DNA from: a virus
Direction: 5' to 3' (one strand)
DNA length: 64,000 nucleotides
IMG/VR virus record: IMGVR_UViG_3300020048_000036
Location: 32,001-96,000 of that record
A program made the translations under genes and the position numbers. Below, piece after piece: positions 1 through 64,000 of this stretch. Every line of letters starts with the position of its first letter. Within the stretch, counting starts at the first letter, position 1. The notes under the pieces were generated by a model. That model was not told the origin of the DNA, made no database searches, and saw only the letters and a list, made by a program, of their open reading frames with translations.

Positions 1-1
1 T

Positions 2-73
2 TTAGCGGTAAGTAATCTTACAGACCTTATCCAAGTCTTAATTAATGAAGTTTGCGCTTTAAAAACTCCTTAA
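2..73 (+). CDS. 3' end of an upstream structural (tail-fibre-type) gene, cut by the window edge
   Basis: Open frame LAVSNLTDLIQVLINEVCALKTL* ends at TAA 71-73. It resembles the L..(I/L)L..(I/L)...(L/V)C segments of the following proteins. Confidence 0.55.
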   Translation, partial: LAVSNLTDLIQVLINEVCALKTP

Positions 74-86
74 CTAACTAATTACA

Positions 87-980
87 ATGAATTGTACTAC
101 CTGCAATGAGATTACTGGACACGGATGTGAAGAAACACTATGTAACGGAACTGTAAGTTTACCTTGTGATTTCGTAATACCTGCTTCTTGCATAAAAAAC
201 GTAACTGCACTTCCTAATTTGGGAGCATGTGACGAGGTAGCAGGTAACTATGCTTGTACCGATTTGCAAACTATTTTGCTTGCAATTGATGACAAGTTGG
301 AGAATTGTGGTGTAGATACTTATGTTGAAAGTGGGGCTTTGGATGGTGGCACACTTACATTAACGTTAAATGACGAAACAGAAGTAGAGATTGATTTATC
401 TTCTTTGGTAGTAAGTTCTGTTTGGAGTAGGAATAGTGGGGATGGTTTTTTGTTTCCTACAACTTTAACTGATAGCGTTGGTGTTGGTACAAATACCCCT
501 GATTATAAACTTGAAGTTGAAGGTGATTTTCAAACTACTTTTGCACCTAATGTAGATGAGGAATCCTTTATATTAAATGGGGAAAGGTCTCTCACTTTAC
601 CATACACAGGAGCATCTACTCTTGAAGGAGGTATAATTGGTTGTACTAGTACTACAACATCCTCTCTCTTGGCTGTGTTACCTTCGTCAACTAGTCTTAA
701 TTATCAAACAAGTTCTTTAATTGCAGAAATAAGTACATCAGCCGCTATCGGGGCTAACTTAAACTGTACCACAGGTGTAGATATATACTCTCAAATCACC
801 GCAAGCGTAGGTAATACCGCTTCCATGAGAAGTCAAACAGCAACGGATAACACTGTTTTACTTGTAAACCCCACTCAACTTACCATTGATGGTAATGTTG
901 GTTGGTCAGGAACATTCACAACAGGCACAGGAGATACTGTAACAGTACGTAAAGGAATTATAACTAGCGTAGCACCATAA
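87..980 (+). CDS. Putative tail fibre/collar structural protein with Cys-rich N-terminus
   Basis: 297 aa. Cys-rich N-terminus followed by a Thr/Ser/Gly-rich beta-type region with a VGVGTNTPDYKLEVEG repeat-like motif. Sits in the virion gene cluster. Confidence 0.6.
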   Translation: MNCTTCNEITGHGCEETLCNGTVSLPCDFVIPASCIKNVTALPNLGACDEVAGNYACTDLQTILLAIDDKLENCGVDTYVESGALDGGTLTLTLNDETEVEIDLSSLVVSSVWSRNSGDGFLFPTTLTDSVGVGTNTPDYKLEVEGDFQTTFAPNVDEESFILNGERSLTLPYTGASTLEGGIIGCTSTTTSSLLAVLPSSTSLNYQTSSLIAEISTSAAIGANLNCTTGVDIYSQITASVGNTASMRSQTATDNTVLLVNPTQLTIDGNVGWSGTFTTGTGDTVTVRKGIITSVAP

Positions 981-993
981 AACCAAAAACCAA

Positions 994-1152
994 ATGGAAG
1001 AATTTATTATCACGGAAAATTTGCGGAAAGACCTAAGAACCATAATCTTAGCAAGCAAACAAAACGTAGCAACTACGGAAGAGGTAATAAAAATCCTCAA
1101 CCAACTACAACAATTAAAACCAGTTTCTAAAGAGGAATCACCCCAAGTATAA
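994..1152 (+). CDS. Small helical protein, possible tail-fibre assembly chaperone (not in the ORF track)
   Basis: ATG 994 follows the A-rich leader aaaccaaaaaccaa. Encodes MEEFIITENLRKDLRTIILASKQNVATTEEVIKILNQLQQLKPVSKEESPQV (52 aa) and fills the gap between two fibre genes. Confidence 0.65.
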   Translation: MEEFIITENLRKDLRTIILASKQNVATTEEVIKILNQLQQLKPVSKEESPQV

Positions 1153-1161
1153 CAAACCAAT

Positions 1162-1932
1162 ATGAAGTGTAACGGTACATGTAGTCAATCAAAATGCAAC
1201 AAAGGCTGTAATTGCAGTACTTTAGGATGCACACATACACATGCAGATAGTTGTATTACACTATCTAAACCATTGTCTATTTGTGGAACCAAGACATTAC
1301 CTGTAGGTACATCACTTGATATTGTATTGGCTGATACCCTAACAGAACTATGCTCACTCGAAGGTGTAACTGGTCCCGCTGGACCTACTGGTGCAACGGG
1401 AGCCGCAGGAGCTACGGGTGCTACAGGCCCCGCAGGAGCTACGGGTGCTACTGGTGCAGCGGGTGCGGATGGTAGCGAGACTTATGCGCTATTACATTCA
1501 GACCCTACAACAGATACTACTACAAGTTCCAGTTTTACTATACTTAAAACATTTACTTTACCCGCAGGTACTTTTACAAATAATAATGATAAAATAACTG
1601 TAACGACTTTAATTAGAGCAAGCGGAACAGGTAATTCAGGTTTTGTTTTCACTATTGATGGTGGTTCTATTACAAATACAGGCCAACGTCCTGTATCCCC
1701 TTCGCTTACTGAAAAGATGGTACTTGAGATATTCAGGATAAATAACACTACAATCAGGAGTACTTTTTCCGTAATAACCTCTGGTGGTATACATAGTGTA
1801 TATGCAATGGGAAACACAACTGTACCTTCTTTGGCTGTAAACCCTATTGATATACAACTACAAGGTATTGCGACTTCCGTAGGCAGTACTGCAATTTGTG
1901 ATTTGTTAACCGTGGAAATCTACAAACAATAA
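1162..1932 (+). CDS. Collagen-repeat tail fibre/whisker-like protein
   Basis: 256 aa with a Cys-rich N-terminus, a (Gly-X-Y)n run GVTGPAGPTGATGAAGATGATGPAGATGATGAAGADG and a beta-rich C-terminus. Confidence 0.7.
   Translation: MKCNGTCSQSKCNKGCNCSTLGCTHTHADSCITLSKPLSICGTKTLPVGTSLDIVLADTLTELCSLEGVTGPAGPTGATGAAGATGATGPAGATGATGAAGADGSETYALLHSDPTTDTTTSSSFTILKTFTLPAGTFTNNNDKITVTTLIRASGTGNSGFVFTIDGGSITNTGQRPVSPSLTEKMVLEIFRINNTTIRSTFSVITSGGIHSVYAMGNTTVPSLAVNPIDIQLQGIATSVGSTAICDLLTVEIYKQ
1363..1472 (+). repeat. Collagen-like Gly-X-Y coding repeat with an exact DNA duplication
   Basis: ccgcaggagctacgggtgctac occurs twice, 27 nt apart (about 1403 and 1430). Confidence 0.85.
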
Positions 1933-1934
1933 TA

Positions 1935-3293
1935 ATGGCTAATAAGAAGAATATATTAATACTAGAGATAGATGACATTGGTGGTACTTACAACGTATCA
2001 AACGACCCTCTGTTAAGGACACAAGTCATAGTTGTTAAAAGAGCCACAGGAGACACAGGTACATTGACAGGTAGTGTTACTATTGCTGCAACTGCAAATG
2101 TAGAAGATGGTGTTTACTATGAATTTGAACTAGAAGATACATTTGTACTTGGTGCCAATACCTTTAGTATTTTTGGCGAACAACTTACAGCTACCCAATT
2201 ATTAGCTCATCCACAAGTAACCGTAAGGGACAACGGAGCAAGCTATGAAGTATACTTAGAAAACAATGGACTATATGTTACTACAGAAACAGCAAATATA
2301 GCTGATGAAGCAGTAACTTTAGCTAAAATGGCTGACCTTGCAAGAGGTTCTATTATAGTAGGTAACTCTACAACAAGACCTACTGCATACGATGCAAAAA
2401 CATCTGGTAGGATACTTGTAGGGGACGGTACAGACCTTGTTTCAGTTGCGGTAAGCGGTGATGTTACATTGGCTGCAAACGGGGCCGTAACGGTAGCTAA
2501 TGATGCTATAAACAACAACAAACTGGCAAATATTGCCCGTGGTAGTATAAAGGTTGGTGGTACATCTAACGCCCCCACGGATTTGGATGCAAAAACCTCT
2601 GGGTACATTCTTGTAGGTGACGGTACTGATATTAATTCCGTAGCCGTAAGTGGTGATGCAACTTTAAGTTCCGCTGGTGTGGTAACTATTGCAACAGATG
2701 CGATAACAAATACTAAACTTGCCAACATACCAGAAGGTAGTGTAAAAGTAGGAGGAGCATCAAACGCACCAACAGACTTAGACAACTCCACAGCAGGTGC
2801 AATAATCATAGGAAATGGAACAGGTGTAACATCACAAGTACTTACAGGTGCAATTACATTAAATTCAGCAGGTCTAACTACAATAGTGGACGATGCTGTG
2901 GTTACCGCAAAGATACTGGATGATAACGTAACTGTTGATAAAGTTTCTACAAACTTAAAGTATGATACAATAAATTTTGAAGCTAGTTTTGAAACTGGTG
3001 AATTAGGTGCTACAAAGATAAAGCTACCTTTTGGTGGTACTTTAGACAATATTTATGGTTTTGCCACAAAAACAATAGAAGCAACCAACAACGGTACTAT
3101 TACAATAAAGAACCATGCTGGATTAACATTAGCTACAATAACCGCTACCGCAGGTGATATAAGGACTACCGAATATAATAACACCCCTGCTTCAAACAAC
3201 GTATTTGCTATTGAGCAGTATATTACAGTTGAGACAAGCAAAGCTAATGCGGGTGGAAAAGTATTGTTACAGATGAGAGTATTAAAATCATAA
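1935..3293 (+). CDS. Repeat-containing tail fibre/shaft protein
   Basis: 452 aa with three roughly 65-aa internal repeats (A.DA(V/I)...K(M/L)A.(L/I)..GS(I/V).VG....PT..D..T.G.I..G.GT......(S/T)G..TL...G...). Confidence 0.7.
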   Translation: MANKKNILILEIDDIGGTYNVSNDPLLRTQVIVVKRATGDTGTLTGSVTIAATANVEDGVYYEFELEDTFVLGANTFSIFGEQLTATQLLAHPQVTVRDNGASYEVYLENNGLYVTTETANIADEAVTLAKMADLARGSIIVGNSTTRPTAYDAKTSGRILVGDGTDLVSVAVSGDVTLAANGAVTVANDAINNNKLANIARGSIKVGGTSNAPTDLDAKTSGYILVGDGTDINSVAVSGDATLSSAGVVTIATDAITNTKLANIPEGSVKVGGASNAPTDLDNSTAGAIIIGNGTGVTSQVLTGAITLNSAGLTTIVDDAVVTAKILDDNVTVDKVSTNLKYDTINFEASFETGELGATKIKLPFGGTLDNIYGFATKTIEATNNGTITIKNHAGLTLATITATAGDIRTTEYNNTPASNNVFAIEQYITVETSKANAGGKVLLQMRVLKS

Positions 3294-3331
3294 AGAAATA
3301 GAGCAGTTTTAGTTGGTTTTTACTGTTCGGG

Positions 3332-3360
3332 AGGGAGGGTCTTATGGCTCTCCCTTTTTT
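3332..3360 (+). terminator. Rho-independent terminator after the fibre cluster
   Basis: Hairpin agggagggtc-ttat-ggctctccct followed by a T run. Confidence 0.8.
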
Positions 3361-3368
3361 GGTAGGTA

Positions 3369-3415
3369 TTTGTTAGGTTTTTGGTAATGTCAAAACTTTA
3401 TCCTATATTTGTAGC
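3369..3415 (+). promoter_or_regulatory. Bacteroidota sigma70-type promoter for tnpB, with upstream TTTGTTAGGTTTTTGG box
   Basis: TTTG 3380-3383, 20-nt spacer, TATATTTG 3404-3411; the TTG start lies 4 nt downstream. Confidence 0.8.
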
Positions 3416-4525
3416 TTGAAATTATACAAAACATACAAGTTCAAACTCAAACCTAATAAGGCACAAGAGGAGACTTTTGAGTCTTGGGTAAATATTTGTA
3501 GGAAAATATACAATGTCGCATTAGAAGAACGTATCTGGGCTTATAAAACACTAGGTAAATCAATTAGCAAATTTGACCAACATAACCAATTACCTGAAAT
3601 TAAAAAATCATTTCCTTATGTAGGTGAAGTGTACTCGAATACCTTACAAGAAGTATTAGATAGATTAGACAAAGCTTATAAAAGTTTCTTCAAAGGTACA
3701 GGTTTTCCTAAGTTTGCCAAGAAAGGAAAATATAATTCTTTCACTTACAAGAGTCGTTTTACTGTTAAAGAAAAAACCATTAAACTACCCAAAATAGGTG
3801 AGGTCAAATATTTTAATTCCCAACCTATTTTGGGTAAACCAAAAACAGCAACAATAATAAAAGAAAACAACGGTTGGTTCATTTGTATAGTTAGTGAATA
3901 TGAAACAGAATTTAATCAAGTGGTGGTTGATAACCAAAACCCCATCGGATTGGATTGTGGTGTTACAAGGTTTCTAGCATTGTCAAATGGTACTTTTATT
4001 GATTCACCAAATTTCCTTCAAAAAGAGAGCAACAAATTAAGGCTACTCCAAAGAAAACTTAGCCGTCAGGTCAAAGGCTCCAAATCCCGTGATAAGACCA
4101 AGCAACAAATAAGGAAACTTCATAAGAAAATTTCCAATAGGCGTTTGGACTTTTTACATAAAACCTCTACCAACCTTTCCAACAATTTTTCCGCTATTTA
4201 CATGGAAGATTTGAATCTCCAAATAATGCAGGAGAAAGGGTTTAAGGAAGTCAACAAAGGTATGTTAGACAATGGTTTTTACACGTTTAAGGTGTTACTT
4301 GGTTACAAGATGGTTGAACGGGGCAAGCACCTTGGTCTTGTTAATCCCGCTTACACTTCCCAAACTTGTTTCTCTTGTGGCAACGTAGATAAACAATCAA
4401 GGATTTCACAATCAGAATACGTCTGTGTCAAATGTGGTTACATAAGTAACGCTGACACTATGGCTTCAAAGAACATATTGAGCAAGGGCATTGCTCAGGT
4501 TACAAAAGTACAACCGTTAGGTTAA
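3416..4525 (+). CDS. tnpB: TnpB RNA-guided endonuclease (IS200/IS605 family), solo with no tnpA
   Basis: N-terminal KTYKFKLKPN HTH region, RuvC-I PIGLDCG, RuvC-II IYMEDL, zinc ribbon CFSCG...CVKCG and RuvC-III NADTMASKNI. Confidence 0.95.
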   Translation: MKLYKTYKFKLKPNKAQEETFESWVNICRKIYNVALEERIWAYKTLGKSISKFDQHNQLPEIKKSFPYVGEVYSNTLQEVLDRLDKAYKSFFKGTGFPKFAKKGKYNSFTYKSRFTVKEKTIKLPKIGEVKYFNSQPILGKPKTATIIKENNGWFICIVSEYETEFNQVVVDNQNPIGLDCGVTRFLALSNGTFIDSPNFLQKESNKLRLLQRKLSRQVKGSKSRDKTKQQIRKLHKKISNRRLDFLHKTSTNLSNNFSAIYMEDLNLQIMQEKGFKEVNKGMLDNGFYTFKVLLGYKMVERGKHLGLVNPAYTSQTCFSCGNVDKQSRISQSEYVCVKCGYISNADTMASKNILSKGIAQVTKVQPLG

Positions 4526-4580
4526 GGCTGTAACCAGAATCCCGCTTTGGGAGTTGTCAAACACCTGTTTGTTAGTTTTT
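4480..4580 (+). ncRNA. Putative TnpB omegaRNA (3' scaffold plus guide); 5' boundary uncertain
   Basis: Stems gagcaa/ttgctc (4480-4496), ggttaca/tgtaacc (4498-4535) enclosing aacc-gtta-ggtt, and tccc/ggga (4540-4552). IS605-type right end ...agaatccc...gggagttgTCAA at 4560. The predicted guide starts at 4561. Confidence 0.75.
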
Positions 4581-4615
4581 TGGATATTAAAAAATTAAGT
4601 TGTAAATTTACAAGC
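4568..4615 (+). promoter_or_regulatory. Bacteroidota-type promoter of the ring/tail operon
   Basis: TTTGTTAGTTTTTTGG box, TTTG 4579-4582, 20-nt spacer, TAAATTTA 4603-4610; ATG at 4616. Confidence 0.7.
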
Positions 4616-5317
4616 ATGACCGTTGGCGAGTTCATTTCAGATGTGAAAAATTCTGTACGTGCCTTAACTAAGGACGACAGGATAAGTGGTAGGTATATCC
4701 ATAGCCTATCAAAAGACTTTACTAGTTACCTTATTGCAAACAGACCCCTTAGTGACGTGCTTAGGGACAGTTCTATTTTCACTGAAATAACCTGTGTGCA
4801 GATGGATAGGGTTAGGGCTGATATATGTGATATTGCGGAGTTCCGAAAGTGTAACAAGGTAATGAAATCCCACTGTAAACTTCCAGAACTATACAACTCT
4901 TCTATCGGCCCACTTGTAACTTCGGTTATGAATATTACAGGGGACGTGACTTACCAACACCTACGTTCCCCCGCAGACTACACGAATGCACAAAAAAGAA
5001 AGTTCCAAACCGCTACAAGATATTGGTATATATCAAATGGATATTTGTATTTATTAGGTTCTACTAGTGAGAGGGTAACTGTAAGCGGTTTGTTTTTGGA
5101 TGAACTTGAAGCACTTAAATTTTCGGAATGTTCTGATAAAGAAGAAAGCGAATGTGATTCAGTACTTGACTATAAGATAGTTATACCTAACAAATACTTA
5201 TCTACGGTAAAGGAACAAACAATTCAACATATTCTTAATACAAGAAAACGTATTCCCGCAGATGAATTGAGTAACCTTGACTCCAATACAAAAACAAACC
5301 AACAATTAGGCCAGTAA
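4616..5317 (+). CDS. Virion ring/adaptor-type structural protein (crAss-like)
   Basis: Start corrected to ATG 4616 (MTVGEFISDVK) because the track start lies inside the TnpB right end. 233 aa; position before the IHF-like, tubular and stabilisation genes matches crAss-like gene order. Confidence 0.55.
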   Translation: MTVGEFISDVKNSVRALTKDDRISGRYIHSLSKDFTSYLIANRPLSDVLRDSSIFTEITCVQMDRVRADICDIAEFRKCNKVMKSHCKLPELYNSSIGPLVTSVMNITGDVTYQHLRSPADYTNAQKRKFQTATRYWYISNGYLYLLGSTSERVTVSGLFLDELEALKFSECSDKEESECDSVLDYKIVIPNKYLSTVKEQTIQHILNTRKRIPADELSNLDSNTKTNQQLGQ

Positions 5318-5826
5318 TGGAAAAACAAAAGAAAGATTATGGTTTTAACCGAAATGAAAAACCGTGGAAAGGAAAATCTTTAGGGAAGGCAAAAAGCCTA
5401 ATGCAAGATAGGTACTATTCCCACATAGTAAAGAAAAACCCCAAGTTCAAAGGTGTAACCGACACAGAATACAGGAAGATGATGGAAGCCTTTTGGGACA
5501 AGGTAGGGGAGGTATTGATAGGACAACCTAACGGGGTAGTATTGGATGGGTTGGGGTATTTTGCATTCCCATCGTATATAAAAAAAATGAGAAGCCCTGT
5601 AACTAAAAAGATTAACGTAAAGACCAAGGGTTTTGTATATTACCCGCAATTCTTTGGAAAACTGTTCAATAATTTCCATGTTTCAGGATTGTCCCTTGAA
5701 TTGGCAAGGAAATTCCGCAGAAGGTGGTATCACTTGGTAGAAGCAGGACAACCATACAAATTTCATTACAGTACCCTCAAACAACTAGTAGGTGGAAAAC
5801 GGAAATACGCATATAAAATTAAGTGA
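5317..5826 (+). CDS. HU/IHF-like DNA-binding protein
   Basis: Basic 169-aa protein with ...FWDKVGEVLI...GVVLDGLGYF, like the HU/IHF V.L.GFG.F motif. Same position as the IHF-like gene in crAss-like tail modules. Confidence 0.6.
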   Translation: MEKQKKDYGFNRNEKPWKGKSLGKAKSLMQDRYYSHIVKKNPKFKGVTDTEYRKMMEAFWDKVGEVLIGQPNGVVLDGLGYFAFPSYIKKMRSPVTKKINVKTKGFVYYPQFFGKLFNNFHVSGLSLELARKFRRRWYHLVEAGQPYKFHYSTLKQLVGGKRKYAYKIK

Positions 5827-6742
5827 ATTTGTTGCGGATTTAAAAGCCACAAATTGGATTAAAGACAACCCCCACTTACTAGACGAGAACTCCGTTGCTA
5901 GGTGGGTGTATTTGGAACTAAAGGGTTTCGGAAGGAACGTTATGGACCAATATGAAGAGGTTGTGCATATCAACAATTACAGGGGTGAGATGCCAAGTAA
6001 TTTCTCGAACCTTAACCTAGCTGTTTATTGTGAAGTAGATTACGTGGCTGTACCAAAGGGAAGTGACCTTATACGTGTACAAACTAGGTTAATCGGGGAA
6101 AGGATAACTACACCCGAAGTAGTTATATGTGATAGTTGCGCCCCAATTGAAGACTCGAACAGATGCCCCGAAAGAGTAGTTGAAAACCTATATGTAGAGG
6201 GAACACAAACCAACATACACTACAAGAATTTTAATTACGTAAAAATTGGCCCTGACCTTATAAGGAACCATTGCTCCCCCGATTGTTTTAACAGGGGGAT
6301 AAAAAACAGCCCTTATGAAATCAATATCAAGGGAACTACAATATACGCTACTGGTTTTAAACAAGGCTCTTTATATACACGTTACTACGGTACACCAATG
6401 GATGAAGATGGTCTACCAGTTATCCCAATTACCCCAAATAGGTTTCTTGAAAAGTACCTTGAAGTATATGTAAAGCGCAGGATACTAGAGGATGCAATGT
6501 TATCTAAGGATGCTACAAATTTGCAGTTTATGTATCAGGCTTTTATGCAACAAGAATTAGACCTATACAACAAAGCCAAAAACGACACATCAAAAATAGA
6601 TATGGTAGCGTTGTATAAAGCTGTAGGCCACAACAGAAAACGCATGAACAAATATTATATCAATCTAGGCACAATAAAGTCAAACGCACAAAACAGTTAC
6701 CAAGGATACCTTGGAGCAGCATTTAACCCCAACTCATTTTAA
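5792..6742 (+). CDS. Tail tubular/ring protein (P22 gp4-like position)
   Basis: 316 aa, C-terminal LYTRYYGTPMDEDGLPVIP motif, directly upstream of the stabilisation gene. Confidence 0.55.
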   Translation: MENGNTHIKLSEFVADLKATNWIKDNPHLLDENSVARWVYLELKGFGRNVMDQYEEVVHINNYRGEMPSNFSNLNLAVYCEVDYVAVPKGSDLIRVQTRLIGERITTPEVVICDSCAPIEDSNRCPERVVENLYVEGTQTNIHYKNFNYVKIGPDLIRNHCSPDCFNRGIKNSPYEINIKGTTIYATGFKQGSLYTRYYGTPMDEDGLPVIPITPNRFLEKYLEVYVKRRILEDAMLSKDATNLQFMYQAFMQQELDLYNKAKNDTSKIDMVALYKAVGHNRKRMNKYYINLGTIKSNAQNSYQGYLGAAFNPNSF

Positions 6743-6745
6743 GGC

Positions 6746-9700
6746 ATGAAAAAAGAACGCAGTGTTGGGGGGGGTAAGTTAGGTATGATGAAAGATGCAC
6801 ATATAACATCTTTGCAAGAAACCATGTACGTACATGCCCTGAACTCAAATACCCAAGGTCAGGACGGAGATAGTTTGAACTTACAAAACGAGGAAAGTAA
6901 CGTGCTTTGTCATAACTTTCCAGCAGGTTTCAAAGTCGTAGGACCACCGTTAAAGGACATTACCGCAGATAGGACTTATTTCTTCCTGACAGACCCACTT
7001 ACACGTAGGTCTGAAATCGGCTATATAAGCGAACTTGAAAACCCAATATCCTTTACAGACACAATAGAGAATACTTGTGGTTGCGGTGTGGAAACTGTTT
7101 TGGCAGAAGGTCTTGAAAACATACAACAAACAGAGACTTGTACATATGTATCTATCATAAGGGACTATGTGTGTGAGTTTGGAGTACCAAACCTATGTCT
7201 TAACTTTGATATAAACTATCCAATCTCAAGTTCCCTAAAAGACGAGAAATGTGGGAAGGTAATATATTTTGCCGATGACCTTAACAATGACCGCAGGTTA
7301 GAACTTGATAACATAAACCAATATTATAGGACTACAATATTCTGTTCAGATGACCCCGAAGCAGTAGATTATGTAGAGAACTGTGATTGTGGGATGATAG
7401 AAGAAGACATTTGTATCAACTGTGACAAAATGTCTATTAGGCCAAAGAACCTACCGCTTAAAATTGAGGTAGAGGGATTGGTTAACGGTGGTCAAGTACG
7501 TCATGGGCAGTACGCATTTTTTGCGGGATACTCTGATTCCCAAGGAAACATGATTACAGAATACCTTACTACAACAAGTAAGACTTCCGTAAAAGACCCA
7601 AACAAAAACACCTATGAGCAACCCGAACTGGATGCAATAACAAATTTTTCTATTAAACTATCTTTAGATGGATTAGACCCCTCATTTGAATACTACAAGG
7701 TAGGTATATTACAAAGGAGTTCTGTTGATGGGGCAAATGGTTATTTTGAACTAGGGGTATTCCCCACCTCAACCAAACAAGTGTTGTTTTCGGGCGAACA
7801 GAACCTTGAACGTATAACAATAAATGAACTAGTTCAGCAATTTCCCGAATACCTACGTTCCAAGACTTTGGTTCAGGCAAACAACATGCTTTTCCGTTCA
7901 AACCTAGAAGCAAGACCTGACCCAAACCTACAGCCCGTAGTTAACTTCATGGGGCACTTTGCCAAATGGAGAACCGTAATTGCGGACGAGGAAATATATG
8001 AAACCGCAAGGGGAACGGCAAACTATGTAGGTTACATGAGGGACGAGGTAGTTCCTTTTGGAATAAGGTTTATTACCAATACAGGGTACAAAACCCCTCT
8101 TTATCCACTTATCCCAAGAGCACCGAAAGATAGCGATGAGTTGTTCACGGGAGAAATCAATTTAGAGGCACAGATAGACACGATAAACGATTATCTAGCC
8201 ATAGACCCACCAACAACATTATCTCCTAGTGATGGGTGGCTATTTGACGTTAGGTCAATAATTGATTCGGGCAACGGTGTGTGTACCACGGAGGAAAGGA
8301 ACAAAAAGTGGCAATTTTACAATACGGCTACCAATGACAGTACTATCTTTCAAACTTGCGGGGAAGACAGGGAAACAGAGATAAAAGAACTTACAAGGAA
8401 CTGTACCAATAGTAGTTTTATAGAAATTGACCTTTCTACTCCAATAGTACTTGACAATTTTAATGAAGATGATACCTTTACAACTTTCATACAATATTTG
8501 CGAGATAACGAAGGTAACTATCCCGATGACCTATCTGATTTACAAGATGCACTAGATGCTGCCGATACTGATGGGACTTCAACATATCTAGGTTGTTGTG
8601 ACCCAACTGATTTATTTGATGAAAATACTTGCGGTGACCCAATAGTACAGGAAAGGGGTGATGTAAGTCTAACTAAACTCTCACCAGTTGTATCTACAGA
8701 TAGACTTGTTTTTAATACAGAGTACCATCCTTGTAATTCAGGATTATATACAAGGCTAAAAACAACCACTACTTGTGATGAAGTATATACTTTTAGGTTT
8801 ACCGAAGAGGGAACGGCTGTAGGTAAGAACATAAATTTGTTTGATGGAGTTAGTGCTTTTATTTATGACCCTTGGTTACAAGGTACTGTAGGTTGTGGAC
8901 CTCCTTTTTATTTTGAGCGTAACCCTAACTATTTAAACAACAACAGCCCCACTTCCGCATTAGCTATAACACCTATACCCTATGATAATGTAACTGGTAG
9001 TTTTTATATCATACCACAATTTCCCCCTTTAGCCACAGCAACATCAGATACAACTTTAATAACAAATATAGATTCAGAAGTACCAGCAGGAGTGGTAGTT
9101 CTGCAAAACAAAGAGGGTATATGTACTGACCCAGATTATTCCTTTTTAAGTAAATGTCCTCCTAGTGTAACTGGTTACTTTAACCAAAAAGTACATAAAA
9201 ATGCTATTTGGTACAAGGTGAATAATATTGATACGGATTTTATAATGATTAACATAAGTAAAATAACTAATCCAAATGAGTTGTTTTATGATTGCTTAAC
9301 TTATTCAAACCATTTACGCCTTAGTGTATTTGATTCCACATTTTCATTAATAAACGATACTAGCGGAAACAAACTGGCAAAATTAGTACCTATAAAAGAG
9401 TTTGGTACAGTGTTACCCTCTGATGGGGTTTATTGTGTAGATACAAGGGGTTTGGAGACTATTTATTTTGCAGTTGATTCCCCTATTATACAAGGAGGTA
9501 TAGACCCACTTAACAAGTATCTTTCTGGAACACAGAACTGTATTAGTTTTGGGGTACATGAACCCCTTATAAATAGGGTTGTAGTTGAGTTGGAAAACCC
9601 TGCAATGAACGGTATTTTCAACTTGGAAATAACTAGGAGCTGTATTTATTCAGCAGCTTGTGAAGTACCTGTTAGTGATAAACTCAAATGTAATCCTTAT

Positions 9701-12700
9701 CCTTGGGAAGAAGGTACTTTTTCTTATTGGGAATCCACTATAAACTATCCTAACAACAAATTCCTATATGATAGTTTTTCGCAAATAAAAAACCTTTCCG
9801 CACTTAACTTTGAAGACAATAATAACTTAGTTGAATTTAATGATGCCTTTACTACAAACGGTGTAATAGACCCAATCAAAGCGGACTTCACTTGTCAACC
9901 AATAAGGCATTTTAAGTTCCCTGACGTAAACGTATCAAACATTATTGACCAAAACACCTCTATAGGTCAAGACAATAAAATATTCCCTATAGGTTTTTAC
10001 ATTGATAACGATATTATAAGGAACTGTCTTAACCTTGCGGTAAGCAACTCTCTCATTACAAGTGATTTCAGGAACTCAATAACCCACTATGAGATATTCA
10101 GGGGAGACACAAGGCTTAATAAATCTATTGTAGCTAAGGGTCTGACTTATGATATGTTTAAATATAGGGAAGAGGGGGGTAGTTACAATGAGGAAACTTG
10201 GTTTGCAAACTTCCCATATAATGATTTAAGAGAAAACAAGTTAATTTATCTTGACGAAAGGGAAGAAAACTTTGTAACTCACCCTGACCCAGAAACATTT
10301 TCCAACCACAGGTTTTTGTTCCATTCGCCCGAAACTTCTTATGAAAAACCAGGACTTCCATTTGAAATGTACGTGGAGTCATATATGAAAGGTTTTAGTA
10401 GGGGGGTATTTTCAGAAGTAGAACGACACCCCACAATGGTAGTGCTTACACAAAAAGCTATTACATTAGCTAAAGTTTTGGCAACCGTAGAGATAGTACT
10501 TGATGGTATAACAAAAATTTCGGAACTTATAGCAAACCAAACAGTAGGCTTGTCCACAAACATAGGCGCAATTATTGCAACTAGTTTGTACGGTACTAGT
10601 TATTTCGCATCAAGTTTTACCAAGGGGAGGTTAAAAGTAGAGGAATGGACTACAATATTTTCCAACCTATCCAAACCTACAAACTTTGCTTATTATTATA
10701 CATCAGAAGGCAAGTATAATTCATTCTTTAACAATGTTCGCCAAGAAGGTAATACAACCCGTGGATTATCTGAACGTCAATATCTAAACGAAGGTAGGTA
10801 TAGGTTTGATGAAAGACTTATATCTAATCCTAATCTAATTACACCACCCCCTACCGCAGCCAAACCAACTGTTATTAACCATTATAACAGGGAAAGTGGT
10901 GTGTATCTTTACACAAGGGAAGTATTGGGATTACCTCGTGCTGCTGCAAATGGGGATTCTTCCCGTGTAAAAGCATCTGACTTTGGTTGTTTCAAAGGTA
11001 ACGTAACACCAGAATACGTAACACAAATTAGTTCGCCCTATGTGTCACTCAAACAATACGTACCTAACCAATTTGGTAGTATAAACGATATACAGTGGTT
11101 ATATACTGGATATTGCGGGATACTAGGTAAAGAGAATCCATGTGACGTGGTTTTTGGCGGGGACACTTTTATATCAAGGTTCTCTCTTAAACGAAAATTC
11201 CCTTTCTTTGTAAACAATATGATTGATGGTGCTAATAGTCTGCCCAACCTAGTACCGTTCAATTACAGGAAACAAAGGAACATAGGTTACCCTACTTTTT
11301 ATGTAAGCTACTTATCTACAGAGGAGGATTCAGGTAAGTTCCTTGGGGTGGAGATGAGGGCACCGTTCCAAGCATCCGATTATACTTTTGATTGTTTAGA
11401 TACTACAAATAGCAGGGGCAAACAAGCACTTGCGGTTCAGGAAGGTTCAAAATTCTATCTATGGTACTACGGTATCCCTAGTTTCATTGTAGAGTCCCGT
11501 GTAAACAACAATTTCCGCTATGGAAGGAACAACACAAATAGGGATTTCTACCCTAACAATAGTGACTATGTAAGGTGGACACAAGAAAGGAACGTGTCAA
11601 TCCGTGAAGATAATTATTATCACTACAATAATATATATAGTAGCGAGAACGACCTATACGCATACAGGACTTTACCCAATAACTATGAACCTGATGAATG
11701 GAATTGTAGGTTCAACCATTGGGATAGGACAATCTATTCTTTGCCCGATAATAACGAGCAGGATTTATTGGACAACTTTAGGGTATTCAGGGCCAATGAT
11801 TACTACGATTTCGGTAATAAGTACGGTGATTTTTATGGACTAAAACCTATAGAGCAGCAAAAAGTTGTAGGTAGGTTCGAGAATGGTCTTGTAATATTCA
11901 ATGCTTACTCAACTATACAAGGTAGCACGGAAAACTACACTGTTGGAAGTGGTAACATATTCCAAAACAGGCCAAGTGATTTCTACCAAACAGAACTAGG
12001 TTACTGTGGAACCCAACATATGGCTTGGGTTTCATGTGAACATGGTCACTTTACTTTGGATGCCAAACGTGGTAAAATATTCAACATCAAGCCTGGGGGT
12101 GCGGGTATACAGGAAATTTCCTCAATCGGCATGAAAAACTGGTTCAGGGAAAACCTACCTTTCCGCATAAAGAAACAGTTCCCAGATATACCTAATGACA
12201 TGCTAGATAATACCTTTGATGGGTTAGGAATAAGTATGGTGTGGGATGATAGGTACGGTAGATTGTTTGTAACTAAAAAGGACTACAAGGTTAAGGAGCA
12301 ATATATTGGAAAAGTATTTATACAAGAACTTGATTTCTACCTTAACACTACAAGCCCTTTCCAAAAAATCCACGTAACGGACAAAGAGTATTTTGAGGAT
12401 TGTTCTTGGACAGTAGCATATACACCTACTGGTAACCCACAGACATCAACTTGGATTTCCTTCTATTCATTCTTACCTGATTATTATGTGGCGCACCAAA
12501 ACTATTTCTCATCAGGTATCAACTATGGTGAGGGTCAGGGATTTTGGAACCACTTGCTTGGTAATAACCAAACCTTCCAAGTATTTTATGGAAAACTGTA
12601 TCCTTGGATAATAGAACTTCCCGTAAAGAGTAACCTTCAAACAAAAATGTACGAAGATTTTTCATATAGGCTTGATGTAAGAAGATACAAAAACGAATAT

Positions 12701-13117
12701 GACTATGGGTATTATGAGGGTAACTTTAACGAAGCCGTGTTCTACAATGACAGGGAATCAACGGGCTTGCTTAAATTTACTACCCAAGACCCAAATAACC
12801 AACGTCAACGTATAGATTTTCCGAAGTACACCCCAAATAGCGGTGTAGAAGTAATCGCTACCAAGGAGGATTATGTTTGGTCTGTAAATTACTTCTTTGA
12901 CAACGTAAGGGAAAACCACACACAACCATTGTGGTTCAACGCTTTAAATAATGTGGAGAAAACCCTTAACCCAATAGCGTTTGATTACAGATATACTTTT
13001 AAGAACCATATAAGGGGACAATACCTGAAAGCTAGGCTTATCCAAAACAAGGAATCTAGGTTGAAGTTTATCTTTGAACATAACGTGGTAGGTAGCATAG
13101 ATTATGATGCGTACTAA
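6746..13117 (+). CDS. Tail stabilisation/muzzle-like protein (P22 gp10-like, crAss-type)
   Basis: 2123 aa with N-terminal NLQNEESN, an internal FGGDTFISRF motif and C-terminal beta-propeller-like motifs (FTLDAKRGKIF, MKNWFRENLP, WISFYSFLPDYY). Confidence 0.7.
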   Translation: MKKERSVGGGKLGMMKDAHITSLQETMYVHALNSNTQGQDGDSLNLQNEESNVLCHNFPAGFKVVGPPLKDITADRTYFFLTDPLTRRSEIGYISELENPISFTDTIENTCGCGVETVLAEGLENIQQTETCTYVSIIRDYVCEFGVPNLCLNFDINYPISSSLKDEKCGKVIYFADDLNNDRRLELDNINQYYRTTIFCSDDPEAVDYVENCDCGMIEEDICINCDKMSIRPKNLPLKIEVEGLVNGGQVRHGQYAFFAGYSDSQGNMITEYLTTTSKTSVKDPNKNTYEQPELDAITNFSIKLSLDGLDPSFEYYKVGILQRSSVDGANGYFELGVFPTSTKQVLFSGEQNLERITINELVQQFPEYLRSKTLVQANNMLFRSNLEARPDPNLQPVVNFMGHFAKWRTVIADEEIYETARGTANYVGYMRDEVVPFGIRFITNTGYKTPLYPLIPRAPKDSDELFTGEINLEAQIDTINDYLAIDPPTTLSPSDGWLFDVRSIIDSGNGVCTTEERNKKWQFYNTATNDSTIFQTCGEDRETEIKELTRNCTNSSFIEIDLSTPIVLDNFNEDDTFTTFIQYLRDNEGNYPDDLSDLQDALDAADTDGTSTYLGCCDPTDLFDENTCGDPIVQERGDVSLTKLSPVVSTDRLVFNTEYHPCNSGLYTRLKTTTTCDEVYTFRFTEEGTAVGKNINLFDGVSAFIYDPWLQGTVGCGPPFYFERNPNYLNNNSPTSALAITPIPYDNVTGSFYIIPQFPPLATATSDTTLITNIDSEVPAGVVVLQNKEGICTDPDYSFLSKCPPSVTGYFNQKVHKNAIWYKVNNIDTDFIMINISKITNPNELFYDCLTYSNHLRLSVFDSTFSLINDTSGNKLAKLVPIKEFGTVLPSDGVYCVDTRGLETIYFAVDSPIIQGGIDPLNKYLSGTQNCISFGVHEPLINRVVVELENPAMNGIFNLEITRSCIYSAACEVPVSDKLKCNPYPWEEGTFSYWESTINYPNNKFLYDSFSQIKNLSALNFEDNNNLVEFNDAFTTNGVIDPIKADFTCQPIRHFKFPDVNVSNIIDQNTSIGQDNKIFPIGFYIDNDIIRNCLNLAVSNSLITSDFRNSITHYEIFRGDTRLNKSIVAKGLTYDMFKYREEGGSYNEETWFANFPYNDLRENKLIYLDEREENFVTHPDPETFSNHRFLFHSPETSYEKPGLPFEMYVESYMKGFSRGVFSEVERHPTMVVLTQKAITLAKVLATVEIVLDGITKISELIANQTVGLSTNIGAIIATSLYGTSYFASSFTKGRLKVEEWTTIFSNLSKPTNFAYYYTSEGKYNSFFNNVRQEGNTTRGLSERQYLNEGRYRFDERLISNPNLITPPPTAAKPTVINHYNRESGVYLYTREVLGLPRAAANGDSSRVKASDFGCFKGNVTPEYVTQISSPYVSLKQYVPNQFGSINDIQWLYTGYCGILGKENPCDVVFGGDTFISRFSLKRKFPFFVNNMIDGANSLPNLVPFNYRKQRNIGYPTFYVSYLSTEEDSGKFLGVEMRAPFQASDYTFDCLDTTNSRGKQALAVQEGSKFYLWYYGIPSFIVESRVNNNFRYGRNNTNRDFYPNNSDYVRWTQERNVSIREDNYYHYNNIYSSENDLYAYRTLPNNYEPDEWNCRFNHWDRTIYSLPDNNEQDLLDNFRVFRANDYYDFGNKYGDFYGLKPIEQQKVVGRFENGLVIFNAYSTIQGSTENYTVGSGNIFQNRPSDFYQTELGYCGTQHMAWVSCEHGHFTLDAKRGKIFNIKPGGAGIQEISSIGMKNWFRENLPFRIKKQFPDIPNDMLDNTFDGLGISMVWDDRYGRLFVTKKDYKVKEQYIGKVFIQELDFYLNTTSPFQKIHVTDKEYFEDCSWTVAYTPTGNPQTSTWISFYSFLPDYYVAHQNYFSSGINYGEGQGFWNHLLGNNQTFQVFYGKLYPWIIELPVKSNLQTKMYEDFSYRLDVRRYKNEYDYGYYEGNFNEAVFYNDRESTGLLKFTTQDPNNQRQRIDFPKYTPNSGVEVIATKEDYVWSVNYFFDNVRENHTQPLWFNALNNVEKTLNPIAFDYRYTFKNHIRGQYLKARLIQNKESRLKFIFEHNVVGSIDYDAY

Positions 13118-13128
13118 AATATCACGTA

Positions 13129-13171
13129 TTTGTTAGGTTTTTGGTTATTCCGAATACTTTACCTATCTTTA
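13129..13171 (+). promoter_or_regulatory. Promoter of the ejection-protein operon
   Basis: TTTGTTAGGTTTTTGG box, TTTG 13140-13143, 20-nt spacer, TATCTTTA 13164-13171. Confidence 0.75.
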
Positions 13172-13187
13172 CAAACTGAATCACAAA

Positions 13188-14267
13188 ATGGAAAACAACT
13201 ATAATAAATACCAAATGGGGGATTACTTGAACCAGTTCAACAACTTTCAGTATCCCCAATTCAACCCACAATACCGTCCTAATCCAGCCTTTCAAACGGG
13301 GCTGGCTTTTGGCGTTAATGCACCTTTGGGCGCAAAAGTAGGAACAACATTTGACCTACTTACCCAATCCTTGTTTAATCTCAACAACAAACTACAACCT
13401 TTTTTTCCGCAAAACAACTCTAATCAAAATATACAACAAGCAACAGCTACAAGTGGTACAACCCAACAACCCCAAACAAGGGAAAACCCACGTAGGGGAG
13501 GAGCCACAGCAATGTACAAAAATGGGGGTAAGAAAGCAAAAGGTTTTCCTAAAAGGGGACAATTTAACCAAATCGTCCCACAAGACCCAACACAACTCTA
13601 TCCTAACCAATTTGATTTAACCCCTAACCCTTATTGGCAGCAAGAACAACAACCACTACCTAACCAACCCCAATCTGATTTTGTGGATTTGACGATGGTA
13701 GATTATACAACTCCATCATCTGTAAGGGAAGAGCAAACTAGGGCTACTCCACAGGATAATAGGATGGGTGCTGCTAATATCGTAGGGGCTTCCGCAGCAG
13801 GGTTATCATTTGGGATGGACTTAGCCAAGAATATTGCGGGGGGAATAGGTGTAGGTAGACGTTCACAGTATGCTTGGGAACGGGCACAAGAACGTATGCG
13901 TGATGCTACTATCCAACAAGGTTATGAAAAAGATAGGATGGACTTGTTTAATCAAGGCTATTTACAGACTACCAATTATATGGCACAGGATGGTGGGCAA
14001 ATACCAGTATCATTAGATGGGTTAAACCAATTTCCAAAACAACCTGTTATTGTTCCAAGTAACAATATAACTATGCAAGGTATCCCATATGATGTAATGG
14101 CATACCCAAATAATGATGCGCCACAGCTAATGAAACCTGACCAACAATACAGTTTTCCAAATTCAACCCAAGTACTTGAAAAACCCGTAATGAAGAACGG
14201 TGGTTTGGTAAAACTAGAGGAAGGTGTTTACTTTGACCCAACAACCCAAGAATTTATCTTACAATGA
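13188..14267 (+). CDS. Putative internal virion (ejection/cargo) protein, Q/N/P-rich
   Basis: 359 aa, low complexity, with repeated M-x(1-2)-[ND]GG motifs. Confidence 0.55.
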   Translation: MENNYNKYQMGDYLNQFNNFQYPQFNPQYRPNPAFQTGLAFGVNAPLGAKVGTTFDLLTQSLFNLNNKLQPFFPQNNSNQNIQQATATSGTTQQPQTRENPRRGGATAMYKNGGKKAKGFPKRGQFNQIVPQDPTQLYPNQFDLTPNPYWQQEQQPLPNQPQSDFVDLTMVDYTTPSSVREEQTRATPQDNRMGAANIVGASAAGLSFGMDLAKNIAGGIGVGRRSQYAWERAQERMRDATIQQGYEKDRMDLFNQGYLQTTNYMAQDGGQIPVSLDGLNQFPKQPVIVPSNNITMQGIPYDVMAYPNNDAPQLMKPDQQYSFPNSTQVLEKPVMKNGGLVKLEEGVYFDPTTQEFILQ

Positions 14268-16234
14268 GAAAATGCTCCGCAAATAGTCCAGAAGGTAAAA
14301 AACTAATGGACAAATATAAAAACATGATAATGCAGAACGGTGGTATTGCCCCCGAAGAAGTATTGTCTGGAAGCGTAGTTACAGGTGTAGGCCCCACCCA
14401 ACCTTCAAACGTGGAAGTGGAAGGAGAGGAGTTTATTCAAACCCCCGAAGGAAACGTAACAAAAGTTAAAGGTAAACCACATACGGAAGGTGGCGAGAAA
14501 CTTAATTTGCCCGAAGGTAGTAAGATACTTTCAGACAACATTAAGATTGGTAAGGATATGAAAAAAATGCTTGAGGAAGAGTATAATGTTAACCTCACGA
14601 CAACTACAACTTTTGCAGAAGCCCATGATAAAATCAAAAAGAAACTAGGTGTAACAGATGTAGAGGAAGAGCAAGAAAATTATTTAAACCTTCTCGCCAA
14701 AAACAAAGAAATAGAGGACGAAGGAACACAAACGGTAAACGAACAATTCCTCGCCAAAAAGATAAGGGAATCAGAACAAAAACTACAACTAAAAAAATCA
14801 CAGGAATCAGCAATATACAACACCTTATTTGAAGCACAAGAAAAACGCAAAAAATCAAAAGAGGATGTACAGGTAGAGGAAACCTATATTGACGAGGAAG
14901 AAGTACCAATGGCACAAGATGGGGGTTTTATAATTGCCCAAAACGGAACACAGACCCGTAGGCAAAAGATGGATGCTAATAAACCTGCTGGTACTACTAA
15001 TCAAACAGATTTATCTAATTTATTTACTCTTCCCGCAGGTAAACTAATAGACCAACTTACCCCCAAAGAAAGGGAAAAACTAAACCAAGATATAGCTGCT
15101 TGGATAACTTCTTTTAAGGAAACCCAAGGGGATAATTGGGTAAACGCACTTAACAACATTAGTTTTGTAAGTGGTAGCTCTAAAATACCAATTAGTCCTG
15201 CTACTAGGAAAGAACTAGGGATACCATTAAATTTAGATGAGGAAAAGGCTAATAAGATGTTAGCTGACTTACGTTTACAAGATATAAAAAACGAATTTAA
15301 CAATGCACTTGTTGTAGCGGGTATCCCCGCAGATGACATAGCAAAAATAACTTTTGCACCTGATAAAGTAACAGCGTATGAGGGATACCCTTGGGACCCT
15401 AAGAGGGGTAAAGAAGATTACCGAAAATGGCAAAATCTAGGTATTGAATTAAATACTTCCGCAACACCTACAACCCCTGAACCAAGAGAAGCAGCAACTC
15501 AAACAGAATTAGACCAACAACTACAACAAACCCCTTATCAAAAACCACCAGAGGACGTACTTGGTAGACCCTTCCCAATAGCAACACCATACAGAGGGTT
15601 ACCAAACCCCCTTATGACTACCCAACTGAACATGCCTGATGCGGAAATGGTTACGCCTATCAAGGTATCACCAGAGGAAGCAATAAGGGAAAACAACAGG
15701 GGCTTTGTTGCTGCAAGGGATGTTCTAAGTACTATGCCTGGCGCAAGTGTTGGCGCAAATATAGCAAACCTACTTGGACAAACACAAAACGTAAACAACC
15801 AAGCGGTAGCGGAAGCAAACAGACAGAACGCACAATACGCAATGCAAGCCCAAAACCAAAACCAACAGGTGGGAGCTAACCTAAGCCAAGCAAGGACACA
15901 AGCAATGGACATTTTCGGCAAGGAAAACCTGATGGCACTAGACAATACCCTAAACGATATTAGGAACTGGCAAAGCGTAATATCTACAGACCAAATAAAC
16001 GCACAACGTGAAGGTAGGCAAATGAACATGTTGGATGCACTTTCACCTGAATATAGCTTTGATATGTTCGGTAATGTGGTATTTACAGATACAAACCGTC
16101 AATGGTACCTACCTGAAAATTCTGTACAAGCACAATTGTATAATGGTACAACACAGCAACAACCTACACAAGAACAGATGTACCAACAGATGTACCAACA
16201 ATGGTTAAAATCAAACCAACAACCACAAGCATAA
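14264..16234 (+). CDS. Putative internal virion (ejection/cargo) protein
   Basis: 656 aa with VEVEGEE...KGKPHTEGG and MQNGG/MAQDGG motifs typical of crAss-like cargo proteins; Q-rich C-terminus. Confidence 0.6.
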   Translation: MRKCSANSPEGKKLMDKYKNMIMQNGGIAPEEVLSGSVVTGVGPTQPSNVEVEGEEFIQTPEGNVTKVKGKPHTEGGEKLNLPEGSKILSDNIKIGKDMKKMLEEEYNVNLTTTTTFAEAHDKIKKKLGVTDVEEEQENYLNLLAKNKEIEDEGTQTVNEQFLAKKIRESEQKLQLKKSQESAIYNTLFEAQEKRKKSKEDVQVEETYIDEEEVPMAQDGGFIIAQNGTQTRRQKMDANKPAGTTNQTDLSNLFTLPAGKLIDQLTPKEREKLNQDIAAWITSFKETQGDNWVNALNNISFVSGSSKIPISPATRKELGIPLNLDEEKANKMLADLRLQDIKNEFNNALVVAGIPADDIAKITFAPDKVTAYEGYPWDPKRGKEDYRKWQNLGIELNTSATPTTPEPREAATQTELDQQLQQTPYQKPPEDVLGRPFPIATPYRGLPNPLMTTQLNMPDAEMVTPIKVSPEEAIRENNRGFVAARDVLSTMPGASVGANIANLLGQTQNVNNQAVAEANRQNAQYAMQAQNQNQQVGANLSQARTQAMDIFGKENLMALDNTLNDIRNWQSVISTDQINAQREGRQMNMLDALSPEYSFDMFGNVVFTDTNRQWYLPENSVQAQLYNGTTQQQPTQEQMYQQMYQQWLKSNQQPQA

Positions 16235-16237
16235 TAA

Positions 16238-18886
16238 ATGGCAACAGCATTTTCGCAACCAACACAGTTTACACCATACGTTGAGAATTGGGATAAAGAC
16301 CTAGTTCAAAAAGCCTTGATGTACAAACAAGGCAAGTACGACCTCAACCGCCAAAAAATACAGAGCACAATCAACAGTGCTATATCATTGGATTTGGCTA
16401 AGGACGAGGATGCGGATTATCTTTATGGTAAATTGAAAGAAACACTTGACGTAGTAAACCAATATGGTTCAGGTGATTTGTCATTGGATTCCCGCACAGA
16501 CTATCTTCAAGGACACATATCATCAGTTGCGGATGATAACGTAATGAACGGTTACCTTGGAACACTTAAACTACGTAACATACAAAAAGAAGCAGCAGCC
16601 GCAAAGAAAGACGGGTTGTATAGTGATTTGAATTTTGCTTACTCTATGCAGGATGCCCAAAAATGGCTGACGGATGGTACTGTAGGTTCAGAATATAGTG
16701 GTAATAGTTCTTATGTTCCTTACTCTGATAACAACAAGAAATTCTTGGACATTATTAAGGAACTTAAACCAAATGTAACAGCAGTAAGGAGACCTAACGG
16801 ACAATATGAATACTACTCCGAAAATGAGGTAATTGAACCCGCAACCATAAAAGGGGCGATTGAATTGTTACTTGATTCAGACCCAATGGCAGCAAGACAG
16901 ATGCAAGTCAATGCTTGGGGCCAGTTTCAGGGTATGGATGATAATACTTTTTTCGCAAATGTTGGAACAACCGTAAACTCATTAAGAAACGGTGTACAAG
17001 AAGACATCAAAAAACTAGAACAGCAAAAGGATAAAATTGGGAATAACACAAACCCAAAAGCAATAGAACTACAAAAGTTAATTGACTATCAAAATGAGCA
17101 ATTAAAATATGTAGAAAAATTATCAACAGATAGAACTGCACTTGAAAACTTTATCTACAAAAAAAGCACCCTTAACGGATATGCTGATGTATTTGCCGTT
17201 TCCCGCACCAAATCCGAGATAACAACAAATGACGGTTATTGGAAACAACTTGATTACGACCTAGCCAATAAGAAACTTCTAATGGAAAAAGGGTCAAAAA
17301 TGTTTGATGTTTACAAAGAAATAAATGCTTTAAAAAGCGACAAGAAATATGCCGAAGCGGAAGGTTTGTGGAACATTGCATTGGATAATGGTATTTTACC
17401 CACAAAAAGGATTGTTAATGGTCAAGAAATAGATAATACTTACACAAATGATATAGTAAATTACGCATCTAACAAATTAGTAGCAACAGGACAAGTTATT
17501 AATGAGGATGTGGCTATAGATAAGTTACAAGACCTTAACCAAAAGAATACCGAACAATACAGTGATTTAAGTAACAAGGTAAGAAACCTCCTACAGCATA
17601 GGTCAGATATTGATATTAACACCTATATTAAAGGTAACAATACTACACCAACTCCTTTAATACCTACTGGTGGAAGTCCAGTTTTAGGGGCTTCTGAAAA
17701 TATTTTAGACCTTGATGCCAGTATTGCTTTTCTTCAAAGTAAAAATACTTATGGTGAATATACTGATGTTATAAGGGAGTATAAAAAGTTGCAAGGGAAT
17801 ATTACTAAGGTCACAGAGGCGGAAACAAGTATAAAAAATCTAGCTACCCCTAAAGTAAGTACTTGGTTAAATAATCCTACCCAAGGAAGTACTTTTAAAA
17901 TAGGTGATGAGGGAGTAATTTATGATAATGGGCAGTACTATAGAACTAAGAAAGAATTAGTGTTCGGTATGGGGCCATCGGGAACGGGTTCTGCTAGTGG
18001 GGGTACAAATTATCAATATATTAAGCAAGAAATGTTAACTCCTTCCCAAGTAATGAATTTTGTACAAAATAAAACAGCAGAAGGCCAAAATGATATTTAT
18101 TTTAATGACATTAATGTAATACCTGTAGAAAATATTAAAAAAACAGCGGAAGGGTTTTTAACTAGCAATATGACTGGTGTTATAGCAAACACACAAACCT
18201 ACAATGTAAATACCCAAGACCCTAATTCAATGATTATGTTTGGAGAAGCTATGGGTATAATAAATGCAAAGGGGTACAAGTCTAATAAAGAGGGGGACAT
18301 GTATCTATTTAATCAAGACCTTGATAAATTAAAAGAGAATTATCTCAATCCTAGTGCAACAGTTGATAAACCTATGTTGGACAAACCTATAAACATGGTA
18401 TTTGACCAAGAAAATGACCAAGTATTAATTACTGTAGGTTCAGGGGAAGAAATAGAAACAGTTGCAATTCCAAGAAATGAGTTATCATCTGCCCCTACGT
18501 TGTTAAATCAATATAATAGACTTGTTAACGAGTTTGAAACACAAGGTTTATTGGAGGCTGAAAAAATAAAAATAAATACCAATATAAACAAAGCAGGGGG
18601 GAAAACAACTGAACTTATAGATAATGTATTATTACCCATAGGGGATTTTCAAATACCTATTTCCGTTAACATTGTAGGTACTAAAAATAATGAGGTATAT
18701 AGTTACTCCCCTTCATACACTTTTGATTTAGATGGTAAAACTATTGTTCTTTCGCAAGAAGACCTTGCCCCATTTTATAATACCCCGCTGGTCTCCTCTA
18801 ATTTTGATAACATTTATACAACCACTACAAGTATAAGTAGTGATGTAATAATAGCTGCATACAAACGTAAGTACGGGATAAAGTAA
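16238..18886 (+). CDS. Putative ejection protein
   Basis: 882 aa. N-terminal FTPYVE...ALMYKQGKYDLN helical motif resembles crAss-like injected proteins. Confidence 0.6.
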   Translation: MATAFSQPTQFTPYVENWDKDLVQKALMYKQGKYDLNRQKIQSTINSAISLDLAKDEDADYLYGKLKETLDVVNQYGSGDLSLDSRTDYLQGHISSVADDNVMNGYLGTLKLRNIQKEAAAAKKDGLYSDLNFAYSMQDAQKWLTDGTVGSEYSGNSSYVPYSDNNKKFLDIIKELKPNVTAVRRPNGQYEYYSENEVIEPATIKGAIELLLDSDPMAARQMQVNAWGQFQGMDDNTFFANVGTTVNSLRNGVQEDIKKLEQQKDKIGNNTNPKAIELQKLIDYQNEQLKYVEKLSTDRTALENFIYKKSTLNGYADVFAVSRTKSEITTNDGYWKQLDYDLANKKLLMEKGSKMFDVYKEINALKSDKKYAEAEGLWNIALDNGILPTKRIVNGQEIDNTYTNDIVNYASNKLVATGQVINEDVAIDKLQDLNQKNTEQYSDLSNKVRNLLQHRSDIDINTYIKGNNTTPTPLIPTGGSPVLGASENILDLDASIAFLQSKNTYGEYTDVIREYKKLQGNITKVTEAETSIKNLATPKVSTWLNNPTQGSTFKIGDEGVIYDNGQYYRTKKELVFGMGPSGTGSASGGTNYQYIKQEMLTPSQVMNFVQNKTAEGQNDIYFNDINVIPVENIKKTAEGFLTSNMTGVIANTQTYNVNTQDPNSMIMFGEAMGIINAKGYKSNKEGDMYLFNQDLDKLKENYLNPSATVDKPMLDKPINMVFDQENDQVLITVGSGEEIETVAIPRNELSSAPTLLNQYNRLVNEFETQGLLEAEKIKINTNINKAGGKTTELIDNVLLPIGDFQIPISVNIVGTKNNEVYSYSPSYTFDLDGKTIVLSQEDLAPFYNTPLVSSNFDNIYTTTTSISSDVIIAAYKRKYGIK

Positions 18887-18895
18887 AAACCAACC

Positions 18896-21800
18896 ATGAC
18901 CCAAGAAGAACTAAACCAATTACTTACTACAAATACCCCTACAACTAACGTAGCTCCACAGGAACCATTGGATTTTAACAAACTGTTATCTTCTGATGCT
19001 CCCGTAGGACAACTTATAGGAACGGAGAAGTTTATTAAGAGGGATATATACAATCCCAACTTAACCAATGCTGTTAGACCAATAGCGTTTAATGACATCT
19101 ATGCTTATACTGGCCCCAATTCAGGTTTTTTCCGTAAGTACCCTACATTTACCCCAGGTGAAAACAACGAGGTTATAAGTGCTGCAAACCAAAGTGGTTG
19201 GGAACTAACAGGTAATACATTAATGACATTCGGTACATTAATGGGTAGCACTATTGCCAATTATTTTGGTTCTACTGCTGCTAACATAGGAAAAATTGCA
19301 TCAGGTGATTATGAAAATTTCTTTGACTCTGAACTTACTGAATTTGCGGCAGGTGTTACGGAAGGGGTACAATGGAAATACCCTATTTACTCTACGGCAG
19401 AAATGCAGCAATACGAAGCAAACAATGTAGGTGCAGGGGCTTCAATAGGTAAATTCATTCCTGGTATTTCACCAAATTTTGGCAGGTACTCCGCAAGGCT
19501 TTTAGGCCAGTTAGGTTTTTCCGCAGGTACAGTAGTTACAGCCATAGGAGAAGAAATAGCTTTGGCTGCACTTACAGCAGAGGCAGGTGGAGCAGGTGCA
19601 ATAGTTAACGCACCAAGACAATTGTACAAAGTATTTAGGTCTTTCTCACAAGTATTAAAAAATGCTGATAGACTTTCAGACCTATACAAAACTACAAATA
19701 CTCTTGAGAAAGTAGGTAAGTCAGGTGTGTTTCTGTTACGTGAGGCAAATAGGGCTACAGGTGAAGCTAGGCTAGAAGCATTAATGGCTTCCGAAGCATT
19801 CAAGGTAAAAGAACTACAAGCCCTAGAAGAAAAAGGTATCTTTCCTACAGCAGAACAGCTTTTACAAATAGAGTTACAATCAGAGAAAGTAGGTAATGCT
19901 ACATTCAACTGGAACATGCCTATACTTATGGCTAGTAACATTATTATGTTAAACAACATAATAAAACCCAAGTCACTAAGTACTGGAAAACTAACATCAG
20001 AAGCCTCAAAGGTAGCTTTTAAAGATGGTGTATGGAGCACAAATAAGGAACTTATTAAAAATGGTTTCTTAAAATCCGTAGACCCTGCTTGGAACTGGTT
20101 GAAAAAAGCACCAGCGGTAACTTTTTCGGAGGGTATAGAAGAGGTAGCACAAGGTATAGGTAGCCGTGCAGCAGAACAATACTATAGTCTTCAAAATACC
20201 GATGCAGGTAAATCCAATACTAATTTTATACAATCTTTGGGAACCGAATTTTCACGTAGTTTCAGTACTGGTGAGGGTTGGGACGAGTTTGTGTCAGGAG
20301 CACTCACAGGTCTTTTGATTGGTAGTGGTCCTAACGCAATGAAAGTAAGGGAAGAGTATAGGGGCGCAACGGAAGTACGTGACCTACTTAACACCACTGC
20401 TAATGATTTAGTAAACAGTATCAACTACAAGAACCTCACAGAACAGGTTAACATGGCGGGAAAATCCGCAAATGAACTTGAAAAAGGTAATGTAAAGGCT
20501 GCAAAGGATATTCGTAATCAAGCTATGGTGGGTTTCTTCCAAGTAGCAAGGCGCACGGGAAAAGACAAAGAAGCAATCACAGAACTTATAGGTTACCTTA
20601 ACAACGCAAAAGACGAGAACAGGTTAGCAGTAGAGGAAATAACCAAGGACAAGACTATTGAGGAGTACCAAGCAGAACTTAATAAAAAATACGATGAGTA
20701 CACCAAGATAGCGGATATGTCCGAAAACCTGTTTTCAAAGGAACTAACTTCGGGGACAAAGATTGACCAAGGTGTAGCGGAGTTTGTAAAGAACCAATAT
20801 GTTACTGCTTTGATGGGCAGTTCTGATGCTCGTGAAAGGGTAGCTAGTATTAGTAGGGACCTAAATACCCTAACCCAAAACTCAAAGAACTCGTCTAAAA
20901 TAAATGAACTTACAAGGAACGTATTTGATTCCGAGGAACTTGCCCGTGTTATAGGCCAAGTAAGTTCTTCTATTGAAACTACAGAGGATTTCTTAACTAA
21001 TGTAAAAATAACCAAAGAAGAGCGTTACGCAAAGAACCAAGAACTAGAAGCGAATAGGAAACACCTTGCTAACCTACAATTGGTTAATGATGCGTTGTAT
21101 GGTACAAAAGAGAAATACTCTCCTGCACAAGCAAGTAAAAGGATTGTAGAGGCAATTAAGAATTATGACTCTAACGTAAATGTAGAGGAAGTTCAAAAAT
21201 TGGTAGATGACATGGTTCAACTTGAAACAGAGAATGAACAATTGACCTTTTTCGCCAACTACCTACACAATCCCCAATTCAGAAGCAAGTTTTATAATGC
21301 TGCAAAGGACATGCAGGATAAGTATAACAAAACACCCAAAGAAACTTCCGCACAAGAAACTGCACCGACAAGTCCAGAACAAGTAAATGAAACTTTAACT
21401 AATTCAGGACTTACAAAGGATAGTGTTGATACAGCAGTAACAGAGCTAAACAAAATCACCGAAAATGACGGGGTGTTTGAATATGCAGGTAATAGTTACG
21501 ATACAATAGAGGAAGCAAGAGAAGCAGTAGTAGAGAATTTACCAGTATCAGATAGGGCTTCCGCAAGAACAGTATTACCATCATTAGTACAACAAGCAGA
21601 AGCACAAAACGCACCACAAGAAATAGAGCGTGTTTCCACGGAACCAGTTACCCAAGCCGAATATGATAAATTCAAGGAAACCAATACAATCCCCGAAGAT
21701 GTAAGGACAAAATTATTTAATATTGACGGTGCTCTAACAACTCAAGAACAGGAGATGTTTGATTTCTTGCTTGAGGAAGATAAGAGTACCCAAACAGTAA

Positions 21801-24800
21801 CTAACACGGAAAAAGTACTTACGCCAAAAACAATGGCAGATGTACGTAAAGACCCGTTGGGATGGGGAGCTGGTTCCGATTCTGGAATATTAACTAACTA
21901 TTATAATGTAGTTGTAGGAAGGATATATGATAGTTTACCTTTTGCGCTTAAAATTTTGGGCCTAAAAACCTTACTTAAAGACTTTAAAGGAATAACCATT
22001 TCTACAATAAACCTTAATGACAATGTAATTAAGGACAATGTAAATACAATTGAAAAAGTTACGGTTGAACAAATAAGGACTGATATAGATGATAGAGGTT
22101 ATTCAGTTATCAAGGATAACAAAGGTAGGTTAATTATAGTAAGCAGGGGTAATAGGCTTGAAGCCAAAAATCTAATATCCAAACCAGTTGCAGAGGGTGG
22201 ATTAGGGTTGTATATGAACCCAAGTGCATACGGACGTTTTACGGAAGTACGTCAAGGTGGGCCAAAGGGAAAAACAATAGCTAGTTCTTTTGGTGAGGAG
22301 TCTTTTAATGTAGAATCATCCCGTGCAATAGCAACCGTTAGGAAGGGGGACAAGATTCAAGTATTCATTCCAAATAACAAATTTAACCAAGACTTATTAA
22401 AAACATTCCGCAAAGCCAAGGATGTAGAAAAAGCTTTTGCAAAACTAAAAGAAAGCCTTGTAATTGAACTTCGTAAAAACGGAGCCACAATAGGTGTGAT
22501 GAGGGCGGGGGATTACTTTAACGAGGATTCCAAAATGTCTCCAAAGGTCAAGTCATTTAGGGACAAAGCCGTAACAACCGCTTTGCTTACCCAACTAGGA
22601 CAAGAGGATATTATGATTGGTACTGTAGGTGTGTCAAGTATTGTAGCACAGCATACAGTAAATGTAAATGATAATGGTGATTATGTTTTCACCACACTTT
22701 CGGATTATGAACAATCCCAAAAGAGGAACAAGGACATCAAAATCACCTATTTTGTTGGTAATACCACCGAAACCGCTATTGATAAGAATGGTAAAGAGAT
22801 TTCCCGCAGCAGCGTTGGACGTGTAAAATCATTTATACCAAATGCTATTTATGTACAAATCAAGAACACCAAGACAGGTGAAGAGGCTTTGTTACAGGCA
22901 GTTGCGGAAGAAGCCCTAACATTTTCGCAAGAAGACTTGAAGAACAATGATTTTAAACAACAACTATCAATAAACCTACAACCCTCTGAAAGCCCATTAA
23001 TATCAAAAAGGGTAGCAATAGACGAAAACACATTCTCATCTAGTACAAGGGAAGAAACAAACAAAGCGGAACTAAGGCAAGAACTTGAAACAGCTCTTTC
23101 CGAAAGTCAAAATCTTACACTAGATTTGGGTGGAGTACAATTACCTTTAACTAATGTTGAAGCAGACTATGACTTACAAATCGTAACAGGTGTTGACCCT
23201 AATGGAAATAACCAAGTACTAAGTTTCCTTAATATAACTGGTGTATCGGAATATATAGATGTCCCGCAAGAAACCACTACAACCAATGAAGTTGTAAATG
23301 AAGAAACAACTAATGAGGTTGTGACTGACCCCACCACCACAACGGAACCACTTGAAGAAAGTATTCCTGAACTAAATACTGAACAAAAAGAAGATTGGAT
23401 AAAAGAAAACGGAGAGGTAGGAAAAACATATACGTTAGAAGATGGAACAACATTAGTTATCCAAAGGAAAGATGAAAACGGAACCGTAATTACAAAAGGT
23501 GGTTTCCTAATCAGGTTCAAACCAGATGGCTCCGAAGAAAGCATAGATATTCTAAAAACACTTGAAGAAATAGAAAATACAACTTTTTCGGAAGAAAATC
23601 TCTATAATATTTGGATTTCTCAAAAAGAAGGTTTATCTTTGAGGGATGAAATGATATTAGTAGTAAACAGTGAAAGAATAGCTAAGTTTAAAAAGACACA
23701 AGAACAAGTAATAAAGGACTTACAAAACGGATATGACAACTATCTTCCAATTGGCCTAAAGGATTTGTTAACAGCTTTAAATGTTAGACCAAATGAATTG
23801 ATGTTGGTACTTTCGCTAACCAACTTGGACTTGGTTCAAAAAGGAATAGAGGTGACTTCATTAGAACAACTAATGACAGAAGCCCAAGTTCCAACCGAAG
23901 TATCAGAAAGTATACAAGAGGTATTGTCTTTTGGAAGTTATATAGCTTTGTTCAATTTAGTAACAAGCGGAATACAAGTAAATGTAAGCAACAGAAAGTA
24001 TGAGCAAGGAGTACAACTTATGATGGAATTTGCCGACACTAACGCAGAAAATGCTATTAATGTTGAGATTTCCCAACAAGACGAGGAACTTATGGAAGCG
24101 ACCAATAAATTCGCAAAAGGCTTTAAATCACTTATGGGAAAACAAGGCTTGTTCGTGAAGGGATTAAACACATTAAGTGAATTAGCTAGTGACCAGATTA
24201 AGAGTGTTGCTACTGCTGTTAAAAACTTTGTGCTTACAAGCAATTATGACCAAGGGGATAATTTCATTAAGGCTTTTGTAACATTAAATCAAGCACTCCG
24301 TCCACATGGACTTGAAGTAAACTTGGAAAACCTGATAAAAGTAGAACCAAAAGGAATGTTTGACGTGGGCGTTGATTTCATACAGATTAACGATACAAAA
24401 AACTTCCTTAAAGAGTTCGATGATATATTGATGCAAAAGGAAAACCAAGAAAGGATTACCAACGGTAAGAACACAATTTTGATTAAGAGGGATAACGGTG
24501 GTCTATTTGAACTCCCAATACGTCAGATAAGCACTGTAATGAACGAAAACGAACAAAACGATAGTGTATACTTAAATGACATTTTAGAGCCTGTAGGTGT
24601 CTCTATTGAGGATATTTACGTAATTGCTAACCATACTGTTAACGGAAACGCAACTAGTCTTATTGAACGTAGTATTAGGAGGGTTAACCAAGAAACATTG
24701 GAAGCAAGGGAATCCTTTGTAGTTAATAGGGAACCAACAATAAATGGAAGTTCGCAAGAGGAATATTTTAACAAGAGCAAAGTAGAGAAAGAAGTAAAAA

Positions 24801-24817
24801 CCAAAACTTGTAGTTAA
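18896..24817 (+). CDS. Giant putative ejection protein with hydrophobic channel-like segments
   Basis: 1973 aa. Gly/Ala-rich hydrophobic segments near the N-terminus (GFSAGTVVTAIGEEIALAALTAEAGGAGAIV; FVSGALTGLLIG). Its only Cys is penultimate. Confidence 0.65.
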   Translation: MTQEELNQLLTTNTPTTNVAPQEPLDFNKLLSSDAPVGQLIGTEKFIKRDIYNPNLTNAVRPIAFNDIYAYTGPNSGFFRKYPTFTPGENNEVISAANQSGWELTGNTLMTFGTLMGSTIANYFGSTAANIGKIASGDYENFFDSELTEFAAGVTEGVQWKYPIYSTAEMQQYEANNVGAGASIGKFIPGISPNFGRYSARLLGQLGFSAGTVVTAIGEEIALAALTAEAGGAGAIVNAPRQLYKVFRSFSQVLKNADRLSDLYKTTNTLEKVGKSGVFLLREANRATGEARLEALMASEAFKVKELQALEEKGIFPTAEQLLQIELQSEKVGNATFNWNMPILMASNIIMLNNIIKPKSLSTGKLTSEASKVAFKDGVWSTNKELIKNGFLKSVDPAWNWLKKAPAVTFSEGIEEVAQGIGSRAAEQYYSLQNTDAGKSNTNFIQSLGTEFSRSFSTGEGWDEFVSGALTGLLIGSGPNAMKVREEYRGATEVRDLLNTTANDLVNSINYKNLTEQVNMAGKSANELEKGNVKAAKDIRNQAMVGFFQVARRTGKDKEAITELIGYLNNAKDENRLAVEEITKDKTIEEYQAELNKKYDEYTKIADMSENLFSKELTSGTKIDQGVAEFVKNQYVTALMGSSDARERVASISRDLNTLTQNSKNSSKINELTRNVFDSEELARVIGQVSSSIETTEDFLTNVKITKEERYAKNQELEANRKHLANLQLVNDALYGTKEKYSPAQASKRIVEAIKNYDSNVNVEEVQKLVDDMVQLETENEQLTFFANYLHNPQFRSKFYNAAKDMQDKYNKTPKETSAQETAPTSPEQVNETLTNSGLTKDSVDTAVTELNKITENDGVFEYAGNSYDTIEEAREAVVENLPVSDRASARTVLPSLVQQAEAQNAPQEIERVSTEPVTQAEYDKFKETNTIPEDVRTKLFNIDGALTTQEQEMFDFLLEEDKSTQTVTNTEKVLTPKTMADVRKDPLGWGAGSDSGILTNYYNVVVGRIYDSLPFALKILGLKTLLKDFKGITISTINLNDNVIKDNVNTIEKVTVEQIRTDIDDRGYSVIKDNKGRLIIVSRGNRLEAKNLISKPVAEGGLGLYMNPSAYGRFTEVRQGGPKGKTIASSFGEESFNVESSRAIATVRKGDKIQVFIPNNKFNQDLLKTFRKAKDVEKAFAKLKESLVIELRKNGATIGVMRAGDYFNEDSKMSPKVKSFRDKAVTTALLTQLGQEDIMIGTVGVSSIVAQHTVNVNDNGDYVFTTLSDYEQSQKRNKDIKITYFVGNTTETAIDKNGKEISRSSVGRVKSFIPNAIYVQIKNTKTGEEALLQAVAEEALTFSQEDLKNNDFKQQLSINLQPSESPLISKRVAIDENTFSSSTREETNKAELRQELETALSESQNLTLDLGGVQLPLTNVEADYDLQIVTGVDPNGNNQVLSFLNITGVSEYIDVPQETTTTNEVVNEETTNEVVTDPTTTTEPLEESIPELNTEQKEDWIKENGEVGKTYTLEDGTTLVIQRKDENGTVITKGGFLIRFKPDGSEESIDILKTLEEIENTTFSEENLYNIWISQKEGLSLRDEMILVVNSERIAKFKKTQEQVIKDLQNGYDNYLPIGLKDLLTALNVRPNELMLVLSLTNLDLVQKGIEVTSLEQLMTEAQVPTEVSESIQEVLSFGSYIALFNLVTSGIQVNVSNRKYEQGVQLMMEFADTNAENAINVEISQQDEELMEATNKFAKGFKSLMGKQGLFVKGLNTLSELASDQIKSVATAVKNFVLTSNYDQGDNFIKAFVTLNQALRPHGLEVNLENLIKVEPKGMFDVGVDFIQINDTKNFLKEFDDILMQKENQERITNGKNTILIKRDNGGLFELPIRQISTVMNENEQNDSVYLNDILEPVGVSIEDIYVIANHTVNGNATSLIERSIRRVNQETLEARESFVVNREPTINGSSQEEYFNKSKVEKEVKTKTCS

Positions 24818-24818
24818 C

Positions 24819-27800
24819 ATGGCTTGTACAATTAAAAGAGATGAAAACGGAATAATAAGTGTACTAGCTGAAAATGGTAATAAATCACTATTATACCAAT
24901 CTATACTTAAACTGCCCTTCACCAAAAGTGAAGAGGATGCGCTTAATTATTACCAAGCAGCGTTAAAATACAAAGGTTCAGATTATCTAGTTGACATTAA
25001 TAATGAGCCTATTTTAATGTTTGCCTCACTTTCCGCATCAAACACCCTCGCTCTACCAAATAAAACAGTACTTACGTCATCTTATACAGAAGCACTTGCC
25101 CAAGATAAGGAGCAGAAAGGTATTGAAGTAGGATTTTTAAAGAAAAGCAAACCACTTGATTTAGGTCAAATCTCCGACAATAACTTCTTTTCAAAAATGC
25201 GGAACATTTCCGCAAGGACCAACGGTCAAGTGATAGGACACAATGAAAGCGGAACAATACTTGTATCAGACCCATCAACAAATAACTTCAAACCAATTAC
25301 AAAAGTAAACCCCCAAGCAATTGATAATACTCTAGGTGGTTTTATACAAAATTTGGTAAGCAGTAACTTAATCAAAGCCGAGAAAATCCCCGCAACAAAC
25401 CTACAACAAGAAGAATCAACTGTAGTTTTTAAGGTATTTGATATGGGAAACAACGACATATCAGTAATGGCTATTGAGGAAGGAAGAAAAATAGGTGTAC
25501 TACGTTTAATAAAGAAAGGGGATATAATCCAAGTACGTGAAGTAAGAGTAGATAAGGGTAATAGAAAGAAAGGTATAGGAAGGGAACTGTACTTTACTGC
25601 AAGGGAAGAACTGGGCCAGGATATATACTCAGATGCTTTCCATTCCCCCGAAGTTATTATGTTGTGGGAGAGTTTAGTACGTGATGGTTTTGCTGAAAAA
25701 ATAGGACCCAAAACTACACCTGTTACTAAAAGAACAGAGGAAGTAAGTAAAGGTGTAGAAGCCGTTAGGAAAATAGCAGCAGAGTATAAAAAGTTGAACA
25801 AAATTAAAGGAACTGCACCTCTTGTTGTTACTGCGCTGGAAACTACTGTTTCAGAAGAAATGGCAAGAGAGTACGAGTTAGTAGAAGATAGGCCCAATAA
25901 CCCAGAAGTAAAGAAATCATATGCTGCTTTAATTGCAGAAACCATAGCACAGTATGATTTTATTGTAGGTAAAGGATTACAAGTAGAAAAATATCTAGGA
26001 AAAGGGGAACCTTACCAAGATTCTAAAGAAATGTTGGAAGATTTAAGAACCAATAATACTCTTAAATTCTTACCAAACGATGAGGCATTTGGCGAAGGTG
26101 CAGAAATATACAAAGACAGTATTGGTTTACAACCTAGTGGTAGATTTTTGGCAGATGGTTACCAATTAACTAACTCAGAAGTATTTAGGATTGTACATGA
26201 TTACTTTGGGCATGGTATACTGGGAAATCAATTTGGGGCAATCGGTGAAGAAAATGCAACACTACAACACTTGGATTTATACTCTGACGAAGCAAAACCT
26301 GCTGTTGTGTTCCAAACAAGGGGACAAAATAGTTGGGTAAACTTTTCTGGGGAAAATAAAGAAGTATTTTCAATGTTTGCCGAGGCAAAAAAGCTTAAAA
26401 ATGAAGGTAAATCAGAAGAGGCAAAAAAAGTTTTAGATAAAGCAAGGGAAGCGTTTAAATTTGCAAAACCAAAAGAAGGTATATTTAAAAACAAATACAA
26501 TTTCAAAAAATATGACACAGCAAGAAGAATCAGAGAGCAAGAACAAATCGAAAGAGCTAACGATGCCAGAACGAATGAAAGTAATGACTTACGAAACTCA
26601 TTACCAATCATTAGTAAAAACAATGTTACAACGAGGGGCATCAACAGAAGAAATAGACAAGGAAATACAAAAATACAGTCACATGTATTAAAAAATGTAA
26701 CTGAGGTATCTTTGTCCAGTGAAGCCCAAGAAGCCATTAAAAAGGCTTTTCCCAAAATAACGACTTTTCCTAAAATATTTGAAATAAAAGATGGAGCAGT
26801 ATATAGGGACTTACAGATAAAAGGACTTGAAGGAGTACCTATGTCTAGTTCTGTAACTATACATTCTACCGAAGAGTACAACACTATGAGGATGTTTGTA
26901 ACTGAGGATGGTTACACAGGTATTACTATAACAAAAGATGGTCACTTAGGAGGTGCATTTAGTAGTGAAAAATCAGGTAGAAGTGCAGATTTAGCGCAAC
27001 TAATGGTTATAGGGGTTAAGGAAGGAGCTACTAATGCAGAAGCATTTGATACATTTTTACCCGATTACTATACTAAGTTTGGGTTCAAAGCAGTAAGTAC
27101 TGTAGCTTTTAATGAAGAAGTTGCCGAGGGAAATGGTTGGAACTACGAAGAGTACAAAGGATACAATAACGGTAAACCTGATATAGTTCATTTTATCTAC
27201 GATGGGGGAGATAGGGCCACAATAGAGGAAAGGTTAGACCAATTTGACACGTACAGTGATTACCAAAAAGAGGAAGTTAAGAAGTTTGATAAAAACTCTT
27301 ATGATGAATCATATAAGTACATGGAAGTAGAGGTTGTAAAAAGGTACAACTTTGAGAAAGAACAAAATAGAACAGGGTACAAACTAACTAGTGTTCCAAG
27401 TGATATTAAATTCCAAACCTCTACTGTAGAAGAAGTTGTACAAGAAGAAGTAATAGATGAAGTAATAGGTAGGTTAAAATCAGCAGGACTAACAAGCAAC
27501 ATATTTCAACTTTCGCAAGAAGAAATCACCCAAAAATTAGAGCAATTAGGTAGCACACCTGTAAACAGTATTTCTAAAGGCTTTATAGTAACGGAGAACG
27601 GTCAGAAAAACGTGTATCTTAATAAAGATACTATGACATTGGATACACCTTTGCATGAGGTTGCGGGACATGCCATGCTGGATTTTGTAAAGGTAAAGGC
27701 AAGGAATATCTATGATAGGGGTATGACATTGGTAAGCCAAGAACTCCGCAAAGAAAATTCAAGCATCCAAGACGTAATAGATTATGTAAGAACCACACAA

Positions 27801-30293
27801 CCTACTTTAACAGGGGAAGCGTTAAATAATGAAATCCTAGCTGAATATATTGGTAGGGTAGGTTCAGAACTTATACAGAACCAAAAAAATCCCGCACTAA
27901 CAAAATGGCTAAGTGATTTATGGAATTTTGTAAAGAAATCCTTGGGTATTTTTGACAAAAACTTTGACCTAAACAACGCTACAATAAGGGATTTTGCGGA
28001 AGCAATGAGTATATCTACACTTAGAGGAGATAACGTAGCAGAACAGGCTCAAAACTACTTTGGAAGGGTTGCCGACAGACTTCCCCTAACCCTAGCGGTG
28101 TTCAATACAAAACCTTTCCAAGACTTAATAGGAAAACAAGTAAATCCAGTTACAATACAACAACTCCTAAACCAATCAGGAATAAAACAAATAGAAAAAG
28201 ACCTGATTAACCAAATAATCACAGACAACTACACTGGACAAAAGAAAATAGACTACAACGAACTAGAAGCAACGGTAAGGGCTAATATAATGCCATTAGA
28301 AAGGGTTATCACATCATCCTACGCTAATTATGGTATGAAAAATCTAGGTGATGGTAATTACGGTGATGCAAACACGCTTATCCTTAACGCACCTATAGAA
28401 CATGGAATTACAGGTCACTTTTCGGATGCATTCAAAGCCAGTGGTCGTAAAAACATCAAATACATACCTAAGCAATTAAACGACAATACTTGGGTAGCAG
28501 TAGAGGAAGGGTATGAAAGCCAAGCAAACAATAACAATATTTATCAGTTTGTAGGTACTGCTGGAACAAAAGAAGCTGTTGATAATTGGATTAATAACTA
28601 TGATGGAATAAAATATATTAAAATTGAAGAAGGAGTAAAAGTAAGGTATGAAGATAGCAGGGGGGTAATGCGAGATGCAACAGTGGTGTCTATATCCGAT
28701 AACAACGTAAAAGTAATAAATATAGTAGATGGTGAGTTTTACGAAGCGGATATATCAAATTTTAGACCTATTGGTTTAGATGCTGTACAAGAAATAAACA
28801 AAGGCATGTTTGGTCATATCCGTGTATGGCAAGACAATACAGATTTCTATGTAGCAGAGCTTCAATCGGACTACTTTCAAAAATATAATGCGAGGAAAGA
28901 GTTTTTGGAAAATAATGAAGAGTTTAAAGAAATAAATAAAGAGTATAATACTCAAAAAGAAGAAATACAAGTTGATAAATTAAACTATAAACGACTTAAA
29001 GCAACAGAGGATGCGTTAGCTATTATAGAAAGTAATAGTAGAGTTAAAATTCAGCCTTATAAGTTGGAATTATACGATGGTACTTTAGACGAGGAATATT
29101 TATGGATTTTTGTTGATGGTAACCCTATAATTAAAGGCAGAGTAGCTACTAGTACTGGATATAGTACAGATTATCAAAGGGATTATTTGATAAAAGATAG
29201 AAACCTTGAATCTTTGTTTGAGTTGCTTGGGGAAGATTTCCAAGTTAGTTTCAACAAACAAATGCAAAAAAACCTTGATAATTTTGACCTTCAAGGGAAG
29301 TTATTAGAAAAAGAATACAACAAAAAAGTAGAAGCGTTACTAAGTGAATTACCACTACAACAAAAACAATTCATAGCATCCCAAAAAGAATGGGAAAAAC
29401 GTATGGTAAGGGAAGCTATAAAAGAAGCAGCATTATCAGGAGCAGAGACACTAAGGTTCCCTACACCATATACGTTAAGTGTTATTGAGGGTTATATTGA
29501 GGGTGCAAATGGTAGTGCTGTAGAGTTAGTAGGTACTAATGAGATAGGACAAGACGTTTACTATCTTGGTGAATTATATACTATAATGAATACTTACTAT
29601 GATGACAGTATAGACATTGCACCAGCAAATCAAGTAGATTCTGTGGATTTAGATACTTACATAGAATCAGAACAAGAGTTTAGGGTTGGTGATTATCTAT
29701 ATGAAATAACTGTTGGTAATACATATTCTTACAAAGAAGTTAAAAATTTATTTTCGGAAGCCCAACTTTACCTTGAAAATGAGTTAGAGAGTATAGCAGA
29801 AGAGCAGGGTATAGAAGTGGATGAAGCAAAATTAACCTTAACTCAAGGTATGGTTGATGATATTACGGAAGATATAAAAAGAAGTATTAAAGAGAATATA
29901 GATTATAGCCCTGAAAATTATTTTACCGATATGGGATATGATAATGTAGTGCTGTTTAATAATACTATTTATTATACTAGAGGTAGTGTTTCACTAGAAA
30001 ATGTATCTACTGCTACGAATCTTTCTGATAAAGATGATTTTACTATTGAAAGCCTAGATAACACCCAACAAACAGTAGCTAGAAAATATGAAGAGATAGC
30101 TGCAATTCTTACAAAAGAAAGGGGTGAAGATAATGTGGAAATTATAACAGATGATAACGGATTTGATTGGTATGAAACCAAGATACTATCATCGGAAACC
30201 CAAAACCCAGTTATAGCTTTTCAAAAATCAATTGACCAAGTTGTATCGGAAATGATTAGAAGCGGAGAAATTTCAGCAAACTGTAAATTATAG
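24819..30293 (+). CDS. Giant polyvalent ejection protein (GNAT-like, zincin-like and ELQSD domains)
   Basis: 1824 aa. Motifs: VRVDKGNRKKGIG (GNAT motif A), FRIVHDYFGH, AFDTFLPDYYTKFGF (second GNAT-like region), TPLHEVAGH and YVAELQSD. Confidence 0.7.
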   Translation: MACTIKRDENGIISVLAENGNKSLLYQSILKLPFTKSEEDALNYYQAALKYKGSDYLVDINNEPILMFASLSASNTLALPNKTVLTSSYTEALAQDKEQKGIEVGFLKKSKPLDLGQISDNNFFSKMRNISARTNGQVIGHNESGTILVSDPSTNNFKPITKVNPQAIDNTLGGFIQNLVSSNLIKAEKIPATNLQQEESTVVFKVFDMGNNDISVMAIEEGRKIGVLRLIKKGDIIQVREVRVDKGNRKKGIGRELYFTAREELGQDIYSDAFHSPEVIMLWESLVRDGFAEKIGPKTTPVTKRTEEVSKGVEAVRKIAAEYKKLNKIKGTAPLVVTALETTVSEEMAREYELVEDRPNNPEVKKSYAALIAETIAQYDFIVGKGLQVEKYLGKGEPYQDSKEMLEDLRTNNTLKFLPNDEAFGEGAEIYKDSIGLQPSGRFLADGYQLTNSEVFRIVHDYFGHGILGNQFGAIGEENATLQHLDLYSDEAKPAVVFQTRGQNSWVNFSGENKEVFSMFAEAKKLKNEGKSEEAKKVLDKAREAFKFAKPKEGIFKNKYNFKKYDTARRIREQEQIERANDARTNESNDLRNSLPIISKNNVTTRGINRRNRQGNTKIQSHVLKNVTEVSLSSEAQEAIKKAFPKITTFPKIFEIKDGAVYRDLQIKGLEGVPMSSSVTIHSTEEYNTMRMFVTEDGYTGITITKDGHLGGAFSSEKSGRSADLAQLMVIGVKEGATNAEAFDTFLPDYYTKFGFKAVSTVAFNEEVAEGNGWNYEEYKGYNNGKPDIVHFIYDGGDRATIEERLDQFDTYSDYQKEEVKKFDKNSYDESYKYMEVEVVKRYNFEKEQNRTGYKLTSVPSDIKFQTSTVEEVVQEEVIDEVIGRLKSAGLTSNIFQLSQEEITQKLEQLGSTPVNSISKGFIVTENGQKNVYLNKDTMTLDTPLHEVAGHAMLDFVKVKARNIYDRGMTLVSQELRKENSSIQDVIDYVRTTQPTLTGEALNNEILAEYIGRVGSELIQNQKNPALTKWLSDLWNFVKKSLGIFDKNFDLNNATIRDFAEAMSISTLRGDNVAEQAQNYFGRVADRLPLTLAVFNTKPFQDLIGKQVNPVTIQQLLNQSGIKQIEKDLINQIITDNYTGQKKIDYNELEATVRANIMPLERVITSSYANYGMKNLGDGNYGDANTLILNAPIEHGITGHFSDAFKASGRKNIKYIPKQLNDNTWVAVEEGYESQANNNNIYQFVGTAGTKEAVDNWINNYDGIKYIKIEEGVKVRYEDSRGVMRDATVVSISDNNVKVINIVDGEFYEADISNFRPIGLDAVQEINKGMFGHIRVWQDNTDFYVAELQSDYFQKYNARKEFLENNEEFKEINKEYNTQKEEIQVDKLNYKRLKATEDALAIIESNSRVKIQPYKLELYDGTLDEEYLWIFVDGNPIIKGRVATSTGYSTDYQRDYLIKDRNLESLFELLGEDFQVSFNKQMQKNLDNFDLQGKLLEKEYNKKVEALLSELPLQQKQFIASQKEWEKRMVREAIKEAALSGAETLRFPTPYTLSVIEGYIEGANGSAVELVGTNEIGQDVYYLGELYTIMNTYYDDSIDIAPANQVDSVDLDTYIESEQEFRVGDYLYEITVGNTYSYKEVKNLFSEAQLYLENELESIAEEQGIEVDEAKLTLTQGMVDDITEDIKRSIKENIDYSPENYFTDMGYDNVVLFNNTIYYTRGSVSLENVSTATNLSDKDDFTIESLDNTQQTVARKYEEIAAILTKERGEDNVEIITDDNGFDWYETKILSSETQNPVIAFQKSIDQVVSEMIRSGEISANCKL

Positions 30294-30296
30294 ATT

Positions 30297-30344
30297 ATGG
30301 GATGTGGATGTAGTAAACCTAAAAAACCAAAACCAAAGAAGTAA
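30297..30344 (+). CDS. 15-aa Cys/Lys-rich micropeptide MGCGCSKPKKPKPKK (not in the ORF track)
   Basis: ATG 30297 to TAA 30344 fills the gap between two giant genes, 3 nt after one stop and 1 nt before the next start. Confidence 0.6.
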   Translation: MGCGCSKPKKPKPKK

Positions 30345-30345
30345 C

Positions 30346-33300
30346 ATGGCGTGTACTTATAATTTCAAAGGAATAGAATATAATACAAAGAAACAACTTG
30401 CTGATGCAGTTGCACTTGAATTTACTAACACTACAACATCACCTAACAAAATGATGTTTGAGGTTAATGGTAAGGTAGGTGAAAACGAAGCAAGACTTTC
30501 CGCAAGAAACAGGTTCGGAACAGACGAATTTCTTACTTTTGTAGAAAAAGAAGATAAAACGTATATGTTAGTAGATGAACGTCTGTTTAACGAGCAGACA
30601 GGTTCACAACGTCTAATATACAATGACCAAGGACAACTTGTAGAAGTGGATATTGATGAAATGATTAACAAGATGAACAGAGGTCAATTAAAAAACATCA
30701 ACGGCTCACTTTATGATACAATCCAAGCAAGGATAGCGGATAAAATGATAAAATCCGCAAAGGAAGAGTTAAAGAACGAGCAAGAAGGAACTACCCAAGA
30801 TTTAATGGATAGCCTTGCAGATTTTGCAGCTAACATGGGGATAACCGTAACAACCCTTGAAGAGTACAAAGCTAGTTATGAGGAACGTAACGGTATTCCA
30901 ATAACCACCCAAGCACTAGCAGATATATTCAACAAAACCATTGCATTAGGTGAGAACGCTACATTAGAGGACTTTACGGAAGAAATAGCCCACTTCGCAG
31001 TTAAATATTATAAGAACCAAGATGAACTTACACGCCTATTAGAAAAGGTAAACCAAACAGGTACCTACCAAAGATACGCAGAACAATATAGGACTGCTTA
31101 CTCAAAGGACTATTCAGGTGAAGCACTTGAAAATAAAGTACGTGAGGAAGTGTTAGGTAAACTTTGGGCAGAGAATATATTAAATAACTACAACACACAA
31201 AACAAAGGTCTTAACGAAACTGGAATCATAAATAAATTACAAGAGCTTTTTAATAGGTTCTTGGATTTGTTCCGCATTACAGATAGTAACCAAGCGTTTT
31301 TTAGGGAATTTGGCAAGACACTAGATAATCTAGCACAACAAACCACGTCCAAAAGGTACGAAAGTTTTTCACCTGTTGATTCTAAAGAAGTATACTATAG
31401 CCTTTCCGCAGAACAAAAGAGCGTAGAAAAGAGTTTAACTAATATACATGGAGATTTAGTTAATAAATATAAAGCAATACACAAAGATAACAAATCTTTA
31501 TTAAGGGACAGGAACACAAGACTTGCCGAAATAGCAGATAACATTAAAAACGCTTTTTACCTAAAAGCCATACAACGTGTTATAGCTATGGAAACAGATG
31601 ACATGCGAAAAGCCTTTAACGCATTAAGTAATGCTAGGATTGCAGTAGAGGAAATCTTGGACAAAAAGAAACAACTAGAAGGTTCCACATATGTAGCCCC
31701 AACCCAAGAAGAAAAGAGTAACATGATTGCCAAGGAACTAGGGGACGTTAATATAGCTAACCTAACCGTATTTAACCGTAATGTAGATGAGGTAATAGGC
31801 AAGTTACGTGCGGATATAGATTTTATCGCCAAAAACGATAAAAATATTAAGAGGGAAGACATAGCTTCCGTAAACCGCAGTCTTGAATCATTGGCTAGGT
31901 TGAAAGGTGAAGTTGGTCCAGATTTGCTTAGTATGCAACGCAATCTCGTGTACAACCTTATTTTGAAGAACTACCTTAATGAAGGTATAAGCATGGAACT
32001 AGCTAAAACCTACGCTTCCGATGCTGTTACAAATAACATGAAGGATATTGGTGTACTTGTTAGTTTTTTCTTTAGCGCAGGTACATATGGTAATCCAATA
32101 GTAACCGCAGTCAATGCTTATGTAAACAAAGCTAATTCTAACAGGGATAACCGCACAAGAGCATTCCTACAACTTTTTGCAGCAAAACAAGCAGAACTTA
32201 AAGTAGGTAAAGATGATATGGCTAAACTATGGTCTGACGGTTATATGTTGGATGAAGTTGACCATAACAAGCTTGATAGGGATTACGAAAAGCTAAAGAA
32301 AGATATTGCAACTAAGAAAGAGGAAGCAATAACATTAGCTAAAGGTAACGAAGCCCTTATTATAGAAGCCGACATAAAAGCAAGTGAAGCCCTAGAAAAA
32401 CTACAGAAAGAGTGGGAGCTACCTAAGTTTACCCAAGAATTTGAGAACAGGACTAGGAATAGGGTAGGTGGAATAAATCCAGTTACCAAATCAAAGTATC
32501 GTTCAAAAGCAGCCCAAGATATAATCAGGACTTTTTCATCCGATTCTAGGGCTATAATGAATAAATATAAAAACCCCCTTGAAATAACCTCTGCTGATAA
32601 AAACAGGCTACAAGACATTGCTAGTGACAGGGCTAGGGCTGCTTCATTATATGATGAGAACCAAAACCCCAAGACAGGGACAGCTTTAGGTATTGCACTT
32701 GACTTGCAGGATTATTATGAAAATAATAAAGCCGAGATTTCCGAGCAAGCCAAGAAAAGGTTTGAAATGGAACGGTTGAAAATCAAAAGTACCAAACCAT
32801 CAGAATATAAAAAATGGCTTGAATTTTTCGCATATCAAAAGTATTCGGAAAAAGACCTACCTAATGGTGAGTTAGACAGGGTTGTAGATAATGAAGCTAC
32901 TGAAACCGTGTTCAAAGACAAACAGGTTGTATGGGAAGAAATTAAGGATAGTATTGTTATTCCTAACCTTACAGGTGAACCCTCCTTCCAACAAGCCTAC
33001 GATGCCTTAAAAAGCAAACGTGAGCAGTTAATTAAGCCTTTTCGCAAAGTAAGGAACTCATCTGAAATAGATGGTATTGCTATTGAGAATGAGCCTGAAC
33101 TACTAAGTGTGTTAGAGGAAATAGATAGTAATTTACGTCTGTTCAAACTTGACGAAGGTACTGCACGTACTTTTAAAAAGACACCTAACGAAGCCTTTAA
33201 AACACAATACAAAAGGATATTGACCCGTAGTTCAAGGGAACAAAGGGATTGGTTGTTGCGTAACGCTGAACCCGACACTATTAGGGGTGGTTTCAAAATG

Positions 33301-35550
33301 GAAAACGGGTTTCCAATCCCAACTCAACGTCACTACAGTAAGTACGAGCTTATAAACGATGACGGTTCTTTAGTTGAAAAAGAACTTTCACCTACGTTGT
33401 ATTGGGAGATGCTTGTTTCCGACAAGAACACCCTTAACCCCGAATACGACACTTTCTTTGAGGGAAAAACAAGACAATACAACAAACCAATTAAGGAAAA
33501 GTACAAGAACCAAAAATACTTCGACATTTTCCGCCCAGACAGTAACGGTGTACCAACTCAAAATGTAAATTTACATAAGATGAGGCAGTTCCTTCTTGAC
33601 CAAAAATACGCTATGGACAGGAACGTAGGAAGGGTAACCAATGCTTATTATTTATTACCCCAAGTAAGACCATATACAATGGAAGCACTTACAAGTGTGG
33701 CCAAATTAAAATCAGCAGCATCAAATGTTGTGGGTGTAGTGGATAATTACGATGAGGACTTTAACATCAACACTATAGGTTTAGGTAGGAAAGGCGAGGG
33801 AACTTTTATACCCCTCCACTTCCACGTAAGGGCAGAAGACCCAAGTATTTTGTCCACGGACTTCTCGCATATGTATACTAATTATGCTGCAATGACCTAC
33901 AACCATGTGGAAAAGTCCAAGATACTTATAAACATGGAAATCCTAAAAGATACGTTAGGTGAGTCATACTTTGAGGGTAAGGGTCAAGGTAAAGGTACTA
34001 GGGTTTATAAAGCAGCTACAGAATACCTTTCAGCTCACATGTATGGAAACAGGTTCGTAGAGTTAAAGGAGTTTACCGTGAAAGGTAAGAAAATCTCCAC
34101 TACAAAACTTGTTAACAACGTAACCGCTTGGCAGGTAGTGAAGAACCTTGGATTAAGTATATACACACCAGTTGTAGGTGGAGTTGCGGCAAAGATACAG
34201 TCTAATATTCTTGCAAATGAGGGTGCTTATTATACTGACCAAGGTAAGGTTAGGGCTAACAAAATGATGAAATATGGTGCATCAATAATAGGTACTGCAA
34301 GGGATGTGGGGGAAGTGATGGCTAAGACTTATTTGGGTAAATTGGACTATTTTTCGGGAACTGGAAACTTAGAGAATGATTTGTCAAAAGGAATGTTCGC
34401 ATCCAACCAAATTGAACGTACATTTAAACAAGCGGATTTCTTTTTTGCCCACTACCAAGCAATATCAAAACTTATCCGTGTAGAGACTACTATTGCGGTG
34501 TACGATAATTTTAGGCTTGTAGATGGAGAATTTATAACTTTCCGTGCCTTTGAGGATAGGCTTGTTAAAAGTAATATAGGAATTTCCCGCAAAGAAGCGT
34601 TGGAACAATGGAAAAACTATCAATCACAATCAGTACTGGATTTCCTAAAAGAGAATGAAACAGGTATAGAGTTTGATAGGGAAAAACTATACAACGCAAA
34701 GTTTACGGGTAATGTTACGGAACTAAAAGCAAGGCTTGATATTGCTACAAAAACAGCAAACGATATAGTAGAAGGTCAAGTATCTGGAACAGACACCACC
34801 GTAGCCTCACGTAACCCCCTTGTAAAGTTCTTGTTCACCATGCACAGGGGATACTTCCAAAGATTCATGGAACGTGCCTTTAAACCCCGTCAATTGAACC
34901 CGATTGTAGGCGCAGAGGAAGAAGGAACATACAGGACTTTTGCAAACGTATGGGGCAAGTCTTGGGACGGGCTAAACGCAAAGGAAAAACTTATCTTGTT
35001 CTTGGGATATTTCAAAGCATTTGAACAGCACGATAAGGTAATGACTAAGTTAGGTCTTGATACGGTTGATGTGATAAATACCCGAAGGATACGTAGGGAT
35101 ATGAGGATGTATGCTTTTGCTTTTACACTATATCTTTTAGCTAATTTGCTTGCAGATGATGAGGATAGGGAAGATGATTTCTTTACCCAATATGCAGCTT
35201 ACGTAGCAAGTAGGGTATTTAACGAGACAGGTTCAGTACAGTTGCCTTTTGGTGCTATGGATGCACTTAAACTAGTGGAATCCCCTTCAAGCGGTTTCGG
35301 ATTCTTGGAAGACCTTTTAGGATTGCCTGGTTTTATAGTAAAAGAGAAGAAGGAAATTACCAAAGGAGCATATACTGGTGTTGACCCGTGGACTAGAGGC
35401 TTTATACGCCTTACTCCTGCAAAAAACATTATTGAACCAATGTTGTCAAACCCACGTAAATCAAATCTCTTCTTCCGTCTTAATACAATAGGACCAGTAA
35501 ATGAAAGCCTATTTGAAAATACAAGTGATTTTGTTTACGACAGAAATTGA
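30346..35550 (+). CDS. Giant putative ejection protein with degenerate zincin-like motif
   Basis: Start corrected to ATG 30346 (MACTYNFK, parallel to MACTIKRD of the previous gene). 1734 aa, FTEEIAHF motif, helical C-terminal half. Confidence 0.65.
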   Translation: MACTYNFKGIEYNTKKQLADAVALEFTNTTTSPNKMMFEVNGKVGENEARLSARNRFGTDEFLTFVEKEDKTYMLVDERLFNEQTGSQRLIYNDQGQLVEVDIDEMINKMNRGQLKNINGSLYDTIQARIADKMIKSAKEELKNEQEGTTQDLMDSLADFAANMGITVTTLEEYKASYEERNGIPITTQALADIFNKTIALGENATLEDFTEEIAHFAVKYYKNQDELTRLLEKVNQTGTYQRYAEQYRTAYSKDYSGEALENKVREEVLGKLWAENILNNYNTQNKGLNETGIINKLQELFNRFLDLFRITDSNQAFFREFGKTLDNLAQQTTSKRYESFSPVDSKEVYYSLSAEQKSVEKSLTNIHGDLVNKYKAIHKDNKSLLRDRNTRLAEIADNIKNAFYLKAIQRVIAMETDDMRKAFNALSNARIAVEEILDKKKQLEGSTYVAPTQEEKSNMIAKELGDVNIANLTVFNRNVDEVIGKLRADIDFIAKNDKNIKREDIASVNRSLESLARLKGEVGPDLLSMQRNLVYNLILKNYLNEGISMELAKTYASDAVTNNMKDIGVLVSFFFSAGTYGNPIVTAVNAYVNKANSNRDNRTRAFLQLFAAKQAELKVGKDDMAKLWSDGYMLDEVDHNKLDRDYEKLKKDIATKKEEAITLAKGNEALIIEADIKASEALEKLQKEWELPKFTQEFENRTRNRVGGINPVTKSKYRSKAAQDIIRTFSSDSRAIMNKYKNPLEITSADKNRLQDIASDRARAASLYDENQNPKTGTALGIALDLQDYYENNKAEISEQAKKRFEMERLKIKSTKPSEYKKWLEFFAYQKYSEKDLPNGELDRVVDNEATETVFKDKQVVWEEIKDSIVIPNLTGEPSFQQAYDALKSKREQLIKPFRKVRNSSEIDGIAIENEPELLSVLEEIDSNLRLFKLDEGTARTFKKTPNEAFKTQYKRILTRSSREQRDWLLRNAEPDTIRGGFKMENGFPIPTQRHYSKYELINDDGSLVEKELSPTLYWEMLVSDKNTLNPEYDTFFEGKTRQYNKPIKEKYKNQKYFDIFRPDSNGVPTQNVNLHKMRQFLLDQKYAMDRNVGRVTNAYYLLPQVRPYTMEALTSVAKLKSAASNVVGVVDNYDEDFNINTIGLGRKGEGTFIPLHFHVRAEDPSILSTDFSHMYTNYAAMTYNHVEKSKILINMEILKDTLGESYFEGKGQGKGTRVYKAATEYLSAHMYGNRFVELKEFTVKGKKISTTKLVNNVTAWQVVKNLGLSIYTPVVGGVAAKIQSNILANEGAYYTDQGKVRANKMMKYGASIIGTARDVGEVMAKTYLGKLDYFSGTGNLENDLSKGMFASNQIERTFKQADFFFAHYQAISKLIRVETTIAVYDNFRLVDGEFITFRAFEDRLVKSNIGISRKEALEQWKNYQSQSVLDFLKENETGIEFDREKLYNAKFTGNVTELKARLDIATKTANDIVEGQVSGTDTTVASRNPLVKFLFTMHRGYFQRFMERAFKPRQLNPIVGAEEEGTYRTFANVWGKSWDGLNAKEKLILFLGYFKAFEQHDKVMTKLGLDTVDVINTRRIRRDMRMYAFAFTLYLLANLLADDEDREDDFFTQYAAYVASRVFNETGSVQLPFGAMDALKLVESPSSGFGFLEDLLGLPGFIVKEKKEITKGAYTGVDPWTRGFIRLTPAKNIIEPMLSNPRKSNLFFRLNTIGPVNESLFENTSDFVYDRN

Positions 35551-35556
35551 TAGGAA

Positions 35557-35588
35557 TTTGGAAATCTGATTTAAAATTATTATCTTTA
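35557..35588 (+). promoter_or_regulatory. Bacteroidota sigma70-type promoter
   Basis: TTTG 35557-35560, 20-nt spacer, TATCTTTA 35581-35588. Confidence 0.75.
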
Positions 35589-35612
35589 CATACAAAAACC
35601 AAAAACAAAATA

Positions 35613-35804
35613 ATGTCAAAAGAGAGTAACACAGGGGGGATAGGCTTTGGAGCAGTATTGTTCCTTATTTTTTTAACTCTAAAACTAACTAACCACATTA
35701 ATTGGAGTTGGTGGTGGATATTCAGCCCATTTTGGATACCACTATTAATTGCTGTTGGATTAGGTTTAGTATGGTTGATATTGTGGGTAAAAGATAAATT
35801 TTAA
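35613..35804 (+). CDS. Small two-TM membrane protein of the WSWWW phage family; holin candidate
   Basis: Start corrected to ATG 35613. GIGFGAVLFLIFLTLKLTNHINWSWWWIFSPFWIP; lies near the amidase gene. Confidence 0.6.
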   Translation: MSKESNTGGIGFGAVLFLIFLTLKLTNHINWSWWWIFSPFWIPLLIAVGLGLVWLILWVKDKF

Positions 35805-35819
35805 AATTTAAAAACCAAC

Positions 35820-36104
35820 ATTATAATAAATAGTTTTCTAAACCTTTTTTCTAGTAAGAAAGAAAAATTTCGTAATCGAGAGCCATTTGACCCCGAACAA
35901 GAAGATGAAGATTTAAAAGAATATATCGTATATTTTAAGGATAATTTTACGAAGCATATATATTTTACTATAAAAGTTTTTGCCTTAGATAAGGAATCCG
36001 CAAAATTCTATGCAGTTTCCACCGCAAATACTAGTGGTTTATCTTTGGTAGATTTGGTTGTTGAGGCGAGTGATAAAGAAAAAAGCCCCCATGTTTACTA
36101 CTAA
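35820..36104 (+). CDS. Hypothetical 94-aa protein with apparent ATT start (not in the ORF track)
   Basis: Open frame of 94 sense codons right after the phage's usual leader aaaaaccaac; fills the intergenic gap. Confidence 0.5.
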   Translation: MIINSFLNLFSSKKEKFRNREPFDPEQEDEDLKEYIVYFKDNFTKHIYFTIKVFALDKESAKFYAVSTANTSGLSLVDLVVEASDKEKSPHVYY

Positions 36105-36130
36105 TGTTTTATTGTTAAAACAAAAAGCAC

Positions 36131-36138
36131 TATATTTG
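36131..36138 (+). promoter_or_regulatory. -7 element TATATTTG with non-canonical -33
   Basis: Matches TAnnTTTG and precedes a structured non-coding segment. Confidence 0.6.
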
Positions 36139-36142
36139 TGTT

Positions 36143-36261
36143 AATAAAGAGTCCATCTTTCCACTCGGAAGAAGGGAATCAGAAATCGTAAGCCTAGATG
36201 CTCTACGTTTTCCGCTACTACGGGGAGGGTTTTGGGTGCATCCAAACTCTCCCAATTTTTT
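36143..36261 (+). ncRNA. Candidate small structured RNA or attenuator leader
   Basis: Promoter, then a stem (agag-tc-catct/agatg-ctct) enclosing a GGAA-tetraloop hairpin, then a terminator hairpin. The segment is more GC-rich than its surroundings. Confidence 0.5.
36223..36261 (+). terminator. Terminator-like hairpin
   Basis: gggagggttttgg-gtgcat-ccaaactctccc followed by aatttttt. Confidence 0.65.
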
Positions 36262-36278
36262 CGCTTAAAACCAACAAT

Positions 36279-36506
36279 ATGACAACAAAACAACAAGATT
36301 TCGTAGACAAATTAATGGACTTCAATAATGGCCTATTACATTTAAAGGTAACAATGTATAATAAGGATGTATTAATAACATTCAATAAAGAATCATTACT
36401 TGTTTATAAGGATGGCGATAAAAAATATACACAAGACGAACAAACCGCTAAACCATTAGAATTACCTTTAAGAACTTTGTTGCGGAATTTTAAACTTAAA
36501 AACTAA
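36279..36506 (+). CDS. Hypothetical protein
   Basis: Start corrected to ATG 36279 (MTTKQQDF) after the leader aaaaccaacaat. Confidence 0.6.
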   Translation: MTTKQQDFVDKLMDFNNGLLHLKVTMYNKDVLITFNKESLLVYKDGDKKYTQDEQTAKPLELPLRTLLRNFKLKN

Positions 36507-36508
36507 CT

Positions 36509-37168
36509 ATGCTAACACCACCATGTACGGGACATGAATTTGAAGCAGAGGAATATAAAACAACAACTATGGAAATAGAAAAAGACTTGTTGGTTGGGGT
36601 AAAATATATACCATCACCAAACATAAGTGGTAAATTCAAAATCAATCTACCAGATACAATAATTATTCACTATACTGCTGGTTCAAGTGCTTCTTCGTCT
36701 ATAAAAACCTTAACCACCAAAGGCACACAAGCATCAGCACATATAGTTGTAGGGAGGGATGGGGAAATAACGCAACTAGTACCATTTGATACAATAGCTT
36801 GGCATGCTGGAAAGAGCGAATATGAAGGCCGTAAATCCTTTAACCAGTATTCTATAGGTATAGAGATAGATAATGCGGGATTATTGACAAAAGAGGGTAA
36901 TACATACAAATCTTGGTTTGGTAAGGAATACCCAAAAGAAGAAGTTGTAGAAGGTATCCATAGGAACGGAAATAAAACCCAATATTGGCACAAATACACG
37001 GATAAACAAATACAAGCCGTAAAAGAACTTTGTTCAACCTTAACAGAACATTACTGTATCAAACACATACTTGGGCATGAGGAAATATCAGTTGGGCGTA
37101 AAATAGACCCAGGGCCAGCGTTCCCATTGGATGAATTGCGTAGTGAATTGGGATATAAAGATAAATAA
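36509..37168 (+). CDS. N-acetylmuramoyl-L-alanine amidase (Amidase_2 type), endolysin
   Basis: Motifs IIIHYT, SAHIVV, AWHAG, SIGIE and LGHEEIS.GRKIDPG. Confidence 0.92.
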   Translation: MLTPPCTGHEFEAEEYKTTTMEIEKDLLVGVKYIPSPNISGKFKINLPDTIIIHYTAGSSASSSIKTLTTKGTQASAHIVVGRDGEITQLVPFDTIAWHAGKSEYEGRKSFNQYSIGIEIDNAGLLTKEGNTYKSWFGKEYPKEEVVEGIHRNGNKTQYWHKYTDKQIQAVKELCSTLTEHYCIKHILGHEEISVGRKIDPGPAFPLDELRSELGYKDK

Positions 37169-37666
37169 ATGAATTTTTTATCAGAAGGTAAAAAAAAAGA
37201 AGTATCATTTTCTAAGTTGTTTAAGAATACAACTTTTAGTGGTAAGGAAGTAGATATAAAAGAACATTGGGATTTATCAATATCATTTAAAATTGATGTT
37301 AAAGGTTTAAAGAAAATCAGTAGAAGTGATAACTCTACTAACGAACATTACCATTTTGTTGAATTAAAGAATGTACAGGGTAATCTAGGGTGGTTGTATG
37401 GGGAAGCGGATTATTTTGCTTTTGAGACTGATGAGTATTGGGTTGTAGTAAAGAAAGAAGACTTACAAAATCTAGTAAAAGATAAGGTAAGTAAAACAAT
37501 AGTTAATAGTACGGATAAATCCCTTTACTGCTTATATTCCCGCCAAGGTAGAAAAGATATAATAACTATGGTAAAGACTTTAGACTTGGTATTAATAGCA
37601 ACCCAAACCATACCAAAAGAGGAAGATAAAAAGTACCATACAATAGGCAACAGTATTTACAAATAA
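37169..37666 (+). CDS. Putative PD-(D/E)XK-type nuclease
   Basis: HWD...IDVK plus VELKNVQGNLGWLYGEADYFAF pattern. Confidence 0.55.
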   Translation: MNFLSEGKKKEVSFSKLFKNTTFSGKEVDIKEHWDLSISFKIDVKGLKKISRSDNSTNEHYHFVELKNVQGNLGWLYGEADYFAFETDEYWVVVKKEDLQNLVKDKVSKTIVNSTDKSLYCLYSRQGRKDIITMVKTLDLVLIATQTIPKEEDKKYHTIGNSIYK

Positions 37667-37674
37667 AAACCAAC

Positions 37675-38025
37675 ATGACACTACAAGAACAAATTTCACA
37701 AAAAGAACAAGAACTTAAAGAACTAAGAGCCAAAGTACGTGAGCAAGATAAAGAAGAATATAAAAAGTTAATAGGTAATTACTATAAACTTTCCCCCTCG
37801 GAATATATTAGGGTAGATTTAATAAACCAATTCACATCTAGTGTAATATTTGTAACAGGTTTGTTAATTTATGGTGGAAAAGAAGCGGAAGGTAACTTTG
37901 AAATTAAATTTTCCGAAGAAATCTCACTATCAGCGGAAGAACTACAACAACAAGTAACAAGAGAAGAATTTTTAAATTTCCTTAACCAATCCCTAGACTA
38001 TACTAGGACAAAACTAATAAAGTAA
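37675..38025 (+). CDS. Hypothetical protein with N-terminal coiled coil
   Basis: 116 aa, leader aaaaaccaacATG. Confidence 0.6.
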   Translation: MTLQEQISQKEQELKELRAKVREQDKEEYKKLIGNYYKLSPSEYIRVDLINQFTSSVIFVTGLLIYGGKEAEGNFEIKFSEEISLSAEELQQQVTREEFLNFLNQSLDYTRTKLIK

Positions 38026-38030
38026 AAACC

Positions 38031-39080
38031 ATGAGATTACTTTTTATCTGCAAAGAACGAAACCCTTACACCTTCGGTCAAGAAAAACAACTAAAACAAG
38101 AAGGTTCTTACGGATTGATAAATTCCTGCAAGCTAGTGGGAAAATATCTACAGACTCAAAACCCTAAACTAGAATATCAGGTAATAACTGTAGTTGATAA
38201 CAACGGTATAGATAAAGAAGTACATAACTACAAACCAACTCACGTATTCATAGAAGCACTATGGGTAGTTCCCGAAAAGTTTGACGTACTACTGCCGAAA
38301 TATCCTCATATTAAATGGTCTGTACGCATACATAGCAAAACACCATTTCTCGCAAATGAAGGGATAGCATACGAGTGGATAGCGAGGTATTTGGACATCA
38401 AGAAAAAGTACAATAACTTTACGCTTGCAGGGAATGATTATGAATACAGTACTGATATGAACATGGTATACCGTACTAACCTAATGGATACATTACCAAA
38501 CCTTTATCCAGTAAATACCCGTTTCAAAGTCAGTTGCAAGTGGGATAACAAACATATTAACATAGGATGTTTTGGTTCGCTAAGACCTATGAAAAACCAA
38601 CTACAACAAGCCGTAGCAGCTATAATGTACGCTAACGCAACAGGTAAGATACTTCACTTTCATATTAACGGTAACAGGGCAGAACAGAAAGGGGAACAAG
38701 TGTTGAAGAACATGATTGCACTTTTTGATAAAACACCACACCAACTTGTATTACATGGTTGGTATCCGCACCAAGAGTTTGTAAAGTTAGTTAAGACAAT
38801 GGATGTGGGATTACAAGTAAGTTTCTCGGAAAGCTTCAATATCGTAGCAGCAGACTTTGTAGCAAATGATATACCTATTGTAGTAAGTGATGATATACGT
38901 TGGGCCAGTAATTGCTATATGGCAAAGACAACTGTTGCGGAGGATATAATGAAGAAGATAGATTTTGCTTATAAGTGGAGAGGGTTAAATTTTCAATACC
39001 TAAATAAACTAGGACTTGACAAGTATAATAAAGAAGCAGCCACATTTTGGAACAAATACTTAAACAAACCAATACAATGA
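38031..39080 (+). CDS. GT-B fold (GT4-like) glycosyltransferase
   Basis: IGCFGSLRPMKN and MDVGLQVSFSESFNIVAADFVANDIPIVVS resemble the GT4 nucleotide-sugar binding motifs. Confidence 0.75.
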   Translation: MRLLFICKERNPYTFGQEKQLKQEGSYGLINSCKLVGKYLQTQNPKLEYQVITVVDNNGIDKEVHNYKPTHVFIEALWVVPEKFDVLLPKYPHIKWSVRIHSKTPFLANEGIAYEWIARYLDIKKKYNNFTLAGNDYEYSTDMNMVYRTNLMDTLPNLYPVNTRFKVSCKWDNKHINIGCFGSLRPMKNQLQQAVAAIMYANATGKILHFHINGNRAEQKGEQVLKNMIALFDKTPHQLVLHGWYPHQEFVKLVKTMDVGLQVSFSESFNIVAADFVANDIPIVVSDDIRWASNCYMAKTTVAEDIMKKIDFAYKWRGLNFQYLNKLGLDKYNKEAATFWNKYLNKPIQ

Positions 39081-39104
39081 TAACAGAAACATCAACTAAA
39101 CAGG

Positions 39105-39136
39105 AAGCCCCACCAACTAAGGTAGGGCTTTTCTTA
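39105..39136 (+). terminator. Terminator at the convergence of the + and - gene blocks
   Basis: aagccccacc-aactaa-ggtagggctt followed by ttcttattt. Confidence 0.7.
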
Positions 39137-39421
39137 TTTAAGTATTTCAATACCTAATTCTCTCTGTACTAGAACTAGTTCTTGGAGGGTGAAATTATGG
39201 CTACCACGAACCCACAAATTAACTGTTTCTAGTGGTAGCGCAAGATTTTCCGCAAGAAGTTCTTTACTACAACCCTTCTCATCCAAAGCCTTCAAAATCT
39301 TTAAAGCAATAACTTGAGAATATTTAATCCAATATCTATTCTCTACCCTCCATTTAATATTGGCTAAAGTTTTACCACCATCACTAACAGCAATAGCATT
39401 TAGTTTCTCTCGGTTTGTCAT
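39134..39421 (-). CDS. XRE/Cro-type HTH protein
   Basis: KELLAENLALPLETVNLWVRGSHNFTLQEL is a typical XRE HTH pattern. Confidence 0.75.
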   Translation of the reverse strand: MTNREKLNAIAVSDGGKTLANIKWRVENRYWIKYSQVIALKILKALDEKGCSKELLAENLALPLETVNLWVRGSHNFTLQELVLVQRELGIEILK

Positions 39422-39699
39422 ACAATACTTTTTTCTAGTTCAAAAATCTGTTCTTCAAGACACCTAATAGTATCTTGTGCTTCATTCCATTCTTCATCAC
39501 TTTTCTCAGCCCAAGTTCTAAGACCTTCATTACTTTTCCGCAAAGACTCAAGTATATCTACAACTTCATAAATAGAATCACCGTAATGAAAAGCATCACG
39601 TACATCATCTCTACCTAAAGCAAATAAATACCTTTGTACCTCATCAATACTTTTAATAGCCCTATCAATATCAGGACAAGTGTAACCTATCTTAGTCAT
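39418..39699 (-). CDS. Hypothetical coiled-coil protein
   Basis: 93 aa, overlaps the downstream gene by 4 nt. Confidence 0.6.
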   Translation of the reverse strand: MTKIGYTCPDIDRAIKSIDEVQRYLFALGRDDVRDAFHYGDSIYEVVDILESLRKSNEGLRTWAEKSDEEWNEAQDTIRCLEEQIFELEKSIV

Positions 39700-39710
39700 A
39701 TTTTATTGGT

Positions 39711-40100
39711 TTATAGTGGTTCAAATTTATCAAAATACATACTTACACTCATTAGGGGTATTATAGCAGATAAGGGTATGAAGGCAAAAATAGCAAATCC
39801 GTAACAAGCTCCATAAAAGAATGATATAGTATTATCAAACCAATCTCTGTCAGGGTATATGTTTAGTTCTTGGTCTATTCTAACTCTTATTACGCCACCC
39901 GTAATCAACACAGTTATAAAAACAATAATTAATGGTTCCCAAATACCAACAGCAAATAAACATCCTAGTATAATGGGGATAGATAAAGCTAATAGGTAGC
40001 ATACATACTTCAACTTTCGCCTAGACTTTGGTTTCATGTCCCATATTAATAAATCTAGTTTAAAGAGTAAAATCAATATTTTCGCAAAATAACTTTTCAT
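39711..40100 (-). CDS. Hypothetical membrane protein
   Basis: 129 aa with several hydrophobic segments and its own promoter. Confidence 0.6.
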   Translation of the reverse strand: MKSYFAKILILLFKLDLLIWDMKPKSRRKLKYVCYLLALSIPIILGCLFAVGIWEPLIIVFITVLITGGVIRVRIDQELNIYPDRDWFDNTISFFYGACYGFAIFAFIPLSAIIPLMSVSMYFDKFEPL

Positions 40101-40130
40101 ACAACCTCCTTATTAAGTAATTCAATGGTT

Positions 40131-40162
40131 CAAAGATAAAACAATTTTTCCGAAAAACCTAA
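40131..40162 (-). promoter_or_regulatory. Bacteroidota-type promoter
   Basis: TATCTTTG on the - strand (40131-40138), with TTAG 20 nt upstream. Confidence 0.65.
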
Positions 40163-40171
40163 TTTAACCAT

Positions 40172-40208
40172 AAAAAAAAATCCCACCCTAACCGAAGTTA
40201 AGATGGGA
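40172..40208 (-). terminator. Strong terminator with cUUCGg tetraloop
   Basis: - strand tcccatcttaac-ttcg-gttagggtggga followed by T9. Confidence 0.9.
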
Positions 40209-40232
40209 ACACATACAATACAATAAAAAAGA

Positions 40233-40577
40233 TTACTTAGAATCGTCTACAACCTTTTCCGCAGAAACCTTACGTTCCTCTACAACTTTTTTAAACTCCT
40301 CAATAGAAACAGTACTACCATCCTCAAAATACCTACGGAAATAAACACGGTGCAAAGTAGAATACAAATCAGAAATAGGCTGTGCAGAAGGAAGCAAACC
40401 TTGAGCAACTACTTCACCCTCGCCATTATACAAATTAATGGCATTCTCATCAATGTAATTCCTGAGAGCAGTCATAATCCGCTGGAAATCCGCACCCGTA
40501 AAATCCAGTTTCGTTTCAGGAAGGATAACCTGATTTTGAAGTGACTTGTAGTCAAATTCATCAACATTCTTTGTCAT
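40233..40577 (-). CDS. Hypothetical protein
   Basis: 114-aa ORF in the gene-dense - block. Confidence 0.6.
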   Translation of the reverse strand: MTKNVDEFDYKSLQNQVILPETKLDFTGADFQRIMTALRNYIDENAINLYNGEGEVVAQGLLPSAQPISDLYSTLHRVYFRRYFEDGSTVSIEEFKKVVEERKVSAEKVVDDSK

Positions 40578-40604
40578 TGTTATATAATTAAAATGGTTAA
40601 AAAA

Positions 40605-40712
40605 TCAATCTCTATTATCAGGCCCACCATATAGATGGCCTAAAAAATCCCCTATAACAGCAAGGATAACCCCTATTGCTATAAGTAAAGCTATAAGTTG
40701 TATAATGTTCAT
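40605..40712 (-). CDS. 35-aa single-TM peptide (not in the ORF track)
   Basis: MNIIQLIALLIAIGVILAVIGDFLGHLYGGPDNRD*. Confidence 0.45.
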   Translation of the reverse strand: MNIIQLIALLIAIGVILAVIGDFLGHLYGGPDNRD

Positions 40713-40800
40713 AATGTAAGTTTAAGTGGGGTTTAGGGTTAGTTATTTGTGGGGCAGATTTTCCGCAATGAAACTACATATTACATTGACATACAACCCT

Positions 40801-41814
40801 TTAAAAATCCAGTTCCTCATCAACTGTTTTAATAGGACTAGTAGGAGAGTTGGTTTCTTTAGTAATACCTAGCTTAGATTCTACAAATACATCCTGTATG
40901 TTTTCTATATCGTTTATATCACGAATTTTTATAAGATGATAGAATATATTATTAATAGGATTAAAGTGATTCCAAGTACTACCACCATCAATTATAAACT
41001 CTGGTGAGATGTAATTATATTTTTTCTTATTGAAGACCATATATTTTTGTAAAGCCCCTGCCTTGTAAGGGTCATATAAGAATAATACCAAATCTGACAA
41101 TTGATAAATTCCGTCCGAGCCGTAGAGGTCTGACCTATTAGGATTTTCTGTCTTATGATTACCTAAGCGTTCTTGTAGCCTTGTACGTTCTGATTGTACG
41201 AGGGGGAGGAAGCAACAATATGGGTGCTCCCGCTTTAACCTATTAAAAGCCTCGAAAAGGGAATCCACTGCCTCCTTCGTATTTCCCTTGACAAGGGTCG
41301 TATGGTCGAGACTTATTACTACTTTTTTATCAAGATGTAACTTTAAGAACTCCGAAACCTCATTATAAAACTCAGAACTACTTAGTATCTTTTGAATAAC
41401 AAACACATTAGGTTGTCTTTCCTCATCGGTAACTTTCCTAATAGCTTCTAAATTAGAACCAGTCTGTTTGTTAAACAGAACATCCTTCATTTTTAACCCA
41501 GTCTTCTGATAAATTTTGCGAAGAATTAGGTTTAGCGGTGAGCCTTCCCATTGGACCCGAAGCAATACCACATCCTTTTCTGTTTCTATAATATGGTTCT
41601 CTATACGTTGTAGTAAGTGGGTTTTTCCCATACCTGATGGGCCTGATATTGAGCAAATTGTTCCAGGTAGTAAACCCCCTAATAGGGAATTGTTTAACCA
41701 CTGACCAAAAGCATCATCCCCACAAGATATAGGCTTAATAGTCCCCTTTTGAAATTGGCCTATTAACTTTATAGCATCATCTGTAATTTCCTTGGAAGTT
41801 AATATTACTGACAT
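40801..41814 (-). CDS. dnaB: DnaB-like (SF4) replicative helicase
   Basis: Walker A GPSGMGKT, Walker B VVISLDH, LPLVQ and DLYGSDGIYQLSD motifs. Confidence 0.85.
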   Translation of the reverse strand: MSVILTSKEITDDAIKLIGQFQKGTIKPISCGDDAFGQWLNNSLLGGLLPGTICSISGPSGMGKTHLLQRIENHIIETEKDVVLLRVQWEGSPLNLILRKIYQKTGLKMKDVLFNKQTGSNLEAIRKVTDEERQPNVFVIQKILSSSEFYNEVSEFLKLHLDKKVVISLDHTTLVKGNTKEAVDSLFEAFNRLKREHPYCCFLPLVQSERTRLQERLGNHKTENPNRSDLYGSDGIYQLSDLVLFLYDPYKAGALQKYMVFNKKKYNYISPEFIIDGGSTWNHFNPINNIFYHLIKIRDINDIENIQDVFVESKLGITKETNSPTSPIKTVDEELDF

Positions 41815-42455
41815 TTTTTATCTTTTGTCTTTACATGAGGTGTAGTTATAGCTTCTATCTTATCCCAGTTACGTCTTATCCTATCTCTTATTATGTAAGC
41901 AGGAACATTATAAACCCTAGCCCAATCAGTAATAGACTTAGTTTCCTCCCCTATAGTAACATAATGGTTATTTCTACGGTTGTTCTGTTGGTCTCGAAAA
42001 CTTATCCAACGACAATTTTCTGGGGAATATCCCAAATCATTATTAGACCTATCTAAAGTTAAATCATCACTATATCCTGAGGATAAGGCCCAATCACGAA
42101 ATGGTAAAAATTCAAGCCACTCATCACATACCTTTATCCCCCGTCCTCCATAGTTGTGGTAATCACAGAAGTTAGGACAACCACACCTATTTTTCATAGC
42201 GTTCCATATCCTATAAACTCTAGTATCCCTTTCACCATGTCTATAGTTTGATTGTGTCCTACATTTTACACACCCTTGTCCTCTAGCAAAAGCAGCCCAA
42301 TCTCTATCTATGATGTCCCCACACTTACATTTAAACCTGTAAGTAACATGTCCAAATTTGTCCCTTCCTAAGTATTCTAAAACTTCTAGTTTTTCATTTT
42401 TAAGGCCAACTCTATTTTGAATATCTTCCTCTGTTAATCTTACTCCTTTAGGCAT
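41805..42455 (-). CDS. Free-standing HNH homing endonuclease
   Basis: CKCG, YRIWNAMKNRC, YGGRGIKVCDEW and TLDRSNNDLGYSPENCRW motifs. Confidence 0.88.
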   Translation of the reverse strand: MPKGVRLTEEDIQNRVGLKNEKLEVLEYLGRDKFGHVTYRFKCKCGDIIDRDWAAFARGQGCVKCRTQSNYRHGERDTRVYRIWNAMKNRCGCPNFCDYHNYGGRGIKVCDEWLEFLPFRDWALSSGYSDDLTLDRSNNDLGYSPENCRWISFRDQQNNRRNNHYVTIGEETKSITDWARVYNVPAYIIRDRIRRNWDKIEAITTPHVKTKDKKCQ

Positions 42456-42508
42456 CCTATATTTTTATTGTATGAAAAGTTGTTTTATTGTAAAGGGTTT
42501 TTGCAAAA

Positions 42509-43054
42509 TTACAACCCCCCCTCTTTACAAAGTGAGTATAGCTTACTTGAATCAAGAGAAAACTTAACTGAAAAAACATTGTCGGCCTTAAAGATTAAGT
42601 TTTGGAGGGACCTAATGTACTTAGGCTCTCTACTATTTGACTCAAGATAATCTTCTACAACCTTATATACTTTTTCAGGTGCATATCCAGTTTCCGCAAT
42701 AAAGCTGCAATAGTACTGTAAGCCTTTTTTATCAGAGCCTAGCTTATCATTATATCCATTTGCCAAATAGAGCTGCTTTAGAGCCACGTAGTGACCTTTA
42801 AATTCATCAGTGAGGTCAACTATCGACAAGGTACGTAAAAACGCTGTAGCGGCTTTTGTAGGCTTGAATCCTTTGCCAGATTTTAATGGTTCGATAAACC
42901 CTCTCTTTGATAATACTAAAATTGAGTTTTCAATAGGTATAAAAGAAAATAGTTCCTTATACAACTCTAGGTCTTTTTGTTTGATTGCTATTAATAATCC
43001 TAAATCTTTTATGTCTAGTCCTTGGGTATGCAGTTGTTTGTAGTTAATATACAT
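42509..43054 (-). CDS. Possible replication-associated wHTH protein
   Basis: LSKRGFIE...T...FL looks like a winged helix; lies upstream of the helicase. Confidence 0.4.
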   Translation of the reverse strand: MYINYKQLHTQGLDIKDLGLLIAIKQKDLELYKELFSFIPIENSILVLSKRGFIEPLKSGKGFKPTKAATAFLRTLSIVDLTDEFKGHYVALKQLYLANGYNDKLGSDKKGLQYYCSFIAETGYAPEKVYKVVEDYLESNSREPKYIRSLQNLIFKADNVFSVKFSLDSSKLYSLCKEGGL

Positions 43055-43082
43055 TTAGTATGTTTTTGTTGTATAAAAAATT

Positions 43083-43205
43083 TTAATGTGTTAGTGTAGG
43101 TTCTTGTTGCCAATTTAAGTATTGGTTATCGTAGGGGTGTTTGTTGGCTTGTTTTCCGCAAATCTCACAAATAACCCTACCATCAACTCTTTTAAAATCT
43201 TCCAT
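43083..43205 (-). CDS. 40-aa CxxC peptide (not in the ORF track)
   Basis: MEDFKRVDGRVICEICGKQANKHPYD...; ATGA overlap with the upstream gene. Confidence 0.45.
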   Translation of the reverse strand: MEDFKRVDGRVICEICGKQANKHPYDNQYLNWQQEPTLTH

Positions 43206-43696
43206 CACTTCACAAATTCAAATGAAATTCTTTTACTTATATCCACATGACCTACAGCAGCCCAAGCATCCTCAATTGTATATACGCCTACATTATTAGG
43301 ACTATTAGTGTACCCACAACTATTAGGACCCCAATAAGCACCATGTTCTCCTGAATAAATATAGACTTTTTGATATGGATTATCCGCAATAAGTTTCTGC
43401 ATTTTTTCCTTCCACCTTCTGTTTTCTAGGATTTCTTGTATCCAATAGTAAGGTAATGTTCTTCCTTCAAACTCATAATTGTCAGCATATTTATCCCTCC
43501 TAACCCTAACATCTTTGTACTCAAGGTCAGTTTCCGCACAAGAACCTTCTCCACAAAAATACTTATACTTGGCTTGTTCAGGAGTTTTAGCATACAACAA
43601 TTCTTTATAATCACTATTAGGGTCATAGTTATACCAACCATTTTTCTTGGTAGTACAAAGATATGCTTTCTCAACTAGTTTAAGTTTCTGTTCCAT
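43205..43696 (-). CDS. Hypothetical protein, probably leaderless
   Basis: 163 aa; TACCTTTA lies 4 nt before the ATG. Confidence 0.65.
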   Translation of the reverse strand: MEQKLKLVEKAYLCTTKKNGWYNYDPNSDYKELLYAKTPEQAKYKYFCGEGSCAETDLEYKDVRVRRDKYADNYEFEGRTLPYYWIQEILENRRWKEKMQKLIADNPYQKVYIYSGEHGAYWGPNSCGYTNSPNNVGVYTIEDAWAAVGHVDISKRISFEFVK

Positions 43697-43700
43697 GTTG

Positions 43701-43732
43701 TAAAGGTAATCAATTTTTAGTTATTGTGCAAG
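43701..43732 (-). promoter_or_regulatory. Bacteroidota-type promoter
   Basis: TACCTTTA 43701-43708, with CTTG 20 nt upstream. Confidence 0.65.
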
Positions 43733-44164
43733 TTATTTCTGTTGTTTTAGAACATTTATTCTATTCTCAAGTTGTTTAATTTCTGATTCTAGCTTTTCTT
43801 GCATTCTAGCCTTTTCCCATTCATCATCAGCAATAGACTCTTCTACACTAGCCCTTGTGATTTTATACCCATATATATCATACTCTACGTGGTCTCCATG
43901 AAAATCAATAGATATAAAATTAGCACCAGCTTCTTTCACTTTCTGTACAACACCTTCTAAGTACTCAATAGGTATTTCTAATGAAATAGGTTCACCGTTA
44001 AACTTACCTTTGAGAATATCTTTTGTATAGACATCCTTTTCAGTATCAAGTTCTTCCCTTGTGGCGAATTGTTGAGTTTTTAGAAAAGTTAGTTCTTCTG
44101 TGGAGTTGTAATAAACTTCTTCCTTGTTTACTTTGATTTCTATGTAATAATCTTCTACATTCAT
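43733..44164 (-). CDS. Hypothetical acidic protein
   Basis: 143-aa ORF overlapping its neighbour by 4 nt. Confidence 0.6.
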   Translation of the reverse strand: MNVEDYYIEIKVNKEEVYYNSTEELTFLKTQQFATREELDTEKDVYTKDILKGKFNGEPISLEIPIEYLEGVVQKVKEAGANFISIDFHGDHVEYDIYGYKITRASVEESIADDEWEKARMQEKLESEIKQLENRINVLKQQK

Positions 44165-44433
44165 TTGTTTAAAATTTTATTAGTTAAATAATGCTCAATA
44201 ATCTCATCCTCAAATTGCTCTAGTGCTCGTTTGGGATTTATAGGATATGGCGCAAAGTCTTCTTGCGGGTTAGGAGTAATCATGTTTAGTTCATTTTCTA
44301 CTACATAATCCAACAAGTCATCTTCTGCAACACAAATTTCTTTGAAGTCACTAAAACCATCTAAGTCTACATATTCAATAACATACAATGCTACTTCTGG
44401 TGGTATTACGTTTACTTTAATATCCAAGTCCAT
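44161..44433 (-). CDS. Hypothetical acidic protein
   Basis: 90-aa ORF. Confidence 0.6.
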   Translation of the reverse strand: MDLDIKVNVIPPEVALYVIEYVDLDGFSDFKEICVAEDDLLDYVVENELNMITPNPQEDFAPYPINPKRALEQFEDEIIEHYLTNKILNK

Positions 44434-44444
44434 AATTTAAGTTT

Positions 44445-44618
44445 TTAATTTTCGTCAAGTAATCTTACTCTCACATCAATATACCTTAATCCTTTCAACT
44501 CATTATCCTTACAGTACTTAAAGAACTCCGCCTTAGCATCATCCTTATCGTAAGCATAAATGTAAGTTAAGTCATCTGCTTCTCCTAATGTGCAGTAATA
44601 TTTCCGTAATGTTTTCAT
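44445..44618 (-). CDS. 57-aa hypothetical protein, probably leaderless (not in the ORF track)
   Basis: MKTLRKYYCTLGEADD...; TATCTTTG (44623-44630) lies 4 nt before the ATG. Confidence 0.6.
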   Translation of the reverse strand: MKTLRKYYCTLGEADDLTYIYAYDKDDAKAEFFKYCKDNELKGLRYIDVRVRLLDEN

Positions 44619-44655
44619 AATTCAAAGATAAGAATAATTTTCGGAAAAATCTACT

Positions 44656-45033
44656 CTACAACAAACATTTTTTAAGATAATCTGTATCCATCTCAAATTC
44701 AGGTATTGAAAGTAAATAACCAAGACCAATATTAGCAACAACAATTTCGCTAAGAACCCTCCATTCCTGATTAGATAAAAGATTAAACCCATTACATAGA
44801 TAACGTTCTAGGTAACTCATGGCAAAAAATTCGTCCTTTCTAGGTAAAAAATTACGTTTTAGTAACAAAGCCTCATCAGCAATATAAGAACCAAATACCT
44901 GTTGATAGATACATCTTTTAGTAGGATGCAATTTATCAGCATCAAGCCTCATTTTCTGCTCAGGTGTAAGTGCCTTATTAAGATAAATTATCTCTTCCTT
45001 GACTTTCCCTAAAAATTGTTCGTTGGTTATCAT
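44656..45033 (-). CDS. Hypothetical protein
   Basis: 125 aa, 4-nt overlap with the upstream gene. Confidence 0.6.
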   Translation of the reverse strand: MITNEQFLGKVKEEIIYLNKALTPEQKMRLDADKLHPTKRCIYQQVFGSYIADEALLLKRNFLPRKDEFFAMSYLERYLCNGFNLLSNQEWRVLSEIVVANIGLGYLLSIPEFEMDTDYLKKCLL

Positions 45034-45962
45034 TGGTTTATTGTGTTTTGTTTTCTAAAAAATACGTAAACATTTTTCCTAGTAACATCTGTTTTGGACA
45101 TTCCTTGTAGTTTTTTAAAAAACGCTTTATCATCATATAACTTATTAAGGAAGTAATCCAAGGTATAACATTCAGTATCCCCTTTAATCCTTAACTCAGA
45201 AAGGTAGTTAGCAAAACCATCCACAAAGTAGTCATATCGGGGAAAGGGCTCATTTAAGTAATTATTGGCTGAAATTATTTCCCTTATATCATCAATAACT
45301 CTTTCATTTTGGAATAGTAAATTCAAGTGTTGGTAGGGGGTATCGTGGACTCCATAATTTTCAGTCTCATGTTTAAGATAATTTCGTACAACATTAATGT
45401 CACCCCTATTCCTTACTCTTGTAGAGAAATCATCCGACACATAGAACGTTATATCAAACATTGATTTTAACAACAATCTAAGACCTCTATCAAAGAACAA
45501 ATCAATACTTGCTCCTGCCCTAGTACCATTGGTTGATAATTTCCAAAGGTTAAACCTTAGCATTAGTGACATAATATGATTTGGTTGCAGCTTGTTGGTT
45601 ATCACCTTAATTAATACAGGTGCATTACCATCAAGTTCTGCATAATCAGTGAGTAATCTATTAAAACCATCAAGTAAAAAGTATTTATCTTCTATTTTGA
45701 TTGCGTAAATTAAGTTACAAGCTAGTGCTGCCTTTTTACTCTCTAGTATAATACCTTCTTTCCTGTATTTATTTTTAGCTTGGGAATCAAATTCGGTTAA
45801 ATCATAACCATCATACCAAGACCTTACCCATTTTTGGGCTTCTGAAAGAGTTGTTTTATAAAGTGTGTAATCAACCTTCAACAAACAATCGTAACTGTGT
45901 TCTAAAACTTTTAATGTATTTTCCATAATTCTCGCAAAAGGGTTTTTATACAACCCTTCCAT
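45030..45962 (-). CDS. ParB/Sulfiredoxin-fold protein of DUF262/DndB type
   Basis: YAIKIEDKYFLLDGFNRLL...LMLRFN resembles the DG..RL...R.N pattern. Start corrected to ATG 45962, 4 nt after the -7 box. Confidence 0.55.
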   Translation of the reverse strand: MEGLYKNPFARIMENTLKVLEHSYDCLLKVDYTLYKTTLSEAQKWVRSWYDGYDLTEFDSQAKNKYRKEGIILESKKAALACNLIYAIKIEDKYFLLDGFNRLLTDYAELDGNAPVLIKVITNKLQPNHIMSLMLRFNLWKLSTNGTRAGASIDLFFDRGLRLLLKSMFDITFYVSDDFSTRVRNRGDINVVRNYLKHETENYGVHDTPYQHLNLLFQNERVIDDIREIISANNYLNEPFPRYDYFVDGFANYLSELRIKGDTECYTLDYFLNKLYDDKAFFKKLQGMSKTDVTRKNVYVFFRKQNTINQ

Positions 45963-45966
45963 ACAA

Positions 45967-45998
45967 CAAAGATAAACAATCATTTCCAAACTTCCAAA
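45967..45998 (-). promoter_or_regulatory. Canonical Bacteroidota promoter
   Basis: TTTG (45995-45998), 20-nt spacer, TATCTTTG (45967-45974). Confidence 0.8.
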
Positions 45999-46000
45999 CC

Positions 46001-46051
46001 GTTCACAAAAATAATTTGTTCATGTAACGTGAACACTAAAATAAAATGAAC
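46001..46051. promoter_or_regulatory. Symmetric four-box putative operator
   Basis: GTTCAC-N11-GTTCAT-N5-GTGAAC-N11-ATGAAC, directly upstream of the -33 box. Confidence 0.65.
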
Positions 46052-46081
46052 AAACAAAAGGCCGATAATTTCTTACCGACC
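46052..46081 (-). terminator. Terminator
   Basis: - strand ggtcggtaa-gaaa-ttatcggcc followed by ttttgttt. Confidence 0.8.
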
Positions 46082-46110
46082 CCACATTTTTCCGCAAAAA
46101 GCTATTACAA

Positions 46111-46293
46111 CTACAACTTTTCCTCCCACTCCAAACCCCTCACAGTAACATTATAAGTACCCCTATCAACATCACCACTCTCATAAATATCCCACCACAC
46201 GTCTTTCTCTTCAATATCATAACCATATTTAGCTTTAATGGCTTCAAATATTTCTTCCCTCGTAATAACGATTGTTCTTGTTTCTTTAGGCAT
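46111..46293 (-). CDS. Hypothetical protein
   Basis: 60-aa ORF. Confidence 0.55.
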   Translation of the reverse strand: MPKETRTIVITREEIFEAIKAKYGYDIEEKDVWWDIYESGDVDRGTYNVTVRGLEWEEKL

Positions 46294-46298
46294 AATGT

Positions 46299-46733
46299 TT
46301 AGTTTTCAAAGTCATATAATACATCAATAAAATCATCAAATTCCAATTTATTCTCATCACAAATATCCCGTATCTGCTGTATCTTGTTTTCAATTTTGGA
46401 AATAGCTGAATTTAATATTTTGGCTTTATCCAAAAGACACCCTATTTCTTCCTCCAAATCATCTTTGGTAGGAATAGTATCGCCCCAACTGTTAATATCG
46501 TTTTGGTAGATAGAAAGACCGTTGTTGTTAACTGGTGTGTGAAATTGTATCCCCCAATCCTCATCCTTGGTTTCATTAAGGTAAATTTCCGCAAAAATAG
46601 TTACCTCCATAGAACCTACAAAAATTTTATAATACAGACAACCACTATCATCTGTTTCCATATCAAACCTAAGCCTTTTCTCTTTAAGGTAATTCTCTAT
46701 AATCTCCTGTATATTGTGTTTATTCAATTCCAT
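46299..46733 (-). CDS. Hypothetical acidic protein
   Basis: 144-aa ORF. Confidence 0.6.
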   Translation of the reverse strand: MELNKHNIQEIIENYLKEKRLRFDMETDDSGCLYYKIFVGSMEVTIFAEIYLNETKDEDWGIQFHTPVNNNGLSIYQNDINSWGDTIPTKDDLEEEIGCLLDKAKILNSAISKIENKIQQIRDICDENKLEFDDFIDVLYDFEN

Positions 46734-46824
46734 AGTATATTAGTTTTGTAGAGTATTGGTTTTCTCTGTTATAAAATCTTTTATCCAATTCAAGTCAATT
46801 TCAGATAAGCACTCTAGGAAGGTT

Positions 46825-47631
46825 TTAAAAATTAAAAACCCATTTACCTAAATTAGAAATGTCTAATTTATAACTTAGTAATATAGCCTCATTGTCCTTT
46901 AGGACCCTACTTTCAATAAAATTCTTTATCCAAGTAAAATCTAATTGACTTCGGCATTCAGTATCACCCTGGAAGCGATTTAAAGGAATGTATTTATAGG
47001 GGGCATGTTTTCTAAGGATATTAGTTTCTAATTCTCTAATTAGGCTTGTGTAGGTCTGGTACCCTAATAAAAAACTAAACTCATAAGGCATTCTGCAAGG
47101 ACCAGTAAATCTTTGTTTAAGAGTACTAGAAGTTAAACCTATTTTGTAAAAAGATTCTTCATTATTATAACAATGGAGTATATATAAGGTTGATTTTCTA
47201 CCTTTAATACTAGGCTCAGAGTATAATTTATCTTGTTTAAAACACTTTGCACACTCTCGGTCCTGTGCATGGTTTAGTGGGTACTGCCAAAAACTACAAT
47301 GAATAGGGCATATAATTTCAATTTTATTCTTAGAGCCTGTAAAAGATGCTTTAGAGTAATCGTACTTGTTATGATATTTGTTTTTAAAGATAGGAATCCA
47401 ATAATTTGAATCTTTTGTTCTAATTTTTCCAGATTCTTCCCTAGCACATTGGTCACAACCCCTTAATTTATGATTATCAGGTCTTTGGTAAAAGATACCG
47501 TGTATGGGACAATTGATTTTCATACTATCTTTGGCTCTCCCAATAGTTTCAGGAAAGTAGGTATATTTGTTATCGTGCTTTTCTTTGAACATTTCCAACC
47601 ATTTGGTAATATACTTATCATTTTGCTTCAT
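46825..47631 (-). CDS. Free-standing GIY-YIG-type (T5orf172-like) endonuclease with two zinc-binding repeats
   Basis: Two K(H/Y)..KY.Y...CPIH...Q.P.NH...C..C repeats, then LYIL...FYKIGLT...QRF. Confidence 0.75.
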   Translation of the reverse strand: MKQNDKYITKWLEMFKEKHDNKYTYFPETIGRAKDSMKINCPIHGIFYQRPDNHKLRGCDQCAREESGKIRTKDSNYWIPIFKNKYHNKYDYSKASFTGSKNKIEIICPIHCSFWQYPLNHAQDRECAKCFKQDKLYSEPSIKGRKSTLYILHCYNNEESFYKIGLTSSTLKQRFTGPCRMPYEFSFLLGYQTYTSLIRELETNILRKHAPYKYIPLNRFQGDTECRSQLDFTWIKNFIESRVLKDNEAILLSYKLDISNLGKWVFNF

Positions 47632-49642
47632 ACCATGTTTTTCCTGAGTTGGCTTGGGCTTTGTGCCTAACTAAACCACTTGTTAAATAAAAATCTCCTC
47701 CTTGTAACATACACCTTTCAAGTATAGGTTTATACATCGTAACTAGTTGATTATCAACGTGTAACAAAAGCTCATCATGGATAATATTAGATATTTGTAC
47801 CATGTGTTGATGGTTATTTTTTAATATCTCTTCAAATAATAAAACCGCTGCCCTCTTAGTAACAAAAGCAGATGTAGCTTGCACAGGGTTGTTAAGACAT
47901 AATCTTAAATATTTGCTCTTGGTTTTAAAGTAGTGAGAAATCCAACTTTTATTATCAGAGTATAGTTTATACTCTTTGTAGTTTACGGGTTCATATGTTT
48001 CTTCTTTTGAAGCAGCCTCTTTAACTTTCTTATACTCCTCCTTACCCATTCTATAACTTTTCCAGAAGTCCTTATCCAAACTTTCTATTTGGTCATGGCC
48101 TTGTTTGAAATCCTCAAAGAAAGGTAATTTAAGTTTAAATCCCTCTGCGGATTCAATATAGCCTACTTCTATTGCTTTTGCAAGAATACCCTCCCCCCAG
48201 ATTTTAACTGCTGCATGAAGCTCATCATATGCCAAAGAAACAGACTCACCTTCTTCCAAGGAAAGATTTTGATTTTTTGAGATAGTGTAGCCATTTCCAC
48301 CATATGCTTTGGCAAAACGTACAGGTTTAGCAAAGTTACGTTTATCCTTATGCTCTTTTTTGATAGTCTCATCATCTAAGTGTGCTATAGAGGGAAACAA
48401 TACTCTTGCTAAAGCACAGTGCAAGCAGTCCCCATTAACAATTGATGCAATCATAATTGGGTCCTGGTGGAAATCGGCCCCCTGTACATTTTCTTGTGAG
48501 TCAAAATCGGCTACAATAATAGAAAAACCCTCTTTAGCTTCAAAACAATCCCTTGTGCGTTCATTAGCTGGAAGGTTAAGACAATTGAACTCATTACGTC
48601 TTGTGGAGATACGGGCCGTATCTAACATAGGGTTGAAAGTAGTATATATGAACCCATCCTCAACTTTGTCCAATATATTTTGCCCATAAGTACTAACATC
48701 ATGGGCACTTTCTTGGTACTTTAACCAAATATCAACAAACTCATGTCCACTTCGTTTAATGGTATCTTTTCCTATAGTTTTCTTTTCAGGGTCTTCATCA
48801 CTTTCTACATTTACACCATAAGCCTCAAACACAGGTATCATTTGTTGAGATGAAGCTAGATTGACAACTATTCTTTTTTCTGTTGAGAATAGGTCTAGTT
48901 GGGGGTCTCTAAATTGCGGAAGGGTATCATAAATATACTCCACTACTTTTTGTTCAGCAGCAGCTAGTTCTTTTAAATCTTCCTCAATCTTAGCTTTCCA
49001 CTTATCTACGTTTATAGGTAACCCACACTGTTCCATATAAGCCAACGCTTTTACATACCTACAATGTAGTTTAAATGCAGGTATAACTCCATAATCCTGC
49101 ATCTTTTTCGCAAGGACTTTCATTAACTCTATTAAACGGTCTACGTCATTAAAACAATATTGTATGGCTTCTTTGTTAGATAATTGTGTTTTCGCAATGT
49201 TTTTCTGCTCGGTTTTGTCATAAATTGCATCAAGATGAACTCTCATTACAGTACCGAAGTCATTTCTTGAACCTTTGACACCATTTTGAAGCAACATAGA
49301 GGCTATCATAGTATCATAAATTTCATATTTCTCAAAGAAATCATACTTGTAAAACCAACCGAGGTCAAAAGTAGCATTATGAAAAACTAATATATGATTA
49401 TCCAAGTAAGGCTTTACCTGCTCAAAAAATAGTTCACCACCAAGTTGTTGGAGGTCTATAAGATAGTTATTCTCACCTGTACCAATCTGCACAGCGAACA
49501 TATGGCCTTTGCGAGGATAAAGGGAGGTTGTTTCAGTATCTACTGCAATGGTTTTCGGAAGTATCATATCCTCCAATTTACAGTAATTGTACTGTCCAAT
49601 TTTCTCGAAAAACTCTTTGTTATTAGTTATAATGTAATTCAT
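47618..49642 (-). CDS. polA: Family A DNA polymerase with 3'-5' exonuclease
   Basis: Exo I VDTET, Exo II HNATFD, motif A ADFDSQE, motif B RNFAKPVRFAKAYG, motif C IHDE; uninterrupted. Confidence 0.93.
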   Translation of the reverse strand: MNYIITNNKEFFEKIGQYNYCKLEDMILPKTIAVDTETTSLYPRKGHMFAVQIGTGENNYLIDLQQLGGELFFEQVKPYLDNHILVFHNATFDLGWFYKYDFFEKYEIYDTMIASMLLQNGVKGSRNDFGTVMRVHLDAIYDKTEQKNIAKTQLSNKEAIQYCFNDVDRLIELMKVLAKKMQDYGVIPAFKLHCRYVKALAYMEQCGLPINVDKWKAKIEEDLKELAAAEQKVVEYIYDTLPQFRDPQLDLFSTEKRIVVNLASSQQMIPVFEAYGVNVESDEDPEKKTIGKDTIKRSGHEFVDIWLKYQESAHDVSTYGQNILDKVEDGFIYTTFNPMLDTARISTRRNEFNCLNLPANERTRDCFEAKEGFSIIVADFDSQENVQGADFHQDPIMIASIVNGDCLHCALARVLFPSIAHLDDETIKKEHKDKRNFAKPVRFAKAYGGNGYTISKNQNLSLEEGESVSLAYDELHAAVKIWGEGILAKAIEVGYIESAEGFKLKLPFFEDFKQGHDQIESLDKDFWKSYRMGKEEYKKVKEAASKEETYEPVNYKEYKLYSDNKSWISHYFKTKSKYLRLCLNNPVQATSAFVTKRAAVLLFEEILKNNHQHMVQISNIIHDELLLHVDNQLVTMYKPILERCMLQGGDFYLTSGLVRHKAQANSGKTWYEAK

Positions 49643-49656
49643 ACAACATTTTCTTT

Positions 49657-49685
49657 AAAACAAAAAAGGATGTCTAAACACCCTT
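49657..49685 (-). terminator. Terminator-like hairpin just upstream of polA
   Basis: - strand aagggtgt-ttag-acatcctt followed by ttttgtttt. Confidence 0.6.
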
Positions 49686-50279
49686 CTTATTCACATCATA
49701 AAAATAATTATTGGTATCTTCACTAATCCATCTGTTACTTATCTCGCAAGAAAGGATTTCTGTATCTACCTTTTGTGATTTTGCAAGTTCTAATGTAAGC
49801 TCTTTCGTAACAAAATTACTATCAGCCCATAGTATCCTATTGTTTGGTTGGCAAAGCAAATAACCATCATCAGATACAAGAACATGACCGCACTTGTAAT
49901 CCGTTGGGTCATTGGAGAAAGCGTTGTTAAACCAATCAATAGTAAAAAGATATTCGGCCCATATCTTAGTTTGGTCTTTAAGTATCACTTGGCACCTATG
50001 TAACAAAGGATATTCTATTATGTTTGCCTCGTAACCAAAACAATCCCATAATTGTTTAAAATCGTGCGGAATATTTTTATTAGAAATAGATATAAAAATT
50101 TCGCTAAGAGGAACCCTAGAACGATGTATACCGTGTTCTGTTAGAACGTGAAAAGTAAGTATATGTCCAGGTAAGGACTGCACTGCATGAGCAATACAGT
50201 AATACCAATTATCACTATCTTTTTTGGTAAAATATGATTCACGGACATAACATTTAAAATGTTGGATATTGTAGTTCAT
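49674..50279 (-). CDS. Conserved phage hypothetical protein
   Basis: 201 aa with LWDCFG, YLFTIDW, HVL...DG....QPNNR, a pattern I recognise from phage proteins of unknown function. Confidence 0.6.
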   Translation of the reverse strand: MNYNIQHFKCYVRESYFTKKDSDNWYYCIAHAVQSLPGHILTFHVLTEHGIHRSRVPLSEIFISISNKNIPHDFKQLWDCFGYEANIIEYPLLHRCQVILKDQTKIWAEYLFTIDWFNNAFSNDPTDYKCGHVLVSDDGYLLCQPNNRILWADSNFVTKELTLELAKSQKVDTEILSCEISNRWISEDTNNYFYDVNKKGV

Positions 50280-50374
50280 TATATTGTATTTATAGGTAAT
50301 ACCCTAGCTTTCTAAGGGTGTATTCTGCGGGTAGGTTGAATAGTTTCATAATGGTTATATTTTGTTTCTGTATG

Positions 50375-50406
50375 TAAAGGTACTAATTATTTTTGAGATT
50401 CACAAA
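50375..50406 (-). promoter_or_regulatory. Canonical Bacteroidota promoter
   Basis: TTTG 50403-50406, 20-nt spacer, TACCTTTA 50375-50382. Confidence 0.7.
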
Positions 50407-50680
50407 TTTCTTTCGCAAAATTATTTGCAAGAGTTGTAAGGTATCTTGGTTTATAATGTTTTTCCAATCGAGTGTCATACCTAACCCCATTATAAATAAA
50501 CTGCATAACGGTTTTATCGGGAAGGGTTCCCCCGACTCTTACCCTTGACATTACCCATACAAAACCATGTTTAGTTGGACAAATACCATAAGTACCTATA
50601 TAACCCTCGGTTACTATTTCTGAAAAACCTTCACTACTAGGTTTAGTAATTTGTTTCTTTCTTACTATTTTAAATTCCAT
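50387..50680 (-). CDS. Hypothetical protein
   Basis: Start corrected to MEFKIVRKK at 50680. Confidence 0.55.
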   Translation of the reverse strand: MEFKIVRKKQITKPSSEGFSEIVTEGYIGTYGICPTKHGFVWVMSRVRVGGTLPDKTVMQFIYNGVRYDTRLEKHYKPRYLTTLANNFAKEICESQK

Positions 50681-51065
50681 TTCTGTAAGTTTGTTCTTTC
50701 CTGTATAAATCAATAAGTATATTATCACCCTCCTTAACTCCCCTTTCCTCATACCACAATACAACGTTATCTAACCATTCATCCTCCATATCTGCAAGTA
50801 CTACCCACTTAGGCTCACTTCTACCATCCTTACCTATGTTAAGCCTATGGAAGTTTTGGCGGATTACCTTAAATGGAGCATCAGAGTAGATACTTAGTTC
50901 TGTTTCCTGTCCATCACCACTACGTCTAAGGTATTCTAAACCTCCATCTACCATATAAGTTACACCATTTTTGTCTAAGTGTTGTTTATAGTCATGCCTA
51001 TTGTAGGATGTTAGGATTGTTCCATCAGGTGTCTTAATTCTGTTTAGGATTATTCTTGGTTCCAT
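50670..51065 (-). CDS. Conserved phage hypothetical protein
   Basis: S..RHDY...MVDGGLEYLRR motif. Confidence 0.6.
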   Translation of the reverse strand: MEPRIILNRIKTPDGTILTSYNRHDYKQHLDKNGVTYMVDGGLEYLRRSGDGQETELSIYSDAPFKVIRQNFHRLNIGKDGRSEPKWVVLADMEDEWLDNVVLWYEERGVKEGDNILIDLYRKEQTYRNGI

Positions 51066-51110
51066 AAATTTTGTTGTTGTATGAAAAGGATTTTTGCAAA
51101 ATTACTGTTG

Positions 51111-51323
51111 TTAATTATTCCTTAATATAAAGGAACATAAATTTAGGTGCATAATACCAAATGTAGCCTTTGAAAATTCATTGGTAAATGTACCAACATT
51201 CCCGTTAGGAAATACTGCTTTTATAAGAATAGTACAAATACCATCAGGTTTAGTAATAGTTGTGTCAAAAACAAGTACTTCTACTTTATATTTATCCAAC
51301 AATTCTTGAATTTGTTCTTTCAC
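51111..51323 (-). CDS. Hypothetical protein
   Basis: 70 aa, part of a chain of overlapping ORFs. Confidence 0.5.
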   Translation of the reverse strand: MKEQIQELLDKYKVEVLVFDTTITKPDGICTILIKAVFPNGNVGTFTNEFSKATFGIMHLNLCSFILRNN

Positions 51324-51565
51324 TTGTAATTTTTATTAAGAAACTGTATGATACTTATGTTATCCGCAAAGGCATTGATAACTTCCGCCAAATCCCTTTC
51401 TTCCATAAACTCCCCTGATAAACAAGAACTAAAAACCCAACAATCCTCTTGTTTAGTTATAGTACCATAATTAACATTTATTACGGGGGTTTCCCTATAA
51501 TCTAAATAAAAATGACTTATTAAGCTACTTTCTTTTAAATTTTCAAGAAATTTATTTAGTTTCAT
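51320..51565 (-). CDS. Hypothetical protein
   Basis: 81 aa, 4-nt overlaps with neighbours. Confidence 0.55.
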   Translation of the reverse strand: MKLNKFLENLKESSLISHFYLDYRETPVINVNYGTITKQEDCWVFSSCLSGEFMEERDLAEVINAFADNISIIQFLNKNYK

Positions 51566-51807
51566 AACAGTTTTAATTTTTCAGTAAGTTTTTTAATCTT
51601 ATTCCAATGTTCTTCTTGTAATTTCTCTCCAAATAAACCTGTTTCAGGAATACCCGTCAATTCAATTCGCAAATCACGAATTTCAGATTTAATCCTAGAT
51701 TTTTCCGCATTTAAAGCTTTGTTACATACAACAACTTCAAACGGATAATCCTTTTCCAATAACCGTAATTTTTGTCTAAAAGTCATCTTCAAATTCATCA
51801 AACTCAT
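51562..51807 (-). CDS. Hypothetical protein
   Basis: 81 aa. Confidence 0.55.
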   Translation of the reverse strand: MSLMNLKMTFRQKLRLLEKDYPFEVVVCNKALNAEKSRIKSEIRDLRIELTGIPETGLFGEKLQEEHWNKIKKLTEKLKLL

Positions 51808-52054
51808 TTATAAAATCGTCCACAAAATCCAAATCAGGAGTAAGACAATTACCTTTACCAAAAATCTCGTTTGCAAGTAACCTTTCCAACTTAGATAAAT
51901 CATCTTCTTCCAAATATAAATCCTTGATTTTCTGCGGAACTACACCTAACGTAAGCTCACTAGCTAAACTAATTAGTGCATCATCCTTCTCTACTAATAG
52001 TCCATTTATATAAAGACTACAATTCTTAAATTCCAAACTAACCCCTGTGCCCAT
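51776..52054 (-). CDS. Hypothetical acidic protein
   Basis: 92 aa, downstream of a canonical promoter. Confidence 0.55.
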   Translation of the reverse strand: MGTGVSLEFKNCSLYINGLLVEKDDALISLASELTLGVVPQKIKDLYLEEDDLSKLERLLANEIFGKGNCLTPDLDFVDDFINEFDEFEDDF

Positions 52055-52081
52055 AATCTACTTACTTTTAATTTTCTGAAA

Positions 52082-52113
52082 CAAAGATAACACTTTTAAA
52101 CCAAACTACCAAA
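52082..52113 (-). promoter_or_regulatory. Canonical Bacteroidota promoter
   Basis: TTTG 52110-52113, 20-nt spacer, TATCTTTG 52082-52089. Confidence 0.75.
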
Positions 52114-52135
52114 TCTACAAGATATATTTCTGAAC

Positions 52136-52375
52136 TTAGTCATAAAATGGATTTTTATCCTTGGATTTTACAACCATTTCCTCTAAACCAAAGGTCATTA
52201 TAAATAAATCATCTTCTAGTATAACTATAGGTTTATTTTTTGTACCTTTCTCTGTTAAGAATGGGGTACGAAATTTACCCCTGTAAACTCTTTTTAACTC
52301 CGCTTTCATTTTTTCAGCAAGTTCCCTTACTTTCTCCAACTTTATTTTCTGCTTCTCTGTTAGTTCTGGTTTCAT
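52136..52375 (-). CDS. Hypothetical basic protein
   Basis: 79 aa. Confidence 0.55.
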   Translation of the reverse strand: MKPELTEKQKIKLEKVRELAEKMKAELKRVYRGKFRTPFLTEKGTKNKPIVILEDDLFIMTFGLEEMVVKSKDKNPFYD

Positions 52376-53034
52376 ACGATATATTTCTGAACTTCCTCGT
52401 TAAACTTTTCCCAATTCAACTTATCCCAAGCCTGAACCTTATCAAACCTAGCCTTAAATCTATGTTCATCTGAAATGTCCATATAAACAGCATCACGAAA
52501 TGTCCAACCTTTTGAAGCAAGTATTGTTGTAGGTATCCCAAGTAAGTACCCTGCCTTAACACCCGCCTCATCTATACCAGTTTGACCACCACTCCTAATA
52601 CTTACAATTTTATTCTGTAGGTTTGGATGCAAAATGATTTCTCGCAATAAAGCGTAGGTAAAGTAGTCTAGTTGTTGCTGTGAATATTGGTTTCTAAGAG
52701 TGGAAATACTATTCCCCGCTATGTTAAGTGTCCTAATGTTATGTCTGTTAAATGAAGCAACAGTTAAATCTATAAGTCCTTTAGGAACTTCAAGTACCCT
52801 ACTAATATCTATGTCACAATACAGCTTTTTATTTTTAAGCACTGACTTTTTGGTAAGAATTTCACCTGCACTTGTGAAATCAGCAGCAATCGCAATAGTA
52901 CAGTCTGCTTTAGCGTTCTCTACAGTACGTTCCTTGTAACCCTTAACGGGTGATTCTAGGAATTGTATAGGGTAATAACCTGCTTCACCAAACATAATTA
53001 AATCCTTGTAAACTTTTTGTTGTGGATGTTTCAT
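52372..53034 (-). CDS. SLOG-superfamily (YpsA/cpYpsA-related) protein
   Basis: Motifs Y.ERT..NA.AD.TIAI, LNIAGN and RSGGQTGIDEAG...LGIP. Confidence 0.7.
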   Translation of the reverse strand: MKHPQQKVYKDLIMFGEAGYYPIQFLESPVKGYKERTVENAKADCTIAIAADFTSAGEILTKKSVLKNKKLYCDIDISRVLEVPKGLIDLTVASFNRHNIRTLNIAGNSISTLRNQYSQQQLDYFTYALLREIILHPNLQNKIVSIRSGGQTGIDEAGVKAGYLLGIPTTILASKGWTFRDAVYMDISDEHRFKARFDKVQAWDKLNWEKFNEEVQKYIV

Positions 53035-54323
53035 TAACTAGCCTCCTCCATGTCAACTACTTGTGTATCTTTTATAATACCTTCAAGTACTTTAAATTCA
53101 AAAGATTTATATTTATATGTTTCGTTAGTACTATCTACACGGAGACAAATACCTTCTTTAATATGCGATTCATCTATTGTTGATGGCCCTTTTGCTAATT
53201 TCTCGCAATGATGAAGTACTAATTCATCAATACAAACTGGAACATCTTTAGTATAAGCAAAACTATATAATTCAGGAACATGTGTTACCCCAATCTCATC
53301 GCATCTCTTTTTCACATCTTCCCAATTATAATCCAATGTATGTCCATCCTCGTTAGTCATTGTGATACGATACACGTAAACATTGCAGGTGTGATTTGGA
53401 CAGCCGTAACTAAATACCATATGTTCCCCATACTGTTCCGTAAAAGCCTTATCTTTAAGTGCCTTGGTATTCACACCTGACATAATAGGCTTACCCATCG
53501 GTTCAAAACCTACAATCTCAAAATAAACAGTCTCACCTTTCCGCAAATTACCCTCGAATTTACTGAAAGCATAGTCACGGATAGTAGTATCATGGAATGG
53601 TTTGGAGTCCTTAGATTTGGATTCACCCAATACAACCCTCCTAGAGCCATTCAGATAGCCCCAATATGTTTTTTGGATAGGTATTCCAAAGAAGGACAAA
53701 ACCCTCTCAAAACGGCTTAAATTGCGTTCTAGGAGTACATGTCCTACCCGACCTGATGTACCGTGTACCTTTTCAGTGATAATCAGTTTCGTATCTATTG
53801 GTATTTTATGTAAATTCTTGCCTAGTTGGTCTGTATCAAAATGCTCTTTGAACATAATGGATGATTTGGAAGACTTTTTATTAGATTTTCCAAGTGAACC
53901 AGCTTGTCTTGTAAGTGGTGTCATGTATTTTTCGCAAATAGGAACCCCACTAAACTCGGTAAGACTAATGTGTTCTTCCAATTTATCATAACCTTTTATA
54001 AAGGAAAGACTTGAAATAGGAACCCAAAACCCATCACTTACTTCGCCACGGAACTTCTGTGTACGAACACGCCTATTATCGTCAAACATACCCGTTGGAG
54101 CATCTATATTTTTGTTAAGTTCAGCCTTTCGGTAAAGATTATTATTTTTCACAAATTCATGTGACAACCTTCCATCAGTAGGAAAATATATCCCCAAATC
54201 CCCTTCTTTTGTATCCAATCCCACTACAACTTGGTTTCCCTGACAGGTAGCAAGTAACACTTTATCTGCATTGCTATGTGGTCTTACGTTTTTAATCCTT
54301 AGTATTTCTGCACTATACGACAT
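53034..54323 (-). CDS. ATP-dependent RNA ligase (Rnl2/DRB0094-like) with N-terminal OB-like domain
   Basis: RPHSNADK, motif I TEKVHGTS, YFEIVG, EGICLR and YKYKS motifs. Confidence 0.85.
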   Translation of the reverse strand: MSYSAEILRIKNVRPHSNADKVLLATCQGNQVVVGLDTKEGDLGIYFPTDGRLSHEFVKNNNLYRKAELNKNIDAPTGMFDDNRRVRTQKFRGEVSDGFWVPISSLSFIKGYDKLEEHISLTEFSGVPICEKYMTPLTRQAGSLGKSNKKSSKSSIMFKEHFDTDQLGKNLHKIPIDTKLIITEKVHGTSGRVGHVLLERNLSRFERVLSFFGIPIQKTYWGYLNGSRRVVLGESKSKDSKPFHDTTIRDYAFSKFEGNLRKGETVYFEIVGFEPMGKPIMSGVNTKALKDKAFTEQYGEHMVFSYGCPNHTCNVYVYRITMTNEDGHTLDYNWEDVKKRCDEIGVTHVPELYSFAYTKDVPVCIDELVLHHCEKLAKGPSTIDESHIKEGICLRVDSTNETYKYKSFEFKVLEGIIKDTQVVDMEEAS

Positions 54324-54338
54324 TGTTTTTATTGGTTT

Positions 54339-54653
54339 TTAGTTATAAATAGTGTTTGAAATTTTACTTGATTCAATCAATTCCGCAACAAGTTTTTCTG
54401 CAATAATATTATCTTCGAGGGGTATAAACTTTGATGCACTAAAACTACGCTCTCCAAACCCATTACTATATAATGCTGGAAAGTTTTTTATCTCATTAAG
54501 GTAAATACCACCACCATCTTTGTCAAAACCACGTACAGAATAAACCTTGTCTTTTTTCGGGTAAGTATTAAATATACCCATTTCGTTATCAGCCCTCATA
54601 GAAGGTTCAAAATTCTCTTCAACACATACAACTTTTTGGTCAAGTTTAAACAT
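54339..54653 (-). CDS. Hypothetical protein
   Basis: Start corrected to MFKLDQKVVCV at 54653. Confidence 0.55.
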   Translation of the reverse strand: MFKLDQKVVCVEENFEPSMRADNEMGIFNTYPKKDKVYSVRGFDKDGGGIYLNEIKNFPALYSNGFGERSFSASKFIPLEDNIIAEKLVAELIESSKISNTIYN

Positions 54654-54879
54654 GGAAAAATTCTTTAAGGATTGGTAGATAATATTCACTAGTATTATTG
54701 TAAAACCAAGCCCGTAATGTCTTAGCATCATGCTCATCAATATTATAACGTTCAGGATTATAGTGGAATCCACGTAAGCAACTTAGGTCTGCAAAGTCCT
54801 GTGCGGTTATATCACTACGTACTTCCCCTGAACTAAGGATGTTTTTGATAATGCTTTTTATTTCTTCAATTGTTTCCAT
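54646..54879 (-). CDS. Hypothetical protein
   Basis: 77 aa. Confidence 0.55.
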   Translation of the reverse strand: METIEEIKSIIKNILSSGEVRSDITAQDFADLSCLRGFHYNPERYNIDEHDAKTLRAWFYNNTSEYYLPILKEFFHV

Positions 54880-54881
54880 AA

Positions 54882-55061
54882 TTATTTCTTTGTAGTGTCA
54901 ATTAACTCATAAGGGCCTAACACAATAGTCAAAACTATGTCCACACAATCTTTATGATTGATATATCCTTCACCACCGTTGGCTATTTTCTTTCCGTTTG
55001 TAGCAACTAGTTTCCAGCGGAATTGCTTTTTGCGGTCTCTGTAAATGATGAGCTTTCTCAT
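54882..55061 (-). CDS. YegP/DUF1508-family small protein (not in the ORF track)
   Basis: MRKLIIYRDRKKQFRWKLVATNGKKIANGGEGY... matches the Y.D....RWRL.A.NG.II..GEGY pattern. Confidence 0.8.
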   Translation of the reverse strand: MRKLIIYRDRKKQFRWKLVATNGKKIANGGEGYINHKDCVDIVLTIVLGPYELIDTTKK

Positions 55062-55513
55062 AGTTGTATTTGGTTATATGGGTTAAGAAAACTACTAGCA
55101 CTCACGGCTTGGTAATTTTCAATTAAATTAAAAAGGTCAAAATTATTATCAAGTAGGTACTTGGTTGCCAAAAATTGGTTAACCTTCATCTTTGCGCCAT
55201 CAAAGGATAACTCAACACCCCTATCTAACTCAACTGTTAACCCTACTTTACTTTCACCATCAATAGCTTTAAATCCTATCGAATTTTCATATTCATAATA
55301 TTTTTCAATATTAGTTAGTGTACCCCACATACTTTCTCCCCATTGCAAATTCCATATAATGTGGAATAGTTCTTGGGCTTGCTCTTCCGTCATATCAGAC
55401 AGTTGGTAAAGGGAGGGTGTTTTTACCCAATCAACATCCTCTGTAGGTCTAGTTTTTACATAACCCATATTAGGATACAAGTGTTTAACGTCTTCAAATT
55501 TTAGTTTCATCAA
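55058..55513 (-). CDS. Hypothetical protein
   Basis: 151 aa. Confidence 0.6.
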   Translation of the reverse strand: MMKLKFEDVKHLYPNMGYVKTRPTEDVDWVKTPSLYQLSDMTEEQAQELFHIIWNLQWGESMWGTLTNIEKYYEYENSIGFKAIDGESKVGLTVELDRGVELSFDGAKMKVNQFLATKYLLDNNFDLFNLIENYQAVSASSFLNPYNQIQL

Positions 55514-55573
55514 CTTATGTATTTAATTTGTTAGTAATAATTTCAATATATAAGTTTAATTTTTGCGAAAAGA

Positions 55574-55762
55574 CTAAGCTCTCTCAACTTCATACAAAAA
55601 TCCCTCCTTAAAGAAATCTAAAAGTGTTATCCAATACAATAACTTCCAATGCGGAGCGTAATTAACCAATCTAGGTGTACTACAAATACGGTACACTTGG
55701 TATGGACCTACTACAACTAGTTCCCCAATTTTATGTTCGTGTGAATCTGATTTGAGTGTCAT
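55574..55762 (-). CDS. Hypothetical protein
   Basis: 62 aa. Confidence 0.45.
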   Translation of the reverse strand: MTLKSDSHEHKIGELVVVGPYQVYRICSTPRLVNYAPHWKLLYWITLLDFFKEGFLYEVERA

Positions 55763-55921
55763 TTTTCTGTAGATTTTGTATATGTTTCTAATTTTAAAAG
55801 ATAATCTGAATTTAATAGTTCTTCGCTACTTACCTTTTCCATCCAATGTATTTCACCGTCTATTTGAACCCCCACTTTAGTATCTGAGAGTTCATATCCC
55901 ATATCAGGGGGAAGTTTCCAT

Positions 55922-56410
55922 TTAAGATTGTCCATCAATATAATTTTCCAATGCGTTAACTAATTTTGTCCTTTCTTCTACCAAAGGTAATACTTTTTTT
56001 AACAAAATCCAAACTTTCGGGAATTTATTTTCTATTTCGCTGAATTTATGGCAATCTAAAAGATAATCAAAACTTGTGTGTTCCTGCCAAGTAAGGTAAA
56101 CTACATTCTCATCTATTGTAGCTACAGATTTGTGGTTTCGCTTAGGTAACAAGTGAGCGATGTTAAGTCGACTTGGATTAAATATTTTTTCACCTGTGGT
56201 GCTGTAAGGATTTTTAGACAGTATTAATATATGTTTGTCAAAGAATTGGTTTAGTTCTTCCTTATTCCCCTTTGGTTTAGGCTTACTTTTAATCTTAGAC
56301 TGTTGTATAGGTTTAAAAGTTTTTGAAGCGCAAAAATCACATTTGCCTTTACTAAAGATAAACTTTTCTTCACCACATTCGCTACAGATTTTCCTTTTGC
56401 GTTGTATCAT
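55922..56410 (-). CDS. Zinc-finger plus HNH-like nuclease
   Basis: CSEC...CDFC followed by AHLLPK...ENVVYL...EH..FD. Confidence 0.6.
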   Translation of the reverse strand: MIQRKRKICSECGEEKFIFSKGKCDFCASKTFKPIQQSKIKSKPKPKGNKEELNQFFDKHILILSKNPYSTTGEKIFNPSRLNIAHLLPKRNHKSVATIDENVVYLTWQEHTSFDYLLDCHKFSEIENKFPKVWILLKKVLPLVEERTKLVNALENYIDGQS

Positions 56411-56559
56411 ACTTCTTTTTCAATAACTCCTTCTTCAACCAAGTTACTAAAAATCTTTGTTGCTGCTACCTCGGCCCAATCTAAACTAGTCCTATAATGC
56501 TTTTCATGTTCGGTCTTAATCCTGTTCCGAATTAAGTCTATTATTTCTTGTTTTTTCAT
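56407..56559 (-). CDS. 50-aa hypothetical protein (not in the ORF track)
   Basis: MKKQEIIDLIRNRIKTEHEKHY...; 4-nt overlaps on both sides. Confidence 0.6.
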   Translation of the reverse strand: MKKQEIIDLIRNRIKTEHEKHYRTSLDWAEVAATKIFSNLVEEGVIEKEV

Positions 56560-56783
56560 TCTTCCAATTTTACAACGTTAGTGGGTAGTAACCTATATTC
56601 TTGTTTCTTACCTCGTAAATCCAGTTCCCCATCCTCGTAGCATTTAATATACACTTCTGTATCCTTATCAAAATTATGGGTCTTAAATTTGTGTGATAAC
56701 TTATTCTCCTCTAGTTCAGATACTTTTTTCCGAACTACAAATACAGGCATTCCTTTCTTGATTACTTTTATAATTTCGCTCAT
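56556..56783 (-). CDS. Hypothetical protein
   Basis: 75 aa. Confidence 0.55.
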   Translation of the reverse strand: MSEIIKVIKKGMPVFVVRKKVSELEENKLSHKFKTHNFDKDTEVYIKCYEDGELDLRGKKQEYRLLPTNVVKLEE

Positions 56784-57229
56784 ACAGTCAAATTTAAACA
56801 GTTTACAATCAATTTAGTTATGGTTAAGAAATCAATAGATTCTTGTAGTTCCTTATCTGTTTCCCAAATACCATCAGATGGCTCACCTTCATCGTTTACA
56901 AAAGGCTCATAACATAATTGCCAAATCTTTTTACCTTTACTAAAACTTTTGGTAATATAGAATAAAGCATCACCGTCCATCTTTTTTATATCCCCATCTA
57001 AGTAAGGTTCCCACCCTAACTCAAGTTCCATAAATTCAAGGAACTCTTGAGTTGTTAATGGTTTAGGATTTTCCACGAAAACCACATCGGACATTGAAGT
57101 CACATAACTAAAAGGTAAACAAGCAAAATCACCTTCTTTATTTGGAAGACGTAAAATGTAATATACCTTATCATCAACCCACACTGGTTGTCCTTCTTTC
57201 AATTCTACTTCTTTGGTTTGTTTTTTCAT
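56780..57229 (-). CDS. Hypothetical protein
   Basis: 149 aa. Confidence 0.6.
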   Translation of the reverse strand: MKKQTKEVELKEGQPVWVDDKVYYILRLPNKEGDFACLPFSYVTSMSDVVFVENPKPLTTQEFLEFMELELGWEPYLDGDIKKMDGDALFYITKSFSKGKKIWQLCYEPFVNDEGEPSDGIWETDKELQESIDFLTITKLIVNCLNLTV

Positions 57230-57693
57230 AATTCTTGTTTTAGTTTTTGTGTTGCCCTAAAAGTAAGGCTCTTTACGCTACTCACTGTTATTTTTAAAAT
57301 ACTTGCTGTTTCTATTAAATTAAAATCATACACATACATAAGTAAAATACAATGTCTTTGTTTTGTAGTTAGTTTACCTATGGCTTTTCTAACCTTATCG
57401 GAAAATACAAAATCATTCTTATAGTAACCTAATTCCTCCTCATAACCTTTTAGCTCTATTATTTCAGGTGAGCCACTTCTATAGTATTTCCTGTAATCGT
57501 CAATTGTGATATTTTTTAAGGTAGTAACCAATAAGGACAATAAATTACCGTTACCATCTATATTATCAATATTCCTAAAAACCCTATAATAGGTTTCTTG
57601 TACCAAATCCTCCACATCGTTCCTATTGGTAAACTTTTTTGCCAAAGAAGTCAGTTTCCCCTTATTCTTTAATAACCTCTCTGTTACATCCAT
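57226..57693 (-). CDS. ECF-type RNA polymerase sigma factor
   Basis: Region 2 DVEDLVQETY...KNITIDDYRK; region 4 LTTKQRHCILL...ETASILKITVSSVKSLTFRA. Confidence 0.88.
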   Translation of the reverse strand: MDVTERLLKNKGKLTSLAKKFTNRNDVEDLVQETYYRVFRNIDNIDGNGNLLSLLVTTLKNITIDDYRKYYRSGSPEIIELKGYEEELGYYKNDFVFSDKVRKAIGKLTTKQRHCILLMYVYDFNLIETASILKITVSSVKSLTFRATQKLKQEL

Positions 57694-57697
57694 GTTT

Positions 57698-57729
57698 CAA
57701 AGGTACAACTATTTTACGTAATTTCCAAA
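57698..57729 (-). promoter_or_regulatory. Canonical promoter of the sigma gene (leaderless)
   Basis: TTTG 57726-57729, 20-nt spacer, TACCTTTG 57698-57705, then 4 nt and ATG. Confidence 0.8.
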
Positions 57730-57730
57730 T

Positions 57731-57770
57731 AAAAAAGAAGGATTAGAAAAATAAATTCCCAATCCTTCTT
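57731..57770 (-). terminator. Terminator after groEL
   Basis: - strand agaaggattgg...ctaatccttct followed by a T run. Confidence 0.8.
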
Positions 57771-57803
57771 CCTCACATTAACAATCAATAAACAAGCATA
57801 CAA

Positions 57804-59668
<1,865 letters not shown>

Positions 59669-59683
59669 GTTTTATGGTTTTAG

Positions 59684-59878
59684 TTATTCAATATAAAGTT
59701 GAACATCATTTAAATCACCTCCAGTCATATATTGACCAAATAGTTTACTATGTTCATCCATAGCATCATAATCCGAGTTATATACCTTTTCCATTAATTT
59801 ATGGAATTTAGGAACTAGTTCATTTGGTACTAGATACCAATGTCCTGCATCATCTTGTAGTGCTTTTACTTTTTGCAT
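59684..59878 (-). CDS. Hypothetical protein
   Basis: 64 aa. Confidence 0.55.
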   Translation of the reverse strand: MQKVKALQDDAGHWYLVPNELVPKFHKLMEKVYNSDYDAMDEHSKLFGQYMTGGDLNDVQLYIE

Positions 59879-59883
59879 GGTAT

Positions 59884-60042
59884 TTATTTTTTAAGGTTGT
59901 TTTTTATACGTAGAATTAGTGCAATAGGCCAAATAGGAAGCCAAATTAACATCTCTCTCCAAGGAACAGGTTTATCGTAAATGTATATTGCATATGAAAT
60001 GAATAGAGCACCTAACAACAAATACAATAATAAGTATTCCAT
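59884..60042 (-). CDS. 52-aa two-TM membrane protein (not in the ORF track)
   Basis: MEYLLLYLLLGALFISYAIYIYDKPVPWREMLIWLPIWPIALILRIKNNLKK. Confidence 0.6.
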   Translation of the reverse strand: MEYLLLYLLLGALFISYAIYIYDKPVPWREMLIWLPIWPIALILRIKNNLKK

Positions 60043-60044
60043 AA

Positions 60045-60614
60045 TTATCTTGTTGAGTTTAACAATTCACATGCAGTCATAACAGTTGTTAAGTCTATTA
60101 ATGCTACACCAAATTCACTAGGTAAAATGTAACCTTCGCAATATATAATCCAATCACCTTCCGTTTCTTTTATACTGTATGGAAAATCAGGGTCTTTGTT
60201 ATAAAAGTAATCTCCTTTTAAGTAAAAACCTTCTTTCTCCAACATACTGGTTACTTCCGCAAAAGTATGTTTCTTACGTTTATTTATAAGTTCTTCTAGC
60301 TGTTTAGCTGTTGTGTTTTCTACAATAACATCTATTTCTGCTTCTATTGCAGGTAGGTCAAACTTAGTTTTTGGTTGTAGAAAATTTACTACTGTTTGAT
60401 ATTCATTTTTAAAATAAAAACTTAGTTTCCAATCTAGTTCTTTTTTCTCAAGATTTTTCGCAAAAATAACAACAGGCTCATCAGCATTAATTGTAGCACC
60501 AATTAGAATATCGTTTTTTAGATGTCTACCATTTTCCCAAGTAAAACCCATATTTACAAGTATAGGTATCAGGATATTGTATTCTTCTTCTGTTTGTACT
60601 AGTATTGGTTTCAT
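60045..60614 (-). CDS. Hypothetical protein
   Basis: 189 aa. Confidence 0.6.
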   Translation of the reverse strand: MKPILVQTEEEYNILIPILVNMGFTWENGRHLKNDILIGATINADEPVVIFAKNLEKKELDWKLSFYFKNEYQTVVNFLQPKTKFDLPAIEAEIDVIVENTTAKQLEELINKRKKHTFAEVTSMLEKEGFYLKGDYFYNKDPDFPYSIKETEGDWIIYCEGYILPSEFGVALIDLTTVMTACELLNSTR

Positions 60615-60820
60615 ATTTTAATTTTTAGAAATTTTTGCCAAAAGTTTGTTATGTAATCATTGTATTTTACAAAAACAATTAAAGATACTACTAATGCCAC
60701 AGGCCAAACGGCTGCATAAAAAATAAATTCCCAAAGATATATTTCTTCTTTTTGGAAGTACTTAGCTAATAGACCCGTAAGTACCCCTACTAAAATATAC
60801 AAAATAACATACAGAGTCAT
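60611..60820 (-). CDS. Small two-TM membrane protein
   Basis: LYILVG...WPVALVV pattern. Confidence 0.6.
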   Translation of the reverse strand: MTLYVILYILVGVLTGLLAKYFQKEEIYLWEFIFYAAVWPVALVVSLIVFVKYNDYITNFWQKFLKIKI

Positions 60821-60846
60821 AATATTAATTTTTGATTTCGTTTCAA

Positions 60847-60878
60847 CAAAGATAAGACATTAAATTGAAATTACCAAA
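60847..60878 (-). promoter_or_regulatory. Canonical Bacteroidota promoter
   Basis: TTTG 60875-60878, 20-nt spacer, TATCTTTG 60847-60854. Confidence 0.75.
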
Positions 60879-61397
60879 CTATTTGTCCAATAAATCAAGA
60901 ACTTCTTTTGCAATCTGCAATTTACGAAGTTTTGAAAGAGGTTGTAGTTTCTTATCCAATATCTCATGCCTTTCTTCGGGGTATAAGTTACCTGTTAACA
61001 TAAGGCTTATAGAATAATCCCCAAGCGGTTTAACATAATGTAATGTATGTGTATTCCGCATTTCATAATAAGAACCTTTAGCTATAATAAACCTACTAAT
61101 ATCTTTCAATTTGTAGGCTTCCTCCGAACTTATTTCATTTTCGCAATAAGTAATACCCATCTCATACTCACCTTTCAATATCTTGAAAGCAGCTTCCCAC
61201 CTGTGTTTATGGTACAAACAGGGAGCATCAGTATGGTGTATCTTATGGATAAACAACCTATGATTATCGTCATATTGCAACCATAAACGCTCTACTCTTG
61301 GTGGGTAATAATCCACGTCAAGTGTTTGCCACAAGGAAAGGTTACTTAACAATTTTCGTAAGTCTTCCTTTTCTATTTGTTTTAGTAGTTCTATCAT
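60879..61397 (-). CDS. Metal-binding cupin-fold protein
   Basis: YHKHRW...ILKGEY.E and GSYYEM...LHYV match cupin motifs 1 and 2. Confidence 0.65.
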   Translation of the reverse strand: MIELLKQIEKEDLRKLLSNLSLWQTLDVDYYPPRVERLWLQYDDNHRLFIHKIHHTDAPCLYHKHRWEAAFKILKGEYEMGITYCENEISSEEAYKLKDISRFIIAKGSYYEMRNTHTLHYVKPLGDYSISLMLTGNLYPEERHEILDKKLQPLSKLRKLQIAKEVLDLLDK

Positions 61398-62113
61398 GCT
61401 AATAATTTTAAACCATCAGTACACTTTGGACAAGTATAGTTTTTTCCAAATCTTTTATCAATTACTATATTAGTACCGCTGCAACAACTATAATCTTGTG
61501 TTTTATCAATTGTAGGTTTAGGTTGTTCTGATAGTAATACTTTAACCTTACCCAAAAGGAAACAATACCTATGTTTTCTTGTTCTAGGGAGCCATACCCC
61601 TCTTAAATCTTTGGTTGCACCTCTAGGGTTTACCCTACCATCTTCACAATAAAAATCAGTTTTACTATCCGTCAAACCATAATACTTAAAATTACAAACT
61701 TGGTATATACTCCCCACATGCCTACTATCATCAGCTAGTGTTATTACTGCATTTACATCTTTACTTTTTAACATTTTCATACTGTTTCCCAACAAATAAC
61801 TAGTAGCGTTACTACCATTTAATTCAGGCAACATACAAAGTCTGCTCAACTCCAAAACACTTTGGTCACTATTTTCTAAACCGAACCAACTTTTCATAGC
61901 AGAAATACCTTGTGGGTTACTGAAAGTAGAACAACCTACTAAGTTTTCCCCTAAGTATAACCCATAACAGTACTTAGCAAAAAATTTTGCATCAGCTAAA
62001 TAATGGTATTGTTTTATAAAAGCGTAAGCGATAGGTTTTTCAATTTCTTTTATTTGAAAAATATCCTTAGCTTTTACCTCTCTGTTTTTAAATTTGTGTA
62101 TTAGTTCTTCCAT
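61394..62113 (-). CDS. mom: Mom-like GNAT-fold DNA adenine modification enzyme with C-terminal Cys cluster
   Basis: FIKQYHY, LELSRL, VITLADD..HVGSIYQVCNFKYYG and RTRKHRY motifs. Start corrected to ATG 62113. Confidence 0.75.
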   Translation of the reverse strand: MEELIHKFKNREVKAKDIFQIKEIEKPIAYAFIKQYHYLADAKFFAKYCYGLYLGENLVGCSTFSNPQGISAMKSWFGLENSDQSVLELSRLCMLPELNGSNATSYLLGNSMKMLKSKDVNAVITLADDSRHVGSIYQVCNFKYYGLTDSKTDFYCEDGRVNPRGATKDLRGVWLPRTRKHRYCFLLGKVKVLLSEQPKPTIDKTQDYSCCSGTNIVIDKRFGKNYTCPKCTDGLKLLA

Positions 62114-62117
62114 ACCC

Positions 62118-62149
62118 CAAAGATACTTATTTAATTCTACAATTCCAAA
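62118..62149 (-). promoter_or_regulatory. Canonical promoter of the mom-like gene (leaderless)
   Basis: TTTG 62146-62149, 20-nt spacer, TATCTTTG 62118-62125, then 4 nt and ATG. Confidence 0.8.
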
Positions 62150-62162
62150 CTTTCCGCAAAAT

Positions 62163-62200
62163 AAAAACCCCACCAAAACAAATAATCATTCTGATGGGGC
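62163..62200 (-). terminator. Terminator after the RNR operon
   Basis: - strand ccccatca...tggtgggg followed by ttttt. Confidence 0.65.
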
Positions 62201-62221
62201 TATTTCGCAAAGAACCTACAA

Positions 62222-62473
62222 TCAATAACGCTTAATCAAATTACCTTCCTTATCAATCACAATATTCACCCTTAACAAATTATCCAAATACATTATAACC
62301 CTATTATTTATTATTGCTTGGATGTGAGGAAATAAAGAGTTGTAGAATAAAGGAAAGTTTTTGGCGAAATCAGGAAATTCTAATTTACCTTTACCTTCCT
62401 TGAAAAATAGGTAGTAAATATCTAAGGTTAACTCGTTCTTATTAAGTTGTAGTATATAACTTTGTCTGTCCAT
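62222..62473 (-). CDS. Hypothetical protein
   Basis: 83 aa. Confidence 0.55.
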   Translation of the reverse strand: MDRQSYILQLNKNELTLDIYYLFFKEGKGKLEFPDFAKNFPLFYNSLFPHIQAIINNRVIMYLDNLLRVNIVIDKEGNLIKRY

Positions 62474-62475
62474 AA

Positions 62476-64000
62476 CTAGTTGTTTGGTAGCTCACATTGA
62501 CCTCCGCTACAAGCTATAGCAGCATAATCAGATATGGCTTTGTATTCAGGTTTGTTAAGAATCTTGGAGAAATCCACAGTCCTGAAAGTCCTACTTATAA
62601 CTTGCCATTTATGCCACAAATGTACATCTTTCAAACAATAAACCATTTTTTGTAGGTCATTTTGTAGATAGTTTTTCGCAAACTTCTTAACTCTCCGCAA
62701 CCAATCTTTCCTCAACAACAATTGCTCTCTTGTACCTACAAGTTTAAAATCCCTATTCGCAATAGCATTACATGCCTCCCACAAATCACCGTTAAAGTAA
62801 TTAAGACCATCTACAATAAGCCCTGATGCAAATAATACTCCTTCACCATACTTTTCTATAAGTTCTTGACTATTTAAAACAGAGGTAAAGGGTGCTTGAA
62901 CATAGTCCTTATCTCCAAACAAGGTCAAGAAAGACACAGCGGTAAAAGAATCACTATGCTTAAATACATAATCAGTAACCTCTTTAGGATTATCCAAAAT
63001 TACAGTATTGGAAACATTGTGCATTGAGTGAGGGGTATAACTTCTCTCGTATACTTTTCCAGGTTTAACCCAATGTTCTTGAACCAACTTGATAAGTTCC
63101 AAGTGTTTAATACCCTGCATATCCTCTTTGTACATTGTACCTTCCTTATTTTCGCAAGGGACAAAAACAACATAATCCGTATGACTTGCAGACCATTTAC
63201 TTTCTTCCAAAACCTCTGGCATATTCTCCACAAGCCATTTAGCAGTGTCACTTTCCTTGTTTATCTGCATTACCCTAAAATAACGTTGGCTATGTTCTGG
63301 GTGGATACCTGATGAAGTCATTGCAAGTACAGAACTGTTACCACTAGGTTTTACACAAGTAAGACGTGCGGAAGCATTAATATTGATAATTTTAGCTACC
63401 TCTTCGTTGGTTTCCTTAATAATATTTACACCTTCCTCTAACAATTCCGCATTGAACAATTCAGGACAGGTCATCCAGCCTGTAATAGACACCCCAAGTA
63501 AAGCCTCCCCTGCTACTATGTCCTCTGTTTGTTCGTTTATGTGGGGGAAAGTAGTGTAACCTGCTTGAAGTGTTCCTAAAATAGAACCCATCCTACAAGC
63601 CTGTTTAAATTTATCCTTATTTAAACGACCTTTACTATCCAATAAAGAACTTGCTACTATTTCTACAAGGTTACAGAATTGAAAACAAGCATAACGTAAA
63701 TCCTTGATTTTCAAGTAGAAATCCATAGAAATTTCAAAGCATGGATTAAGAATTACATATGAGGAATCAGTGAAGACAAAGCCAATATCATTATCCCCCT
63801 CGTTCATTCGTAGTATTTCCTCAAATTGCTCTTTGGTAAATTGTCCCCTAATAAGACCAACTGAATTGTTACTACGTGCCCTCCACGGATACTTTGTTCT
63901 CCAATCCCCTGTTTTAGCAAAAAGGAGTTCCTTATCCTCAAAGTCCATAATTATATTCATCGCTGACCTTCTTACACCTCCGCTAAGAACTGCATCAGAA
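62476..64000 (-). CDS. Ribonucleotide reductase catalytic subunit (monomeric class II-like), 5' part outside the window
   Basis: The frame stays open to the edge (SDAVLSGGVRRSAM). Motifs LNPCFEI, CNLVEI, TCVKPSGN and C-terminal CSGGQCELP. Confidence 0.9.
   Translation of the reverse strand, partial: SDAVLSGGVRRSAMNIIMDFEDKELLFAKTGDWRTKYPWRARSNNSVGLIRGQFTKEQFEEILRMNEGDNDIGFVFTDSSYVILNPCFEISMDFYLKIKDLRYACFQFCNLVEIVASSLLDSKGRLNKDKFKQACRMGSILGTLQAGYTTFPHINEQTEDIVAGEALLGVSITGWMTCPELFNAELLEEGVNIIKETNEEVAKIININASARLTCVKPSGNSSVLAMTSSGIHPEHSQRYFRVMQINKESDTAKWLVENMPEVLEESKWSASHTDYVVFVPCENKEGTMYKEDMQGIKHLELIKLVQEHWVKPGKVYERSYTPHSMHNVSNTVILDNPKEVTDYVFKHSDSFTAVSFLTLFGDKDYVQAPFTSVLNSQELIEKYGEGVLFASGLIVDGLNYFNGDLWEACNAIANRDFKLVGTREQLLLRKDWLRRVKKFAKNYLQNDLQKMVYCLKDVHLWHKWQVISRTFRTVDFSKILNKPEYKAISDYAAIACSGGQCELPNN

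Follow-up and report, generated by a model that had tools for sequence, protein, structure and literature searches.

A strand-polarised heptamer, TYCGCAA, in a freshwater phage genome as a candidate Chi-like site

Short words such as Chi, KOPS and primase sites, by which DNA-tracking enzymes are steered, have been described almost exclusively in a handful of model bacteria. Chi is GCTGGTGG in Escherichia coli, where it is reported to lie in GT-rich islands (Tracy et al. 1997); it is AGCGG and GAAGCGG for the AddAB enzymes of Bacillus subtilis and Staphylococcus aureus, respectively, and GCGCGTG in Lactococcus lactis. KOPS (GGGNAGGG) and SRS are polar octamers that orient FtsK and SpoIIIE. The primase sites of phages are 5'-GTC-3' in T7 (extended to GGGTC, TGGTC or GTGTC), GTT or GCT in T4 and GCA in SP6, and they are read on the single-stranded template by a zinc-ribbon domain. 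Phages T5 and tf carry nick consensus words that are confined to one strand. We know of no Chi sequence reported for any member of the Bacteroidota since 2010. Lambdoid phages that have no RecBCD inhibitors carry Chi in excess (Bobay et al. 2013, PMC3784561), the density reported for Chi in coliphages is 0.2 per kb (PMC3784561), and Bacteroides has AddAB, the Chi of B. fragilis AddAB not being known as of 2010 (PMC2887965).

In the window (the whole stretch of DNA analysed, 64,000 nucleotides), TYCGCAA occurred 62 times, 49 times on the + strand and 13 times on the - strand, against 6.7 +/- 2.6 copies expected on both strands together from 100 dinucleotide-preserving shuffles, the largest of which held 13. 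The by-eye tally of a first-pass annotation (about 47 and 12) was close to these counts, its coordinates each being one base low. The whole phage genome (130.6 kb) contained 123 copies, 78 on the + strand and 45 on the - strand, an excess of about nine- to ten-fold in this ~131-kb freshwater phage, at a density of approximately 1 per kb throughout (0.94; 0.9-1.0). TYCGCAA was the top over-represented 7-mer of the full genome and, with its sub-words, headed the k-mer ranking; the most enriched 5-mer was TGCGG (218 vs 84). Markov models of orders 1, 2 and 3 predicted 17, 25 and 54 genomic copies, respectively, and a model of order 4 predicted 90. The proposal that the word exceeds what coding demands held up in the comparison fixed for it beforehand: a synonymous-codon shuffle within genes gave 28.1 +/- 4.2 (+) and 19.6 +/- 3.0 (-) copies genome-wide against the 78 and 45 observed, and 14.0 +/- 2.7 against 49 in the polar stretch described below. 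Specificity extended over 7/7 positions, and single-base variants were neither comparably enriched nor polar. As first noticed by eye, copies were present in intergenic DNA and in GC-rich codons; within genes they lay in every reading frame, sense and antisense, and 17% of all GCG codons, which are rare CG codons, fell within copies. These data support TYCGCAA as a DNA-level signal independent of transcription direction, and it has the look of a signal for an enzyme that tracks along DNA.

The strand split of the window, first counted as 48:14, gave a binomial p of 1.7e-5, and the recount of 49:13 was slightly more extreme. The + strand predominated both in the minus-gene block (window >39.1 kb; 28:4, earlier put at about 27:4) and in the plus-gene block (21:9, earlier about 20:8). 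TYCGCAA polarity is regional, not genome-wide: a change-point scan, with 5-kb bins also tabulated, placed the best arc at genome 41,778-95,151 with an LLR of 11.07, a value reached by 1 of 200 label permutations. The features concerned are as follows.

Window 9778..63157 (genome 41,778-95,151; last copy start 63,151), + strand: polar domain, with 49 (+) and 9 (-) copies of TYCGCAA.
Window 1..9777, - strand: left flank of the polar domain, with 0 (+) and 4 (-) copies, at 1021, 4833, 5832 and 7980.
Window 22902..22930: head-to-head pair, TCCGCAA (-) at 22902 and TTCGCAA (+) at 22924.
Window 39249..39255, + strand: example copy, TCCGCAA, just beyond the convergent gene junction and among the first of the minus-gene block.
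Window 62476..64000, - strand: 3' part of the ribonucleotide reductase gene (whole gene at genome 94,476-96,704); the + copy that closes the polar domain, at window 63,151 (genome 95,151), lies within it.
Window 62675..62700, + strand: TTCGCAA at 62675 and TCCGCAA at 62694, spaced 19 nt apart, both antisense within the ribonucleotide reductase gene.

The polar domain spans approximately 41% of the genome (53 kb) and keeps one direction irrespective of gene orientation. The rest of the genome carried 29 (+) and 36 (-) copies, both strands being enriched 4-5 fold. A polarity blind to gene direction, as the first-pass annotation had described it, was found at genome 41.8-95.2 kb and not elsewhere. 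Among strand-biased k-mers that are independent of transcription in the polar domain, sub-words of TYCGCAA ranked top. The domain takes in the plus-gene block, which encodes giant virion proteins, and the replication block, whose genes are on the minus strand. EcoP15I sites in T7 (CAGCAG, same-strand, type III restriction evasion) are likewise an asymmetric word held in one orientation; however, they are not enriched and their bias follows a single transcription direction, whereas TYCGCAA shows an excess of about nine-fold and an orientation unrelated to gene direction. A strand bias of this type III restriction kind is at odds with the enrichment, with the head-to-head pairs (for example 22902/22924) and with the enrichment of both orientations outside the domain.

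The phage genome is under unusually strong word-level selection. Thirty of the 64 six-base palindromes were absent, as were GATC, CCGG and CGCG, a loss seen in the same clade as TYCGCAA, and this avoidance fits a lifestyle of passive sequence-level evasion. TCCGCA, TTCGCA and TCGCAA are each one mutation away from the forbidden TCCGGA, TTCGAA and TCGCGA, respectively. We consider it very improbable that the heptamer has no function of its own and that its excess is a by-product of short-word selection (palindrome avoidance, CpG context) or of context mutation bias, with polarity arising from strand composition. The strength of word-level selection, the nearness of the sub-words to forbidden palindromes, the share of the excess absorbed by the order-4 model and the somewhat A-rich + strand of the polar domain would suit such an origin, but each forbidden palindrome frees only ~3-23 copies over 18 neighbour words, against ~100 extra copies of one word. 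Palindromes are strand-symmetric and therefore cannot create polarity, and composition alone predicts a strand ratio of at most ~1.4:1 in the polar domain, where 5.4:1 was observed. The survival of the excess in the codon shuffle, the behaviour of the single-base variants and a flanking asymmetry specific to TYCGCAA also speak against it.

The search for polarity switches located borders near genome 41.8 kb and between 95.2 and 98.5 kb, the latter just past the window end, so that the first 9.7 kb of the window (0:4) departs from the polarity first ascribed to all of it; the 30-40 kb stretch of the genome (30-32 kb included) held 3:6. Orientation diverges near genome 40 kb, the left border lying inside the gene for a 2,123-aa protein, and converges near 96-98 kb in a non-coding stretch with a tRNA-like gene. 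Such switching at defined points, together with the length, degeneracy (a 7-8-mer), density and polarity of the word, recalls KOPS and SRS and would be expected of a guide for another directional DNA motor, be it an entry, segregation or packaging translocase, or of a polar pause site. This explanation is quite unlikely in our judgement. Unlike KOPS and SRS, TYCGCAA is polar in one domain only and has no G-rich run; no FtsK/SpoIIIE-like or Xer gene was seen among the ~40 proteins scanned (a partial proteome), nor any dif site. In addition, the left border falls within a gene, the borders differ among relatives, and nothing was seen to link the word to the terminase region at 11-15 kb.

Comparison with other phages, which the first-pass annotation had proposed, revealed the motif in a single clade of uncultured relatives, with PolA identities of 59-67%; relatives at a greater distance and the cultured phages of Cellulophaga, Flavobacterium, Bacteroides and Leptolyngbya were without it, and no equivalent word of their own was found in the relatives lacking it. 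Eight of the 32 alignable sites were kept in relatives, against 10% for control CG 7-mers, and two copies in the PolA gene were kept in place in relative L051. This turnover at constant density suits a density signal more than fixed sites. The domain border shifts among relatives, L052 and L056 being oppositely oriented in a syntenic region. A word restricted to one clade would fit the acquisition of a nickase making single-strand cuts at TYCGCAA or close to it, in mature or in replicating DNA, and the phage genome has genes for HNH and T5orf172 (GIY-YIG-like) nucleases. The resemblance to the nick sites of T5, phiKMV and Pseudomonas phage tf lies in a short asymmetric consensus on one strand over a long stretch; however, known nicked phages have 5-15 sites, ten-fold fewer than the 123 copies here, and outside the polar domain the word lies on both strands. 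The sequence data analysed were assembled contigs, and no nuclease gene turned up that is present or absent together with the word. We regard strand-specific nicking as very unlikely.

The phage has its own replisome, for which the following genes are relevant.

Window 40801..41814, - strand: DnaB-like replicative helicase gene.
Window 47618..49642, - strand: family A DNA polymerase (PolA) gene, carrying TYCGCAA copies antisense to itself.
Genome 111,010-111,918: gene for a Zn_ribbon_16 + DUF6371 / PG0870-Nterm protein.

A phage primase, perhaps the zinc-ribbon/DUF6371 protein acting with the DnaB-like helicase, could start primers at 5'-TYCGCAA-3' on the lagging template; with a fixed fork direction, the word would then accumulate on the lagging-template strand. 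The sites of T7, T4 and SP6 are similarly strand-specific with kb-scale mean spacing, and the mean spacing of 1.1 kb in the polar domain is of Okazaki scale; the polarity that does not follow transcription would also suit priming. The flanks, T-rich 5' and A-rich 3', would permit a primer to begin with pppG across from the central C, the 3' bases being cryptic as they are in T7. However, the distances between copies followed an exponential distribution (CV 0.91; KS p 0.89), so that there is no Okazaki-like regularity, and the regular signal every ~1.3 kb first envisaged was not borne out. Known primase sites are trinucleotides, or pentamers at most (3-5 nt), and are not known to show a ten-fold excess; seven specific positions would be unprecedented, the preference at the flanks being weaker than at these core positions (7-8 nt of specificity in total), and 59% of the genome shows equal enrichment on the two strands. 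The ~100-150 nt 3' of TYCGCAA are A+C-rich, which puts this tract on the fork-proximal side, where it has no known role. The zinc-ribbon/DUF6371 protein is the replication protein that diverges fastest from its ortholog in G001, a relative without TYCGCAA (40% identity, vs 58-60% for PolA and TerL), which we count for priming, but the ortholog exists in that word-less phage all the same. No primase or Toprim family match and no solved relative was found for the protein, and DUF6371 is without demonstrated primase activity. Finally, the four-fold-site AT skew of the + strand was raised inside the polar domain for both gene orientations; this evidence, confounded with gene class, fits weakly with the - strand being the leading strand and would put TYCGCAA on the template of the leading strand, not on the strand that priming calls for. 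Lagging-strand priming seems to us unlikely.

The reading that we tentatively prefer is that TYCGCAA, complementary to 5'-TTGCGRA-3', is a Chi-like site for a host enzyme of the AddAB/RecBCD type; which enzyme reads the word, on which strand and moving which way, is what we infer. Of the three mechanisms offered by the first-pass annotation, this one fits best; the primase site is weakened by the random spacing, the 7-8 nt specificity and the word-less ortholog carrier, and KOPS-like, packaging or entry signals found no support. Like words of the Chi type (5-8 nt), TTGCGRA is short, asymmetric, G/T-rich, enriched and frame-independent. The A+C-rich tract corresponds on the other strand to a G+T-rich tract 5' of TTGCGRA, in which the G+T fraction over 100-150 nt was 0.55 vs 0.49 (paired t 5.0), baseline being regained by 200 nt, at polar-domain sites and at the remaining sites alike. 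Since RecA would be loaded on this side, we count it for the Chi-like reading, along with DNA-level selection, turnover at kept density, polarity blind to gene direction, a bacterial-type RecA encoded by the phage, the palindrome avoidance in the same clade, the weakly fitting AT skew and the precedent of Chi in lambdoid phages.

A helicase-nuclease, most likely host AddAB or RecBCD, would enter at a DNA end, track along the phage DNA and recognise TTGCGRA in single-stranded form. On recognising the site from its 3' side, the enzyme would stop degrading and instead load RecA on the G+T-rich DNA 5' of TTGCGRA. Broken or restricted phage DNA may thereby be spared exonucleolytic destruction, and its ends would be fed into recombination-dependent repair or replication, aided by the phage RecA. 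The one-way 41.8-95.2 kb would be the stretch where ends are processed nearly always in one direction, which would fit leftward forks from ~96-98 kb, TTGCGRA then lying on the leading strand like Chi in bacteria; elsewhere, ends would arise both ways and both orientations would be kept.

Several observations argue against a Chi-like site. Polarity covers only ~41% of the genome, whereas a rolling-circle or fixed-end model predicts more, and the border position varies between relatives (L052 and L056). The lack of a replacement word in word-less relatives would be odd if Chi mimicry were general in the group. The flank statistic stood at the top of the spread of 400 control 7-mers and not far beyond it, the skew evidence is confounded with gene class, and ~1 copy per kb exceeds the Chi density reported for coliphages (0.2 per kb). 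A broader claim, possible though doubtful, is that TYCGCAA is the site of a directional DNA-tracking system new for phages: either the first Chi of a freshwater host lineage that is uncultured and probably belongs to the Bacteroidota, or the site of a phage-encoded heptamer-specific reader (primase or helicase-nuclease). If so, the orientation domains would show which way replication or end processing runs in crAss-related phages, with borders that shift between close relatives; replication in these phages is poorly understood, and the domain offers a sequence-only handle on it. TYCGCAA is a concrete candidate sequence for host AddAB/RecBCD or the phage replisome and, together with the almost complete disappearance of palindromic restriction sites, illustrates how far word-level selection can shape a phage genome.

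Among the other known systems, DNA uptake sequences (USS/DUS), which occur about once per kb on both strands, are non-polar and are shared with a naturally competent host, match the density of 0.94 per kb, but a 49:9 domain is not expected of them. Compared with Chi in coliphages, TYCGCAA is denser, regional in its polarity and absent from sister lineages, which have no replacement word. The enrichment of TTGCGRA was seen in phage genomes, a scan of genome contigs with the TnpB gene gave an unrelated archaeal sequence as its sole match, and the host enzyme is a candidate. TTGCGRA shares with Chi an in-gene excess in all frames, an orientation bias (here in the polar domain) independent of transcription, a G+T-rich 5' side and turnover at constant density, and with the AddAB Chi of B. 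subtilis and S. aureus a G/T-rich strand, a GCG(G) core and a short length with one degenerate position.

The heptamer TYCGCAA (TTGCGRA on the other strand) occurred 62 times in the window, 49 times on the + strand and 13 times on the - strand, against an expectation of 6.7 +/- 2.6 for both strands summed in dinucleotide-preserving shuffles. The whole genome contained 123 copies (78 on + and 45 on -), and Markov models of orders 1, 2 and 3 predicted 17, 25 and 54, respectively. Under the order-2 model, no 5- to 8-mers in the genome were more over-represented than the word together with its overlapping sub-words.

Over-represented heptamers in the genome (order-2 Markov model)
TTCCGCA: 74 observed, 10 expected
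TCCGCAA: 67 observed, 10.5 expected
TTCGCAA: 56 observed, 14 expected

A comparison of single-base variants showed that all seven positions matter, the variants being present at about expectation, or enriched no more than 3-4 fold, and without polarity; the consensus extended weakly to tTTYCGCAAaaa. The second most over-represented 7-mer of the genome, CTACAAC/GTTGTAG (100 versus 29 expected), lay mainly within genes, leaned to the sense strand (58:33) and was non-polar. CCTACAAC was present in several intergenic regions as well.

The first-pass annotation had interpreted the word as a directional signal at the DNA level, to be abandoned if its excess vanished under a codon-preserving shuffle. 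Permutation of synonymous codons within each gene left 28 +/- 4 copies on the + strand and 20 +/- 3 on the - strand versus the 78 and 45 observed; the excess therefore outlasts that test, which fails to refute the interpretation, and, in its general form, the notion of a directional signal at the DNA level is supported. The copies were distributed over sense (49), antisense (57) and intergenic (17) contexts and used all three frames, and they contained 33 of the 191 GCG alanine codons and 10 of the 84 CGC codons genome-wide. Given the counts, it is quite improbable that the word is a by-product. In the genome-wide ORF set, arginine was most often encoded by AGG (40%) and codons containing CG were rare; the observed/expected ratio of CpG over the whole genome was 0.63.

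We rejected a promoter or terminator function, since only 17 of the 123 copies were intergenic versus about 11 expected and their orientation ignored that of the genes. No Bacteroidota -7 box was found in register with the word, and the literature gives no known promoter word for the crAss virion RNA polymerase. A literature search using several spellings of the word returned no relevant paper.

The window, with a G+C content of 36%, covers bases 32,001-96,000 of a 130,638-bp record. The record closes on itself via a 46-bp overlap and is laid out as two long gene arms, + and -. The features concerned here are as follows.

Genome 10.7-71.1 kb, + strand: + arm, encoding terminase, portal, capsid and four proteins of 1,748-2,123 aa
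Genome 71.1 kb to 130.6 kb and across the closing overlap to 10.3 kb, - strand: - arm, encoding a DnaB-like helicase, PolA, RNA ligase, GroEL, a Mom-like protein, ribonucleotide reductase, a PD-(D/E)XK nuclease, a zinc-ribbon/DUF6371 protein and a bacterial-type RecA
Genome 8963-9976 (outside the window), - strand: the bacterial-type RecA (TIGR02012, E 2.7e-89)
Window 61394-62176, - strand: the Mom-family protein (PF25680, E 4.5e-26), overlapping a 172-aa upstream ORF
Genome 97,932-98,005, - strand: a tRNA-like gene (ARAGORN: tRNA-??? with the four-base anticodon gtag)

A change-point scan placed the most polar arc at genome 41,778-95,151, where the + strand carried 49 copies and the - strand 9 (log-likelihood ratio 11.07, matched by 1 of 200 label permutations). 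The remainder of the genome had a ratio of 29:36, so the polarity is regional and not genome-wide as had been proposed. The polar domain crosses the convergent junction of the two arms at 71.1 kb, TTCGCAA alone having a ratio of 9:0 in + genes and 13:2 in - genes, and the top transcription-independent strand-biased k-mers within it were sub-words of TYCGCAA. Inside the domain the - strand was at background (9 versus 5.3 expected) and outside it both strands were enriched 4-5 fold; summed over both strands, the density thus varies little (0.85-1.04 per kb). The flanks of the domain leaned the opposite way (3:6 at genome 30-40 kb and 3:10 at 96-111 kb). AACCCA, considered as a second polar word (37:10 in the domain), was rejected, being neither enriched nor phased with TYCGCAA.

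At the polarity switch just past the end of the window lay two non-coding stretches (G000:C1:97735-98451, equivalent to L005:7735-8451), one of which holds the tRNA-like gene. No iterons were found at genome 96.5-99.5 kb, and GC skew does not locate an origin because it is dominated by transcription. The spacing of the word inside the domain was exponential (CV 0.91; KS p 0.89), and the regular spacing suggested earlier was not borne out. A lagging-strand priming signal would fit the phage's own replisome; however, the word length, the random spacing and the two-stranded enrichment do not fit, and we regard priming as rather unlikely. Guidance of another motor is a little less probable than priming, and a role as nick sites is less probable again.

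The sequence flanking the word was also asymmetric. On the word's own strand, the 3' side was A+C-rich (0.55) over 100-150 nt and the 5' side was slightly G+T-rich over 100 nt (A+C 0.48), with a return to the baseline of 0.51 by 200 nt; viewed from the other strand, a G+T-rich tract lies 5' of TTGCGRA. This difference was seen in sense and in antisense copies, and within the polar domain as well as beyond it. The reversed word and ten near-variants lacked the asymmetry, with weak effects in two variants. The flank statistic exceeded that of 400 frequent control 7-mers; the evidence is only moderate because the unrelated TAAATTT came close behind.

TerL or PolA identities to the nearest cultured phages, namely Leptolyngbya phage Lbo-JY46, Cellulophaga phages phi17:2 and phi4:1 and crAss-like phages, were only 23-33%. 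A host in the Bacteroidota is suggested by an N-terminal domain of the Porphyromonas PG0870 type and by crAss-like head genes; the sole match of the phage TnpB protein among genome contigs was an unrelated Asgard archaeon. Phage DNA occurs in aquatic and freshwater metagenomes, the Logan contigs over genome 90-110 kb being fragmented at a depth of about 7x and revealing no ends, nicks or variants. IMG/VR searches using PolA or the relative P0128 detected no close relatives. The word was carried by uncultured relatives with PolA identities of 59-67%.

Copies of the word in relatives (orientation ratio; expected per strand)
L051: 1:7; 0.84
L054: 1:7; 0.95
L052: 11:5; 1.2

Enrichment was only about 2.4-fold in the phage of run SRR23967303 (L006, L053 and L056; TerL 72% and RNR 80% identical), and in relatives with about 60% TerL identity (G001-G005) the word counts matched those of the reversed-word control. 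Lbo-JY46, Cellulophaga phi17:2 and phi14:2, Flavobacterium Fpv3 and Bacteroides DAC15 were without the word, and no comparable polar word of their own was found in G001, G002, G003, G005 or Lbo-JY46. Among these genomes, the word is specific to a single clade. Its orientation relative to PolA in L051 and L054 was the same as in our genome; L052 and L056 had the opposite orientation across the syntenic sigma-to-cpYpsA region, and the domain borders therefore move between relatives. The switch in L052 sits within coding DNA. Only eight of 32 alignable sites were conserved in place, the value for control CG-containing 7-mers being 10%; the sites turn over and the density is maintained.

No homolog of the Mom-family protein was found among the relatives, and in L054 the corresponding interval between RNR and GroEL did not contain it. 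A Mom-like modification target was rejected as the general cause, given that L054 bears the word and has no Mom-like gene at the syntenic place. TYCGCAA also does not fit the context of Mu Mom, S-A-S-N-Y. The RecA gene is adjacent to DnaQ-like exonuclease and GIY-YIG genes, an arrangement also present in relatives. Window 50336-50885 (G000:82336-82885) was 93.5% identical to L051:1-553, the adjoining genes being 70-76% identical, and may have been exchanged recently or be a conserved element that lies upstream of PolA. Next to this stretch in L051 comes an inserted gene of 411 aa, the start of which matches G000:114841-114942.

Palindromes were strongly avoided over the whole genome: GATC, CCGG and CGCG were absent (281, 148 and 63 expected, respectively), as were 30 of the 64 six-base palindromes, and many others were below 10% of expectation.

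Six-base palindromes (observed/expected)
Missing, for example: CTTAAG 0/46, GAATTC 0/37, AGATCT 0/31, TCTAGA 0/31, GATATC 0/27, TTCGAA 0/23
Nearly missing: GGTACC 3/43, ATGCAT 2/31

This avoidance is common to the word-bearing relatives; the number of avoided sites was much lower in G001 and G002 and close to nil in Lbo-JY46. It cannot produce the excess or the polarity of the word, and it shows that the phage evades host nucleases by its sequence.

TYCGCAA is asymmetric, selected for density, indifferent to coding and oriented over tens of kilobases, and the best explanation for such a word is a directional process that tracks along DNA. The first-pass observation is confirmed and sharpened, and as the mechanism we favor, tentatively, a Chi-like function of TTGCGRA, which ranks first among the candidates. 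Its weak points are that the polarity is only partial, that the borders move and that sister lineages yielded no equivalent word. Its first rank rests on how TTGCGRA itself is built, on the G+T-rich flank at its 5' side, onto which RecA would be loaded, on the RecA encoded by the phage and on a lifestyle of sequence-level evasion. Within the domain, whichever way the genes ran, A over T at four-fold sites was weakly raised on the + strand; the - strand, which bears TTGCGRA, would then be the leading strand, and we count this in favor of a Chi-like site. Bacteroides uses AddAB, its Chi being unknown in 2010 (PMC2887965). The ranking also draws on published work in which Chi was over-represented in phages without inhibition of RecBCD (PMC3784561).

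Follow-up and report, generated by a model that had tools for sequence, protein, structure and literature searches.

Paired terminal cysteines in three giant phage proteins and their possible end-to-end disulfide linkage

Three consecutive giant proteins encoded on a viral genome have cysteines only at the ends that face one another, and the best explanation, to which we assign a probability of roughly two in three, is that the proteins are joined end to end by terminal disulfides in the mature particle. This reading draws on sequence comparison across relatives and on analogy with a solved phage structure. The three proteins are part of the cysteine-purged cargo block of a crAss-like phage; judging from annotation and from mass spectrometry on distant relatives, this block is probably packed in the particle and injected. 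The genes lie in a window of 64,000 nucleotides (positions 32,001 to 96,000 of IMG/VR record IMGVR_UViG_3300020048_000036), which is the whole stretch of DNA analysed here.

In the human gut crAss-like phages rank with the most abundant viruses, and they occur commonly in the sea as well. Their particles take up and deliver megadaltons of protein, the enzyme that initiates infection among them. The sequence rule described below predicts covalently joined protein ends and so offers a direct hypothesis for phi14:2, phi17:2 and crAss001. It accounts for the fact that one and the same cargo is spread over two, three or four genes in some genomes and merged into a single giant gene in others, is of use in choosing start codons and delimiting genes when phage genomes come from metagenomes, and suggests a natural route by which a phage particle could be loaded with foreign proteins. 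In the present phage, it would put a polyvalent effector protein into the injected thread.

Cysteine content of the block

The cysteine-depleted block consists of six genes between positions 13188 and 35550. These genes, as translated, and the smaller features within and between them are as follows.

13188..14267, + strand: 359-aa protein, cysteine-free, the first of the block
14264..16234, + strand: 656-aa protein, cysteine-poor and virion-type (phrog_36695), with one cysteine, C4 (MRKCS)
16238..18886, + strand: 882-aa protein, cysteine-free, upstream of the chain
18896..24817, + strand: first link, a giant protein of 1973 aa with a single cysteine, C1972 (codon 24809-24811), ending KTKTCS before the stop codon; no N-terminal cysteine
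24819..30293, + strand: middle link, a polyvalent-type protein of 1824 aa whose sole cysteines are C3 (codon 24825-24827) and C1822 (codon 30282-30284), reading MACT...SANCKL
24819..24980, + strand: N-terminal cysteine module of about 50 aa, the cysteine-containing N-terminus of the middle link
30297..30344, + strand: 15-aa ORF MGCGCSKPKKPKPKK between the middle and last links
30346..35550, + strand: last link, 1734 aa, with a single cysteine, C3 (codon 30352-30354), beginning MACT; no C-terminal cysteine

The translations of the six genes amount to 7,428 aa and contain 5 cysteines, where approximately 131 would be expected (Poisson P = 3.5e-49). The cysteine frequency of the block, 0.07%, is far below the 1.77% found in the remaining ORFs of the window, and a 2123-aa neighbour of the block has 39 cysteines. 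All five cysteines of the block (C1972 of the 1973-aa protein, C3 and C1822 of the 1824-aa protein, C3 of the 1734-aa protein and C4 of the 656-aa protein) are no more than four residues from a protein end, for which the chance probability is 1.1e-11. For the three giants, counting cysteines in the translations reproduced the positions given in the initial annotation, with each C-terminal cysteine facing the N-terminal one of the next protein.

At the two junctions the genes are separated by 1 nt and by 52 nt, and each downstream gene opens with ATG GCx TGT AC. Such tight junctions and a shared start could point to chance, to a gene-calling artefact or to a nucleotide signal such as translational coupling. 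We regard this as extremely improbable, and it is already refuted by the comparative data: the probabilities range from 1e-11 to 1e-49, the residues adjacent to the cysteines vary, and the junction gaps in relatives range from -17 to >600 nt, with unrelated genes inserted in some. In a crAss001-like phage the first link is even on the opposite strand, so that gene adjacency is not the cause. Because the terminal cysteine codons of the homologues include both TGT and TGC, and because the gaps are so variable, the signal is at the protein level and not at the nucleotide level.

Conservation and pairing of the terminal cysteines

The initial annotation had proposed conservation and pairing of the terminal cysteines in homologous clusters as the check on its reading, and both are upheld. 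Homologues of the first link (25-53% identity) have one cysteine in 7/7 cases, at the last or penultimate residue, within the ending ...KTC(S/N/K). Most homologues of the middle link have cysteines solely at position 3-6 and/or in the final 1-4 residues. The last link has a single cysteine at position 3-4 in 10/10 homologues, and in an alignment of 22 sequences C3 is invariant down to 20% identity. Among 120 full-length last-link representatives with mutual identities of <50%, a cysteine at position 2-7 is present in 114 and one near the C-terminus in none, and internal cysteines amount to 0.014%. The idea that cysteine is merely tolerated at protein ends was rejected, the 95% conservation at position 2-7 being far above neutral expectation. 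Overall, terminal cysteines are kept down to approximately 25% identity.

We then considered the junctions. An upstream C-terminal cysteine accompanies a downstream N-terminal cysteine: of 62 junctions, 33 have both and 26 have neither, with only one having the upstream cysteine alone and two the downstream cysteine alone (Fisher p = 4.6e-14, with the 21 genomes counted as independent). The genomes include the cultured phages phi14:2 and phi17:2 and a crAss001-like phage. The order of links is invariably (C) followed by any number of (N,C) and then (N), giving chains of two, three or four proteins with 2, 4 or 6 cysteines respectively. In phi14:2, for example, gp67 ends in NTIC, the virion RNA polymerase gp66 has C3 and C2179 of 2180 residues, and gp65 has C3; the rule also describes phi17:2, the crAss001-like phage, cr118_1 and csAssE-Sib. 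One exception occurs in the crAss001-like phage, where a "C-terminal" cysteine is 9 residues from the end and the same protein has one internal cysteine.

Further evidence comes from proteins that have lost a junction or do not have one. In three genomes (L003, L008 with a protein of 2520 aa, and L010 with one of 3723 aa) the middle and last links are fused, the polypeptide passing directly from the middle link's C-terminal domain into the last link at residue ~70-90; the cysteine tail and the N-terminal cysteine module are both deleted. Giant proteins that stand alone without partners (L028, L006 and L018) have no terminal cysteines.

It could be argued that each terminal cysteine acts alone, for example by attaching to a virion protein such as the portal or the capsid, by serving as a processing signal or through capture by Dsb enzymes of the host periplasm, and that the pairing arises from shared ancestry. 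The 21 genomes do share descent, and the N-terminal cysteine of the 656-aa protein is unpaired. However, the numbers of C-terminal and N-terminal cysteines are equal in each complete block, whether it has 2, 3 or 4 links; an N-terminal cysteine never occurs in the first link, nor a C-terminal one in the last (0/120); fusion removes both elements together, and lone giants lack them; and the unpaired cysteine of the 656-aa protein is not itself conserved. We therefore consider independent action very unlikely, and head-to-tail pairing of the terminal cysteines is strongly supported by these comparisons.

The three links and the second junction

Searches with the first and last links gave consistent results. 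BLASTP with the 1973-aa protein identified phi17:2 gp39 (5e-12) and PhiCrAssBcn18 gene 22 (2e-9), which are the first links in those phages. With the 1734-aa protein it identified phi17:2 gp36 (4e-28) and PhiCrAssBcn18 gene 20 (8e-11), the corresponding last links, of which the latter is annotated as a "putative RNA-polymerase subunit". The 1734-aa protein also matches phrog_37651 (E = 3.6e-45), and tblastn gave matches to many crAss records; a direct comparison with phi14:2 gp65 gave no match. No match came from phmmer when the three giant proteins were compared with PDB sequences, or from megablast when the region was compared with phage genomes. The longest ORF for the last link begins at a GTG at 30304, and the 1734-aa reading begins at the ATG at 30346; the latter start is supported because all homologues begin M-x-C.

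The middle link appears to be built of successive effector-like modules, matching features described as "lysin", "RelA/SpoT" and "large polyvalent protein". Its homologues carry the Pfam domains PF18760 (ART-PolyVal), PF18838 and PF18762. The copy in the window passes no Pfam cut-off, and has sub-threshold GNAT matches together with matches to two PHROGs of unknown function. A search for the motif D[FYWLIVM]DxD found none in the giant ORFs of the window or in those of the rest of the genome. In the relatives L025, L030 and L031 the middle link is reduced to 446-463 aa, with both cysteine ends kept. A middle link of the polyvalent effector type is particular to the present phage.

The N-terminal cysteine module follows the pattern M-x(1-3)-C-x-[IV]-x(5)-G-x-[IV]-x-x-V...G-x-x-S-x-L-[YF], after which comes a helix. 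In an alignment of 23 N-termini the cysteine is the sole invariant column, and a Pfam scan of these 23 sequences gave no match and no shared family. AlphaFold2 predicts the module with a pLDDT of 81, and places a hairpin (residues 4-8 and 11-16) immediately after the cysteine; Foldseek found no fold match to this model in the PDB at E <= 0.001.

The 15-aa ORF in the second junction is a shortened form of a basic ORF of 46-48 aa with two cysteines, found in close relatives. In L025, L030 and L031 the same slot is occupied by lysine-rich ORFs of the form MPKNSK.GRC...AI.ICQ..., whose stop codon overlaps or abuts the next ATG. The small ORF is missing from more distant relatives and from most lineages, and a small two-cysteine basic ORF at this junction is, like the effector-type middle link, particular to the present phage. 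Its two cysteines are unaccounted for by a simple pair model.

Comparison with known systems

The closest parallel is phage A4 (Anabaena cyanopodophage A-4L), in which cryo-EM of the pre-ejectosome revealed a disulfide between gp27 Cys1715 and gp26 Cys5 (PNAS 2025, PMC12002296). In the A-4L sequences gp27 has a single cysteine, at residue 1715 of 1717, and gp26 a single cysteine, at residue 5. As at each junction here, an upstream cysteine close to the C-terminus is combined with a cysteine at position 3-5 of the next protein. A4 belongs to a different family, the Saffermanviridae, and has one junction only, and the A4 paper (PMC12002296) formulates neither a general rule nor a chain or a pattern of fusions. 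BLASTP of the window proteins against A4 gp27 and gp26 gave no match at E <= 0.01, and as judged from the sequences the resemblance is one of signature and not of ancestry.

The same cysteine grammar is found in the cargo and RNA polymerase block of the Crassvirales (phi14:2 gp67-gp66-gp65; PhiCrAssBcn18 genes 22, 19 and 20). The 1973-aa and 1734-aa proteins have their homologues in the first and last links of that block, according to the BLASTP matches in phi17:2 and PhiCrAssBcn18, and the block proteins of these relatives are virion proteins by mass spectrometry. The middle link of the Crassvirales is a virion RNA polymerase with the motif DFDxD (DFDID at 1361 in phi14:2 gp66), in contrast to the polyvalent effector type seen here. 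Disulfides between subunits are present in the crAss001 virion, whose cargo has to unfold in part for its passage through the tail (PMC10172136). The available Crassvirales papers, including PMC10172136, do not mention the cargo cysteines, and we found no description of the crassvirus cysteine rule in the literature searched, which lies largely outside subscription journals.

Cysteine suppression is itself known from the ejection proteins of N4-like phages (N4 gp50; DEV gp71, gp72 and gp73), where the frequency is 0.00075% and has been explained as avoiding unwanted disulfides during transit of the periplasm (PMC11445570). These are likewise giant injected proteins that are nearly cysteine-free; they differ in having no cysteines at all, so that there are no terminal pairs and no chain. 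Polyvalent proteins, which occur in phages and in conjugative elements, have the domains carried by the middle-link homologues (PF18760, PF18838 and related ones), and for them we found no description of terminal cysteine couplers. The statement in the initial annotation that no description of such a mechanism was known is not entirely accurate, given that in A4 two ejection proteins are joined by a disulfide from C- to N-terminus (PMC12002296) and that cysteine suppression is described for N4-like phages (PMC11445570).

Nature of the proposed bond and mechanism

The initial annotation suggested chaining in gene order by disulfides or zinc. The pairing on which this depends is borne out by the comparative data; as to the chemistry, a disulfide is the most likely, because the pair is the invariant unit and because the same signature in A4 is a disulfide. 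Thiolates are good ligands, and facing cysteines might instead share a metal ion (Zn, Cu or Fe), particularly as the small ORF adds two cysteines at the second junction in this subclade, which would make four ligands. We consider metal sharing improbable: the unit is a pair (2, 4 and 6 cysteines for 2, 3 and 4 proteins), a metal site of just two thiolates would be weak and the small ORF is absent in most lineages, no conserved histidine or further cysteine occurs near the ends, and in A4, the sole case with a structure, the link is a disulfide. That one Zn(Cys)4 hub serves all three proteins was rejected on the occurrence of chains of 2 and 4 proteins with 2 and 6 cysteines. Split-intein or native chemical ligation was set aside, given that the cysteine is not residue 1 and that there is no intein-sized flanking element. 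When the last 124 aa of the 1824-aa protein and the first 130 aa of the 1734-aa protein were co-folded, each with its own alignment, the score was 0.09 against a mark of 0.32, a result that weighs on neither side of the question of binding.

With disulfides as the preferred chemistry, C1972 of the 1973-aa protein would bond to C3 of the 1824-aa protein, and C1822 of the latter to C3 of the 1734-aa protein. With every bond 1-5 residues from the end of a chain, the result would be one nearly unbranched thread of approximately 5,500 residues made up of the three proteins. During packing the thread would hold the proteins together in a fixed order and in a 1:1:1 ratio; it would then cross the tail partly unfolded with the order maintained, and the reducing cytoplasm would presumably separate the linked proteins. 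It counts against this reading that assembly takes place in a reducing cytoplasm and that a search of the genome for thioredoxin and glutaredoxin found neither, so that oxidation would need to occur spontaneously after release.

The ends may instead be joined for the sake of particle architecture, as a lock on a core resembling a pre-ejectosome or as a means of setting cargo stoichiometry in assembly, with no ordered ejection and no role for a thread in tail passage. The A4 authors read the gp27-gp26 bond in this way, as stabilising the outer ring of the pentameric pre-ejectosome (PMC12002296), and the order of exit is untouched by the present data. However, a structural clamp could sit anywhere, whereas the position of the cysteines 1-5 residues from the ends and the purging of all others are what a threadable linear polymer would require; and the fused single polypeptides of 2,500-4,000 aa indicate that a continuous thread is viable. 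We regard a purely architectural bond as possible, if on balance unlikely.

The disulfide-linked thread can be extended, speculatively and as a less likely reading, to a view of the terminal elements as a portable coupler system, in which the N-terminal module and the C-terminal tail would plug any payload into the injected thread, with the small two-cysteine basic peptide as a third component and with split and fused genes interchangeable. The payloads would then be an RNA polymerase (in some lineages), a swappable polyvalent effector (in the present phage) or, in close relatives, nothing more than a 446-aa adaptor, and the small peptide of the second junction would bridge or cap thiols in the subclade.

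Other proteins of the block

Homologues of the 882-aa protein in L030 and L031 are likewise cysteine-free. For the 656-aa protein, the initial annotation had noted only an N-terminal cysteine, and this cysteine, C4, is indeed single and N-terminal, but it is neither conserved nor faced by a partner. An IMG/VR search found no relatives of this protein, and a homologue was located via L031 (52% identity from residue 1), which has Ile at the C4 position and no cysteine. No protein with a lone C-terminal cysteine that could act as a partner was found in the whole genome. The number of terminal cysteines in the window is thus odd (5), the fifth, C4 of the 656-aa protein, being without conservation; C4 is an orphan that stands outside the conserved rule.

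Gene block and identities of the cargo proteins

The window covers bases 32001-96000 of an IMG/VR record of 130,638 bp with direct terminal repeats. Its structural block is closed by a run of large genes:

13188-35550, plus strand: six consecutive genes, for proteins of 359, 656, 882, 1973, 1824 and 1734 aa
18896-24817, plus strand: first link, 1973 aa
24819-30293, plus strand: middle link, 1824 aa
30346-35550, plus strand: last link, 1734 aa

The last link matches phrog_37651 ("virion structural protein", 3.6e-45) and, in tblastn, giant structural proteins of Cellulophaga phages phi17:2 and phi4:1 and of csAssE-Sib, as well as "putative RNA-polymerase subunit" genes in many crAss phages. The first giant proteins of phi17:2 and of a crAss001-like phage match the first link, and the middle link has about 100 homologues, many with ART-PolyVal (PF18760) and related polyvalent-protein domains. 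Protein gp66 of the crAss-like phage phi14:2 has the polymerase motif DFDID, whereas a motif of this type (D[FYWLIVM]DxD) is absent from every giant ORF in the window (18896-35550) and in the whole genome; we therefore name none of them a virion RNA polymerase. In place of a polymerase, this phage has a polyvalent effector-type protein as its middle link.

Directly 3' of the block lie an Amidase_2 lysin (36509-37168, 1.9e-30) and a group-1 glycosyltransferase-like gene (38031-39080, below the Pfam cut-off). A 369-aa ORF in the structural block (3416-4525) matches transposase phrog_506 (E = 1.7e-104) and thus looks like an IS200/IS605-type TnpB-like element.

Terminal cysteines in the window and in homologues

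The block contains 5 Cys in 7,428 residues where 131 are expected (P = 3.5e-49), and all five lie within four residues of a terminus (P = 1.1e-11). Cys makes up 1.77% of residues in the remaining ORFs of the window; 39 are found in the adjacent 2123-aa protein alone. The cysteine counts of the initial annotation were all correct when the translations were recounted. The start of the last link was placed at ATG 30346 rather than GTG 30304, given that all homologues open M-x-C. The pattern is real and non-random, and is part of a rule kept across crAss-like phages. We note that two adjacent proteins of 297 and 256 aa (87-980 and 1162-1932) concentrate 9 of their 11 and 9 of their 10 Cys, respectively, in the first 75 residues, a sharp contrast to the Cys-free block downstream.

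The initial annotation proposed that facing terminal cysteines join the ejection proteins head to tail, and named conservation and pairing in homologous clusters as the check; both are borne out. First-link homologues (25-53% identity, 1,299-3,212 aa) have a single Cys in 7/7 cases, as last or penultimate residue (...KTC, KTCS, KTCN, KTCK). In clear homologues of the middle link, Cys is confined almost entirely to positions 3-6, to the final 1-4 residues, or to both. For the last link, a word search gave ten homologues, all with a single Cys at position 3 or 4. A HMMER scan with its C-terminal 710 aa found 371 cluster representatives, and among the best 150 we retained the 120 of at least 1,200 aa that start with M. 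Cys occurs at position 2-7 in 114 of these (69 at 3, 27 at 4, 14 at 5) and within eight residues of the C-terminus in none; 103 have no additional Cys, and internal Cys amounts to 32 in 225,711 residues (0.014%). Last-link C-termini are in many cases (homologues P0119-P0265) highly acidic, as in ...EEDEL, ...DEIEEE and ...SLDEEE, which may represent a second conserved end signal.

Named phages follow the same rule. In phi14:2, the single Cys of gp67 (1797 aa) is its last residue, gp66 (2180 aa), the virion RNA polymerase of known crystal structure, contains C3 and C2179 and no other Cys, and gp65 (1421 aa) has only C3. In phi17:2 the termini are gp39 ...GFMC, gp38 MASC...LKCN and gp36 MSCK.... 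In the crAss001-like PhiCrAssBcn18 they are gene 22 ...LRCNS, gene 19 MSKRC... with a further Cys 9 from the end, and gene 20 MAKKC.... The rule is likewise kept in cr118_1 and csAssE-Sib.

Pairing across gene junctions

We surveyed the gene blocks of 21 genomes, comprising IMG/VR and metagenome loci, contigs fetched via exact proteins, and GenBank phages. At 62 junctions of successive Cys-poor proteins, the upstream C-terminal and downstream N-terminal Cys are both present in 33, both absent in 26 and discordant in 3 (Fisher p = 4.6e-14, with junctions and genomes counted irrespective of relatedness). The order is invariably a link with C-terminal Cys only, then zero to two with both, then one with N-terminal Cys only, so that chains of 2, 3 or 4 proteins have 2, 4 or 6 Cys. 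Examples from related loci, with junctions marked by slashes, are ...FDC / MAFC...KKC / MAIDC...YFSC / MNCT... (L009), ...NTEC / MSCN...ELMC / MSNKC... (L029) and ...GDCP / MANPC... (L027). Terminal Cys are missing from giants that stand alone, with no partner (L028, 2457 aa; L006, 3889 aa; L018, 2490 aa).

Of the discordant junctions, two belong to L008, whose chain is interrupted by an IS-like gene, itself Cys-rich, and by a 583-aa gene that has no Cys, yet the totals balance 3 to 3. The third is the 656-aa protein of the window. Its N-terminal Cys, which the initial annotation listed alongside those of the giant proteins, is real. In the clear L031 homologue, however, which aligns from residue 1 at 52% identity and lacks Cys altogether, the position is occupied by Ile, and no protein of the whole genome offers a facing C-terminal Cys; this Cys therefore falls outside the rule.

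In many relatives the junction gaps are hot spots where unrelated genes are inserted, among them ferritin-like and HU-like DNA-binding genes and homing endonucleases of GIY-YIG/HNH type; they are located between chain genes as follows:

L001, 12724-13218: gap insertion
L027, 17305-17808: gap insertion
L010, 5055-5333: gap insertion
L008, 6847-7392: gap insertion
L014, 6342-7088: gap insertion

Because of these insertions, because PhiCrAssBcn18 encodes its first link on the strand opposite to the other two, and because both Cys codons are used among homologues, a nucleotide-level cause of the pattern is excluded.

Fusions and the N-terminal module

A single polypeptide combines the middle and last links in L003, L008 (2520 aa) and L010 (3723 aa). 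Alignment shows that the conserved ...GFDWYE...NPVVAF domain runs straight into approximately residue 70-90 of free-standing last links, and the fused proteins lack both the C-terminal Cys tail and the entire N-terminal Cys module. A peptide bond replaces both Cys elements together, as would be expected if their sole job were to join two chains.

The consensus of the module from 23 N-termini is M-x(1-3)-C-x-[IV]-x5-G-x-[IV]-x-x-V...G-x-x-S-x-L-[YF], followed by a helix, with Cys the sole invariant column; no Pfam family matched these N-termini. AlphaFold2 (pLDDT 81) places the Cys immediately before a predicted β-hairpin, and a PDB fold search with this model gave no match. Close relatives have a middle link of only 446-463 aa, consisting of the module and a conserved C-terminal ...SGEI.A.CKL end:

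L025, 8463-9854: short middle link
L030, 9602-10942: short middle link
L031, 16507-17850: short middle link

One of the three has ART-PolyVal. Both ends are therefore kept constant around a payload that is exchanged or lost.

Nature of the link

The most likely meaning of the Cys rule, to which we give roughly two chances in three, is end-to-end disulfide tethering of injected cargo. A disulfide is favoured because the Cys pair is the invariant unit; because disulfides link subunits in the crAss001 virion, whose cargo has to unfold in part to get past the tail constrictions (PMC10172136); and because an equal signature in the unrelated cyanopodophage A4 (A-4L) is a disulfide by cryo-EM, which joins gp27 Cys1715 and gp26 Cys5 within the pre-ejectosome (PMC12002296). 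The A-4L genome bears this out: the only Cys of gp27 (1717 aa) stands three residues from the C-terminus, and the only one of gp26 (1114 aa) is residue 5. The injected proteins of N4-like phages are entirely free of Cys, a suppression that has been ascribed to their route across the oxidising periplasm (PMC11445570); the links here keep terminal ones. Linked proteins could reasonably be expected to pass in order and then be released by reduction, although such an ejection train is a less certain interpretation than disulfide tethering. Thioredoxin or glutaredoxin genes were not found in the genome of this phage.

The initial annotation knew of no such mechanism. A4 provides one C-terminal to N-terminal disulfide, and the crAss-like chain would be a variant on this bond, already seen once by structure. 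The crassvirus-wide Cys grammar, with chains of up to four links, the fusion rule and the N-terminal module, is nevertheless undescribed in the literature as we found it, with subscription journals sparsely covered; neither the crAss001 atlas nor the phi14:2 polymerase preprint mentions cargo cysteines.

A small ORF in the second junction

The 52-nt gap between the middle and last links contains a 15-aa ORF, corresponding to a conserved 46-48-aa ORF in the three close relatives:

30297-30344, window: 15 aa, MGCGCSKPKKPKPKK
L025, 9858-10001: counterpart
L030, 10947-11093: counterpart
L031, 17854-17994: counterpart

The counterparts (MPKNSK.GRC...AI.ICQ...) are basic, with two Cys and a Lys-rich tail, and the ORF is tightly coupled to the following ATG. 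It is absent in more distant relatives and conserved within the subclade of this phage only. Both the polyvalent effector-type middle link and the 15-aa ORF at the second junction are features particular to this phage.
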